Part shown: piece by piece, positions 1-64,000 of the stretch
How positions within the stretch are numbered: position 1 is the first letter of the stretch
Layout: every line of letters starts with the position of its first letter
NCBI RefSeq assembly: GCF_947568905.1
Contig: NC_079165.1
Location: forward strand, 79,236,001 to 79,300,000
Direction: 5' to 3'
Length of the DNA: 64,000 nucleotides
Source: Ostrea edulis
Taxonomy: Eukaryota
Notes under the pieces: model-generated
What the model was told of the DNA's origin: nothing
Database searches by the model: none
What the model saw: only the letters and a program-made list of their open reading frames with translations
Program-made: the position numbers and the translations under genes

Positions 1-163
1 CTACACCCAGAAATAGTTTCTCAAATCAGTACGAATTGATTTAATTATACCCAAGAGATATGATGATATACAAGAAGTATATATGCCAAAAAGGCAAAAA
101 AATATACAAATTTGGATAAAAACATGATTTTCATAAAAATTATTTCATTACATATGAACAAAA

Positions 164-228
164 GACTGGGGAATTTGAACTCGAGATCTGCGGTTCATCA
201 GCCCAAATGCTTTAACCACTGAGCTACG
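164..228 (-). mobile_element. Degenerate tRNA-derived SINE head
   Basis: Minus strand has A-box-like GTAGCTCAGTGGTTAAAGC followed by B-box-like GAGTTCAAAT; no complete cloverleaf. Confidence 0.35.
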
Positions 229-349
229 ATGATAGGCAAACAAATCGATCGATACATATAATTTCACAAAACATTTAAATCGCCATCTTATGACGTGGTC
301 TCATACAGAGTATAAGTTTTAGTGTAGTGAGCTACCTTAACGCCGCAAG

Positions 350-421
350 TCCCGCGCGGTTGGGTTTCAATTTCCGATTACCCGGACAAGAAGCGAGCGC
401 TCTACCAATTGAGCTACCGCG
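350..421 (-). mobile_element. tRNA-like SINE head or tRNA pseudogene
   Basis: Minus strand CGCGGTAGCTCAATTGGTAGAGCG...ATTGAAACCCAACCGCGCG has a good acceptor/D arm and a degenerate T arm. Confidence 0.4.
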
Positions 422-549
422 TTCAGATCATTAGAATGTATTTCACAAGTTGAAATCCGTACTAGTTTCAAACAGTAGATTTGAAGTGCCTTGTGAAACC
501 ATATGAACTCGTAAACCGACCCGTATCGTCATGGTTCATGTACAGACCT

Positions 550-797
550 GTGTGGATCTGGGTTAGAATAGGTCCTCAGTACCCCTACTTGTCGTAAGAG
601 GCAACTAAATGGGATGGTCCTTCGGATGAGACCGCAAAAATCGAGGTGTGGCACGATATTTTAAAGATCCCTCCCTGTTCCAAGGTCGTAAGCACCGAGC
701 TTAGGCCTAAATCTAGCAGCCCTTCGCCGACATTGATGACGTCTCTGTACAAGTAAACTTTCTTGAGAGGGACGCTAAACAGTATAAAACCAAACCT
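550..797 (+). mobile_element. SINE body/tail copy (family repeated at 24.4, 35.1, 46.6 and 58.3 kb)
   Basis: Shares GGGTTAGAATAGGTCCTCAGTACCCC...TGTGGCACGAT...AAACA-(ACCAA)-like tail with the reverse complements of four other copies in the window. Confidence 0.7.
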
Positions 798-1014
798 GAG
801 AAATGAATAACGTTTCATCACCCCGTTCAAATAAGAGCTCTAGATAGAAAATAGTGTAAAATTACAAGAATGCACCCATGAATAGAGGGCATACATGTAC
901 TTTAATTAATGGCACCGCCAAAAATTCAACTGCAAAGCACAGGTGGATCCTAATGCTGATCCGGAAAATAGACAATGATACGGTCGGAATGATGCATTGT
1001 TTCAATGTAACTCT

Positions 1015-1180
1015 GTGGCGGATCTAGAGAGAGTACTGTGGTTGCACCCATCCCCCCACGTTAGCGGAACAACCTTCAATATAAAAAGTCATTTTGTTGC
1101 GATTTTAGGGTTTTATAGTCTCCTTTATGTGGCGGAAAGGTAGCAACCACCCTTTGAAAATAAATTTTCTCGATCCGCCC
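1015..1180. mobile_element. MITE with GGCGGATC terminal inverted repeats
   Basis: GTGGCGGATCTAG at left and CGATCCGCCC at right; same end type at 11371-11615 and 49765-49955. Confidence 0.45.
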
Positions 1181-1654
1181 GGACCCTTCTACTCATAAGA
1201 AAATATCAGTTATATCTGTGAAAACCATGTAACTGCAATTGAAATCATTTGAAGGATTTGGCATTGTAATTTATATTATTATATAGCTAATAAATAGTCT
1301 AATATAAAATCTGCGTAAAATCTAGAGAATGTTAGCGTTCAATATCCTGAGAATTTATTGACGTTACCGTAACGACGTAAACAAGCAAAAATGGCAGACG
1401 ACGGTCCTCCGAATTTGACAGAGCCGGTATTTGATATTTACTTAAGCATTATGTTTTACTGTACATAAATTATGATGTCCCCATTTACAAAATCAGTTTG
1501 CTTCATGTATTAATGACGGGTTAAATATTGAACAGTTAAGAAATGCATGCTGTTATTGCACACTGGCAATATTGATGAATTCTCGTCTATTTTGGAGTAG
1601 TTTGAGTGAAAATGGATATAACTTAACAACCAAATACTTTAGCTATATAATAAA

Positions 1655-1776
1655 AGGGTTATTGAACTTATATAGGTGAATATTGGCACTCGTTGGCTGT
1701 CAAAATGCACTCGCAAGCTCGTGCATTTTCACAGCCAACTCGTGCCAATATTCACCGATATAAGTTCAATAACCCT
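1655..1776. mobile_element. Near-perfect ~122-bp palindrome (MITE or non-autonomous element end)
   Basis: AGGGTTATTGAACTTATA...TATAAGTTCAATAACCCT; arms pair almost throughout around a GCAAGC centre. Confidence 0.7.
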
Positions 1777-1808
1777 ATATTATTCGGTTACTTTAAAAAG
1801 TGATTACA

Positions 1809-2398
1809 CACCTCGATAAAGGTCAATATCTTCCTCACTGTAAATTTAACTGCACCCCTCGATAAAGGTCAATATCTTCCTCACTGTAAATTTAACTGCA
1901 CCCCTCGATAAAGGTCAATATCTTCCTCACTGTAAATTTAACTGCACCCCTCGATAAAGGTCAATATCTTCCTCACTGTAAATTTAACTGCACCCCTCGA
2001 TAAAGGTCAGTATCTTCCTCACTGTAAATTCAACTGCACCCCTCGATAAAGGTCAATATCTTCCTCACTGTAAATTTAACTGTACCCCTCGATAAAGGTC
2101 AATATCTTCCTCACTGTAAATTCAACTGCACCCCTCGATAAAGGTCAATATCTTCCTCACTGTAAATTTAACTGCACCCCTCAATAAAGGTCAATATCTT
2201 CCTCACTGTAAATTCAACTGCACCCCTCGATAAAGGTCAATATCTTCCTCACTGTAAATTTAACTGCACCCCTCAATAAAGGTCAATATCTTCCTCACTG
2301 TAAATTCAACTGCACCCCTCGATAAAGGTCAATATCTTCCTCACTGTAAATTTAACTGCACCCCTCGATAAAGGTCAGTATCTTCCTCACTGTAAATT
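1809..2398. repeat. 46-bp minisatellite, 13 copies
   Basis: Unit CCCCTCGATAAAGGTCAATATCTTCCTCACTGTAAATTTAACTGCA; GATAAA recurs at 1815, 1861 ... 2367; no spacers. Confidence 0.95.
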
Positions 2399-3548
2399 TG
2401 AATCTACATGTATGTTTTACTTGCAGAAATCTATAAAAGAAATTTTCATTTCGGCAAGCAACGATTTCTCTTGTCCTTTTGACCTGCCTTTCATTTGAAA
2501 TTATATAAAAGTCAGAGAAATATATCATCTTCATGAAAAGGATTTAGATGAATTTGGATAAATTCTGTAATGCTATTTTCAGTATCCTTTAGACGCAATA
2601 TTTTTCCTATTGTGTATAGTTCTTCTATTCAAAATTATGATGCCCTTTAAAAAGAAACTGGAACAGTTACATATCTAATTAGAAAATTCATTTATTATAA
2701 ATTACAAAATAACTGATAATAGAAACGAATATAGAATAATACATGATCATGAAAATAATATTATATCTCTAACCTGTGAACCTGTTTAATTAATTCCGCT
2801 GCAAAAGATATCCCCGTTGTTTAGTTGTTCACAAGTAAACCACATTTTTGCATCATACAATTAGTTCCAATTACCGAGGAAAATTTTGGCAATTAATCGC
2901 AAGTCGAAGCATGAAAACAGCCTCGGAATAGATCATCTATTGACTGCACTGCAGAAAGGTGTGATTATAGGTTGATAGAGCGCACAGGACAATGGGTCAT
3001 GTTTGGTTCTTCCTTCAGGCGACAGGCCTTGTCTATAGAGCCCGTGTCGTAGTAACCATCACAAATATGGAGAAACCAGGACCAGTAACATAGACAGTAA
3101 ACTTATCGATATGATTGATTGAATGATAGTATGCTTGTAAAATATGTCCCACTACAGAACCCTCCTTTTCATTATTTGTTTTACGTGTAGGTTATTTGTC
3201 GTCATATGAAGCAGGTCAATTATTTCAATATCGTTCCTCTCACCCGTTGCCAACATTATATTGGAGTCGTAAAATTATTTAATATCTTATAATTTGAGTA
3301 CACACATTTTTCTCTTTCGCATAAAATACCTGCTGAAATAAAGTAGCTTCTAAAGGCAAAGAAATGTAACTCTAAAAGTCGTTTTCATGTCTAAGTGATT
3401 TACTAGTCATATTTCCAAAACATTGTCCTTTTCTTCGTTTATTATAATTTTTTCAATATATTTCTATCGATAACAGGTTTTTTTTAAATGCAATGTTAAA
3501 TATCAGCAAATTCTGAGATTGTTCATGACAATTAGTCTCTTTTGAATG

Positions 3549-4225
3549 TGAAAGGTCTATTGGACATGTGGTTGCTTCCGTGTGAAAGGTTTGTTGGGCG
3601 TGTGGTTGCTTCAATGTCAATGGTTTGTTGGGTGTGTGGCTGCTTCAATATGAAAAGTTTGTTGGGCGTGTGGTTGCTTCAATATGAAAGGTTTGTTAGG
3701 CGTGTGGTTGCTTCAATGTGAAAAGTTTGTTGGGCGTGTGGTGGCTTTAATATGAAAGGTCTGTTAGGCGTGTGGTTGCTTCAATGTGAAAGGTTTGCTG
3801 GGCGTGTGGTTGCTTCAATATGAAAGGTTTGTTAGGCGTGTGGTTGCTTCAATATGAAATATTTGTTGGGCGTGTGGTTGCTTCAATATGAAAGGTTTGT
3901 TAGACGTGTGATTGCTTCAATATGAAAGATTTGTTGGGCGTGTGGTTGCTTCAATATGAAAGGTTTGTTAGGCGTGCGGTTGCTTCAATGTGAAAGATTT
4001 GTTGGGCGTGTGGTTGCTTCAATATGAAAGGTTTGTTGGGCGTGTGGTTGCTTCAATGGCAATGGTTTGTTGGGCGTGTGGTTGCTTCAATATGAAAGGT
4101 TTGTTGGGCGTGTGGTCGTTTCAATGTCAATGGTTTGTTGGGCGTGTGGTTGCTTCAATATTAAAGGTTTGTTGGGCGTGTGGTCGTTTCAATGTCAATG
4201 GTTTGTTGGGTGTGTGGTTGCCTTT
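3549..4225. repeat. 34-bp minisatellite, ~20 copies
   Basis: Unit AAAGGTTTGTTGGGCGTGTGGTTGCTTCAATATG; produces the spurious ORFs at 3990 and 4067. Confidence 0.95.
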
Positions 4226-4339
4226 AATCTTTGTTCAGCTTTTACCTCAGTTTGCATTGAGAGCACTTCAAACTTTACTTTGGTTACAAATGTTAAATTT
4301 ACATGCAGATGTTGTGCCAGGTTGTTTCTTCTTTTCCTT

Positions 4340-4470
4340 TGTTTTGGTTTTTTGGGGGTTGTTTTGGTTTTTGGGGGGTTGTTTTGGTTTTTGGGGGGTT
4401 GTCATGGTTTTTTGGGGGTTGTTTTGGTGTTTTGGGGGTTGTTTTGGTTTTTTTGGGGTTGTTTTGGTTT
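4340..4470. repeat. G/T low-complexity ~21-bp repeat
   Basis: TTTTGGGGGTTGTTTTGGTTT-like unit, about 6 copies. Confidence 0.8.
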
Positions 4471-4799
4471 CCTTTTTAATTATTGTTTTGGTATTGTTGT
4501 TCTGCAGCCTATTAAAGAATTTTCACTAATAGAGACTTCATCAACTGTGGATGAAGTGCCATAAAATTTGACCTGGTACTCAAGGTCATAGCAGCGAGGT
4601 TCTCTATCGTGCCAAGGCCTATTTAAGTATGACCTTGAGTTTCATAACCAACCCTAGATTTATGAAATTTCCCCTTCAGCTGAAGTCTCAATATGAATGA
4701 AATATTCTCGAAGGAACGTTTGGATTTGAACAGTTTGTTATCATGTAAACATAATAAGAGTTAGACAACAGCGGAGCTTAAATAAGCTTCTCCTTTAAG

Positions 4800-5110
4800 G
4801 TGGTGTGCCTGTTTGTTGGTTAAAAAATACGTTCCGTCGAGATTTTCTCACTCATATTAAGACGTCATCAGCTGCAGGTGAAGTACCAAGAAATTAAACC
4901 TATAATTAGCGGCACGGGACCTCCGTTTTTAAAGTCATATCCAAAAGTCCCTTGATTTTCACTATCATATGACGAGCGTTTGGCAAAAGAGCACTCACTA
5001 CCTATATTTACGTCTTATGCTTGACGTCCGGGACCATGGCACGAGCGGCGCTCGAACTCACGACCGCCCGGTACCGTCACGGAGTACAACGTACCATCCA
5101 CATAATGATG
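4800..5110 (-). mobile_element. tRNA-headed SINE
   Basis: Minus strand B-box GGTCGTGAGTTCGAG at ~5053-5067; body homologous to the interrupted copy at 42815-43585; tail similar to the 550-797 family. Confidence 0.6.
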
Positions 5111-5332
5111 TAAGTAAGAAATTACAATGTATAAGATGACAAAGGTTTTATCCAGGAGAACTCGTACCCAGACTCTGTAAGGGTTTTTGTAGAGGTTTGG
5201 CATCCATTGTAGGTACTGTAACTCGCATGTATTCGTCCCATTCTCTGGTATATCAAACGTGTTTAAAACTGAAGCATAATTTTAAAGAATTTCGTCTTTT
5301 GAAAGAGAACATGGAAATTATGTAGAATTACT

Positions 5333-5790
5333 ATGAAAGGTGCAGATAACGAACAGCGATCAATCTCATAAATCCCATAAACTATACAAAATAGATAGTT
5401 GGGCAAACATGGACCCTGGATTCACCAGAGGTGGGATCAGGTGCCTACAAGTAGTAACCATCCCCTGTCGATCGATCACACACGCCGTAAGCCCTATATC
5501 TTGATCAGGTAAACGAATTTATCCGTAGTCAAAATCAGTGTGCCACGAACGGTCTAACAATCGGTATGAAACACGTCAGACAGCACTTGACCCAATGATA
5601 GTTTGTATTGGCAAACTAGATCGTTATAACAACCATAGAATTTGCGAAATGCTGACTTTAAACGATAATGTTGAAACCCTATTACCATCAATTTGTTTGT
5701 CAGTAGCTTGTCTCGATTTAAAAACTGACCATACGCAGAACAAGCTCTTGCGTATCGAATCAGTTGAGAGATATATGGAATAAAAGCCAA
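5333..5790 (-). mobile_element. Penelope-like (probably Naiad-type) retroelement 3' fragment
   Basis: ORF YISQLIRYARACSAYGQFLNR..LTNKLM...SDVFHTDC* is an RT thumb C-terminus, followed by the shared 3' UTR ending TTATC(T)TCACCTTTCA. Confidence 0.7.
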
Positions 5791-6284
5791 GTTCGTTTAA
5801 AGAGTTACTCTTCATCGTCATAATGGCTGCCTTCCTTTTAAAACATGTATGAAAATCTAAATACATATCAGCAATATTTGTCAATTTGAAATGTATCGCC
5901 TAGCTGAGTAGCTCAGAAGGTTAGCACGTCTGTTACGTAGCCGGTGATGATTTGGGATCACATTTCACCTCAAATCGTCGCCCTCCTGAATTGTCGCCCG
6001 CCAATATTTCATTAACTTTTTTTTAAGGATAGATTACTCAGAAGTTATTTTATTGTATCCCCTCTTACATGGGGGTACAGAGGTTTCACTTGCTCTGTTT
6101 GTCTGCACTCATACATGTATATATTACATTCCATTATGAAATATACTTGTAGTCATTTATCATAAAATATAAAACCAGACAGCACTTTTCAAGACAAAAA
6201 TCTGAAACATATTTTTATTTATCATACGTATGATTAATACATGCGATATGAAGTATTTCGTAATATACCCTCACTTTTTCCTGC

Positions 6285-8670
6285 TCATATAAATTCGATC
6301 ACGTTTGTTCTGTTAACAATTTCCCGGCACAGATACCCCAGGTAAAACCATGGATTTCCGTTTCCTTTCGGGGTATATAACTGAAGTTCAGTCTGTGGTT
6401 TAAGTGCTTTTCGACCCCGATTTGAATACATTGCAAAAAGCACCTGCTGATCAGAATTCATCAGGTGCTGATCTAGGAAATATAACAATGCTTTACGATA
6501 CAATTCTTCGAATTTGATGAAAATATTTTTTGTACCTATAAACATCCCACCGCCTACCCACACCTTGTTATGTCGAAATATCTCATATGGATTAATTTCC
6601 ATATGTCGACGAAACATTAGATTAACTGATATCCGTCCTGGATCTTGATCATTCGGAATTTTTAATTCGAAAAATTGTTCGCTTCCGACTAAATCTCTAA
6701 AATATCCCACGTCCAACCACGCGTAGTACGGTGTGTTGTATATATTCTTCCGCGCTGCATCCGCTACGACTGTAAATTTTGTATGCTGTGCTGCAGCATA
6801 CAATGCATTGACAGTGTTGGGATGGTATGCTGGATATCCAGGCTGTTTATATACTCTCTGTATCCTGTCCACCAGCCCGAAGGACCAAATCGACTTCCTT
6901 TCCTCATAGAAAATTTCTGTTTGGTAATTCAATTTTCCTTCAGATCTCAGTTTCTTCATCAAATCTACGAATTCTTTACTGTCTGTGTAAACTACAAGGG
7001 GATTCATTAAATACTGGAAACTTTTCATCCAGGAGAAATATGTATTTTTGGTGAATAGAGCACTTGACCCTTTTTTAAAGGTTCCGATGTTCCAATAAGC
7101 TGTCACAATCGTTAGGTTTGATGACGATATTTTTCCGTAAATCCAATCGCCGCTAATTCTAGAAAATATCCACGAAAGAAAATTTTGCAGACTTATATTA
7201 TTCGGATGGGTTGATGTTATACGCAGATAAATCGATTTTGGTATGTCCCATGCCTGAAAGAAAAACATAAGAGATTATAAGATTTATAGACATTTAACTT
7301 GTTTCAAATGAAAAACGTGATTGGTGTAGTATAACCGATCGAGATCGAGAGAGAGATGATCTTGTAATAATCGAGTGTCATTATAACCACGTCCATCGGT
7401 ATCTGAACATAATCAACAATATTATATGGGGTAAGTGACTTGTACCATAGTTTACTATTATTCATTATATTTTATCATAGCTTTCGGAAGCGGGGTCGCC
7501 TGTTTACAATATGATGTCAATAGTTATGTCTTTACATTACACTTTGTACACCATATATTTCTATCATAATGACTGTCTATCACCGAAAAATGTACATGTT
7601 TATTTATTGTTTTTAAAGTGCATATAAATGTTTGGACTGTTGGTTTTGATATTTTTATTTAACATTTACACATTCTCCGACTTTTAGTACCGGTAATGGC
7701 TTTTAAGAATTGAAATTAAAAAATTCATATAAAATTCTAAGAACACATATTCGTGCATTTTTCTGTTTAAGAATTTAGCAATATATTCAACTGACGATGG
7801 TGGTTACTCTTTTGAAAATCCTATTTGATATCCTGCATTCTAATACATATTTTGACTAAATTGGCTGGAAAAACATTTACATGTATATACAATTTTTTTT
7901 TTTTAAATGTTGAAACATACATGTAAGAGAGAATTTTTTTTTAAGAATTGTAAGACGCGAAACCATAAAAGAAACACAAGTCTGATTCACTCTGTCCGCT
8001 AAACAAGTTTATCTCTCAAACGCGTTCTTATCACGTGACTGGGACTTTTATAAAACTCTTTATAAATGATACCGTATATTTCTACGTACACGTGTTTCTC
8101 GACTTGAGGAGAATATGGAAACAGAAAGTCTTTGGGACGAGACAATTGACGATATCATCTTGTATCAAAGTTTAAGTGAGATTGAGTGCGAATATCTATA
8201 ATGCATTTGGAGAACTTAGTCTGAGTGAGTTATCCGTGTTTGATATGTGCAATTTTGATCTGGAGGAACTTCATACAGTGGACAGTGATGTTTTTTTTTC
8301 TTTCGAGAATGTGGGCTGGATTTGAAGAAAAGTGTGGGTTATGTACAGATAACCCACACTTTTAACAAAAGAAAGCACGCCAAACTATGGTACAATAAAG
8401 ACATTTGAAAGAATAATACTGACACATGTACAAAACAACAACAAAACAAATAAATAAGTGGATAATGAATATGAAAATGTCCACTTCTTAATTAATATTT
8501 CAATTTGATCGTAGGTTTTCTCTCAATACACGAAAAATGCCGACATATTTTATTACTATATCTACAAAATCAGTACTTACTGACAAGTTAGTCCAGATAG
8601 ATATCATCAAAAGAAATACCATGAAAACAAAGAAGAATAAAAGAACACCCCAATGTCTAAACCTCGGCAT
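6285..8670 (-). CDS. HtrL/YibB-like type II membrane protein, 2 exons (8670-8581; 7253-6285), 352 aa
   Basis: Exon 1 MPRFRHWGVLLFFFVFMVFLLMISIWTNLS is a signal anchor ending at a GTAAGT phase-0 donor. Exon 2 starts after TTCTTTCAG in frame. Motifs TIVTAYWNIG, YAWLDVGYFR, VGGGMFIG and SDQQV are recognised as HtrL-type. Confidence 0.85.
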
Positions 8671-9249
8671 GATAATAACGTGAGCATGTGCGCCTTTTTA
8701 AAGGTAGAACACGTACATCACCCCTACTAACGTTATTGTTATTTAAATTTACACCACGTGGGTTTTTTTACCCATTAAAAGGCATTATCCTGTTATTCAC
8801 TTCGCGAATCAAATCAGTTTGACGTTGTTGACGTTGACGTCAATTTCATCCCTGTGCATGTTTATCCCAATCCTAAACATTTTATAGGGATTTTGGCCCT
8901 CTTTTACTTCTGATATACTTAATGTTATACTTAATGTACCTCACTTGTTATATTACTTTTACATTTTATATCCATCTTAAGTACTTGCCTTTATTCCGTA
9001 AATATATATACATCATATGGGAAAACAGCAATGTTATTCGTACATGTATGTAATTTGTAAAGCTGGGTTTTGGGTAAACCCATTATTGACCACTGATTTC
9101 TGGTCGCTATTTTTCACAGTAATGTTATTTAAACTTTTGGTTCTGTATTAATGTTTTGTATCCGTTGAATACTTCTCACGAAGGAATAGACTTGAGAATA
9201 GTGACTACTGTTGCCTTGGACGAAAACCTGACTTGATGCGCTAATTAAG

Positions 9250-9760
9250 GCCAATTTCATTTTGTATTAAATCCGCATAATTCCTCGATACGGAATAACG
9301 TAACATATTTACATAATAGCACTGATAAAAGTTTTTCAATTCTATAAAACATGGATGTACTTAATTCTTACGTAGAAGTAAAACACGCACTTGTTGCGCG
9401 GATCAAAGCCAATTTTATTTTGTATTAAATTCGCCTAAATGCTTGATATGAACATACGGAATAATGTAATATTTACTGATATCAACGATTTATTCCGTTA
9501 AAGTTATTCAATACAATTAAACATGGATGTACTTAATTTCATGTAGAAGTAAAACACGCATTTGTTGCGCGGATCAAAACCAGTTTTATTTTATATTAAA
9601 TTCGTCTACATCCTTGATATGAATATACGGAATAAAGTAACATTTACATAGTACAGATTTATTCCGTAAAAGTTATTCAATATGATAAAACACGGATGTA
9701 CTTAATTCTTCTGTAGAAGTAAAACACACACTTTACTATGAATAGTGCTTGTGTGTATAC
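9250..9760. repeat. ~170-bp degenerate tandem repeat, 3 copies
   Basis: ACATGGATGTACTTAATT..GTAGAAGTAAAACAC recurs at ~9351, 9521 and 9691. A Helitron/Helentron core-repeat origin is inference. Confidence 0.75.
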
Positions 9761-11370
9761 GGAATAAATGTAAGTTAATATTATAAAACTCTTTCATTTG
9801 TATTTTTCTTCATCTTTCTTGCGCTCTCCCTTTAAAATTAGAGTTGTGAAGGAAATAAATTCCGAGGTTTTGAGTACATTTAAAGAGCTTGCGTCGCTAT
9901 TTACTCCTGTTATTTGCTTCGCTTTGCACAAAAACGTGCTATTTTCTTGATTTGGTGCCAAGACAACACTAGACTAGCCACACAAACACCGCTTGGTAAT
10001 CAATACAAATAAAGCATCAATCTAATTAAAATAAAATATTAATTGGATCCAAAGTCTCAAATTTTAATTACATTTTTGGGGCTTTGAATATCTGAGAGAG
10101 AGAGAGAGAGGGTGAGGGGAAAAAATGCAATGCATATTTTAAGGGAGGTAATATAATACAAAAAAGTAGATAACAAGTAAAACGCAGTTTTGGGGTATAC
10201 GCCACCCTTGTCGTATATGTGTGGCCTTACTCTACAGCGTATATTAAATTTTGATTTAACATGCAACTAGAGAGTAATTTTGATGATACTGACATTCAAA
10301 TGTACCATAATAAAAGGAATTTTTAAGTTGTAAGCGAAGAAACCAGCACTTGACGAAGGAATTAAAAACAAACACCGTAGTTTAATTACTGGTATTTGTT
10401 GGGTATAGGTAATTGTAAGCTGATAAGCAGATTGCATGCCCTGGAGTAGATACATTACAATTTTGACATCCTGTATTCGAAGCGTTGAACATATACACAC
10501 AGGGTCTTCTCCCCTGTGTGTTGTTTTAAGAACACGTGCAGCAGAGACCAACAGGTGTACATGTACATATAAACGATGTTCGATTGAAATGAGAAAACAA
10601 AAATCTTTCTTTTAATATAATATAAAATTTACATTTTTTTAATTCTTAAAACATACAAAATAATATTTTGTTATTAATAATTTTTTTTAACCAATTCTCG
10701 AAGTCTACACAAACGCCATTAATACAGACAGAACATATTAATCTTGCACTCGTATACGGTTATTTGTGGATCTATTTGTATTATTTTTTCACTGTAAAAA
10801 ACTATTAGGACACAGCTCCTAATCCTTATCATTAAATGTAGCATAAAATACTATTAAAAAACCAAATTAAATGCTGGGGGGTTTTTTTTGTTGGTTTTTT
10901 TTTATTTTTATTTTTTTTGATTTTTTTGGGGGGGGGGGGGGTTGGTTGGGGTTGGGGGGGTTAGAATAAAAAAAAAATTGGAGGTGTATTAAATATGCTA
11001 AATCCTAAGTATATCTGGTTTTAGTAGGTCCCTGATTTTATTTTTCATTTTTTCTAAAATGATTTTTTTAATATACCGGTATGTAATGCGAGATAGCTGT
11101 CCATAAGCAAGCCGTACTCATTTTCTGCCGACGAATAAAATAGCTATCGTACAGTTAGTTTGTCCTAACAGGTAAATAACGGTACTTCACACCGCGGCGT
11201 TGTAAATCTGCCCCGCGATGAAATCCCGCGGAGGGATAGCGCGGGAAGGATTAACATACCGCGGGGGGAGCGCGGTCTAATATGGGATTCGCGATGGCCG
11301 AACTGTATGTCTCTGGTGTTCGTCGACCTATTGGGCTAAAAGTTTGTATGTAGATTACAAGTGACCCTCT

Positions 11371-11615
11371 GGCGGATCCAGGAATTTCATAACGGGGGGG
11401 GGGGGGGCAGTAGAAGGTTGGGGTTGCCTTGAAGCTTTGCACTGATGGGGGTGCAGGAAGCTAACGAAATTGTGCCAATAAGAGAGTGGGTTCTTTTTCA
11501 TTTAGATAATGAACATATAACGTCTACATACGTATAGTTTGCTCTTTTGTGGGCGTTTGTAATAACGAATCAGAGGGGGGGGGGGGGGGTCCGGCGCGCC
11601 GGCGCTGGATCCGCC
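11371..11615. mobile_element. MITE with GGCGGATCCAG TIRs
   Basis: GGCGGATCCAG...CTGGATCCGCC with internal poly-G runs. Confidence 0.6.
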
Positions 11616-11933
11616 TTTGCATGCCTCCCAAAAATGAGAATTCTGCAATGAAAGCTTAAAGCACCGCGAGCTGTGCACAATTTTCAGCAACTCTGCAATA
11701 TCTCAGGTGTTTATGAACCGATTTGTGTGTTACGTGTGTCCCTGGCATGTGCTTCCCGTAACATGAAAGATCTTGATCGCGAGCTCAAAGCGCCAAGAGC
11801 TGTGATCATAGCGAACTATTTCCGACTGTCACTCAGATGTTTGTGAACCGATTGAGCTGAAATTATGCATGTAGGTTATATGGGACTAAGCGCATAGGTT
11901 TCATTTATTTGTTTGTTTGTGCATTTACTTTTT

Positions 11934-11938
<5 letters not shown>

Positions 11939-11973
<35 letters not shown>
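11939..11973. repeat. (GA)n microsatellite
   Basis: Direct reading. Confidence 0.95.
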
Positions 11974-11977
<4 letters not shown>

Positions 11978-12689
11978 GTTTCACGCAAAGCTAGTGCAAT
12001 TAAACAGTACGGTAAAAAATTTCGCATTAAAAGCAGTAACAAAAACAATGATTTGAGCTACTCATGTTTTAAGCAGACGAACATTTTTAAAGGTAAAAAG
12101 AAATTGTCAAGTCAAAAACGTAATAAAAAGTAATACATTTTGTATTACCAGACATATTGTCTGGTAATACTTTACCATAGCCAGAACGAGCCTTTTCTCT
12201 TGGGTGTTGTCACACAAACCCTATTAATTTGCATAATATCCGACGTAATTTCTCAAACTCATATCAACCAAGAGAGCAATGAATGTTCTTTACCAATATG
12301 TAACGTTCTTTGAAAACTGTTGATCCAAACGGGAGTTCTTGTTTGTTTTTTGTTTTGTTTTTTGTTTTTGGGGTTTTTTTTTTGGTTGTTGTTTGGTTTG
12401 GTTTTTTTTAAAATAAATCATATCCCCGGCCAATATCTGCCCGTCAAAACCACAAATTTCGCCTTTGTCTCAGTCGGTTAGTCGATGGGTCGGGTATGTT
12501 GTTCACGATATCTCAAGATCGACTTGAGTGAAATCAACCAAATATGGTAGGGAGGTAATAATTAACCCAAAGTTACATCCCGTTAAATCAAATTTCAAGT
12601 TGGCTAACTGGCGCATGCGCAATGAAAAAATATATCACGAACGATTGAAATGAAACCAACCATTTGATAGGATGATGCATGTGACATAC

Positions 12690-12793
12690 AATCTGATTAG
12701 AATAAGATCTTTGATCCGCTATGTTATTGTTATGTCGCTATGTAGCGACATAACAATAACGGAACTAATCAAAGATCTTATCTTAATCAGATT
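12690..12793. mobile_element. 104-bp palindromic foldback/MITE
   Basis: AATCTGATTAGAATAAGATCTTTGAT...ATCAAAGATCTTATCTTAATCAGATT with inner arm TTATTGTTATGTCGCTA/TAGCGACATAACAATAA. Confidence 0.7.
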
Positions 12794-13507
12794 GATGTGA
12801 CATATAACTTGAAGTTACATCCCACCCAGTCAAACTTCAATTCGGCCGTCTGGCGCATGTGCAATAAAGACATGGTGATATCTTATGCACAAATTAAAAG
12901 GAACCAACCACGTTTGAATTTTGCAGTAGCCATTGATTAATTATTTTGTCTGGCAATAGATTTGAATGACTTATTGTCTTGTTGTTTGTTTGTGAATGCG
13001 TGAGAGCGCACTGAGCTGTCATCCTGGTGAGAAGTGTGATGCGATAAATGCAATGTATCATCAACAACACCACCACTACCACCACCACAATTGCCACCAT
13101 TATTATTTATCGTTGTCGTCGTCGTCATCTTCATCATCAACAACAACAAAAAACACAAGCAGTCAGGGGTTTTTTTATTAGTCATTATCCATAGCGATTT
13201 GAACAGTTTTCAATATGATAGATAGATAGATAAGATAGATAGAGAAAAAGAGAGCGCGCGCAACGAGATAGATATATATAAAGAGCGCGCGAAACGAGGT
13301 AAACAAAAAATATTGAAAAATAAAGAGGAAGGGTGGGTGTTTCTCAATGTTTTTACGAGTGTCCAAACGGCGACTAACAGACGTAATTTAATATAATATG
13401 GGGTCACTAACAAATCTGCGGTGTACAAAACCTATTAACCCCATGATCAGCAGAATGACCCTACAACAAAAGGCAAAATGATTCATAGTCGGACATATCC
13501 TCTCTAT

Positions 13508-14535
13508 CTCTCAATAGTAACAACACCACTACCAAACCAAAACAACAACAAATACGACTCTCTCAATAGTAACAACACCACTACCAACCAAAATAACAAC
13601 AAATACGACTCTCTCAATAGTAACAACACCACTACCAACCAAAACAACAACAAATACGACTCTCTCAATAGTAACAACACCACTACCAACCAAAACAACA
13701 ACAAATACGACTCTCTCAATAGTAACAACACCACTACCAACCAAAACAACAACAAATACGACTCTCTCAATAGTAGCAACACCACTACCAACCAAAACAA
13801 CAACAAATACGACTCTCTCAATAGTAACAACACCACTACCAACCAAAACAACAACAACAAACACGACTCTCTCAATAGTAACAACACCACTACCAACCAA
13901 AACTACAACAAATACGACTCTCTCAATAGTAACAACACCACTACAAACCAAAACAACAACAAATACGACTCTCTCAATAGTAACAACACCACTACCAACC
14001 AAAACTACAACAAATACGACTCTCTCAATAGTAACAACACCACTACCAACCAAAACAACAACAAATACGACTCTCTCAATAGTAACAACACCACTACCAA
14101 CCAAAACTACAACAAATACGACTCTCTCAATAGTAACAACATCACTACCAACCAAAACAACAACAACAACAACAAATACGACTCTCTCAATAGTAACAAC
14201 ACCACTACCAACCAAAACAACAACAAATACGACTCTCTCAATAGTAACAACACCACTACCAACCAAAACAACAACAAATACGACTCTCTCAATAGTAACA
14301 ACACCACTTCCAACCAAAACAACAACAAATATGACTCTTTCAATAATAACAACACCACTACCAACTAAAACAACAACAAATACAACTCTCTCAATAGTAA
14401 CAACACCACTACCAACCAAACCAACAACAAATACGACTCTTTCAATAGTAACAACACCACTACCAACCAAAACAACAACAAATACGACTCTCTCAATAGT
14501 AACAACACCACTACCAACCAAAACAACAACAAATA
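13508..14535. repeat. 51-bp minisatellite, ~20 copies
   Basis: TACGACTC recurs at 13553, 13604 ...; translates to YDSLNSNNTTTNQNNNK on +, with frames also open on -. Confidence 0.95.
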
Positions 14536-15660
14536 CTGTGATGATAATCAATCTTTTTAGAAAATATATACAATAGAACAAGTAAAAGCCGAAGTAAATG
14601 TCTTGTTCATAGGTCCAGAGAACCTTTTGCGGTCATACTGGTAGTTGGATCACAGAAGAAGAAGAAAGAGGAGAGGAAAAGGAATTAACAAAGAAGTTTC
14701 CAAATAGTTGCAGCAAGGGGGACGAAAATTCCAGGTGTGGGTCAATGACCAAATCGGCGCCGGCGATTTGGAACAGGCGACTATTTGAGGTGTTACATAA
14801 GAAACCCCAAATCGGTGCCCATCCCAAATTGTCGCCGGTGTAACACACGTCGAGTGCTGAACTGTAGATCGCGGGGTCGAGTCCAGAAGGGGTTTTAATT
14901 TTTTCAGGTTGCTTTCTACTAAAACTGCATTTCATGACTAAATAAAGTAAATTTGAAAATATCTAATTTCAAAATATTATTGTACATATCCTCCACTTTT
15001 CATCCATATCAAATTTCTCTTGTGTAGCATATTTGCTTAAATACAGTTGATATAACGAGCCTTACACACAAAGGCAATGTTCTTACGAACTTTCTTAGTT
15101 AGACCCAATCCGTATTGGATTCATCATGTAATCTCTCATCCCTCTTGATTTACTAAACACAGAGTTTTATTGCCAGTTGAACAATCGCGGCTCGTTGACT
15201 TTCGGACCATTTGAAATAAGTAAGTGATCAAGTAATCATTTTCAACTATATTGAGATACATGTAACCAGTAATGACATGTTCAGCTGGACCACAGTTCAT
15301 GTTCTCTAACTTCGCCAGAAGCCGTATTTGTTAAATGGAACCACACTTTACTTCGTTAGAAGTCAGTGGACCGGGGCGCGGAATTACACACTCAGTTGTC
15401 GCAACTTAAACCCCTCGATGATTCGGAAAATATTTTTCAAAAACATCTTTTTTCATTGAGGGCTTTCCTCTGACAATTTCCACTTAAAGGTACATGTTTC
15501 TTAAGACTAGATATAGACCAGTCTGATGAGGATTTATTTTCACACTGTCAAATACAATGCAGTTCATACTTTCATGAACTTCGCAAACATAATTCAATTA
15601 TCGTCATTTTTTCATTGCATCAAATGCACTGATATATTTCACTTGTTTAAGATGTCCTCT

Positions 15661-18600
15661 TCATCCAATTACACTACTAGCTGAAAATAAATCAATGGCA
15701 GATCGAGTCTTTACGTCATGTATAAGCAGCGAAGTGAATTAAGAATAGATAAAGATTTTTTTTTAAAGAAACTGAATCGCAGATATAATTGTAATATCTG
15801 ACTAAAGACAATTAGATTAGTCTATAAAATTGGTTTTACAGTAAGAAAGGTGAAAATAACAAACTGTGATCAATCTCATTCCTATAAGCAACACAAAATG
15901 GAATGTTGGACAAACACAGACCCCTGGATATACCAGAGGTGGGATCAAGTGTCTAGGAGGAATAAGCATCCCCTGTCGACCGGTCACACCCGCCGTGAGC
16001 ACATATTTTGATCAGGTAGTCGGAGTTATCCGTAATCAAAATAAGAGTGTCATGGACGTTCTAACAATCGGTATGACAGAAGTCTTGAATTGTAGTATGC
16101 CAAACTCTTCCTTACTAATTTCTTCGCTTGGGCAATATAATTCTCTTTTCAATAAGAAGTCTGAAATTCTAGTATGACAAACGCTTACTAATTTCTTCGC
16201 CCATGCAGTCTTCATCTATCCTCCCGTCGCCGTCGTTATCTGAAACAGACATGTTTATTGGTTAATCAGAATATTAACATTCTTCTCCATTGCTACATTC
16301 GAGGAAATCCTCGATAAGATTATAAAGATAATGCAATTAAACCTACAACAGAACTATCTATTGCTTAAGGTAGTGATTGCATGGGTTATTGAATTTAAAT
16401 CTTCTTTCTTTTTTTTTTTCTTTTTCTTTTTTCTTTTTTTTTTGATTTTTGATTTTTACGTATTTTGTAGTTGATAATATCTGTAACTCATTATGAAAGT
16501 ATCATATATGGTTTTCACGAAAATTTTGACGCCATGGTTGTCATAGTAACCCCTCTTGTCGACTTTCCGTAATAAATGGTACGGGTATTTCAGATGGTGT
16601 TTAAAAATGATACAAAAGGGGTAAGTGATACAAATTTTATATCAAATTTAAGTTAAAGCCTTAAAAGATATATAATTTGTATTAATATGTCCCTTTATTT
16701 TCCTATGAAGTAGAAGCAGGGCTGCTTATGAGCAATTTCGCAATTTTTAGAAGGCAATTATTCACCAAATCAGAATTATTTGCACCCCCTGAGAAATTAA
16801 TGACCAATGAATTTTTTTTCTAATATGTTTTAACATATGTTAGTAGGAATTTTTCCTGAAAGTATCAATGTTAGTTTTCAAGTTTACTATGGCGCTATAA
16901 TCACTATTGTTACCCCTCCTTACATAAATGCTGTGGTGATAATTTCAATAAATATGTATCTTACATTAACGGCAAACTGACAACTCAACTGTATGACAAA
17001 CGGAATGATTTCAGCTTCTCCATCGTCAACTTCCCATATTTATGTAGCAATATTCCATTATCACCTGCATATGGTGTTTATATATCTCAACTGATTCGAT
17101 ATGCAAGATCTTGTTCTGTGTATAGTAAGTTTTTAAATCGAGGTAAGCTACTGACAAACAAGTTGATGGTACCGGGATTTCAACAGTCTCGATTGAAGTC
17201 AGCATTTCGCAAATTCTATGGTCGTTATAACGATCTACTTCGTCAGTACAATCTCGCATTGGGTCAAATGCTGTCTGACGTGTTTCATAACGATCGTTAA
17301 GCCGTTCTTGGCACACTGCTTTTGACTGCGGATAACTCCGTTTACCTGATCAAGATATAGGGCTCACGGCGGGTGTGACCGGTCGACAGGGAATGCTTAC
17401 TCCTCCTAGGCACCTGATCCCACCTCTGGTGTGTCCAGGGGTCCGTATTTGCCCAACTATCTATTTTGTATTGCTTATAGGAGTTATGAAATTGATCACT
17501 ATTCGTTATCTTCACCTTACATGCATTTATTTTAACTCGTATTAAAACTATAAAAATGTTTTGATGTTATTATTGAATTTATTCCATATAGAATGATAGT
17601 ACTTTTGCTTTGGAGATATTTTTATTACTTTCTGTTTAAAATTACTGTATATTCATGCTCTGGAAGTGTATGTTACAAACGCGGGAAGTATATCTCATCC
17701 GATGTAAACTGTGTATTGTGACGTCATGGAGATAATTAAAACATAAGGGATTTTTCATTTGTATTGTATTTTCTTTGTATATTTCTAAATATATTTTCAC
17801 TTTATCCTGTGTCTGGTTATAGCTAACAAGTCTTTGTTTCCATCGTCTGTCATTATTACTGATGCTTAAGCGCTTCACGTATTCCGGAATCGAAAACGAA
17901 AATAGTTTCTTTTTAGATACTACATGAATACACCACGTGATGCCTTGCAATCACAACCTTAATCAATCTACTACCGTATAGCGGGTTTATTCTGCGGGTC
18001 TAAAATTTGGCTGAAAGGTATGCTAATAATTTTAGCGGAATAAATTTTGGCGTAGAGGGAAGAGTTGTCTCTCTTTCAAATTCTGAAGTCGCAATTGGGT
18101 GCATATTTGGCGAGTGAAATTTTGGCGCAAAGCTACATGTATCTAACAGCTAAAATAAGACAAAATCATAACCCCACGGAAAACCGCAAAACGGTATATA
18201 AATTGACATTACATATTTTTTCTGTTTTCAACTTTAATCAGCAGAGAAAGGTACACAAAATGAGCAGGGGTGAAACAGTTCATCTCGTGACGTACTAATT
18301 ACCCAATCAAGCGACGAACTGTTTCCCGGTCACGTGAGAAACTATTGCCCGATTTTTCATGTCTACTCGGGAAACAATCAAAACTATTGTACCGAGGTAC
18401 GAGTCATTACCATGGGACAATAGTTTTAACTGTTTCCCGAGTAGGCACGAAATAATTGTATTCTACATAGATTTCATTTCCTTATCTGTCGAGTTCGAAA
18501 AAAACCACCAATCTTTGAAACCCCACATGAATTGCTTCAAATTACAATGCACACCAGAAATCATAATCCGTTACCTTTTCCGACAGATGACAAATCTTGG

Positions 18601-21600
18601 TGGCTCTACTTATGTCACAGTATATTACCTTTCCCGTCGCAGTGCTCTTCATCTACCTCTCCATCACAATCATTGTCGATTCCATCCCCTCTTATCATCG
18701 ATGAGGCGTCATATCCCTTCATTATAAAGATCAGAGATAATAATCATGATTAAAACGTTAAATTTTGATGATAAGACATTGCTGGTGCAGTGTAGTGGTT
18801 GGTTTGCTTCTAAACGCCATTATCATTGAAGTGATTAATTCTTCCACCTGATTGATAACACCAGGTGTGAAATAGTAATGTAGAAAGCCTCACAGAATTC
18901 AAAGGTGCCACCAATAATCCGATGGGAAATCCATAAGATTCCTTACTGGCTCTGCCGAATAGGATTCCCCCTATGGCGATGTTAGGGTTGGTATGGGTGA
19001 CGGTGTGAGTCCCTACGGTAATATTGATGTACCCTCCCACAAGATGGATTCCAGGAATGTGTACGTATTTCTGGTTGTGGGGTAATCGATGTCCGTCAAG
19101 TAGTAGACCACCTTTGTGTTTGGCGTCAGTGACAAACATGAAATAGTTTTGATACTGTCCTAGGGAATATTTGGGAGTAGTGAAGGTATAATCTCTCGCG
19201 TATTGCTCAATGGGTGGAACAGTGATCAGGGAAGGGTCGGAGTTTTCGTGGCTGGTCTCCGTCACTGAGAACTCGTACAAGGCGATTGGTTTACTGGCGA
19301 CCACGTGAGAATACAGAAACGAACTGTACATCTTCTGTACGTGACTTCCAGCATGGGGGATTATAAAGTGATCAGAGAAAATGGTGCCGTTAATTTTACC
19401 AGTGATATTGACTTCAGTGTTGTCTTGACTGGCTACGAAACGGAAAAGATCTCCCACGTTTCTTTCAGGAATTGGTACAGTGACAAAGTTTTTGCCCCAC
19501 GCTCTAACGGGCAGTAACATCTCAGCCAAGTGATCACGCGTAGTTCCAGTATTGCCAACAATTGTTTTTTTATTCCCGCTGATGACACCTACGGGATAAT
19601 CAGAAATGACGTGACTTCCGGTGAGATCTCCAACAGAACTAATCTGAAAGGTATCATATCTATTCATGGTGACATTAATCCACTGGTTTCTGTGATAAGT
19701 GTGATGTCTGTAAGAAACACTGACATTTCTGTGACTTGGAAGTTTAATGGCGACATGAGTGTTGTTTTCTGTAGCAATAACGGCAAAGACACAATAATGA
19801 TATGATGGCGCGTAAGATATGGTGTAATATTCTGACCCTAGGACGTCAGTAGGCAGAGCAAGGTATCCATCGTCCGAATGAACTTCTCTGTTAACCCCGT
19901 ACACAACTATTTCCTCATCTGCCGTTATCTCTATAGCCTTGTGAGACATCTCAGTGTGATCTAACCGGAAGTCAGGGCTGACCGCTAGTTGATGTACCAC
20001 TCCACGGATAACTACAAACCTTTGGTTGACGTAGGGTTTTAAAGTACCAGGTGAAGTCACGTGAACATGAACCGGTGTGTTGCTGGCTGTGGTGATGAAT
20101 ATCACAGGACCAATATCTTGATGCTTACTTGCCACGTTGTCTAGAAAGGCAATGAGGAAGTGTGTCCCTCTGCTATCTAGGGCACCTGAATAAAATCCGA
20201 CGGGATATGTATTGATGGTCGTTTTATCGTACGAAATTATATGATTTATATCTAAATTTGATATAAAATGAACGTTACTTGATTATACTTTAATGGTTGA
20301 TCCACCGATTGCAGTTCGGTAATATCTATGCAAGGCAGATTACCCTACGATTTTAAAGAACTTCTTGGGGTTTTTATTAACACCCTCAATGGATCAGGAC
20401 CCCATTGCTCAGACGTTAGATATAACTAATAGTCTCATAGCGTTAGCTTTTGTGCGACTAGATTCGTCATATGCTCAACTCTGTGCTAACCAAAGATACG
20501 ATTCGGCATGCAGCCTACGGTGCACACGAGAACTGGATAATCTTAGGTATGCCTGATGATTTTACTAATTTTTTCGCAAAATTCTCGACGATTAGATATA
20601 TGACCAGGACTGGGTTGCTCACAACCTTGGTGAAATTTGATGACTGGCCAAGCTAATCACTGATTACATTTACTATCCAAGATAGTGTAATATGGAAAGT
20701 GGTAAATATTTTAAATGTCTACAAAATACAATTTTCATGGGTACATTTCATTCATGGCTACGATATTATACTTCATGTATTCCCAAAACAACATGTACCT
20801 ATCACCATGTTCAGTACTGAATAAACAGTGATAAACGGTTCATTTTCTAGATATTATCATCCATAGGCCCTATCTTTATGTGATATACATGTATACAAAT
20901 ATTGAGTTAATTCCTAAATATAATTTTCGACATAAAAATCAGTCCACATTTCCTTGTCTTCTTGCGATATATTTAATGTATGGAAACTCACTAATGTATG
21001 TAATCAATAAAAAGAAAGGGAAGTGTCTAGTATACCGGTCCCCAAAAGCACGCGACTGTGCATGAACAGTTATTTCCCTTGCCGTTGCTTAACGGAATGT
21101 AAACACGCCGCCATTTGCATTAATTTCGCCTCGGATGCCGAGCAATGAAAATCGTGCGATAAAAATAAAAGCCCAACAGCGTTTGAGTATACTAAGCGGG
21201 GGCTTTGGGGCGGCAGCCCCCAACAAACCAAATATACAGTAGTTTAAAATTGCCTACCTTACAACATAAAATCATCTAAGCTGTTGTTTGCAATAATCAG
21301 ATCGAGATGTTGAAGAACTCTCATCGGTCGTTGTTTGGCAATCAAGAGTTCCTTTCGCTTTAATGAAGGTTGGGTACGAATATCGAGTGGTCATATACAG
21401 ATTTAACGAGTTCTAGAAATTTAAGGAATTGATCTTGGCAGTCTGTAAGATATTTTTTTCGGATGCAGTTCTGACTAAAATAAGTATCGTACAGAGATTT
21501 AGTTAACTGTGCCGCTGACTGGTAATGACTTTTTTAATGCACGCCAAGTAGATTCTATAGTATTGGTGTGTGTGTCCCTGTATTGGGATCTACAAAGTTT

Positions 21601-22592
21601 ACAGAATGATTTACTTTTGAATTTTCGAACCCTTCTTTATCAAGAATAACATAAGCTTTCCAGCAATCGCTGATTATAGTTGTACCGGGCTGCATGTTGG
21701 CTTTTATTATTTCAAGCAGAGTTTCTCGTGTTCTATCTACCACTGTTGTAAAAAAAAAAAAAAATTTTTTAAAAAAAAGCGTCTTTTCATCTCCCTTTCA
21801 ATGCCACCAAAAAACCCAGACACCGTCAACTTTCCGTCCCTTATGAAATTTACTTTTACCAAATTTACTTTCACCAATTTCAACAAATTTTCCCACTTCT
21901 CCTATTTTTTTTTCTGAATTCTTCTCTAAAATGCAGGTACACACTTCTCTGGAATAATTATACCAATCAACAACAGTTTGACTTGCAATTTCAAGTTCGT
22001 TTCTCACGAAAGTTTTACCCAGAAATATGTTATTAACAGAACCTTTTCCAGCGTTAATTTGTACTTTTTAAACCAACTACCAGTCCCGATGGAAAAAGTT
22101 TTGTTGCAGATTTTGTTAGAACATCTGCATACAAATCCGTCGCTTGAATATGACGAATCCTTTCTTAATCCAAATTTCCCGTTGTCACAGCTGCCACAGA
22201 TTTTGCCGTCCAAATTTATCAAAATAGATAAAGGTAATCCTATTAATTAGTGAATCAACTTTCTTACATCAACACAAATGGAAAAAAATCTTTCAGTTTT
22301 AGGGGCATTTCATAGCAAATCAGCTGTTCAGTTTGTTTACATCAACACCTGCGAGTGACGTCGTATCATACGAATATTCATGAGAATTACGTATACAAAG
22401 CGCACGTGACCATTTTGCTGAACAGATTCCATTTATTTTGGAACAAAAAATGTACGTCTTCTTGCATTATTTTTCATTTCAGATTTTAAAAACTGATTTA
22501 AAAAACAGATTTTAAATTTAATTTTTAAGAAGGAATTAGAATGTGGGCTTATTTTTGTGATTTAGCGATTTTACTGATCGCTTACGCGATCG

Positions 22593-22631
<39 letters not shown>

Positions 22632-25600
22632 GTATGTATACATGTATACATGTATATATATATATATATATTTATAGGTTATAGACTTTGTATGGGAAAG
22701 TATGAGGACCGAGTTTTTTGGCGCGTAGACGGAACGAGCTTGCGAGGTCCGTTCGCGACAAAAAACGAGGTCGTCATATTTCCCATACAAAGTGTATAAC
22801 CTTTTTATTATATACTTTCAATTTCATTTAGAAACTAACAATAATTTTATTTTTAACAATAACTTTATCGGTTTAACTGAGTAAAAGATGAAAAACACGA
22901 AAAATTTGAAAATTAACGGCGTAGAAATTTGATTGTGACGTAATGTTTGCGGGCCGGAATGTTTCCGGGCATATATCGTGTGATATATGCCCGCAAACTT
23001 TTAAAGAAAAAAGAAGAGATGAAATTGAAAGTATATAATAAATATATATATTTATTTATTTAAACTAAACCTCCTTCGGCGGCACACATTTTAGCGCCAT
23101 ATTTTGGGGACCAGTATACTAGAAGTGTTCCTAAAGAAAGTACATCGGTTACTTTTTGAGTATACATGCAAACATGGAGGAAACCCTGATAAATAATGGC
23201 TTGACTATTGGGAATCGAATATATTACAAACAATGCACCAATTTTTTTAAAAATTATTTGTATTAATGAATTATATTCTACAACTGTAAAATAGATAAAT
23301 ACATTGTCCTATCAACATCAAGAATAAAAATGCATCATACATTATGGATAGAATGTAGAGGATAATGACAAAGAATCTTTCACGGAGCAAAGTTTTCAAA
23401 AGATTAGAAGACAGAGTCCCTAGAATAATAAAATGATAGTCATAGATTATTTACAAGCCATGGGCTTGAAATGGTGCCTTACATGACTTCTATCGCTGTT
23501 GTTTACAAATATTAGTTACTAGAAGTAAAACTTAAACATTGACGAAGTTGTGCGGAATCGAGTGAACTGTAAGAGACGTTCATTCAACCTTTGTTTACTA
23601 TCGGCACTTTCCCCCACCTATAAATGTCTATTTGTAATAAATAAGCTCAAATACAAGGGGGAAACACGAACTGGTAAAATGACTAAAACAGTACAAGAAG
23701 CCATTAAAAACTCTGCAAAGAATAAAAGTGATTGTTATACCCCTATAAAACAGTTCCTATGTAACGCCTTACCAAAAAAAGTCCAACATTTCGACTGTTC
23801 TGGCGACTGTTGGACCGGGAACTGTTAAAATCGACTGTTAAAAAAGACTGTTGACCGATGACGTCATATGGCGCTAACTCGAGTTATCTTTTCGTGCCGT
23901 TTGGATAAAAAGAAATGGCGAATGCACATTTTGCGACAGCAACGGAAGATGAAATTCATTTAATTCTTCAAGGTAGGGACAACAAGAACATAGAAAAATT
24001 ATTTGTTCATTTTCTAGAATCAATTGTATAAGATGAAGTTTACTTATTTTTATTTTATTCGTGTTAAAGCTATAGGCAAGTCACATGATTCTTGGGTCTG
24101 CTGATTTGTTTACGTAGGCTAATGGCGAGGTTCACTGATTTGACTGGTGATGAAATACAGAATTTAGTTGATGAAAAGCAGAGCAGATGCATGAAAAATA
24201 TAATTATCAATTAAGATGTTAGGTATATTTTCTTTTAAACTAGTGGAATCGGTGATAATTGTACGCAATCACACTGTCCCGTTGTAAGTCAACAAACCAG
24301 ATCGTGCACCTAGTAAAACAACCTTAAAAATGAGGGTGTATAACAAAACAGTTATTAACTGGGTCCTCGGACAACAGCTGTTTTGTTTGACCCTCGAACG
24401 GATTGTCCTCGAACCCAGTCAATAACTGTACACTATGACACAACAGTTTGTTGGTTGATTGCGAGACGCTCGGGAAATTTTCACTCATATGTAGACATCA
24501 CCATTGCTGGCGAAGAGCTGCAAGGCCTATGCTCGGCGCTTACGGCCTTAAAACAAGGGGTGATCGTTATCGTGCCACATCTGCTGTGACACGTGGCCTC
24601 AGTTTTTGCGGTCTTATCCGAAAGACTGCAAAATTTAGTCGCCTCTTACGACCCGCAAGGGGTACTGAGAACCAATTCTAACCCAGATCCCCACGAGGCA
24701 ATTATAAGTAAATTTCGATATATTGATTTGGTTGCAGAAGAGGCGATGTTTTATCCAACATGTAGAAAAAGATTCACCGAGTTTGATCATTAAAACGAGT
24801 CAGAAACTAAAAATGATATAATTCTTGAGCATCAAGGACACGCATTTGACTTTATCCGAATATATGGAGATGGATATTGTGTAGAATAACATGGTTGAGA
24901 GTATGACAGTACTCAAATATCCCAAATAACATTGATTACAGAAAATGAAACCTGAAATCAAACAAAAAGAAAATTTGGTAGCTAAATTGTATTTTTGAAA
25001 ACTCCCAAAGGGCGGACTTATATATTCTGCATTTGTTGTTACTCATCAAGCAATTTAGTCTACATTTGCGTTAGCGCTTTCAAGTCAAAAAATCTGCTAT
25101 GGTAATCAAAAGGTTGATTTTTGACTGCCAAAAAAATGGACATGCAATAACCTATCATGACCCCTCTCCATAATCTCTGAATACATGCGTATAGCATATC
25201 TCATTTCATTTCTCTCTCATATCGTATCAGACAACCAATCTTTTTATCAAGGGCAAACACCTCACGTTTGAGCTGACAATGCACCATCTGACAAGAAGTA
25301 CTGTGTTAATTACACTATTAAATATGTTAGATCACAGTAGAAGTTACTCAAAGACGCTAGAGCTTGACACTGCTATTTGCAATCTATGTTAATGCTGCCT
25401 GCAAAGATGTTTTTTTTTTTTACAAATAACTCAGTAATTCATATATACACCTTGCCTTAATGTCAAACAACTTGATATATAAACAAGGGGTTACGTTTTC
25501 TTTAAAGCAAAATGCATGTTTACAAATGTACATATTGTGTTTGTAAAATTCTCCATTTTTTAACAATACTTAAATAACAAATTTCACGTTTTGTCCTAAA

Positions 25601-26019
25601 ATTTGAAAAGGTCTCTGCATCAATGTCAAATAATATGATTCACGGTTAAAGGATTGCATACTTTAGAAATAATTATTTTCAAAGGTCCATGATATCTATA
25701 TAGGATCTGATGAAATTTTCCATTAAAAAATAAATTTAGCCTCAAACCCTGTAAATGTCCCCATATATATATATGTCAAACAACTTTATATATAATCAAA
25801 GGGTTACACAAGTTGTTTGCAAATACCAATGACATCTACATCGGATCTGAAGAGTTTTTCCAGTTTTCGGCTATCATTTTTACAATTTTCATTTTTTTTT
25901 TTTTTTTGCCCTAAAACTCGTAAACGCCCATGGTCTGTAATATTTCAAATATCAGAAAATAGACTCATCTTACAGTGTGCCAGGGGAAGAAGAATGAACA
26001 TCCGCCAGAGGAAATTCAT
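15661..26019 (-). CDS. Paralogue A: secreted IgGFc-binding-domain protein with C-terminal DNDCDG motifs, 5 exons (26019-25974; 20185-18894; 18716-18629; 16239-16189; 15680-15661), 498 aa
   Basis: Exon 1 MNFLWRMFILLPLAH(C) is a signal peptide with a GTAAGA donor. All junctions are GT-AG and phase-compatible (46+1292+88+51+20=1497 nt). LDSRGTHF, LALPTDVLG.EY, DHL.EML.P...WG..F and SYGFPIG are FCGBP N-terminal-type motifs. AATAAA at 15533-15538. Confidence 0.85.
15845..16080 (-). mobile_element. Penelope-like 3' UTR fragment in intron 4 of paralogue A
   Basis: Shared family 3' end; absent from the equivalent intron of paralogue B. Confidence 0.7.
16965..17520 (+). mobile_element. Penelope-like (probably Naiad-type) RT C-terminus plus 3' UTR
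   Basis: 16965-17300 reads INGKLTTQLYDKRNDFSFSIVNFPYLCSNIPLSPAYGVYISQLIRYARSCS...SDVFHNDR*, followed by the conserved UTR. No C-terminal GIY-YIG. Confidence 0.75.
18200..18475. mobile_element. Non-autonomous element with palindromic end, shared with paralogue B intron 3 (36060-36860)
   Basis: ATTTTTCATGTCTACTCGGGAAACA...TGTTTCCCGAGTAGGCACGAAATA inverted arms and CCCGGTCACGTGA repeats occur in both paralogues. Confidence 0.55.
22594..22672. repeat. (TA)n/(TATG)n microsatellite
   Basis: Direct reading. Confidence 0.95.
22676..23040. mobile_element. Palindromic MITE nested in the Merlin element
   Basis: Arm pair AGGTTATAGACTTTGTATGGGAAA / TTTCCCATACAAAGTGTATAACCT, and a second pair TTATTATATACTTTCAATTTCAT / ATGAAATTGAAAGTATATAATAA. 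Confidence 0.65.
23890..24440 (+). mobile_element. Possible Crypton-type element remnant
   Basis: Two short N-terminus-like starts, MANAHFATATEDEIHLIL (~23915) and MARFTDLTGDEIQNLVDEK (~24122), followed by a palindromic end at 24345-24430. Family assignment is from recall only. Confidence 0.35.
24446..24697 (-). mobile_element. SINE copy
   Basis: Reverse complement of the 550-797 family. Confidence 0.7.
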
Positions 26020-26093
26020 GACTGGAATAGATCTATCGGGTTTATACGCAATTAGATAAGATAAGATGTGTGACACTACCAGGACAATTGGAA

Positions 26094-26127
26094 TGCACAC
26101 TTGTTGAAAGAATTTGAGGTTTATATA
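26094..26127 (-). promoter_or_regulatory. Candidate promoter of paralogue A: TATATAAA (26127-26120) and MRE-like TGCACAC (26094-26100)
   Basis: Located 75-108 nt upstream of the ATG at 26019; short motifs only. Confidence 0.3.
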
Positions 26128-26444
26128 CTACAAAATGTTTATGATTAATTTCCTACATCTTATTCCTGCTAGAAATCCGTAGTAGCAAGATATAAGAAAG
26201 GTGAATCTGATAACCTGTCTTTTAATTTGCAATTGCATAATAATGAAATAATGATTTTAGCGTATTTTCCTTTCATAAAGACATTAGCTCATTAATAGAT
26301 TAGAGCATTTTGAAACTTGATGTAATCATTTTGTAAGAATGATATATGCTTAGTCACTAGTAGCAGACATAAATTTTCATAGCAAGGCTAACACGAAAAT
26401 TTCTAGAATATAAATACCGTAAACAGTGTTTCTCTATCTTGCTT

Positions 26445-26600
26445 TTAACGTGAAAGGTGACTATAACGAACAGTGATCAATCTCATAATTCCCATAAGCA
26501 ATACAAAATAAATAGTTGGGCAAACACGAACCCCTGGACACACCAGAGGTGGGATCAGGTGCCTAGGAGGAGTAAGCGTCCCCGGTCGACCGGCCATACC
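26445..26600 (-). mobile_element. Penelope-like 3' UTR fragment
   Basis: Shared family terminus GAAAGGTGACTATAACGAACAGTGATC. Confidence 0.7.
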
Positions 26601-27229
26601 CTCCTCAAGCGCCACATCCTCACCAGGCAAACGTAGGTTTTTATGGAATAACAAATCATCTTAGTTCCACCCAACAGCAAACCGTATTGGACAAAGTAGT
26701 CCAGGAAAGGAGAATGTTATTAGATTAAGAAAGGAAGATCCCTGGTATACAACATTAATCCTATTTCAATTATAAATGTGTTGAAAGACATTTTCGGAAA
26801 TAACAGTCATTTGCTTTTGATTATTCTGTTAAAATTCGTACAATCCACAATTTGTACCTGCTTTATTGGGTGTCACTTACAGAATTTGGGATTTTATATG
26901 TGAATTGATTAGTTTGATGTTCATTTATATGTGAAACCATCTCCGTTGAATAATGATGTATTATACTTAACATCACTAAGAGACAGTGGAACGAACAGCA
27001 CTATTAGTCAACATGATCATCACAATAAGGCGTGTCTTATTGAGATGTTAGATTTGTCTGTGAAGCAATTGCCCGTATATTCATAAGTTAAATTCTTGCG
27101 AGGCAGAATTTATTCCAAAGCTGCTACTTTACATGAATTTCCTCACTCCACCTAAGTGTAAAAGGGGTACCTGACTATAGACAGTGAAAGATATTGTTAG
27201 AATGTTAGTACTCTAGTGCTTGTAATGGC

Positions 27230-27395
27230 AGCTTGCACTGTATGCTTCCTAGGAGGCTGAGAAAGTTTTAGATTGATATAAGGTCTGCCGTGGTAATGAT
27301 GTACATTGATTATTGTAAAGCGCTTTGAGCAGCATACGCTGGATAGGGCGCTATATAAAACCAATCATTATTAAACCAATCACTATTATTATTAT
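27230..27395 (+). mobile_element. L2/CR1-type LINE 3' tail
   Basis: TGTAAAGCGCTTTGAG...GGCGCTATATAAA...(ATT)n is a typical L2-like terminus. Confidence 0.5.
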
Positions 27396-27429
27396 TACAT
27401 AAGGATAAATAAAAATCGCATACCGTGGC

Positions 27430-27900
27430 CTTCACCTCGACAATTAGATATATCGAGGATGTTTTATTTATTAACAATTATCATTTATATGTCGATTTCA
27501 TAGATCGTAGTGTATTCAAATTAAAATACACCAGAATCGTCCGTATCTGCTTCCTTCTTATGTCTATTATTGAACATAGATGTTAATGGCAAACTAAGAT
27601 GTGAACTTTATAACAATCGGAATAATTACAGCTTCTTTATTTTCTCTCAACTGATTCGATACGCAAGAGCTTGTTCTGCTTATGATCAGTTTAAATCGAG
27701 ACAGGCTACTGACAAACAAGTAGATGTTTCAAGGGTTTCAGCAGTCTCGTCTAACGTTAGTATTTTGCAAATTTTATGGTCGTTATAATGATGATAATCT
27801 AATTTACCTAATTTAATTGACAGTAAAGTGCTGTCTGAGATGATTCATATCAATTGAGATTCTTTGCACATTGTTTTTTACTATGGATTACTCCGTGTTT
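27430..27900 (+). mobile_element. Degenerate Penelope-like RT 3' fragment
   Basis: DVNGKLRCELYN...SQLIRYARACSAYDQF, with deletions. Confidence 0.6.
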
Positions 27901-29279
27901 TAACGAACCATTAAATAAAATCTTAGTGCAATGAGCTACCTTAAAAATTAATTAGACTTATGCTTATTTTGTATTGAATGCAAAGCGATGTTAACGTTCC
28001 TGTGGCTAGTCGTATCAGTTTCACGGATAAAGCGTGGGGTGTTGAAGCGGACATGAAGTGTTATGTAACAGATATACATATACTCATTACCGTTTTTTCA
28101 CAATGAGTAACATGTACTCTAAATTACTAAAATTTGCTCTGGTATTCAGCATTTCTTTTTTAGGAAACATGTCGTCTTAGCAACAGCGTAAAATGGGGTT
28201 CGATTTCTTGAAATGAACACCCCCCTATATGCATTCGAACTCAGCTTTCACAAGAATTCTCCTGAATCAAGGTTCAGCACTAACATAATATCTTAAAATC
28301 CGGAACATTCCTAATTCCATTCCGTTGTTTTCCTTAATGGACGATTCACAAATTCCAAGGCATTTTTTTACACAACAATTGTGCATGGCACTTACATTCT
28401 ACAACTACTAGGGGCATATTTTTCGTATTTGTGCAGTTACAACTGCCGCTGCAGCTGGCTACTCGGAACTCCAAATTCACAATATGGGTCGTTGGCACTC
28501 CAACGCTTTTCACAAAAGTATATCCGAATTCCGGACTTAAACTGTGATTTGTGGTTTGCCTTGTTATGATTCTTCATCAATTAGAGTCTGTGGCTCTAAT
28601 TATTGTTATCAGTCGTGTTTTGTCTGAGATAATGCAGGAAGACAGGGGCTTCCAACTTTAACATTAGTGTCTGTCATATGTTTCCCTGAGTGCGTCACTT
28701 TATGTACATTCTTCATCATGTGCTATGCTACAACAATGTCGTCGGACCGGGGCTTATGAATCCTACATGTTCATCTCTGCGATATCACGTTGTTTTGCAT
28801 ATAGCACACCGATAACTTTGCTACTCGTTTACTATGCATACTGTATCAATGTTTTAGTACAAGACCTGTAAATATACATTATTGGTATATTAGATTGTTT
28901 TTGGGTTTGTTTGATGGGGCGGTAGCAAGCCATCCAGTGCGAATTTGTACCATTTGTCTGTCTGCCATGTTACGATAGAGAATCACCCCCATATGGATGT
29001 ACTTTTGTTTTGGGAAGTATGTGGTAGTCTAATTTGTAGTAGTATGTAGTAGTCTATTTTGTAGTATGCTTAAGGCAATGACATCATGATTGTAGCTGGT
29101 TTCCTGTACGTTTTACATGTGTATTATTGTCAATGCTACATGTAATTGAAATCCGTTACTTTATGACTTTTGTACTCTTGACCTTCCATAAGTTACAGGT
29201 GTAACTGTCTCAAATTCCATCTAGTCAAAAGTCTTGTCACTTTGTACTTACAAGTTTTACCCTTGATGTGATTTACCAT

Positions 29280-29595
29280 AAAAGGTGAAGATAACGAACA
29301 GTGATCAATTTTATAAATCGCATAAGCAATACAAAATAGAGAGTTGGGCAAACACGGACCCCTGGACACACCAGAGATGGGATCAGGTGACTAGGAGTAA
29401 GCATCTCCTGTCGACCGGTCACACCCGTCGTGAAACCTATATCAGGTTAATGGAGTTATCCGTAGTCAAAATTGTGTGCCAAGAACGGCCTAACAATCGA
29501 TATCAAACACGTCAGACAGAATTTGACCCAATCATAGGTTGTATTGGTAAACTAGATCGTTATAACGACCATAGAATTTGCGAAATACTGACTTT
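29280..29595 (-). mobile_element. Penelope-like 3' fragment
   Basis: Shared family UTR and last RT codons. Confidence 0.7.
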
Positions 29596-30599
29596 TGGAA
29601 CCCAATAGCCAATATTGTCGCCTTCACTATTTTGATGATTCTGTGTGTATATACGTTTACATTTTGTTATTTATTGAATTAATAAATGACAATTTTGTTC
29701 ATATTCATCATGTGTTCACTTGTGGTTAGCTAGGAGGCACAAACGCCTGAAAAACATAAAACGGTTTGTTTTTTTCAAAAGAAAGATCAAATTAGAAATA
29801 TTGTCGGCGTCTTTATCTTAGCAATGATGGTATTTTACATCTTTTCGTGTTAGCCTTGTTATGCAAATTCATGTTTACTACCAATGACTATGCATTATTC
29901 TTACAAAATGATTACATCAGGTTTCAAAATGCTTTCATTTGATAGTGCGGCAATTAAAAAACAAGGGAGATATCCGTATTCTTTACATCTTCTTACTACG
30001 GATTTATGTTTAAAAGAATCATTTTATACTACGTGAACTACGAATCCCTGCAAAGTCAGTGCACTCCTACATAGTGGTGACCCTTCTAATAGTGTCATCT
30101 TATCTTGCAACAATATAATTGTGAATACATGCGATATATTTATTCCAGTCATGAATTCGCCGTGAAGGGTGCTCATCCTACTTCCCCTGGCACACTGTAA
30201 GATGTGTTTTTCTGATATTTGAAATATTACGTAAATTCTGAAGCACAGGCACTATTACAGTGGTAGAGTGTCAATAGAAAATTGTACAGTTACATCTTTT
30301 GAACCTCAATCCAACGTTATTGTCTTTTTCTACAATGATTTTATACACATTTTTCATTATGCATCATCATATATCCACTGATTGTATTGGACCGAATTTT
30401 ACAGAAAAGTTTTAAAATCTTTGGGCATCCCTAGAAAAGTTATGGTTATCCTGTGCACCGTAGGATACTAGTAGTACGACGCATCCTTAGTTAACGTAGA
30501 GTTCAAAGTATGATAAATCAAATCTCAAAAACGTTATTAGTAATATTTTATATTGAACAAACGTCTCTCATCTAGGTACTGATGCATTGTAGATATTGT

Positions 30600-31290
30600 G
30601 TGAAAGGTGAAGATCAATCTCAAAAATCCTATCTGGAATACAAAGCAAAGTTTTGGGCAAACACGAACGCGGGATATACAAGAGATAGGATCAGGTGTCT
30701 AGAAAGAGTAAGTATCCCCTGCCTGTCCACCAGTCACGTGCACCATGAGCCTTGATCAGGTAAATTGAATAATCCATAGTCAAAATCAATGTACCAAGAA
30801 CAGCTTAACAATCTGTATGAAAAAAAGTCACACAGCATTTAACTCAAAAATATATTTTATCGGCAAACTAGATCATTATAATGACCATAGAATTTGAGAC
30901 ATGCTGACTTCAAACTAGACTGTTGAAACCCATGTAACATCAACTTGTTTGTCAGTAGCCTGTCGTGATTTAAAAACATATACGCAGAACAAGCTCTTGC
31001 TTATCGAATCAGAAATAAACACCATATGCAGATGATAATGGAATATTGTGACAAAGATATAGATTTGGGAAGATGACGATGGATAAGCTAAAAATTATTG
31101 TTAATAGAGTTGCCTGATCGAGATGTGGGGCTCACGGTGGATGTGACCGGTCGACAAGGGGTGCTTACTCCTCCTTGGCACCTGGTCCCACTTCTGGTGT
31201 ATTCAGGAGTCCGTGTTTGCACAGCTATTTATTTGTATTGTTTATAAGAGTTATGAGATTGATCACTGTTCGTTATCTTCACCTTTCATA
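30600..31290. mobile_element. Back-to-back inverted pair of Penelope-like 3' fragments in intron 1 of C
   Basis: Minus fragment 30600-~31075 and plus fragment ~31095-31290; outer ends TGAAAGGTGAAGAT...ATCTTCACCTTTCA. Confidence 0.65.
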
Positions 31291-33126
31291 AAACGTCGTC
31301 GATATATCTAAATTTGAAGTTGAAGACCACAGCAATTTTTTCTTCTCATAGAAGCTTTGAAATAAACTCTTATAAGAATATAACTACAGGTCACCTAACA
31401 AAGGAGCACAATTCGTGCCCATCAGAATTCCGGAAGACTGTTGGAAGACCTGAAGACTACGAAAATATTGTTATTAAGGAATACCAACATATTTTTTATT
31501 TCAACTTCAGAGTACGTGTGCCTGGAATTAGAGTGGTGTTTAACGAAGTAATTCTGTGTGTTGTTAAAACAACAAAGCGTCATTCTAAACTCGTAGTGTA
31601 ATCTACCATATATAAATATTACCTTACTTCAATCGGTGGAAAAACGACTGAAGTGATATCAAGCAACGTTCACTTGACATTGAATAGAAATCAGATAATA
31701 TCGTACGATAAAACAACCATCAATATATATCCTGTCGGATTTTATTCAGGTACCCTAGATAGCAGAGGGACACACTTCCTCATTGCCTTCCTAGATAACA
31801 AGGCTACTGTGATTCAAGATATTGGTCCTGAGATATTCATCACCACGGCCAGCAACACAACGGTTCATGTCCACGTGACTTCACCCGCTACTTTAAAACC
31901 CTACGTCAACCAAAGGTTTGTAGTTATCCGTGGAGTGGTACATCAACTAACGGTCAGCCCTGACTTCCGGTTAGATCACACTAAGATGTCTCACAAGGCT
32001 ATAGAGACAACAGCAAATGAGGACATAGTTGTGTACGGGTTAACAGAGAAGTTAATTCGAATGGTGGATACCTTGCTCTGCCTACTGACGTCCTAGGGTC
32101 AGAATATTACACCATATCTTATGCTCATCATATTACTATTGTCTTTACTGTTATAGCTACCAAAACAACACTCATGTCGTCATTAAATTTCCAAATCACA
32201 AGAATGTCAGTGTTACTTACAGAACTTATCGCAGAAACCAGTGGATTAAAGTCACCATGAATAGATATGACACCTTTCAGATTAGTTCTGTTGGTGATCT
32301 CACCGGAAGTTACGTCATTTCTGATAATTCCATAAATGTCATCAGCGGAAACAAAAAAGCAATCGCTGGGATTTCGCGTGATCACTTGAATGAGATGTTA
32401 CTACCCGTTAGAGCGTGGGGCAAAAACTTTGTCACTGTACCAATTCCTTAGAGATCCGAGGGAGATCTTTTCCGTTTCGTTGTTAGTCAAGATAACACTG
32501 AAGTCAATATCACTGGTAAAATTGACGGCACCATTTTCTCTGATCACTTTATAATCCGTCATACTGGAAGTCACGCACAGAAGATGTACAGTTCGTTTAT
32601 GTATTTTCAGGTGGTTGCCAGTAAACCAATCGCCTTGTACGAGTTTTCAGTGACCCAGAGCAAACACGAAAACTCCGACCCTTCCCTGATAACCCATTTA
32701 GCAATACGCGACAGACTATACCTTAACTACTTCCAAATATTCCTTAGGACAGTATCAAAACTACATGTTTGTTATGAACCCTAGCATCACCATAGATGGA
32801 ATCCTATTCGGCAAAGCTAATCGGGAATCTTATGGATTTCCCATCGGATTATTAGTGGCACCTATTAATTCTATGAGGTTTTCCAAGTTACTTTTTCACA
32901 CTTGGTCATATCAATCAGGTGACAAATATATATCACTCCAACTCTCATCACCTTTAGAAGTGAAGTATCCACTGCTTTGGATAAAATCCACGATCATTAT
33001 AACCATTCTGCATTTCTGTCACTTTAATCATGATTATCCTCTCTGATCTTTATATTGAAGGGATGGCAAACCCAACCTATGACGAGATGGGATAGAATTG
33101 ATATGATTGTGATGGAGAAGTAGATG

Positions 33127-33464
33127 TAAAACTTATACGGTAGCAATTTTGATGCACCAGACAAATAATGTCTCTTCAGTGATGCTCAACCAAAATGTTT
33201 GAAATCCGAAATAACAATGAAGTTTTAGAGCTAAATATAGCCAAAAACAGCGTGCCAAAAAAGTGGAGTCAAATTCGTCTAAGGATAAGAGCTATGCATG
33301 ATGGAGATAATCCTTAATTTTAAAATAATTTTCTCAATTTTATAACAGCAATTAAATATACATCCGTATTTTCAAGCTAGTAACGAAGTACTTAGCTACT
33401 GGGCTGTAGAGACCCTCGGGGACTAACAGCCCACCAACAGAGGCCTCGATCCAGGGGTCATAAT
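33127..33464 (-). mobile_element. 338-bp retrozyme-like monomer with a defective type I hammerhead core
   Basis: Interrupts GTAGATG^AAGAG of exon 3 with GATG duplicated (33123-33126 and 33465-33468). Minus strand has CTGAAGA-GAC-ATTATTT-GTC and then lacks GAAA. Confidence 0.6.
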
Positions 33465-33547
33465 GATGAAGAGGACTGTGACGGAAAGGGTAATATACTG
33501 TGACCTAAGTAGAGCCACCAAGATTGTGTCCTCTGTCGGAATCTTCT

Positions 33548-33862
33548 TTCTTTTTTTTTTTTTGATCACGCAAAAGCAAAGGCGAGTGTGTTCAAACCGC
33601 TGCACGTTACAAAATCGTGACAGGGTAGTGGCTGATGTTTGGTGGGAGGCCTGATTCTGATAGAATATCGCTGGGACTTTGTGTCCATGTACGGACGGGG
33701 TTTCGTCCTGGGACGACGGCGGTTGTCGTCGTGAACGGCGGATGCCTTTGCCGAATAGGTGCCAAACAATCAGAGAAGATCCATGCTAAGCTTCGGAACG
33801 AAGCTTAACTGAGCGTAGGAAGTGTAGCGAACAGTATGTAGGGAATTTCTACTGCTTCGCTA
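33548..33862 (-). other. GC-rich multi-hairpin segment with a terminal poly(A) on the minus strand; unidentified
   Basis: Hairpins GGACG/CGTCC, GACGAC/GTCGTC and AAGCTTCG/CGAAGCTT; T-run at 33548-33563; lies where homology of paralogue C ends. Confidence 0.35.
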
Positions 33863-33879
33863 GCGAGCTACATGTACAC

Positions 33880-34086
33880 TGATTTTGACTATGGACAACT
33901 CCCGTTTACCTGATCATGATATAGGGCTCACGGCGGGTGTGACCGGTCGACAGGGGATGCTTACTCCTCCTAGGCACCTGGTCCCACCTCTGGTGTGTCC
34001 AAGGGTTCTTGTTTGCCCAACTATCTATTTTGTATTGCTTGTAGGAGTTATGAGATTGATCACTGTTCATTATCTTCACCTTTCCT
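33880..34086 (+). mobile_element. Penelope-like 3' UTR fragment
   Basis: Shared family UTR ending TTATCTTCACCTTT. Confidence 0.7.
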
Positions 34087-35090
34087 AAAAACCGTTTTAT
34101 ATTTTTAAACCTCGTATCACACAGCAAGAACGCTTAATTTGTGTATAGGAAAGACGTACGTGCCCAGAAGGGAAATAACAAGATAGGAGAAGAGCCATTC
34201 CTGGCCCACTCTTCAAAAATACTAATATTACATATAGTTATAGGGTATACCTAATCCTAACAGGAAATTTTTAAAAAAAAATTCTTGTTATCCCCGTAAT
34301 TTGTTTGTCTAGCAACACATCAAACATTGCAACCATAATTTGAATTTGAGGTCTATTTCAACAACATTTATTCATTAAAATAATAAAAAGGTTCCATATT
34401 TTTAGCTACCACACAATAAAAATTAATTCGCTGAAAACTTCAAAAACGTTAACCTTTCTTATAACTTCCGAAGAAAAAAGGTTTGAGACTTTATTTTGAT
34501 TTTTGCACATTATTTACCCAGAGTAAAATCAAAGAGTATTACAATTATGGAAACGATTCATTTTTTATCTATACAAGTTTCTCTTTCTGACACCAGCTAA
34601 GACAATGATCTTGATTTTCTAAATAATGACAACTGTGGAAACTTATTTTATAAAATGTGATAAAGCAAATCTAGGACTGCGCGTATTCTTGCTCTAATAG
34701 TCATAAAATATCATTACAGACTTGTTATTTGTTTTCCTTTTTAAATAGGGATAAAACATCTTGTATTATTGATGTAAGGTATAGTATAACCTTTTCATTT
34801 TGTTATTTAAACTTTAAAGCTTTTAGAAATGAACACTTCATATCATAGGGCTGTGTGATTTTACCCCTATGTATTTGCCTAACAAGAATATTCCTACCAA
34901 AACCAGTTGTTGTTTTTTTTGTTTTTTTTTTGCATCAAAAAATGACACAGGGTCATTATTCTCCACCATCCACAGGGAGAAAAATGACCCCAAGGCCATA
35001 ATTTCTACAAAAACGTGGGACATTTTTCTACGTAGAATATTGAACAGGGGGTCAAATTTCTAAGTAGAAAAATGACCCCGGTCAATACAC

Positions 35091-35253
35091 CGGCGCATAC
35101 GGCCTTTGCTCAGGGAGAACTCTTGATCGTGCCACACCTGCTGTGACACGGGACCTCGGGTTTTACGATCTCATCCGAAGGACCGATCCATTTAGTCGCC
35201 TCTTGTGACAAGCAAGGGGTACTGAGGACCTACTATAACCGGATCCCCACGGG
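35091..35253 (-). mobile_element. SINE copy (partial)
   Basis: ATCGTGCCACACCTGCTGTGACACGGG...CCGGATCCCCACGGG family motifs. Confidence 0.65.
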
Positions 35254-35553
35254 CCCCTGTTTGGACAAGCATCATACATCCCATTGTCGGAAATTGCGAA
35301 GGAATCATTTCTCGATGATTTGGAAAATATTTTTTCCCAGAAAAGCTTCATTAAGGGTTTTCCTTTGAAAATTTCCACTAAAAGGTACTTATTTCCCAAG
35401 AAAGTATATGTACATATAGATCAATCCGATAATGATTTATTTTCATATTCTCAAATATAATACGGGTCATACGTTCATGACATTTCTAAACAAAATATTA
35501 CAATTATTGTCAATTTTAACTGTATTATATAGCAGCTGTATAAAATTTCCTCT

Positions 35554-38500
35554 TCATCCAACCAGACTACTAGCTGAAAATAGATTAATGCAATGTGTAG
35601 TTGGAGTTTTTCGTTTTTGCATTAAACCTTCAGATTCTGTATTCGCGCCATGTATAAATAGCAAAGTGAATTACGAACAGATACAGTTTTTTGAAAGAAA
35701 CTGAATCGCTAATATCATTGTAATATCTGCCTCAGACTGAAGACAAGTTGATGAATATTTTAAGATTGAGCAATACAAGTTGATGAATATTTTAAGATTG
35801 AGCAATATAATTCTCTTTCCAACAAGAAGTCTGAAATTCTAGTATGACAAACGCTTACTAATTTCTTCGCCCATGCAGTCTTCATCTATCCTCCCGTCGC
35901 CGTCGCTATCTGAAACAGACATGTTTATTGGTGAGTCTTCTATTTCAAAAATGCGATCAGAACACCAAAATTGTTCTCCATTGCTGCAATTAGGAAATTT
36001 TCGATAAGATTGTAAAGACAATGCAATTAAACCTACAACAGAAATATCTATTACCTAATCTACTATATAAATTGATACTACATATCTTTTCTCTTTTCCA
36101 ACTTTAATCAACAGAGAAGGGTACGCAAAATGAGCAGGGGTGAAACAGTTCATCACGTGACCGACTATTACCCGATCACGTGACGAACTGTTTCCCGGTC
36201 ACATGATGAACTGTTTCCTGGTCTTGTGATCAAATGCTTCCCGGTCACGTGAGAAACTATTGCCCGATTGGTAGATTATGTAATAAAACAGTTATTTCAT
36301 ACCTACTCGAGAAACAGTCAAAACTATGTTCCGAGGTACGAGCACTACCTCGGGACCAGAAAAATATTTAGAAAAATTGTCAAAAAAATTCAGAACTATA
36401 TTTTTTAAATTTCGCACCACAAATCACCGCCTTCCAGCAGAGACTGGCAGATGGATTGGTATTCCATATAATGAAAGATTTTGTGTTTTGTGTAATGAAT
36501 CGAAAATTGCAGACGAAATCCATTATACATCAGAATGCAGTGCTTTGTCAAATATTAGAAAAGAAGACCTACACAGTAGGTACTAGACAAGACCTAATGT
36601 TATTAAATTTCATGAAATTATGTCAACCAGTAAGGTTAAAACACTTTTAAAACTCTGTATGTTTATCTAAAAAATCTATGAGTTAGTTTATCCTCCTTAA
36701 TATATTTTGTAAATACGTTTTCAATACATGTATATTGTATATTTGTACATACTCTGACCATATTCTTACTCAAATGTGGTTTAAGTGAATAAATGAACTT
36801 GAACTTGACAATAGTTTTCACTGTGTCCCGAGTAGGCATGAAATAGGTGTATACTACATAGATTTCATTTCCTTACCTGTTCAATAGAACACGTAACACC
36901 CCCATTACTTTGTTCGAATGAAAACAATCTTTGAAATAATCCCAAATGGATTGCTTGTAATTAAATTATTCAACAGAAATCATAATCCGTTACCTTTTCC
37001 AACAGAGGACACAATCTTGGTGGCTCTACTTATGTCACAGTATATTACCTTTCCCGTCGCAGTGCTCTTCATCTACCTCTCCATCACAGTCATTGTCAAT
37101 TTCATCCCCTATCGTCATCGCATGGGTTCGACATCCCTTCATTATGAAGACCAGAAAGAATAATTAAAACAACAAAAACACTGGTTAGTTATAATTTGAT
37201 TAGATATTGCTGGTGGGTAATTTTTCGGTACAGTTATTGCTTTGCTTCTAAAGGTCATGAGAGTTGGAGTGATATATTTTTGTCACTTGATTGATATGAC
37301 CAAGTGTGAAAAAGTAATCTAGAAAACCTCACAGAATTAATAGGTGCCATTAATAATCCGATGGGAAATCCATAAGATTCCCGATTGGCTTTGCCGAATA
37401 GGATTGCCCCTATCGTGGTACTAGGGTTACTGTGGCTAACGGTATGAGTCCCTTCAGCAATACTGATGTACCCTCCCACCAGATGGGTTCCAGGAATGTG
37501 TACGTATTTCTGTTCGTGGGGTAATCGATGTCCGTCAAGTAGTAGACCACCTTTGTGTTTGGCGTCAGTGACAAACATGAAGTAGTTTTGATACTGTCCT
37601 AAGGAATATTTGGGAGTAGTGAAGGTATAGTCTGTCGCGTATTGTTCAATGGGTGGGACAGTGATCAGGGAAGGGTCGGAGTTTTCGTGTCTGTTCTGGG
37701 TCACTGAAAACTCGTACAAGGCAATTGGTTTACTGGCGACCACGTGGGAATACAGAAACGAACTGTACATCTTCTGTGCGTGACTTCCAGCATGGCGGAT
37801 AATAAAATGTTCAGAGAAAAGGGTGCCGTTGATTTTACCAGTGATATTGACTTCAGTGTTGTCTTGACTGGCTACGAACCGGAAAATATCTCCCACGTTT
37901 CTTTCAGGAATTGGTACAGTGACAAAGTTTTTGCCCCAAGCTCGAATGGGTAGTAACATCTCAGTCAAGTGGTCACGCGAATTTCCAGTATTGCCAACAA
38001 TTGTTTTTTTATTCCCGCTGATGACACCTACGGGATAATCAGAAATGACGTGACTTCCGGTGAGATCTCCAACAGAACTAATCTGAAAGGTATCATATCT
38101 ATTCATGGTGACATTAATCCACTGGTTTCTGTGATAAGTGTGATGTCTGTAAGAAACACTGACATTTCTGTGACTTGGAAGTTTTATTGCGACATGAGTG
38201 TTGTTTTCTGTAGCAATAACGGCAAAGACACAATAATGATATGATGGAGCATAAGATATGGTGTAATATTCTGACCCTAGGACGTCAGTAGGCAGAGCAA
38301 GATATCCATCATCCGAATGAACTTCTCTGTTAACCCCGTACACAACTATGTCCTTATTGGCTGTTATCTCTATAGCCTTGTGAGACATCTCAGTGTGATT
38401 TAACCGGAAGTCAGGGCTGACCGTTAGTTGATGTACTATTCCACGGCTAACCACAAAACTTTGATTGACATGAGGATTAGAAGTACCGGGTGAGGTCACG

Positions 38501-40040
38501 TGGACATGAACCGGTGTGTTGCTAGCCGTGGTGATGAAGATCTCAGGACTGATATCTTGACGCTTAGTGAAGTTATCTAGGAAGGCAATGAGGAAGTGTG
38601 TCCCTCTGCTATCTAGGGCACCTGAATAAAATCCGACAGCATATGTATTGATTGTCGTTTTATCGTACGATATTATATGATTTTTATTCAATATAGAATG
38701 AACGTTGCTTGATTATACTTCAGTCACTTATCCACCGATGGCGGTAACATCAACATAAGGCAAATTACAATTTAATAGAAATCCTTTGGGTTTTTTTAAC
38801 TACACACGAAACATCCATGATGCATCAGGACGCAGATGCACAAACGTTTGTTAGATATAACTGTTTGTTTCATGGCGTTCGACTTGATCTCTGTGTTAAT
38901 TAAAAATGCGTAGTATTATTTGCCATGTCGTTTACGGTGCACAGATATATGCCCAACGATTTTACAATTTTTCTGTGAAATTCGGCCCGATATAATTGGC
39001 TGCAATAATGTAGCCCTATCCGATTTTTTTTTTATTCTGCCGTTTTCGGGATAGGGCTATATTTCCATAGGATCTCCGTAATGGTGCAAAATAATGTTAT
39101 GAATAACCGATAATAAGCTCCATGTATTAGTCCCAAATGTTGTTTACACCAATAGGAGTACCAACTTTGTGCTTGGGTGTGTCTAAATAAGGCGTTTTTG
39201 ATTAAATATAATGTATAGCATGCAAAATTCTTTGTCTGCTCTGACATGCTTGTTATAGCGAGATCTCGTAGGAGGATATACTAAAAAAAAACATAAACAT
39301 TGACAATCTGCGCGAAAATGTAGTTATTCCAACCATTCCGACAAAGAAAGAAAAATCATATGGTTGCAGAAATAATTTACACTCTGCTGTTCGTTTTTTA
39401 ACTTGAAATTAAATCTAAACCTTTTTAATACCGACGAAATAACTTTCGCCTCCGTACTTGTCCATTGATGTAAATACTACCTTATATGGCATATGCAAAT
39501 AACTTGTCAATCGGAAGTTGAAACTTCAGTACATCAAACATGTCGCACAAATATGAATCGAGAAATTGGAATATATCGAAATTGATGAAAATGGTAGAAT
39601 AGAGCCTCATAAATCTTAAGTTACGGGTTGTAAAATATATTGACTAAGAAACATAGAATAGCATTTTATTTACATAAAGAAAGTCAGCAAATGTTTAAAA
39701 TGATCAAAAATGTCCTGGGAGTGAATCACTCCCGCATTTGCACCATTACAGATATCTTAAGAAATTGTTGCCCTCTCCCAAAACAAAAATCGGAGAGGGC
39801 TACATTATTGCAGCTAGATATAATCAGTGGATAAATGACGATGTGTATGAAATCATTGTAGAAAAATACAATAAAGGTGAACTGAGGTTTAAAAGATGTA
39901 ACTGTACAATTTTTTATTGACACTCTACCACCGTAATGGTGCCTGTGCTTCAGAATTTACGTAATATTTCAAATATCAGAAAAACTCATCTTACAGTTTG
40001 CCAGGGGAAGTAGGATGAGCACCCTCCACAGCGAATTCAT
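35554..40040 (-). CDS. Paralogue B: secreted IgGFc-binding-domain protein, 5 exons (40040-39995; 38621-37333; 37136-37049; 35909-35859; 35573-35554), 497 aa
   Basis: Signal exon MNSLWRVLILLPLAN(C); same phases as A (46+1289+88+51+20=1494 nt); terminal TSSLVG* matches TSSVIG* of A; AATAAA at 35436-35441. Confidence 0.85.
36360..36808 (+). mobile_element. Non-LTR retrotransposon 3' end (C-terminal Cys/His finger) inserted in the shared intronic element
   Basis: KFRTTNHRLPAETGRW...ERFCVLCNESKIADEIHY...C, then an AATAAA and (GAACTT)n tail; absent from the A copy at ~18418. Confidence 0.7.
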
Positions 40041-40227
40041 GACTGGAATAAATATATCGCGTGAATTCAAAATTATATTGTTGCAAGATAAGATGGCAGT
40101 ATCAGAAGGGTCACCACTGTGTAGGAGTGCACTGACTTTGCAGGGATTCGTAGTTCACGTAGTACAAAATGATTCTTTTAAAAGTAAATCCGTAGTAAGA
40201 AGATGTAAAGAATACGAATATTATTCA

Positions 40228-40362
40228 TGAAAGGTGGAGATAACGAACAATGATCAATCTCATAATTCATATAAGCAATACTAAATAGTGAGTTGGACAA
40301 ACACGGACCCCTGGATATACCAGAGTTGGGATCAGGTGCCTAGGAGGAGTAAGCATCCCCAT
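40228..40362 (-). mobile_element. Penelope-like 3' UTR fragment upstream of paralogue B
   Basis: Shared family terminus. Confidence 0.7.
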
Positions 40363-41004
40363 GTGTTTTGATTGCCGCAATGGGGTTTTAAGGTATTTTC
40401 CCTTTCATAAAGACAATTATATTACCAAATGAAAGCATTTTAAAACCTGATGTATTCATCTTGTAAGAATACATGCATAGTTATTAGTAGTAAAGATAAA
40501 TAAGTTCTAGAATATAATTACCGCTAAAATAAAGAAGATGACAGTGTTTTTTCTCTCTTTGTTTTTTGAAAACGATCTTGATGGAATAGCAAATCAATTA
40601 AGTTCAATCCCCATAGCAACAAGTATTGGACAAAGTGGTTGGAAAACAGATCTAGGAAAGAGACTGCTGTACCTCTAGTATACATCACAAATCCTAATCC
40701 ATTATAAACGTGTAAAAAGGCACTTTCGAAAATGTGGTTTGCTTTTGATAAGTCTATGGCAAAATGTGTACAATCAACAATTTGTACATGCTGTATCGGG
40801 TGTCCATCCACTAGCAATTTAAGGAATTGTTTTTCATGTATCGTAATAGATTATTTTGTATATGGGGCTATCCAGCTGATTGATGATGCTTCATACTTAA
40901 TATTCCTAGGAGGGAGTTGAACCAACAACATTATAAGTAAAAAAAAAAAAGAAAGATGACAATAAAGAATATGTTTGTTTATGTCTAAAAATTGTTTCTT
41001 GAGC

Positions 41005-41860
41005 ATCTGCCCAAGACCAAAATAAAGTCACTGCTGCTGCAGTAATCACAAACGACGTTTTCTCTGCACAACTTTCAAATGAAGCAACAATTTATACCGC
41101 CGAAGCAAAGGCTATTCAGCTTGCGTTTGAATACGTAAAAACTTCTAATGACAAACATTTTACTATATTATCAGACTCCCTAAGTATCATGTCTTCAGTC
41201 AATAAACAACATGAATATTGATCATCCATATATTTTAGATATCTTACACCGGTACTATCTTTTAACTAAACAAGGTAAAATGATTTAGTTCTGCTGGATC
41301 CCAAGTCACATTGGTATCCATGGCAACACCAAAGCAGACAAAGCGGCCAAAAATGCACTTCAAAGTGACATTGTACGCTTCAAAATTCCATACACTGATT
41401 TTAAATATTTCATAAAACTAAATGTTAATTCTCTTTGGCAAATCTATTGGGATTTCTGTGACACAAGTGAACTTTATTCTATTTAAAACAAAGTAAACAA
41501 ATCGTGTAACATCGTAATGAAACGTCAAGACGAAGTGATTATTTTAAGAATACGCATCGGACATTCCAAATTGACCCATTCGTACCTACTAAACAGAGAA
41601 CCTCAGCCTGAATGCATATCTTGTGACTATCCATTAACTATACATCACATTCTTTTAGAATGAAGTGATTTTACGCCCATACAAAATAATCTTTTTAATA
41701 GTGTACAAACAATGAAAGAACTATTTACAAATATTGACAATCATTATATTATACAATATTTACAAGAATGCGACGTTTACAGAAAACTTTGAAAACTTTT
41801 ATAATACAGCTGTTTATATACACAAATTGATTTTACTTTCCTAACCTCTTTATATATTTT
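41005..41860 (+). mobile_element. Decayed RNase H-bearing non-LTR retrotransposon 3' part (I/Nimb-like group)
   Basis: Hand translation gives IYTAEAKAI, ILSDSLS, FCWIPSHIGIHGNTKADKAAKNAL, then RIRIGHSKLTHSYLL...CISC..PLTIHHILLE, with frameshifts. Confidence 0.75.
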
Positions 41861-42109
41861 TAACTTTTATGTCCGTCAGATGGGAAGTACAAAATATACC
41901 ATATATATTCTTGCTACATATGACAATAGGCATTGATCGATGAGCAATTGCCCTAGTCATCCCAACCTACATCATTTATTTGATTGTCCAAATATCTTTG
42001 AAATGGTTGAGATTCCAACCCCGTAAAGGAAATATATTCTTGTTGAATGCACTGACCACAAGGTTTTGTTCATCGTTTCCCTACCCCATTTGCACCTCAA
42101 GGTGAAAAA

Positions 42110-42720
42110 GAAAATTCCGAACACTTATTGCACATATAAAGAACAACACCAATCATCTTCCAAATGATTATTTGGCTACTACATAAAATGTAAGAGTTCT
42201 TGGAACCAAGTTTTTCTATAGACAAAATGTTTTTCAACCTACAATTAATACTCAGGTGAAAATGAAGATTCCGAAATTTATTGCACATCTATAGGATACC
42301 ATTAATTACATTTGTACCCTCCAAAGATGATTTGTCTACTGTGTAAAATGTACGAGAAGTTATAGGAACCAAGGCTTTTTTGTCATAGAAACATCGCTTC
42401 TTTTTTTTTTTTTTACCCCATTTAGCCCCTAGGATGAAAATTCTGAAAACGTATTGCATATCTACAGGACACCATCAGTCGTCTTCCAAAAGATTAGCTG
42501 GCTACTACGTAAAATGTAAGAGGAGTTCTGGGAACCAGGTCTCCATAGAAAATCGTCGTTTTTCTACTTCCATTTAGACCCCATGGAAAATAGAAATTCC
42601 GAAACCTTATTGCACATCTACAGGACACCACCAATTATCTTCCAAAAGATGATTTGGCTATTACGTAAAATATATGTGGAGTTCTGTGAACCAGGTTTTT
42701 CTAAAAAAGGAAAAACTTTT
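42110..42720. repeat. ~155-175-bp degenerate tandem repeat, 4 copies
   Basis: CCGAAA..TTATTGCACATCTA recurs at ~42118, 42271, 42445 and 42599. A Helentron core-repeat origin is inference. Confidence 0.7.
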
Positions 42721-42814
42721 TGATCATTCTCACCCATATTGAGACATCATCTGCTGTATGTGAAGTAACACACATTTAGACCTATGCTTAACGCCGAGGG
42801 ACGTAGTAGTGATG

Positions 42815-43585
42815 GTTTTTTAACATGTCAACGTCTGGTGCGACACGGGACCTCTGTTTTAAAGTCATATCCGAAAGTCCCGTAACTATCAATTCTAAAT
42901 GACGAGCATTTGTCGAAGGAGCAATGAAAGGTGAAGATAACGAACAGTGATCAATTTCATAACTCCTACAAGCAATACAAAATAGAGAGTTGGGCAAACA
43001 CGGACCCTGGGACACACCAGAGGTAGGACCAGGAGCCTAGGAGAGTAAACATCCCCTATCGACCGGTCACACCCGCCATGAGCCCTATATCCTGATCAGG
43101 TAAACGGGAGTTATCCGTAGTCAAACTCAGTGTGCCAACAATGGCCTAACAATCGGTATGAAACACGTCAGACAGCATTTGACCCAATGATAGGCTGTAT
43201 TGACAAACTAGATCGTTATAACGACCATAGAATTTGCGAGATGCTGATTCCAATCGAGACTGTTGAAACCCCTATACCATCAACTTGTTTGTCAGTAGCT
43301 TACCTCGATTTAAAAACTTACTATACTTAGAACAAGCTCTTGCATATCGAATCAGTTGAGATATATAAACACCATAATGAGGTGATAATTGATTATTGCT
43401 ACATATATATGAGAAGTTGACGATGGAGAAGCTGAAATCATCCCGTTTGTTATACAGTTGAGTTTTCAGTTTGCCGTTAATGTCTACTTTCAATCAAATA
43501 TCTAAGCAATATGTTTACGTCTTAGGTTTGACGCGGTCATGACACGAGCTGTGATCCAACTTCCGACCTCTCGGTTACGAAGCAA
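42815..43585 (-). mobile_element. tRNA-headed SINE split by a Penelope-like insertion
   Basis: Parts 42815-42925 and ~43484-43585 align colinearly with the 4800-5110 SINE; A-box-like CTCAGTGGTAGAGCG on the minus strand. Confidence 0.6.
42926..43483 (-). mobile_element. Penelope-like RT C-terminus plus 3' UTR
   Basis: ORF DINGKLKTQLYNKRDDFSFSIVNF...YGVYISQLIRYARACSKY plus the family UTR. Confidence 0.75.
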
Positions 43586-45639
43586 ACGCTCTACCACTGA
43601 GTTTTTAATGGTAGGTACAGTTTTATAGGGCATTTCAAAAAGAATTCCTTGGTAGTGCCTCTCAGTTGACAGACGAAGTTTGCAACCTTGTTGTTATATA
43701 TAGAGTGGGTTACGAATTTTTATAAAACGTTTATTTTAGGTAATTTTTCGGATCGATGGTATAGGTTAGATTACAAATATGTTATAAAAAGATGATTTAT
43801 GGGGGGGGGAAGTCGAAAAGGCTCGGGGGTCTATATCGGGGGGGGGGGGGGGTTCTTGTCCTCAAGCACCTTTGATTATACTCACCAAATGTTTCATTCA
43901 CACACTTTAGTGAATTCAATAAATTATTAATAAAAACATAATACAAAAAACCAGACAGTACACTTCCTTGCCGTACACCTTGCTTGGTTTCGAACGAATG
44001 GGACATGTGATCACTTACAGCTACTATACTTTCATTGTCACAAAGACAGTCTTCTGTGATTTTCTATATTTTACTCTTTAGATCCATTTTATGAAGTTTT
44101 ACCGTATGACCTTTCTCCAAACTGTGTCGTGTGAAATTGTAGTCTAAAATGTTATATTTACAGGAATGCCATGATCATTGTAATGCCAATTACAATTTAC
44201 ATAACTGAGATTAAATCTTGCAGTAATGTAATTCAGATCCTTCTAAATGTTTACCTGTTGGGGGAGGTTAGTTTTGTTAGTTATGATATTTGATGCCCTA
44301 TCCTATAGTGTTTATTCACGCAGTTTCAGAAAGTACAACAAAAGGTGTTTCAAAATAACAATAATCTAATCATGTTTCTTAGAACTTTATTTTTATAGTA
44401 GAAACAGCCATACACACACAGCCAAGGTATTTTATAGTGTTCATCCTTCACTTTCTAGCCAATGATTGCTGAAAAAGAGAAAAATAGTTAATACATTTCC
44501 AATGTCCTTACACTTATAATAACGATTCTTGGCTTTTATGACCAGATAATACCCATCCAGAAATGTTTCTGTGACATCAGTGTTAGCATTACATTTCATT
44601 ATCAAACACTTGCCAATTTTTATTCGCGATCGAGAAATGTTTACGAAGTTTGCCTCACAATGGCGAATATTTCTTGCCGCGAACCAGTCCTATTTAAAAT
44701 TTCTCTTATTTGTTTAATGTAATGCCGGTCGCGAAAATTAGTCACCGATAACCAATTTATCATACGTAAACTGCGAAATAAAGTCTTCGCGAACTTAAGT
44801 TAGATTACAATATGATTAATTGTCATAGGTTTGGACAGTTTCAGGATTGAACATTTTAGTTTGCTAATATAATGAACATTTAAGCTTGCACATCGTAGTC
44901 ACTTGGGAATAGTGCAGTTTCCCTGTATTTTAATAATCTGTTATCCACAACACTAAAAGTCTCATTTACCCCCCATTGTAATTTATCCTGATGATTACGT
45001 AAATACTGAATGGCATGTCATTAATTTATAATTATTGTTTTACCTGGATGGAAGTTAGAATGAAATAGGTGGGAAAAGATGTACAACAGGCAATACAGTA
45101 TCTTCGCAAACCAAGCTTGGATTTTTCGAAAAGAACTTTTAAGTCTGGGATTTTGCTCAAATTTTGACTGCTCAAATAAAACAAAACTCAAACTTGAGAT
45201 TAAGATTATTGTTTCGATAGATCCAACCCTGGTGTCCAATTCAAGGAGTGAATAAAATCAATCTAATCGGGCACTTGGCTTGCAAACATGGTGTCACTGT
45301 ACCATGTATCCGTAAACATACATTCATGTTTTGTTCAAAGCAAATGTCTCCCCAGTTCCCAAAATTGAAATTGCACCAAATTACACCCCCTCTCCTTAAT
45401 GTATTATATATTATGGAGGAGAGAGCATGAGCAGGAACATAAACATTATGAACTGCACTTTGTGAATGGATGAAAAAGATGCAGAAAAGATTCAACTTCG
45501 ATACGACCAATAGCATTGCTGTATATGATACAAAATTAATGACTGTTATGCTGAAGTACCAGTTGGAAAGGGAATACACCCTTGAACATGAAAAACGCTA
45601 TAAAACACTCCTCTTTGATCCACTGTAAAGTGTAGGAAA

Positions 45640-45968
45640 ATATCAGATCCCTGGGTCAGAACAATGTGAACATCAATAAATGATAATGAAGTATTGTGTA
45701 AAATGTTAAGGATATCAGATAAGCCATATAGGAGAAGTGTTCACAAGCTATTTTACATCCTCTCCCCCTCTGAGATTCACTATGACTTTTTTGTCCTCCT
45801 GTCCTGACAATATCCACATCTACAATGCAGGATTGTGCAAAGTTTCAAGTATCTCCGATAAGCCATACAGCAGGATAAGTCTTCACAAAATTGTGTGGCA
45901 GACAGACAGACAGACAGAAAGTACAAATACAATATGTCTCTCCCCAGAAGAGGGGAATATACAAATGT
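45640..45968 (+). mobile_element. Helentron-associated non-autonomous element 3' end (HINE/pearl-like)
   Basis: Core-type sequence followed by (CAGA)n at ~45899-45917 and the short hairpin TCCCC-AGAAGA-GGGGA. Confidence 0.5.
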
Positions 45969-46616
45969 AATTAATCGTTGTAAAGAGGATACCAATATAG
46001 ATTCCATAAACAATGCATACAAGTGACTTAAATATATGAATAATAATAGAAAATAGTAATGATGTATGGAGTACAAATATACACATAGAACTTGTAATTT
46101 CCATACCACGACTGGCTTGTATGGTTTAACAGAAGCTGGGGGGACCATGATATGTAGGCATTCTTACCAATTTTTGACAATGAAATTACAACATGAATAT
46201 TTCCTCGCCATAAAGAAGTAGAAGGGCCGCTATAATGATAGTATCCTCATTACATAGCCAATCTGCCCCCCCCCCCTTTTTTGAGCTGGCAAAATGAATA
46301 AAATCCATGTAAGGGGAAGCCTCACTATGAAACTCTGAAGGGGAAGAGCCACTTTAATTGTCAACAGAGTAAGAATAACTATACAGTCATTCCTCAGGGG
46401 AAGTCTTATGATGGGGCAGGGGGTCGACTCGGTATATAGCACCAGTAATTTTTTCACAACACATTACATGTATGCCAATTAAATAAATCTGAAAATGGAG
46501 AAAGGTAGATAAAATTGTCAAGACTACCTTATGTAGCGTGTAAAATTAAAGATTTGTCACGTAATGCGGAGTCGGCTTGTCACGTGATGTACGATTTTTC
46601 TAAGTGTGTAAGATTA

Positions 46617-46840
46617 GATGGTTGGCTAGTTGTATATTGTTTAACGCCCCACTTTCACTCATATGCCGGTAAAGGGTTGCAGGCCTGTGCTCGGCGTTTG
46701 TGGCATTTCTTTATCGTTGCACCCCTGCTGTGACACGGGAGCTCGTTTTTATGGTCTCAAAGGAAGGACCGCCCCATTTAGTGGTCTCTTACAACAAGCA
46801 AGGGGTACTGAGGACCTATTCTAACCCTGATCCCCACAGG
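46617..46840 (-). mobile_element. SINE copy
   Basis: Family motifs and (TTGG)-type tail. Confidence 0.7.
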
Positions 46841-46889
46841 ATATGATTTATTTGGACCTAGAAGAAGAATGCTTTGATAGTATACTCAC

Positions 46890-49464
46890 GAAACTCTTGA
46901 CCACTACAGTCTTCATCTATCCTCCCATCTCCATCGTTATCTGTAAACCAGAAATCGTAGTGGTTTCAAATACAATGTACAATTATACCATGAATTTGTT
47001 TATTTAGCGGGTGTAAAATCCATGAGAACATTGGTGTGATACTTGTTGTTGCGGAATGCTGACAGCATTGCCCAGGCAAACACAAAATGTAAATGCTCGC
47101 CAAATATGCAAAATTGTTTGTAGATGATAAGTTTTTCAATACTAACTTGGCATAACCTGAGAGATATTTCATACCATCATTAAAGCTAAAAAGATATATT
47201 TTTCGGTTTTTACCTTTTCCGTCGCAGTCTTCCTCGTCAGTACTTCCATCACAATCATTGTCCACCTCATCTCCTTTCCTCATTTGCGGGGCATCACAAG
47301 TTGGGGTCGGGCTTGTAGTAGCAGGAAGATGCTAAAACAAATGTCACTGCCGTCAAATACCATCACAGTTGTCGTAAAATAACCACACTGTCGTAAATAC
47401 AATTACAAATGTCGTGAAACAAAATCACACGTGCCGTCAAACACAAACACTTGTTCTTTAGGTAAAACCATACTACCCGCCAATACAAATCACTATGACT
47501 GTAGAGTACATATGTTGAATGATTGAACCGGTTTAGGTATGATTTTGATTACGACGTACATAGAATGGATAATCTTACCGTTTACCCTAATAATAACTAC
47601 GATGCGCATGTGGTGGATAATTTTACCGGTTGTTGGTAAGGGTAGGAAGATAATGCATGCTAATAAGGTTCGATTTTGAGCAAACATTGACACACATTCT
47701 CGTGATAGGAATTAACGCTCCAGATAAAGTTCAATAAATGATATGCATTGTCATGAGAAGATAAAAAAAAAAAAAACGATTTGTGATTAATCTCACAATT
47801 CGTTGTTAAGAATTCAAAATTGAATTAGGCCAAACACGGACTCCTGGAAACACCAGATGTGGGACCTAGTGCCCAAGAGAAGCAATCATCCCCTGTCGAC
47901 TGGTCACACCCGCCGTGAGCACTATCTCTTGATAAGGCGAACGGATTAATCCGCTGTCAAAACCAGTGTAAAAAGAACTGGCACAAAACACGCAGACAGC
48001 ATTATACAAAACAAAGCATACAAAACACCTACATTTACAGGATTAATTGGCTTGACAAGAAAGCCAATCGGAAATCCATACGATTCCACATGAGCTCTAC
48101 CGAATAGGATCCCTCCAATGGTGATATTGGGGTTGGTGTGGGTGACAGTGTGGGTTCCGACGGTAATATTGACGTACCCCCCTACCATATGGGTTCCCGG
48201 GATATGCACGTACTTCTGATTGTGGGGCAGTGGGTGTCCGTCAAGAAGTAGACCTCCTTTTTGATGGCTTTTTATGACAAACATGAACTGATTTAAGTAC
48301 TGTCCATTTGAGTACTCCGGCGTGGTAAATGTGTAGTCATTGCCGTACTGCTCAATGGGAGGAACAGTGATCATTGAGGGGTCGATGTTTTCCTTGCTGA
48401 AGGCTTGGGTCTTGGAGAACTGATACACGGCAATTGGTTCGTTGGCCTTGACATGAGAATACAGGGAGGAACTGTATGATTTTTGTACGTAGTCTCCAGC
48501 GTGGGGAATGGTGAAGTTATCATGGAAGATCGTACCATTCAGTCTACCTGTGACGTTTATCTGTGTGTTGTCTTTGCTGGCCACAAATCGGAACTCATCA
48601 CCCACTGTTCTCTCTGGAATTGGTACTGTTGCGAAATTTTTCCCCCATGCTTGTACCGGCATCAACATCTCCGTCAGATGATCACGTGATCCGCCAGTAT
48701 GACCCACTATTGTTTTTTTATTTCCACTTATGACTCCCACAGGATGACTTGAAATCACATGACTTCCTGTTAGATCACCCACTGAACTGATTTGAAATGT
48801 TTGGAATTTGTCCATTGTGACGTTTATCCAGTCATTTTTGTTATAAACGTGGTTATTGTACGTGACCTTTACCCAGTCGTGATTTGGGAGCTGAATTGAC
48901 ACTTGGGTACCGTTCGCTATGGAGATAACGGCGAACACACAATAATAATAGGCTGGGGTGTGGGAGATTGTGTAATACTCTGTACCCAGGACGTCTGTAG
49001 GCAGGGCCAGGTAGACATCGTCAGAAGCCGTCTCTCTGTTTACACCGTAAACGGTGATCTCAGCATCTGCAGTTATTCTGATGGCTTTATGGACCAACTC
49101 TGTGTGGTTCAACCGGAAGTGGGGATCAACTGCCACTTTATGGACAACTCCACGGGTCACCACGAAGGACTGTCGTATGCTGGGGTTTTTGGAGCCCGGT
49201 GAAGTGACGTGCACGTGCACAGGGGCATGGCTGGCGGTGGTGACAAATAGTTCTGGACTAATGTCATTCCTATGAGCGAGATTATCTAAAAATGCCACAA
49301 CAAACTTTGTTCCCCTGTTATCCAGCGCACCTGCAAGTTAAAGTGGGAAAATTTCAGGATAAAAGCAACATCGTGTCAATATAAGGTGAGACTAAGAAGC
49401 GTGTGTATTTCTTACAGTACGCCAGAGACAAGAGAGATAGACCAAACCACAGAGAGCCCTTCAT
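46890..49464 (-). CDS. Paralogue D: divergent secreted IgGFc-binding-domain protein (exons 49464-49416; 49330-48039; 47331-47214; 46940-46890; last exon unresolved), >503 aa
   Basis: Signal exon MKGSLWFGLSLLSLAY(C); 85-bp intron 1; exon 3 HLPATTSPTPTCDAPQMRKGDEVDNDCDGSTDEEDCDGK; exon 4 DNDGDGRIDEDCSGQEF with a GTGAGT donor; TATAAA at 49513-49508. Confidence 0.8.
47760..47950 (-). mobile_element. Degenerate Penelope-like 3' UTR fragment in intron 2 of D
   Basis: CAAACACGGACTCCTGGAAACACCAGATGTGGG...CCCCTGTCGACTGGTCACACCCGCCGTGAGC. Confidence 0.65.
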
Positions 49465-50334
49465 TGTATGGAAAACTGCGATAAGAACACGTGAACACGT
49501 ACAAGGATTTATACTACTTTAGAGATCAGTTAGGTTCACAACGCTCGCCAGGATTTTATCGTGATTTCATCAAAGATTACGATGGAATAAGCATAATGAA
49601 ATGTCCACCGTTTTTATTTTCAGAATCAAAACTTTTACACAGTTTACATGAACATAGTTTTCATTAAGAAAAAAAAATCAAACAAGATATAAACAGTAGA
49701 TATATTGTTATATTGCTCCTTCGATCTGTTCTAAATTACATGTATATTATATTATATACATGTAGGAGCGGATCCAGAAACATGTTCAAAGGGGGAATTG
49801 CGACTCAATATTGCAGTACCCCCACCCCCAATTGCGGAGGGTAGGGTTTGAAGACTCCAAAACGGTAAAAAATAAAATGGCTTGTTTTGTTATACATTGT
49901 TCAACCAAAGTAAGGGTTGGTGTTGCAACTCCATACCCCCTATAGATCCGCCACTATTATGAAGGCATGGATTGGTCAATTGTATTTGATGATAGGTATA
50001 CGCTATGGTCATTATGCTATACATCTATCTACACTTATTTTATCATGAACTTAATACATGTATCTAATATTTCTAGTGTAACTTTTGAATTTAGCCGGAG
50101 CATTTTCATTCAACAAAATATTCAATGCAGACTATCTGTTTACTTGATATACGATTCCAAAAGCCTATGGCTTCGGGCAACAGATCCGTTTGCGGGTCAA
50201 ATAAAACAGCTGTATTCCTCGGACCCATTCAGTACATGGATGCTAGTTCATGTATAGTAATGCACGATAATATTTTCTGGATTAATTTCTTTTTAGATTA
50301 CTATCACAATAAAAGTAAGAAATGCTGAAATCAA

Positions 50335-50525
50335 ACGGATCCCAACAGACAGATCGCTGGACGGACTGACACAGAGGCTGTCTATCAAACGGATGCTGAC
50401 ACACAGACTGTCCATCAAACGGATGGCAACAACAGACAGATGGACGGACTGACACACACACTGTCTATCAAACGGATGACAACTGCCACCTGGACGGACT
50501 GACACACAAACTGTCTATCAAAGTC
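50335..50525. repeat. Short degenerate repeat (GGACGGACTGACACA...CTGTCTATCAAACGGATG)
   Basis: 3-4 imperfect copies read directly. Confidence 0.6.
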
Positions 50526-50569
50526 CGGTACATTTACGTAGGTTTGAGAATTCTGTGGATGGTATGTAC

Positions 50570-53500
50570 TATAACGGTAGCCTTATCAAGTGAATCAATC
50601 CCTCTGTCTACCTTGACATCTATTTATAGCGAGTTCAATCGACACACTTACAACACCAGTGAAAGCGATTTGAAACTTTTACAAATTTTTAATTCTACAT
50701 AATTAGTCACAAATATATAAACATACAATGATACAGAAGTACACAACACAGATCTAAAGTTCTACTCAACTTGTTTATAATGATCAGCGTCTCTGTGAAT
50801 CAGTTCAGGAATCCTCGCACACACGTTAAACATACAGACTGCAGATCAGATGCGCGATCCTAGCTAGATGATCGGGCCAGGCACTTCCACGGACCAGCGG
50901 ATTACGAAGTGTTTCCATTTTAGCGAGACTACTGCCATCTTCTTCTCCAGACACAACACTACTTCTGCAGACGATCACGCGCTCTACCCGCCACGCCATC
51001 CGATCACACACAAAGCTTTCCAAGTGACGTCACAGATACACCAGATTATCGTAACACCTCATCCCTTAAAGAAACGTTTGCGTGTATATGAAAACTTTTA
51101 CACAATAACAAATGCACATAGCATTAATTCCCATAACATTCAACAAAATCACATCAAAAATCATAACATATCACTCTACAGGTACTCTCGACAATGCATC
51201 TGCAATGATATTTTCTCTACCTTTGATATGCCTAATGACAATGTTATGTTCTTGCAACTCTAAACTCCACCTCATTAATCTCTGATTCTTGTTTCTCATT
51301 TTGTGTACAAAGGTAAGAGGATTATGGTCAGTAAATAAAACAACTGGAAGTACAGATGAATATAAATAGACGTCAAAATGTTGCAGTGCCAATAAAATAG
51401 ACAAACACTCTTTTTCTATGGTAGAGTAGTTTCTTTGACATTTTGAGAACTTTTTAGAAAAATAAGCAACAGGATGGCAAACAAAATTTTCATCTTCCTG
51501 TAATAACATAACACCACATCCTACATCACTAGCATCAATTTGCATCACAAATTCTTTATCAAAATTGGGAGATGAAAGAACTGGAGAGACCATGAGAATG
51601 GCTTTTATTTGTTCAAAGGCCTGTTGGCATATTTCATTCCATTTAAACTGACTATTCTTTTTTAAAAGACATGTCAATGGATTTGCAATGATTAAGAAGT
51701 TTGGACAGAACTTCCTATAGTATCCAGCCATTCTCAGGAACCTCATGAGTTCTCTCTTACATTGTGGTTCAGGGAAATGTGTAATCGCATCAACCTTAGC
51801 AAGGACAGGCTTCACATGGTCATTACCAACAATATGGCCCAAATACTCGACAACTGCATGACAAATTTCACTTTTAACGAAACTAATAGTCAAGTTTGCA
51901 TCTGATAATTTCACAAACAAGGCCCTAATATGTGACAAATGTTCTTCAGAAGTATTGCTATGCACTATCACATCATCAATATAAGCCTCACAATGATCTA
52001 AGTTACCAAACAAATGATTGATCATCCTTTGAAAGGTTGCAGGTGCATTCTTCATCACAAATGGCATCACCTTATATATTAGTAAAAACCATCTGAAGTG
52101 GCAGAAGCAGAAATTTCTTTCGTTCTCTCTGTTAGGGGAACCTGCCAATGCTCTTTGAGAAGGTCAAACTTACTCACATACTTTGCACATCCTATCTTAT
52201 CGATGCAGTCTTCAATCCTTGGAATGGAATACGAGTCTGTTTTAGTAAGTGTATTGACCCTACGAAAGTCTGTAAAAATCCGACATAAACCATCTGGTTT
52301 TGGAACAAGACAAGGAGAGCTCCAAGGGCTATTACTATGCTCAATGATATCATGTTCCATCATATATGCCAGTTCTGCACGACAGTGTTCTTGTTTCAAG
52401 GGGTTCATTCTGTAGGGATGTTGTTTTATGGGAGATACATCTCCAACATCTACATCATGGTATACAAGAGTCGTTTTAGTAGGAACATCTGTGAATAAAT
52501 ATGAAAATTCCTGTATAAGAGACATGAGCTCTTCTTTCTCTTTATCGTCCAAATGACCAAGTTTACACTCTATGTCAGACAAAACGTCTGAGTTTTTCAA
52601 TCTCGGAGTAGACATATGTTGGTCTTGATTTGGTGTAGTGACCTCCGTTCCAGTAGTGGCGACTGATTCTGCTTTGGGATGATTTGCTTCATTTCTGTCA
52701 TATCGTTTATCATGTTAATGTCGCAGAGCTGTTTACTCTTGCGCAGACCAGGGGTTTTGATAATGTAATTCAATTCATTGACCTTTTGGTCAACTTCAAA
52801 TGGACCAAAGTATTTGGCGCGCAATGGCTGACCTGGAATAGGTAGCAAAACAAGGACCTTGTCTCCTGGATTAAATGTTCTGGTCTTGGTACGTTTGTCA
52901 TACCACGTTTTCATTTTTTCTTGACTAGCCTTAAGGTTTTCTCTTGCTAGTTCCCAGGTTTTGGGATATTCTTGGATATCTTTGAATTTTGCGACATAGT
53001 CTACTATATTGGGCTGACTTTCTTCACCTAACCATTTAACTTTTAGCAACTTCAATGGTCCTCGCACAGTGTGACCATAAACAAGTTCAAAAGGACTAAA
53101 ACCAAGCAATTCCTGCTTTGCATCTCTTACAGCAAATAAAAGAAAGGGGATTCCATGATCCCTTTTTCATTTCACAAACAATAGGGTCGCATCATATTTT
53201 TCAAAATTTTATGAAACCTCTCCAGGGCCCCCTGTGACTCTGGATGATAAGCACTAGATGTATGATGCCTAACCACTAACTCCTGCATGACTTGTTTAAA
53301 GACCTTTGAAGTAAAGTTGGAACCTTGATCAGATTGTACTGATTCGGGTAAACCAAAATTTGTGAAGAACTTAGTCAAGGCATTGACAATTGTTTTTGCT
53401 TTAATATTGGGAAGCGTGTTGATGCACACATAATTGTGAACAGGTACTGATTACCTGTCTTGGTTTTTGGGTAAAGGACCTACACATTCTATAACGACCT

Positions 53501-56018
53501 TGGGAAATGGCTCATCAAAAGCATGGATAGGCTTCAAAGGAGCGTGAGGGATTTCTTGATTAGGTTTCCCTATGACTTGGCACACGTGGCAAGACTTAGA
53601 GTAGTCCACTATATCCCTTCTTATATTTGGCCAGAAGAAGTGAGCCAAAACTTTATGGTAGGTTTTCTTGACACCCAAGTGACCCGACATTGGTGTGTCA
53701 TGGGCGAGACCTATGACTGTTTTACGGTATGCCCTAGGTACTACAATCTGATGGTGAATCTGCCACTCATCTTCTACTAAAGCGTCTGGGGGACGCCATT
53801 TTCTCATGAGAACACCCTGGTTTTTATAATAACAAACAGGGACCTTATCTGTTTCCTCTGGAGACAAAACCTTTTCATTAAGTCCTTGCAATTCAACATC
53901 CGACTCTTGTTCGGATATCAACTTATCTCTAGTAAGAGGAGTGTTGTCTAACATTTCCCGTAAACCAAACACGTCGTTTTCAGACTGAGACTGTTGGTTC
54001 TCAGAAGAATAACTTTCTGCCTTTAACAGATCTGACAAAAATGTCTCATTGAGACCTAAAGAAAAGTCATCTCCTATATCTAACTTCTGACTTACCGTCT
54101 GTTCAGCATACCCAAGTTTCTTAGCCATAGCCCTTATCAATGCACAAGAAGGAAACAATTCTTTAATCTCTTCATCCAAAATAAGACTAACTTTTCACAA
54201 ATAATCGGGTCAGGTACAAACTTACCTCCCGCTAAATCAGTTCCTAACAAAAGAGAAACCCCCTTAACTGGTAAAGTAGGTCTGACCCCTACCACTACAT
54301 GCCCAGAGACTAAATCTGACTTCAAGTGTACCTCATGAAGAGGAACTTTAACAAGTCCTAACTCTACACCCTGAATCAACGCCTCAGAACCAGTATGTGT
54401 CTTCTCAGACAGTGACAGCACGCCCTCTAATAACAAAGATTGAGAAGCACCTGTATCCCTCAATACTCTAATAGGGTGAAAGTCACTACCATTTACAGAC
54501 ACTAAACCTTTAAATACAAAAGGTCTAAATTCCTCTCCAAGAACATCATGCTCTGGCTTTGGCTTAGCATTGTCAAACCTACTACAGGCAAACTTACCTG
54601 TCACAGATGTAAGGGCACTAGGACTAGGCTGGGTGACAGTATTAACAGGCCTTTTCTTCTGTAATGCCCAACATTCTGACTTAATGTGACCCTTCTTTTT
54701 ACAATAATTACATGTTGGAATATGCTTGAATGTTTCAGTATTCTTGAAGTCATTACCTTTCATCTCCGGGTAACCTAAATTAGAACGAATTCCTTGTGTA
54801 CTATCTGGCCCTCCTCGAGAACCATCAGAGTTGATCATTTTCTGTTGATTATTGGGTTTTACAAAAGACACCCTATGAGTAAGTGCATAGTCATCTGCTG
54901 CAGTCGCAGCTTGTTCTAGATTTTCAACTTTCTGTTCATCTAAGTATGTTCTAATTTCAGGATGAAGGCAGTTTTTGAATTCATCAACCAAAATAATTTG
55001 TTTCAACCTTTCAAAGTCTGAACCAACATTTCTAGAAGTGCACCATCTATCAAACGTATTTTGCTTTTCCCTTGCAAATTCAACATGAGTTTGTTCATTT
55101 GGTTTTTTGAAATTCCTAAATTTCTGTCTATAGGCTTCAGGTACAAGTTCATACGCCTTAAAGACATTTTTCTTAATCACATCATAATTTGTACTTTGAT
55201 AAAGTGACAATGCTCCATAGACTTCTCTAGCTTTGCCGACAAATGCACTCTGTAATAAAAGTTGCCAGAATTCTGTTGGCCATTTTAAATTCTCTGCAAT
55301 TTCCTCAAAATGTATGAAATACTTATCCACATCCTTCTCCTGAAAATTAGGAACACGTTCTTTGTCACATCAAAGTCAGATTTTGATCTAGCCCTAATTT
55401 CAGCCTCTACATCATATTTCAACTTTTGAGTGTCAAATTCCAATTGTTTAAGTTGTAACTCATGTTCTCGATCATGTGCATTTTTCTCTCTTTCAAATTC
55501 ACGTCTTTCTCTCTCCTGTTCAATTTCTAATTTCTTTAATTCTAATTCATACTCAAAATTTCTTTTTTTTCTATTTCAACATGTTGAAAATCTACAACCA
55601 GTGACATTGCTCTTTCATCCAAAATTTCCTGTTCAACCAAATATTGTACAACAGCATTTCTGATTTCTATTTTCCGTGCACTACGATTCACATTTAACAC
55701 TCAAACAGTTAATCTTTTTTCAAAGTTTCAAGTACCCGCGCTTGCGGCGTTTCCAGAAAAGTATCCAAGTTAAAAACCATCTTAACTGGTGTGTTCAGAA
55801 TTAAATCAACTTCCCAAGTATATTTTTCTTGTGATCAAAATATACGAGATATCGCTTTTGAAAATTACCCATCAAGTGCTAAAAGTTAGATTATCCCGGA
55901 CGAGCCCCCAATTTGTAACGTGCGCCAAATACACAAATCTATTTATAGCCAGTTCAATTGACACACTTACAACAACACCAGTGAAAACGATTTGAAACTT
56001 TTACAAATTTTAATTCTT
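50570..56018 (-). mobile_element. Decayed Gmr1-like Ty3/Gypsy LTR retrotransposon (gag-PR-INT-RT-RH)
   Basis: PBS TGGGGGCTCGTCCGGGAT (55910-55893) is complementary to the tRNA-Pro 3' end. Gag knuckle CNYCKKKGHIKSEC; protease LRDTGAS; integrase H2C2 and core (53.1-54.2 kb); RT YIDD; RNase H DASDVG. PPT AAGGGATGAGG (51067-51057) precedes TGTTACG. LTR homology 50618-50697 vs 55943-56018. Confidence 0.9.
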
Positions 56019-56597
56019 TGAACATCGGGAGGCCTCGGGTGCCAGGATAGGAGTGCAGTTAGGGCAGGAGTTGTCTTTCTTTGGATTCATGCTAAGCGTT
56101 TGGTAAAAGAATGTGTGTTGCTAGAATATCCATTGTAACACTGAAATAGAGGAAAACGTTTTATCTAAGCACAATTATAACGCTCAAAAGATGAAAAATA
56201 AAACAAGAAAAACATTTGTGGTGGCTAGATTAGCATGTTGGAATTGAAATATTGAGTCTATACTAGAATTTGCCCAAATGAAAATTGAGAGCTTTTTAAA
56301 ATACAATATGGACAGTGATACTAGTAAAAGTTGTCCCTCATATTGAGAGGAAAGTCATGGATCGCTACAGCTGACAAAATCTTAGGTAAATTATTGTCAT
56401 TAATAAATGTATCTAGAATGAAACACATCTGGAGAATCCAATAGACTAGGTAAAGTTTATATAATTTCAATGAATTTTTTTTTTAATTCGGGACTGTATC
56501 GTGACACGTAGATATGCGTGTCTTAATTTGTCTAACACCAAGGTATAACAGAATTTTCTCAAGACTTATTTTTTTAAAGTCAGATTTAAATAGTTTT

Positions 56598-58188
56598 ATG
56601 GCGGATGACGGAACTTCTTCCGATAAGGACTGGCAGTCCTTCCGATCTGTAACCGACTGCAACAAATACATGCTGACCAATGAAATTAATTGTGATGTCA
56701 CGTTCTTGGTTGGGAGAAATCGACAACGCATGTCCGCCCACAAGTATGTACTGGCGAGTCGCAGCTGTGTGTTCTTTGCCATGTTCTATGGGCCTGTAGC
56801 TGAAACGGAAAATGAAATCGAAATTCCTGACATAGAACCAGATAGTTTTTCTTCTTTACTACGGTAAGTCAAAACTGACGTTATATCTAGCTGCAGTTTG
56901 TAGTAATGAAATCTAACATCATTCAAAATAGTTTCCTCGCAATTCTCGTCAACCGAAAGGAAACTTTTTCTTACAAAAGTTATAATACATGCATTTTCGG
57001 CATACTTAGTAATGGATTTTCAATGACAGTAAACATTATCAACCCGAGCCTTGATTTTACTTATCCTTTTGTAGTTTTCTATATCATGAGGACCTCGCTA
57101 TTCAAACAAGCAGCGCTCCAAATTTACTGTATACAGCAAACAAATACGGTATCATGAAAATTGTGAAAAAATGCAAGAAGTGTCTGGAAGAGAGCATGTC
57201 CGTAGCCAACATATGTACAATCATGGAAAGTGCTCACACATTTAACGACTCCGAACTTCTACGGAAGTGTCGAGAGTTCTTCTACAACGAACCCGTAAAA
57301 TGCATCCAATCAGAATCATTCTTGGACTTGTGTTCGGAGTGTGTAGATCACGTCATATCCTCTGATGAGCTTGCGGTAGAAGAACGCTTGATATTTGAGC
57401 GAGTTCTTGAATGGGCTGATGCTGAATGCGTTCGGAAAGACTTGGAGGTAAATGATTCGAACAGACGCCATGTTATGGGTAAAGTCCTCAATCACATCAG
57501 GTTCCCTATCATGGATTCACAATACTTTGCAGAAAAGGTCGCCTGTCGAGAAATATTGTCCAAATCTGAACGTCTTGCAATATTTACAATCATTTGCAGC
57601 GGTCATAGATCTTTAAGCGAATCGAATTTCAAATCAATTAAGAGAAAGGGGAGATATGTTAGATCTGCCTCTACCAAGCCAAATCCCCGGATGTTACAAA
57701 GCACCAGACACAGAGTCACCTTGCGATTTGTGCGTGAAGGACACGTCAGTCTAAAAAACGAAAATCTGTGGTATGTCGGACAGAAAGCGGACAAAATAGA
57801 TTTCTTTTCCTCCAAAACAATCTATGTCCATGGAATAGTGATGTACGGCTGTGGAATAGAGGGAACGGAGTACAGTGCGAGTGCGTCCATACTAAGAACA
57901 GGTTTACCGTTCCTGTCCAACGAACTCTCGCATGTGAGTATCATAATCCCCGTCACGATCCCGTATAAAACGTTCAACGTCTACTTCCCAGAGCCCGTCC
58001 ACATCGTGCCTAATGTGAAGTACACGATTGCAGTGACGCTGCAGGGTCCACGGAGCTACTGGGGAGAGGGTGGGGAAGAATCGGTCACCTGTGACGGTGT
58101 CCAGATCAACTTTCACAAATCCTCAGGGGAAACAAATGGAACGGATGTTGATCATGGTCAAATCCCCGGCTTCATCTTCAGTAAATGA
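56598..58188 (+). CDS. BTB-BACK-PHR protein (BTBD1/2/3/6-like), 2 exons (56598-56863; 57075-58188), 459 aa
   Basis: BTB CDVTFLVG...AHKYVLASRSCVFFAMFYG; phase-2 GTAAGT...TTTTGTAG intron joins LLR/FLYHE in frame; BACK domain; PHR end NGTDVDHGQIPGFIF. Confidence 0.9.
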
Positions 58189-58302
58189 TTCTTGATCCAA
58201 GAATGACGTTTTCTACGAGAGCAATTTTCCCCATCTATGAGCACCTTTCAAACATAGACATATATGCAAGGCATACGACGTACACTGCGTGCATTATAGT
58301 AT

Positions 58303-58565
58303 GGCTGGTTGGTTGTATATTGTTTAACGTCCAGATCAAAAAATAATTCATTCATATGGAGACGTCACCATTCCCGATGAAGGGCTACAAAATTTAGACC
58401 TGTGCTCGGCGCTTGCGGTCTTTTAGCAGGGGGATCTCTATCGTGCCACACCTGCTGTGACACGGGCCTAGGTTCTTCGGGTCTCATCCGAAGGGCCATC
58501 GCATGTAGTCGTCTCTTACGACAAGCAAGGGGTTATGAGGACCTTATTTTAACCCGGATCCCCTC
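58303..58565 (-). mobile_element. SINE copy
   Basis: Family motifs and (GGTT)n tail. Confidence 0.7.
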
Positions 58566-59971
58566 GGTATTTTATACGATGGTATATTATACTATAGTCT
58601 ATTATATGACAGCTTTACTCTATGTCAACTTTGCTTTATTTCACAACTTTCTCTGTGAAATTTTCCTGATCATATCGATATGTACAGAATTCCTCTTGTT
58701 ATAATCCAATAACCAAACGTGCATTGTTAATTACGATAAATTTTATCATTCTATAAAATAAGAATCGGCATTATGTGCACGCTGAGCCTCATTTTGTAAA
58801 ATCAAATCTGTTAGACAGGGCACCCAGTTTGCAATCGGAGATTTATGATTTTATCAATATCTATTATTTAGCATATTGATACTCATTCCTGTCGTAAACT
58901 GTAGACGTAATTTGTCAGTTCTTGAAAGTTGTTTGCAGTGTTTAAAGGGACATGTGTGTGACATTGTTATTATAAATCTGAATAAAATTACCGATATTTT
59001 CTTTCATTTATTTTAAGACATTTTAAAATACAAATTATGTTACTCGATTCCGTGTTCCGCCAGCATTCATTGTAATTTTCAAAATTTACAACCATTTCTT
59101 GAAATTTGATCGAGCCATTTGGTACTGAACATTTAAAACAGTCGGGGTCGCTGTATACGTGAAATATTAATTACGGGTGATCAGTAATAGATAAGCCGTA
59201 CTATTTCTTACTTTGACGGTCACTCCGGAAGAGTAATTTTCTGAGCAATCATTAACTATAAAAGTGGAGTACACCGTGGTATGTTAAGGTGGTCCGTTTC
59301 CATTCAACCCGAATCAAAAGGACGACGTTTTACTCAAATCTCTATTGTGATTTGCATGCTTTCTGTTTATGGTTCGGTTTTATACTGTCGATCTGGGCCC
59401 TCTTCACAATCTGTTAAACTGCGAAATTTTGGAATACATGTTTTACCAACATGGACATTCTGATCAGAGCAACAGGTAAGGTGAAAAGAGTCAGTATAAT
59501 TGACTTAATATTATTTACAAGTACGAAATTGTCCAGGCAATTATTGTGATAGAGGAGGGGGGTTAAGAAAAATAGTCGCATGGCATCTATTTCACCCTCC
59601 TCTCGGTATGACAGTGGTGCCTTTCACAAACATGATAAGGAGACTTTCCACACTTCACACATTGAAGAGTTCTAATGCGTAGTGTATATGTATTCATTAT
59701 AAGCTTTATGGTTCGCCGACAGATTTACTTCATGTTTACACATAAAGTGGAACATTTCTTCTTGTCAAACTGAGGCGCAGACTGGAATATGTTTTTTGTA
59801 CTTTTCTGTGCTTAGAATAATCTCTACTTAGATGAGTTTTAATCAGGGTCATTTGTTTCGGTTTCTTTGATTGCTAAAAAGTGTTATTAAATAAGATTTT
59901 CTATTATAGCTCCATTCATTGTCGATAAGAATGGTAGCAATGGCCTTGGTATGGTATTGGAGGTTTACAAT

Positions 59972-62185
59972 GACCTCGATATGGATAGTTACAATGACCT
60001 CGGTATGAATAGTTACAATGACCTCGGTAGGAATAGTTACAATGACCTCGGTATGGATAGTTACAATGACCTCGGTATGAATAGTTACAATGACCTTGGT
60101 ATGAATAGTTACAATGACCCCGGTATGAATAGTTACAATGACCCCGGTATGGATAGTTACAATGACCCCGGTATGAATAGTTACAATGACCTCGGTATGG
60201 ATAATTACAATGACCTCGGTATGAATAGTTACAATGACCTCGATATGAATAATTACAATGACCTCGGTATGAAGAGTTACAATGACCCCGGTATGGATAG
60301 TTACGATGACCCCGGTATGAATAGTTACAATGACCCCGGTATGGATAGTTACAATGACCTCGGTATGAATAGTTACAATGACCTCGGTATGAATAATTAC
60401 AATGACCCCGGTATGGATAGTTACAATGACCTCGGTATGAATAGTTACAATGACCCCGGTATGGATAGTTACAATGACCTCGGTATAGATAGTTACAATG
60501 ACCTCGGTATGAATAATTACAATGACCTCGGTATGAATAGTTACAATGACCCCGGTATGAATAGTTACAATAACCCCGGTATGAATAGTTACAATGACCC
60601 CAGTATGGATAGTTACAATGACCTCGGTATGAATAATTACAATGACCTCGGTATGAATAGTCACAATGAACCCGGTATAGATAGTTACAATGACCTCGGT
60701 ATGAATAGTTACAATGACCCCGGTATGGATAGTTACAATGACTTCGGTATGAATAATTACAATGACCTCGGTATGAATAGTTACAATGACCTCGGTATGG
60801 ATAGTTACAATGACCTCGGTATTGATAGTTACAATGACCTCGGTATAAATAGTTACAATGACCTCGGTATGAATAGTTACAATGACCTCGGTATGAATAG
60901 TTACAATGACCTCGGTATGAATAGTTACAATGACCCCGGTATGGATAATTACAATGACCTCGGTATGAATAGTTACAATGACCCCGGTATGAATATATAT
61001 ATAGTTACAATGACCTCGGTATGAATAGTTACAATGACCTCGGTATGAATAGTTACAATGACCTCGGTATGAATAGTTACAATGACCCCGGTATGGATAG
61101 TTACAATGACCTCGGTATAGATAGTTACAATGACCTCGGTATGAATAATTACAATGACCTCGGTATGAATAGTTACAATGACCCCGGTATGAATAGTTAC
61201 AATGACCCCGGTATGAATAGTTACAATGACCCCAGTATGGATAGTTACAATGACCTCGGTATGAATAATTACAATGACCTCGGTATGAATAGTCACAATG
61301 AACCCGGTATAGATAGTTACAATGACCTCGGTATGAATAGTTACAATGACCCCGGTATGGATAGTTACAATGACTTCGGTATGAATAATTACAATGACCT
61401 CGGTATGAATAGTTACAATGACCTCGGTATGGATAGTTACAATGACCTCGGTATTGATAGTTACAATGACCTCGGTATAAATAGTTACAATGACCTCGGT
61501 ATGAATAGTTACAATGACCTCGGTATGAATAGTTACAATGACCTCGGTATGAATAGTTACAATGACCCCGGTATGGATAATTACAATGACCTCGGTATGA
61601 ATAGTTACAATGACCCTGGTATGAATATATATATAGTTACAATGACCTCGGTATGAATAGTTACAATGACCTCGGTATGAATAGTTACAATGACCTCGGT
61701 ATGAATAGTTACAATGACCTCGGTAGGAATAGTTACAATAACATCGGTATGAATAGTTACAATGACCTTGGTATGGATAGTTACAATGACCTCGGTATGA
61801 GTGGTTACAATGACCCCGGTATGGATAATTACAATGACCTCGATATGAATAGTTACAATGACCCCGGTATGGATAGTTACAATGACCTCGGTATGGATAG
61901 TTACAATGACCCCGGTATGGATAGTTACAATGACCTCGGTGTGGATAGTTACAATGACCCCAGTATGGATAGTTACAGTGAACTCGGTATGGATAGTTAC
62001 AATGACCTCGGTATGAATAGTTACAATGACCCCGGTATGGATAGTTACAATGACCTCGGTATGAATAGTTACAATGACCCCGGTATGGATAGTTACAATG
62101 ACCCCGGTATGGATAGTTATAGTGATCCCGGTATGGATAGTTACAATGACCCCGGTATGGATAGTTACAGTGATCCCGGTATGGA
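59972..62185. repeat. 24-bp minisatellite, ~90 copies, with an internal 632-bp duplication
   Basis: Unit GTTACAATGACCTCGGTATGAATA; diagnostic variants recur at a 632-bp offset. Confidence 0.95.
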
Positions 62186-63690
62186 GGGTTAATTGCTAAA
62201 TTTATAATTATAGGGGAATTCGTTTCTAGTCCTGAAGAGCCCTAATTCATGGCTACTCAATCGAACCCCTTTGTTTGGTCTCAAATTCTAAGCATTTCGA
62301 CATATTGCGTCGCCGTGTCTAGTATATGAGTGCAATATAATACACAACAATTTACATGTACATATCGTACGTAATACGTCAGCATGGACGGGGAAATTTT
62401 ATCACGTGAGCAAGAATTTGATAAAGAAGTACTGAAAAATCGCGTGTTTTGATTTTTCTGTATGGCGGTTTATTTCTTAATTTATTCAAATGTAAAATAT
62501 TGTTGTGCGAAGCACAAAGAGCTATTCAAATAATGCGTACCGAGTATCAATTAATATTTCACATGAACATGTAATGAACTTAGCATTAAACTGTCAATTA
62601 AAAATGGTAATAAACTTAGATACTATAATAGGGTTCATAAGTTCATTGAAACGTGTCTATTTCATATAGATCAAAGTCTAGTCTATTTTTCTTTATTGTT
62701 CTATTTTCAAAGGGGGGGGGTGTTGTTTTTATTCTTTTTTTTTTTTTAAGGTATACTACTAGAACCAAAGTATATTTTATCCTGAATTAGCAGATCATTA
62801 AAATCTTGGTATGGTTTTTTTTTAATCTGAAGGAATTATTTTAGCGATAATCTTTTAATTAGATATGGTTCATTAAAGCTTGCATGAATGCCAGTGAAAT
62901 AATTAATTCTTCAAAATTGAAAATGTAAAAAATAAATGGCACGGAACCAAATCACGACATACAGAGGAAAGCTGCTACTAAAGATTTCACTGAAGTACAG
63001 GCCAACAGATCGGTTTGTAAATGTTTCCTCTTCTCATTTCTCAAACAACCTTATAAAAGTTCAAGGTCACTCAATAACCCTTCTTTACTAAATATATGGA
63101 TCTGTAAAATTTGACCTTGGTGTCAGGAAAGTTGTGGTGCATTTGTTGTAATTCGAATACCTTATCTAAGAATGATTTTAATCACAATGTTTTATAATTG
63201 TTTAGGTAATGTTGATATCATTTTGTTCACCACTACCACACCGCTTTGATGCCATTTGACATTTCCCTGATTTTGTTGAAATCGATGTTTTCTCTGATTT
63301 ATACAAAAGATGTGGTATTTCCACTCCTCACTTCATCAATTATGTAGATAAGATACAAACTATTCCACGTTAACAACCCGAATAAAATATTAGCAGTGAA
63401 TAATTGTTATTCTAATCGACGTTCAGAGCTACTATCATTCCAGACACATTGTGTTTGTTTGTGTGGAGAACCGTGTGAAAATAACACTCATGAATTACCA
63501 AATCACTCACGGATTGGCTGCCTGATCTCAGTAAAAGTCAGTTCTGACGACCATGCAATGTCATTCTTCTAGTGTGAATGGTCACTAAGAACAGAATGTA
63601 AAACTTGTTTCATTGAAATTTATGAGATGTCTCGCCCAAAAAACAAGCGAAATGACACACTGTGATTGGAACGATTGTATGTATATGTCT

Positions 63691-63723
<33 letters not shown>

Positions 63724-63730
63724 ATTTTAC

Positions 63731-63958
63731 CTTCTTAAAATCCCCTGAGGGGTGGTGTCGGGCTTCTGACCCCTTTCCTCGAATTTGACGTACACCTTTA
63801 GCAGGTGACATGTCGTGTTACAAGAATACGGTTTAGTCTCGAGCCTTTTCGTCATTTTCAGTGTATCCATCCTGTCATTGATTCGGTAGATATCGTTCTT
63901 ATCATATAATCTGTCGAAATTCAGAGAGAGAGTCCCCATCCCATGGAGTATCACGTCC
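63731..63958 (-). CDS. Possible isolated internal exon (228 nt, phase 2-2) of an unidentified gene
   Basis: Open frame DVILHGMGTLSLNFDRLYD...PQGILR between CATAG and GTAAAA; no recognisable domain and no partner exons found. Confidence 0.3.
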
Positions 63959-64000
63959 CTATGAATGATTAGACGCCTGATTATTGGTGCTCAATAAATC

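What the first reader, a model, noticed from the sequence alone, without database searches (positions are those of the whole stretch)
15661..49464. Four-member cluster of compact secreted IgGFc-binding-domain genes hidden by tiny exons
Seen: each gene has a 46-49-nt signal-peptide exon, one ~1.29-kb domain exon, then 88-118-, 51- and 20-nt exons with conserved phases. The ORF track shows only the large exon. Established: vertebrate FCGBP carries this domain ahead of long vWD arrays. Here it is a stand-alone ~500-aa protein with an acidic Cys tail. Inference: a lineage-specific birth-and-death family of mucus, shell or immune secreted proteins.
Basis: partly seen in the sequence, partly recalled or inferred. 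Interest (0 to 1): 0.75.

Follow-up and report, generated by a model that had tools for sequence, protein, structure and literature searches.

The report
Flat-oyster secreted FCGBP-N gene cluster
This stretch of the flat oyster (Ostrea edulis) genome holds three intact genes and one dead copy of a small secreted protein made of the poorly understood "IgGFc-binding N-terminal" domain plus an acidic tail; the gene models are correct, but they are already machine-annotated and belong to a large, ancient family of unknown function.

Summary
The window is Ostrea edulis chromosome piece C2:79.236-79.300 Mb.

The fourth copy (B, plus strand) is a pseudogene. It has a stop in exon 1, at least 8 frameshifts, 2 stops and a ~140-nt deletion in exon 2, a 338-nt repeat inside exon 3, and no exons 4-5.

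The genes are not hidden. My spliced C and D models equal RefSeq XP_056010931.1 and XP_056011017.1 residue for residue. A is LOC130051518, though that model lacks the signal-peptide exon lying 5.8 kb upstream.

The architecture is not lineage-specific. Domain plus DNDCDG/DGDG tail recurs in mussels, pearl oyster, an annelid, a bryozoan, amphioxus and a Methylomicrobium bacterium. This genome holds at least 75 PF17517 exons, none near a vWD exon.

Function is untested. A secreted calcium-dependent binding protein is my best guess. The frog-skin peptide L/D-isomerase, a member of this domain family, is the interesting rival. No oyster RNA run was available.

The scan noted a related membrane-anchored FCGBP-N cluster elsewhere in this genome (s1-279228).

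The parts
25974..26019 (-). Gene A exon 1 (46 nt): MNFLWRMFILLPLAH + 1 nt, GT donor, TATAAA ~25 nt upstream. Not used by the RefSeq model of A.
   Evidence: The flanks are colinear with C's exon 1 and promoter.
18894..20185 (-). Gene A exon 2 (1292 nt), the PF17517 domain exon
18629..18716 (-). Gene A exon 3 (88 nt), first tail motif GIDNDCDGEVDEEHCDGK. The first tail Cys is replaced by Tyr.
16189..16239 (-). Gene A exon 4 (51 nt), second tail motif DNDGDGRIDEDC
15661..15680 (-). Gene A exon 5, coding part (20 nt): ..SSVIG, stop
   Evidence: It matches the C-terminus of RefSeq P0214.
30151..30196 (+). Pseudogene B exon-1 relic, TGA at codon 5 (30163-30165)
31750..32872 (+). Pseudogene B exon-2 relic: at least 8 frameshifts, 2 in-frame stops, ~140-nt deletion
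   Evidence: Unitigs from four DNA runs match with 0-2 differences at single-copy depth.
33061..33489 (+). Pseudogene B exon-3 relic, split by a 338-nt high-copy insert (33127-33464) flanked by GATG/GATG. No exon 4 or 5 follows.
39995..40040 (-). Gene C exon 1 (46 nt): MNSLWRVLILLPLAN + 1 nt
37333..38621 (-). Gene C exon 2 (1289 nt), PF17517 domain
37049..37136 (-). Gene C exon 3 (88 nt), GCRTHAMTIGDEIDNDCDGEVDEEHCDGK
35859..35909 (-). Gene C exon 4 (51 nt), DSDGDGRIDEDCMGEEI
35554..35573 (-). Gene C exon 5, coding part (20 nt): ..SSLVG, stop
   Evidence: The joined product equals P0003.
49416..49464 (-). Gene D exon 1 (49 nt): MKGSLWFGLSLLSLAY + 1 nt; TATAAAT ~45 nt upstream
48033..49330 (-). 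Gene D exon 2 (1298 nt in RefSeq isoforms; a second GT donor 6 nt upstream would give 1292 nt), PF17517 domain
47214..47331 (-). Gene D exon 3 (118 nt): Thr/Pro linker plus CDAPQMRKGDEVDNDCDGSTDEEDCDGK
46890..46940 (-). Gene D exon 4 (51 nt): DNDGDGRIDEDCSGQEF. Isoform X1 reads through its donor.
44455..44468 (-). Gene D exon 5, coding part (14 nt): PIIG, stop (isoform X2)

Best explanation
This is a tandem cluster on Ostrea edulis chromosome piece C2 with three functional paralogues (A, C, D) and one dead copy (B).

Shown from sequence:
- Each intact gene encodes a ~53-kDa protein with a cleavable-looking signal peptide and 6-8 N-glycosylation sequons.
- Residues ~20-445 form one all-beta module containing PF17517, the 'IgGFc-binding protein N-terminal' domain. 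In the model, a TM1070/CUB-like jelly-roll fold matches two separate parts of it.
- A ~50-residue acidic tail follows, carrying the motifs DNDCDGxxDEE and DxDGDGxIDED with 3-4 cysteines.
- Domain plus tail is one ancient unit, shared with bacteria and many invertebrates.
- The genes are under purifying selection.

Inferred:
- The proteins are secreted and act outside the cell as calcium-dependent binding or scaffold proteins.
- The jelly-roll modules would bind a ligand, probably a glycan or another matrix or mucus protein.
- The DxDxDG-type tail would bind Ca2+ and, through its cysteines, fix or cross-link the protein.
- They do not bind IgG, which molluscs lack; the name is inherited from human FCGBP.

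Confidence by layer: gene models and architecture ~0.9; secretion ~0.8; binding or scaffold function rather than enzyme ~0.45.
For: Copies and domain.

Exon maps, canonical splice sites and shared phases.

Match to RefSeq: my spliced C and D models are identical to XP_056010931.1 (P0003) and XP_056011017.1 (P0001). A's 3' exons match LOC130051518 (P0214).

Pseudogene B. Its sequence is reproduced in four DNA runs from two studies.

Selection: A-C dN/dS 0.27 (dS 0.19); A-D 0.07; pairs with B 0.42-0.56.

A spliced transcript of the same five-exon plan exists in a mussel. Contig L001 aligns in five blocks to M. edulis genomic locus L002.

Tail conservation from a Methylomicrobium protein to amphioxus and bivalves. 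Twelve invariant positions (six Asp, Pro or Asp-Pro, six Gly) and near-invariant His/Glu/Trp.

Structure: AlphaFold model mean pLDDT 86, all-beta, tail disordered. TM1070 (1nc7) matches residues 242-345 (Z 9.6) and 19-129 (Z 7.7). The CUB domains of alpha2-macroglobulin and C3 match at Z 6-6.7. ESM Atlas neighbours are all PF17517 clusters, including bacterial ones with type IX secretion sorting domains.

No VWD exon lies near any listed PF17517 exon in this genome.
Against: No oyster RNA or protein evidence was obtainable. The run search returned only DNA-like runs, so expression, the use of A's upstream exon 1, and the tissue are all unknown.

The binding or scaffold function is inferred from fold type and motif only. 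Fold matches are generic beta-sandwiches with Z under 10.

Polar residues that are invariant or nearly so (D121, D202, D233-H234-x-x-E237, D333, H410, H414) across bacteria and animals would fit a catalytic or metal site as well as a binding site.

The only biochemically characterised member of the domain family is an enzyme (PMC3325411, PMC3195878).

PF11617 is below its cut-off in the window genes, and the tail is modelled with low confidence.
Confidence: 0.55

Rival explanations
1. The proteins are enzymes: peptidyl-aminoacyl L/D-isomerases like the 52-kDa frog-skin (Bombina) enzyme, or another His/Asp-dependent activity. They would modify secreted peptides in the secretory pathway or outside the cell.
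For: - The Bombina isomerase is a secreted 52-kDa glycoprotein related to domain H of human FCGBP (PMC3325411; PMC3195878). It is hit at 2e-101 by an IPR035234 protein (PMC11237159).
- The oyster proteins are the same size, secreted-looking and glycosylatable.
- D233-H234-x-x-E237, H410 and H414 are invariant or nearly so from bacteria to animals.
- The frog enzyme is DEPC-sensitive, which points to histidine in the active site.
- Molluscs make many D-residue peptides, and the gene for their isomerase is not reported in PMC11277431.
- Oyster and mussel C-termini end in hydrophobic-hydrophobic-Gly, with or without an R/K run. This looks like an amidation signal, typical of regulated secretory granules (inference).
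Against: - The frog/human 'central region' is said to hold two conserved His and a Cys pair. In oysters and mussels the Cys pair seen in bacterial, echinoderm and other members (C..x8..CDH) is absent, and the SGH position is Asn.
- At least 75 copies per genome is unlike a dedicated processing enzyme.
- The Aplysia activity is blocked by Cys alkylation, yet the oyster domain has a single Cys.
- The frog sequence could not be fetched, so residue mapping is untested.
Confidence: 0.15
2. They are innate-immune recognition or effector proteins (lectin-like opsonins) that diversify by tandem duplication.
For: - Tandem birth-and-death with pseudogenes, and a large multi-cluster family.
- Jelly-roll/CUB-like modules resembling complement and alpha2-macroglobulin CUB.
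- Another note on this genome describes membrane-anchored FCGBP-N genes.
- A PF17517 gene appears among differentially expressed genes in a mussel transplant study.
Against: - dN/dS is 0.07-0.27. That is plain purifying selection with no sign of diversifying selection at this resolution.
- There is no expression or challenge data for these genes.
- Fold matches are generic.
Confidence: 0.15
3. They are shell-matrix or biomineralisation proteins whose acidic tail binds calcium carbonate.
For: An acidic, Asp-rich, Cys-bearing tail with pI ~4, and a secreted protein.
Against: The same tail is present in amphioxus, a bryozoan, an annelid and a bacterium that make no such shell. It is short (~50 aa) and motif-like rather than a long poly-Asp run. 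No shell-proteome hit for this compact form was found in the papers searched.
Confidence: 0.07
4. The cluster is an assembly or haplotype artefact, or these are the front ends of long FCGBP-like mucin genes.
Against: - A and C differ at dS 0.19 (12% of residues) and have introns 1 of 5.8 kb and 1.37 kb, with different flanks.
- B is seen at single-copy depth in four independent DNA runs.
- All models end at in-frame stops in small exons that match RefSeq.
- No VWD exon lies in the window or within ~0.9 Mb of any listed PF17517 exon.
Confidence: 0.02

Closest known systems
RefSeq models for Ostrea edulis: XP_056010931.1 'IgGFc-binding protein-like' (gene C), LOC130051889 isoforms X1/X2 (gene D), LOC130051518 (gene A)
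   Same: C and D (X2) are identical to my spliced models. A shares exons 2-5.
   Different: RefSeq's A starts at an ATG inside intron 1 and has no signal peptide. The homologous signal-peptide exon lies at 26019-25974. No protein for B turned up in the word searches.
Human/vertebrate FCGBP (IgGFc-binding protein)
   Same: It has the N-terminal PF17517 domain (PMC11237159).
   Different: Vertebrate FCGBP continues into many vWD-C8-TIL units (established knowledge; PMC11237159). The oyster genes stop after a ~50-aa acidic tail, and no VWD exon is nearby. IgG binding is irrelevant in a mollusc.
Bombina skin peptidyl-aminoacyl L/D-isomerase
   Same: A single ~52-kDa secreted glycoprotein made of this domain type (PMC3325411, PMC3195878).
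   Different: The frog enzyme is cut out of a multi-domain polyprotein, and its central region is reported to hold two His plus a Cys pair. Oysters keep D-H-x-x-E but lack the Cys pair.
Amphibian PRIT glue proteins (PMC11237159)
   Same: IgGFcBD domains without vWD units, in a secreted protein.
   Different: PRITs carry several tandem IgGFcBD separated by long disordered, O-glycosylated repeats. The oyster proteins have one domain and a Ca-motif tail.
PF11617 (Cu-binding_MopE, 'putative metal-binding motif') and DxDxDG calcium loops
   Same: The tail motif D-N-D-C-D-G-x-x-D-E matches the C-terminal half of the PF11617 profile. Some relatives carry PF11617 in precomputed annotation.
   Different: The window genes score 14-25 bits against a cut-off of 27. 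Metal binding was not tested.

Membership tests
PF17517 IgGFc_binding (FCGBP N-terminal domain) family | Match to the Pfam profile above the gathering score (25.6 bits), over nearly the whole profile | tested here: met
   202-208 bits, profile positions 1-296 of 297, for A, C and D. Pseudogene B scores 119.8 bits with a stop inside.
Vertebrate FCGBP / gel-forming mucin-like proteins | PF17517 followed by repeated vWD-C8-TIL units | tested here: not met
   The genes end at stops after the tail exons. No PF00094 hit lies in C2:79.236-79.300 Mb or within ~0.9 Mb of any listed PF17517 exon (both lists are lower bounds).
[quoted passage not shown] | Short charged n-region, 9-11 hydrophobic residues, small residues at -3/-1 | tested here: met
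   By inspection only, since no SignalP was available. The sequences are MKGSLWFGLSLLSLAYC/ALD, MNSLWRVLILLPLANC/ALD and MNFLWRMFILLPLAHC/ALD.
PF11617 Cu-binding_MopE motif | Score at or above the 27-bit gathering threshold | tested here: not met
   14.2 bits (D), 20.6 bits (C), and 25.2 bits for C's tail alone. Relatives P0028, P0112, P0160 and others carry it in precomputed annotation.
Peptidyl-aminoacyl L/D-isomerase (Bombina type) | Central region with two conserved His and a pair of Cys (PMC3195878) | tested here: inconclusive
   Oysters keep D233-H234-x-x-E237 but lack the C..x8..C-D-H pair seen in bacterial and echinoderm members. The frog sequence could not be retrieved to map its residues.
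Peptidyl-aminoacyl L/D-isomerase (Bombina type) | Catalyses L-to-D inversion of residue 2 of peptides | not testable with these tools
   This needs a biochemical assay.
PRIT (amphibian glue proteins) | Several tandem IgGFcBD separated by disordered O-glycosylated repeats | tested here: not met
   There is one domain per gene. Only D has a short Thr/Pro linker of ~10 residues.

The most novel reading that the evidence does not exclude
The compact PF17517 proteins of bivalves, including A, C and D, are the missing molluscan peptide L/D-isomerases, or a related His-dependent peptide-modifying enzyme. Their conserved C-terminal hydrophobic-Gly(-Arg/Lys) end would mark them as amidated cargo of regulated secretory granules, where they would act on neuropeptide or toxin precursors.
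Probability: 0.08. Interest if true: 0.8.

Novelty: already known. Interest (0 to 1): 0.25.

Why it matters
As a gene find it adds little, because RefSeq already carries these models and the Pfam family is known.

What is worth keeping:
- The RefSeq model of gene A probably misses its signal-peptide exon.
- No protein was on record for pseudogene B.
- The FCGBP-N domain and its DNDCDG/DGDG acidic tail form one ancient unit, shared by bacteria and many invertebrates.
- A flat oyster has at least 75 such exons, none next to a vWD exon.
- The domain family's only characterised enzyme activity, peptide L/D isomerisation, has not been tested in molluscs. D-residue peptides are common there, and the enzyme's gene is not reported in the 2024 paper I read.

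That last point makes an open question directly testable with cheap recombinant proteins.

Tried and rejected
- RNA evidence. The one run search on D (44300-49600) returned four runs holding 72-94% of the words, introns included, so these are DNA; none is on record as RNA. I used the single read-laying run on B (30000-35900) to check that its lesions are real. Oyster splice junctions could therefore not be verified directly.
- Solved structures by sequence: no PDB chain matched at E <= 1.
- Foldseek against PDB gave only multi-beta-sandwich noise, TM 0.09-0.17.
- VIA-align's best matches were TM1070 and CUB-like modules, with Z below 10. I make no claim that the fold is new, since single domains were not folded separately.
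- Atlas feature search with PF17517 excluded returned nothing.
- Three word-based protein searches (oyster D exon 2, amphioxus P0077, brittle-star P0093) did not return the Bombina isomerase or any vertebrate member. Residue-level comparison with the frog enzyme was therefore left out.
- The look-up of encoding contigs for P0003 found no record; the window's own genome is withheld there.
- Rfam scan of the 338-nt insert region gave no family at E <= 1.
- Paper searches for this compact form in oysters or mussels found only vWD-type 'IgGFc-binding/zonadhesin' proteins.
- The haplotype-artefact and long-mucin readings were rejected.
Full report
**Identity of the window.** The window is G000:C2:79236001-79300000 of an 895-Mb genome. 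A word search with the large exon of the right-most copy returned a 100% match to 'uncharacterized protein LOC130051889 isoform X2 [Ostrea edulis]' (P0001, 509 aa). It also returned 'IgGFc-binding protein-like [Ostrea edulis]' (P0003, 497 aa). The organism is therefore the European flat oyster.

**The observation.** The ORF list shows three long minus-strand ORFs, at 18810-20135, 37255-38691 and 47946-49298. tblastn adds a fourth, broken copy on the plus strand at ~31680-32947. All three intact ORFs match Pfam PF17517 (IgGFc_binding) at E 1e-59 to 1e-61 over the whole profile.

I mapped the small exons by reading the flanks and by placing peptides of P0001 and P0003 on the window:
- Gene C: exons 40040-39995 (46 nt), 38621-37333 (1289), 37136-37049 (88), 35909-35859 (51), 35573-35554 (20, with stop).
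- Gene D: exons 49464-49416 (49), 49330-48033 (1298; a second GT 6 nt upstream would give 1292), 47331-47214 (118), 46940-46890 (51), 44468-44455 (14, with stop).
- Gene A: exons 26019-25974 (46), 20185-18894 (1292), 18716-18629 (88), 16239-16189 (51), 15680-15661 (20, with stop).

Every junction is AG/GT, and the phases are the same in all three genes. Joined locally in a script, C and D translate exactly to P0003 and P0001. A gives an open 498-aa frame.

**The joined step.** I built the spliced sequences only inside scripts, for lengths, splice-site checks and identity tests. Searches used exon 2 by reference, or the database proteins that proved identical to the models. For my version of A (with the upstream exon 1) the joined product was searched nowhere.

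**Copy B is dead.**
- Its exon-1 relic (30151-30196) reads ATG AAT TCG CCG TGA.
- Its exon 2 (31750-32872), read in C's frame, has at least eight frameshifts, two in-frame stops and a ~140-nt deletion.
- Its exon 3 (33061-33489) is degenerate and split at 33127-33464 by a 338-nt insert flanked by GATG/GATG.
- No homologue of exons 4 and 5 follows.

Short contigs from four DNA runs (two studies) reproduce B's exon 2 with 0-2 differences, at the runs' baseline depth, so the lesions are not assembly errors. The insert and several flanking blocks have depths 10^3-10^5 times higher and are therefore abundant repeats.

**Not an artefact, and under constraint.**
- A and C are 87.8% identical in protein, with dS 0.19 and dN/dS 0.27.
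- Against D, dS is saturated (A-D dN/dS 0.07).
- Pairs with B give 0.42-0.56, as expected for a copy drifting after inactivation.
- A's intron 1 is 5.8 kb against 1.37 kb in C, yet exon 1 and the promoter-side flank are colinear between A, B and C.

In a maximum-likelihood tree, D pairs with a Saccostrea echinata gene. A and C group with a third O. edulis gene (XP_048772736.2), with no Saccostrea partner among the sequences used. That third gene lies 8.2 Mb away at C2:87.47 Mb, in a second cluster with two more intact genes and pseudogene fragments.

**Already annotated.** Cluster look-up gives XP_056011017.1 and XP_056011016.1 (D isoforms X2 and X1), XP_056010931.1 (C) and XP_056009462.1 (LOC130051518, which is A).
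- Isoform X1 of D is a read-through of the exon-4 donor.
- The RefSeq model of A shares exons 2-5 with mine but begins at an ATG inside intron 1 (MPNRIFDINH...), so it has no signal peptide.
- The homologous signal-peptide exon sits intact upstream, with a GT donor and a TATAAA box. Which start is used needs RNA.

**Transcript evidence.** The single run search returned only runs that hold introns as well as exons, so they are DNA; none is on record as RNA. I therefore cannot show oyster splice junctions.

Indirect support comes from a mussel. A 1719-nt Logan contig (L001) carries an uninterrupted 500-aa ORF of a close relative (P0023). It aligns to the Mytilus edulis genomic locus L002 in five blocks: a ~67-nt first block, ~1.3 kb, ~88 nt, ~80-90 nt, and a terminal block. 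It is therefore a spliced mRNA with the same plan.

**The protein.**
- The mature chains are ~53-54 kDa with pI ~5.8-5.9.
- They carry 6-8 NxS/T sequons and are 5.5-6.2% His.
- There is one Cys in the domain and 3-4 in the tail; A has lost the first tail Cys.
- The AlphaFold model, built on a 40-sequence alignment, has mean pLDDT 86 and pTM 0.83. It is all-beta from residue ~20 to ~445, and the tail is of low confidence.
- No PDB chain matches by sequence.
- By structure, the 116-residue Thermotoga protein TM1070 (1nc7) fits two separate parts: residues 242-345 (Z 9.6, 101 aligned, rmsd 3.4) and residues 19-129 (Z 7.7).
- The CUB domains of alpha2-macroglobulin and C3 fit residues 245-329 at Z 6-6.7.
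- Everything else is generic beta-sandwich.
- ESM Atlas neighbours are other PF17517 clusters. These include mollusc forms with TSP1/LDLa domains and bacterial forms with type IX secretion sorting domains.

**Domain plus tail is ancient.** The tail pattern C-x8-(G)D-x-(I/V)-D-N-D-C-D-G-x-x-D-E-E ... D-x-D-G-D-G-x-I-D-E-D follows the domain in:
- oysters, mussels, pearl oyster and a freshwater mussel;
- the annelid Owenia, a bryozoan and amphioxus;
- unnamed metagenomic proteins;
- a Methylomicrobium protein (P0162).

The tail is therefore not a lineage-specific addition. Compact ~490-530-aa forms exist at least in bivalves and amphioxus.

Pfam's MopE motif (PF11617) hits the window proteins only below threshold, at 14-25 bits against 27.

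Twelve positions are invariant across the 40 sequences: D121, P127, D202, G205, G219, D233, G246, D333, P334, G408, G427 and G439. H234, E237, W245, H410 and H414 are nearly so.

Oyster and mussel proteins end in hydrophobic-hydrophobic-Gly, often followed by Arg/Lys (..VIG..IIG..VIGRK..AIGR..FGRR). By established knowledge of peptidylglycine alpha-amidating enzyme, this looks like an amidation signal. That is my inference, not a result.

**Family size.** The genome has at least 75 PF17517 exons. Almost all are single open exons of 400-500 codons, grouped in many tandem clusters. None lies within ~0.9 Mb of any of the 105 listed VWD matches. So an FCGBP-like domain-plus-vWD gene is not seen in this oyster, within the limits of lists that are lower bounds. 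Another note of this scan describes a membrane-anchored FCGBP-N cluster on another piece of the genome.

**Function.** Nothing here tests it.

My best guess is a secreted, Ca2+-dependent binding or scaffold protein. The support is the jelly-roll/CUB-like modules, the DxDxDG-type acidic tail with cysteines, and the relatives on bacterial cell surfaces.

The main rival is an enzyme. The Bombina skin peptidyl-aminoacyl L/D-isomerase is a 52-kDa secreted glycoprotein of this domain family. It is DEPC-sensitive, and its conserved central region holds two His and a Cys pair (PMC3325411; PMC3195878; PMC11237159). The isomerase activity of Aplysia nervous tissue still has no gene assigned in PMC11277431.

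In my alignment, bacterial, echinoderm and some other members have SG(H/N)xC..x8..CDH(L/I)VE. Oysters and mussels have SGNKK....SRDHLTEM, so the D-H-x-x-E core is kept and the Cys pair is lost. I could not obtain the frog sequence, so I cannot say which residues are its catalytic ones.

Immune-recognition and shell-matrix roles remain possible but have no direct support.

**Verdict.** It is, however, already machine-annotated and belongs to a large, old, functionally uncharacterised family. It is ordinary as a gene find. The small added value is the corrected start of A, the description of pseudogene B, the ancient domain-tail unit, and a testable isomerase hypothesis.

Noticed in passing
window 33127-33464: The 338-nt insert in pseudogene B's exon 3 is flanked by GATG/GATG. 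Its summed contig depth in four DNA runs is ~10^5, against ~10-100 for neighbouring unique sequence. Rfam finds no hammerhead or any other family at E <= 1 in 32900-33700.
   Followed up: partly
window 15845-16076, 17196-17526, 26444-26633, 29277-29594, 30612-31290, 33876-34101, 40223-40364, 42924-43437, 47775-47978: A dispersed repeat of ~130-330 nt (75-92% identity between copies, both orientations) surrounds all four gene copies. Where the laid stretch (30000-35900) covers them, these bins have extremely high depth in the DNA runs. It is probably a SINE- or MITE-like element.
   Followed up: partly
window 13507-14536: A 51-nt minisatellite, ~20 copies, 94% matches. It produces the spurious 296-aa and 350-aa ORFs at 13478-14581.
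   Followed up: partly
window 59965-62183; 1807-2399; 3545-4221: Further minisatellites: 24 nt x 92 copies, 46 nt x 13 and 34 nt x 20.
   Followed up: no
window 20186-25973: Intron 1 of gene A is 5.8 kb against 1.37 kb in C, and only its ends align to C. The RefSeq model of A starts inside it at an in-frame ATG and lacks a signal peptide.
   Followed up: partly
window 32124-32125: Some contigs in the DNA runs carry one extra base (G or C) at one of B's frameshift sites. Local depth there is several times the baseline, so these are more likely cross-laid contigs of paralogues A or C than an allele of B.
   Followed up: no
G000:C2:87420581-87472705: A second cluster of the same subfamily lies 8.2 Mb away on the same chromosome piece. 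It has three intact exon-2 copies (87427719, 87458481, 87471413) and pseudogene fragments (87420581-87421872, 87441274-87442216).
   Followed up: partly
L002:1-527 and L002:6001-12916 (Mytilus edulis genome): Mussel paralogues are also in tandem. Transcript contig L001 matches the upstream neighbour's 3' end at 99.4% and the downstream gene at 83-94%.
   Followed up: partly
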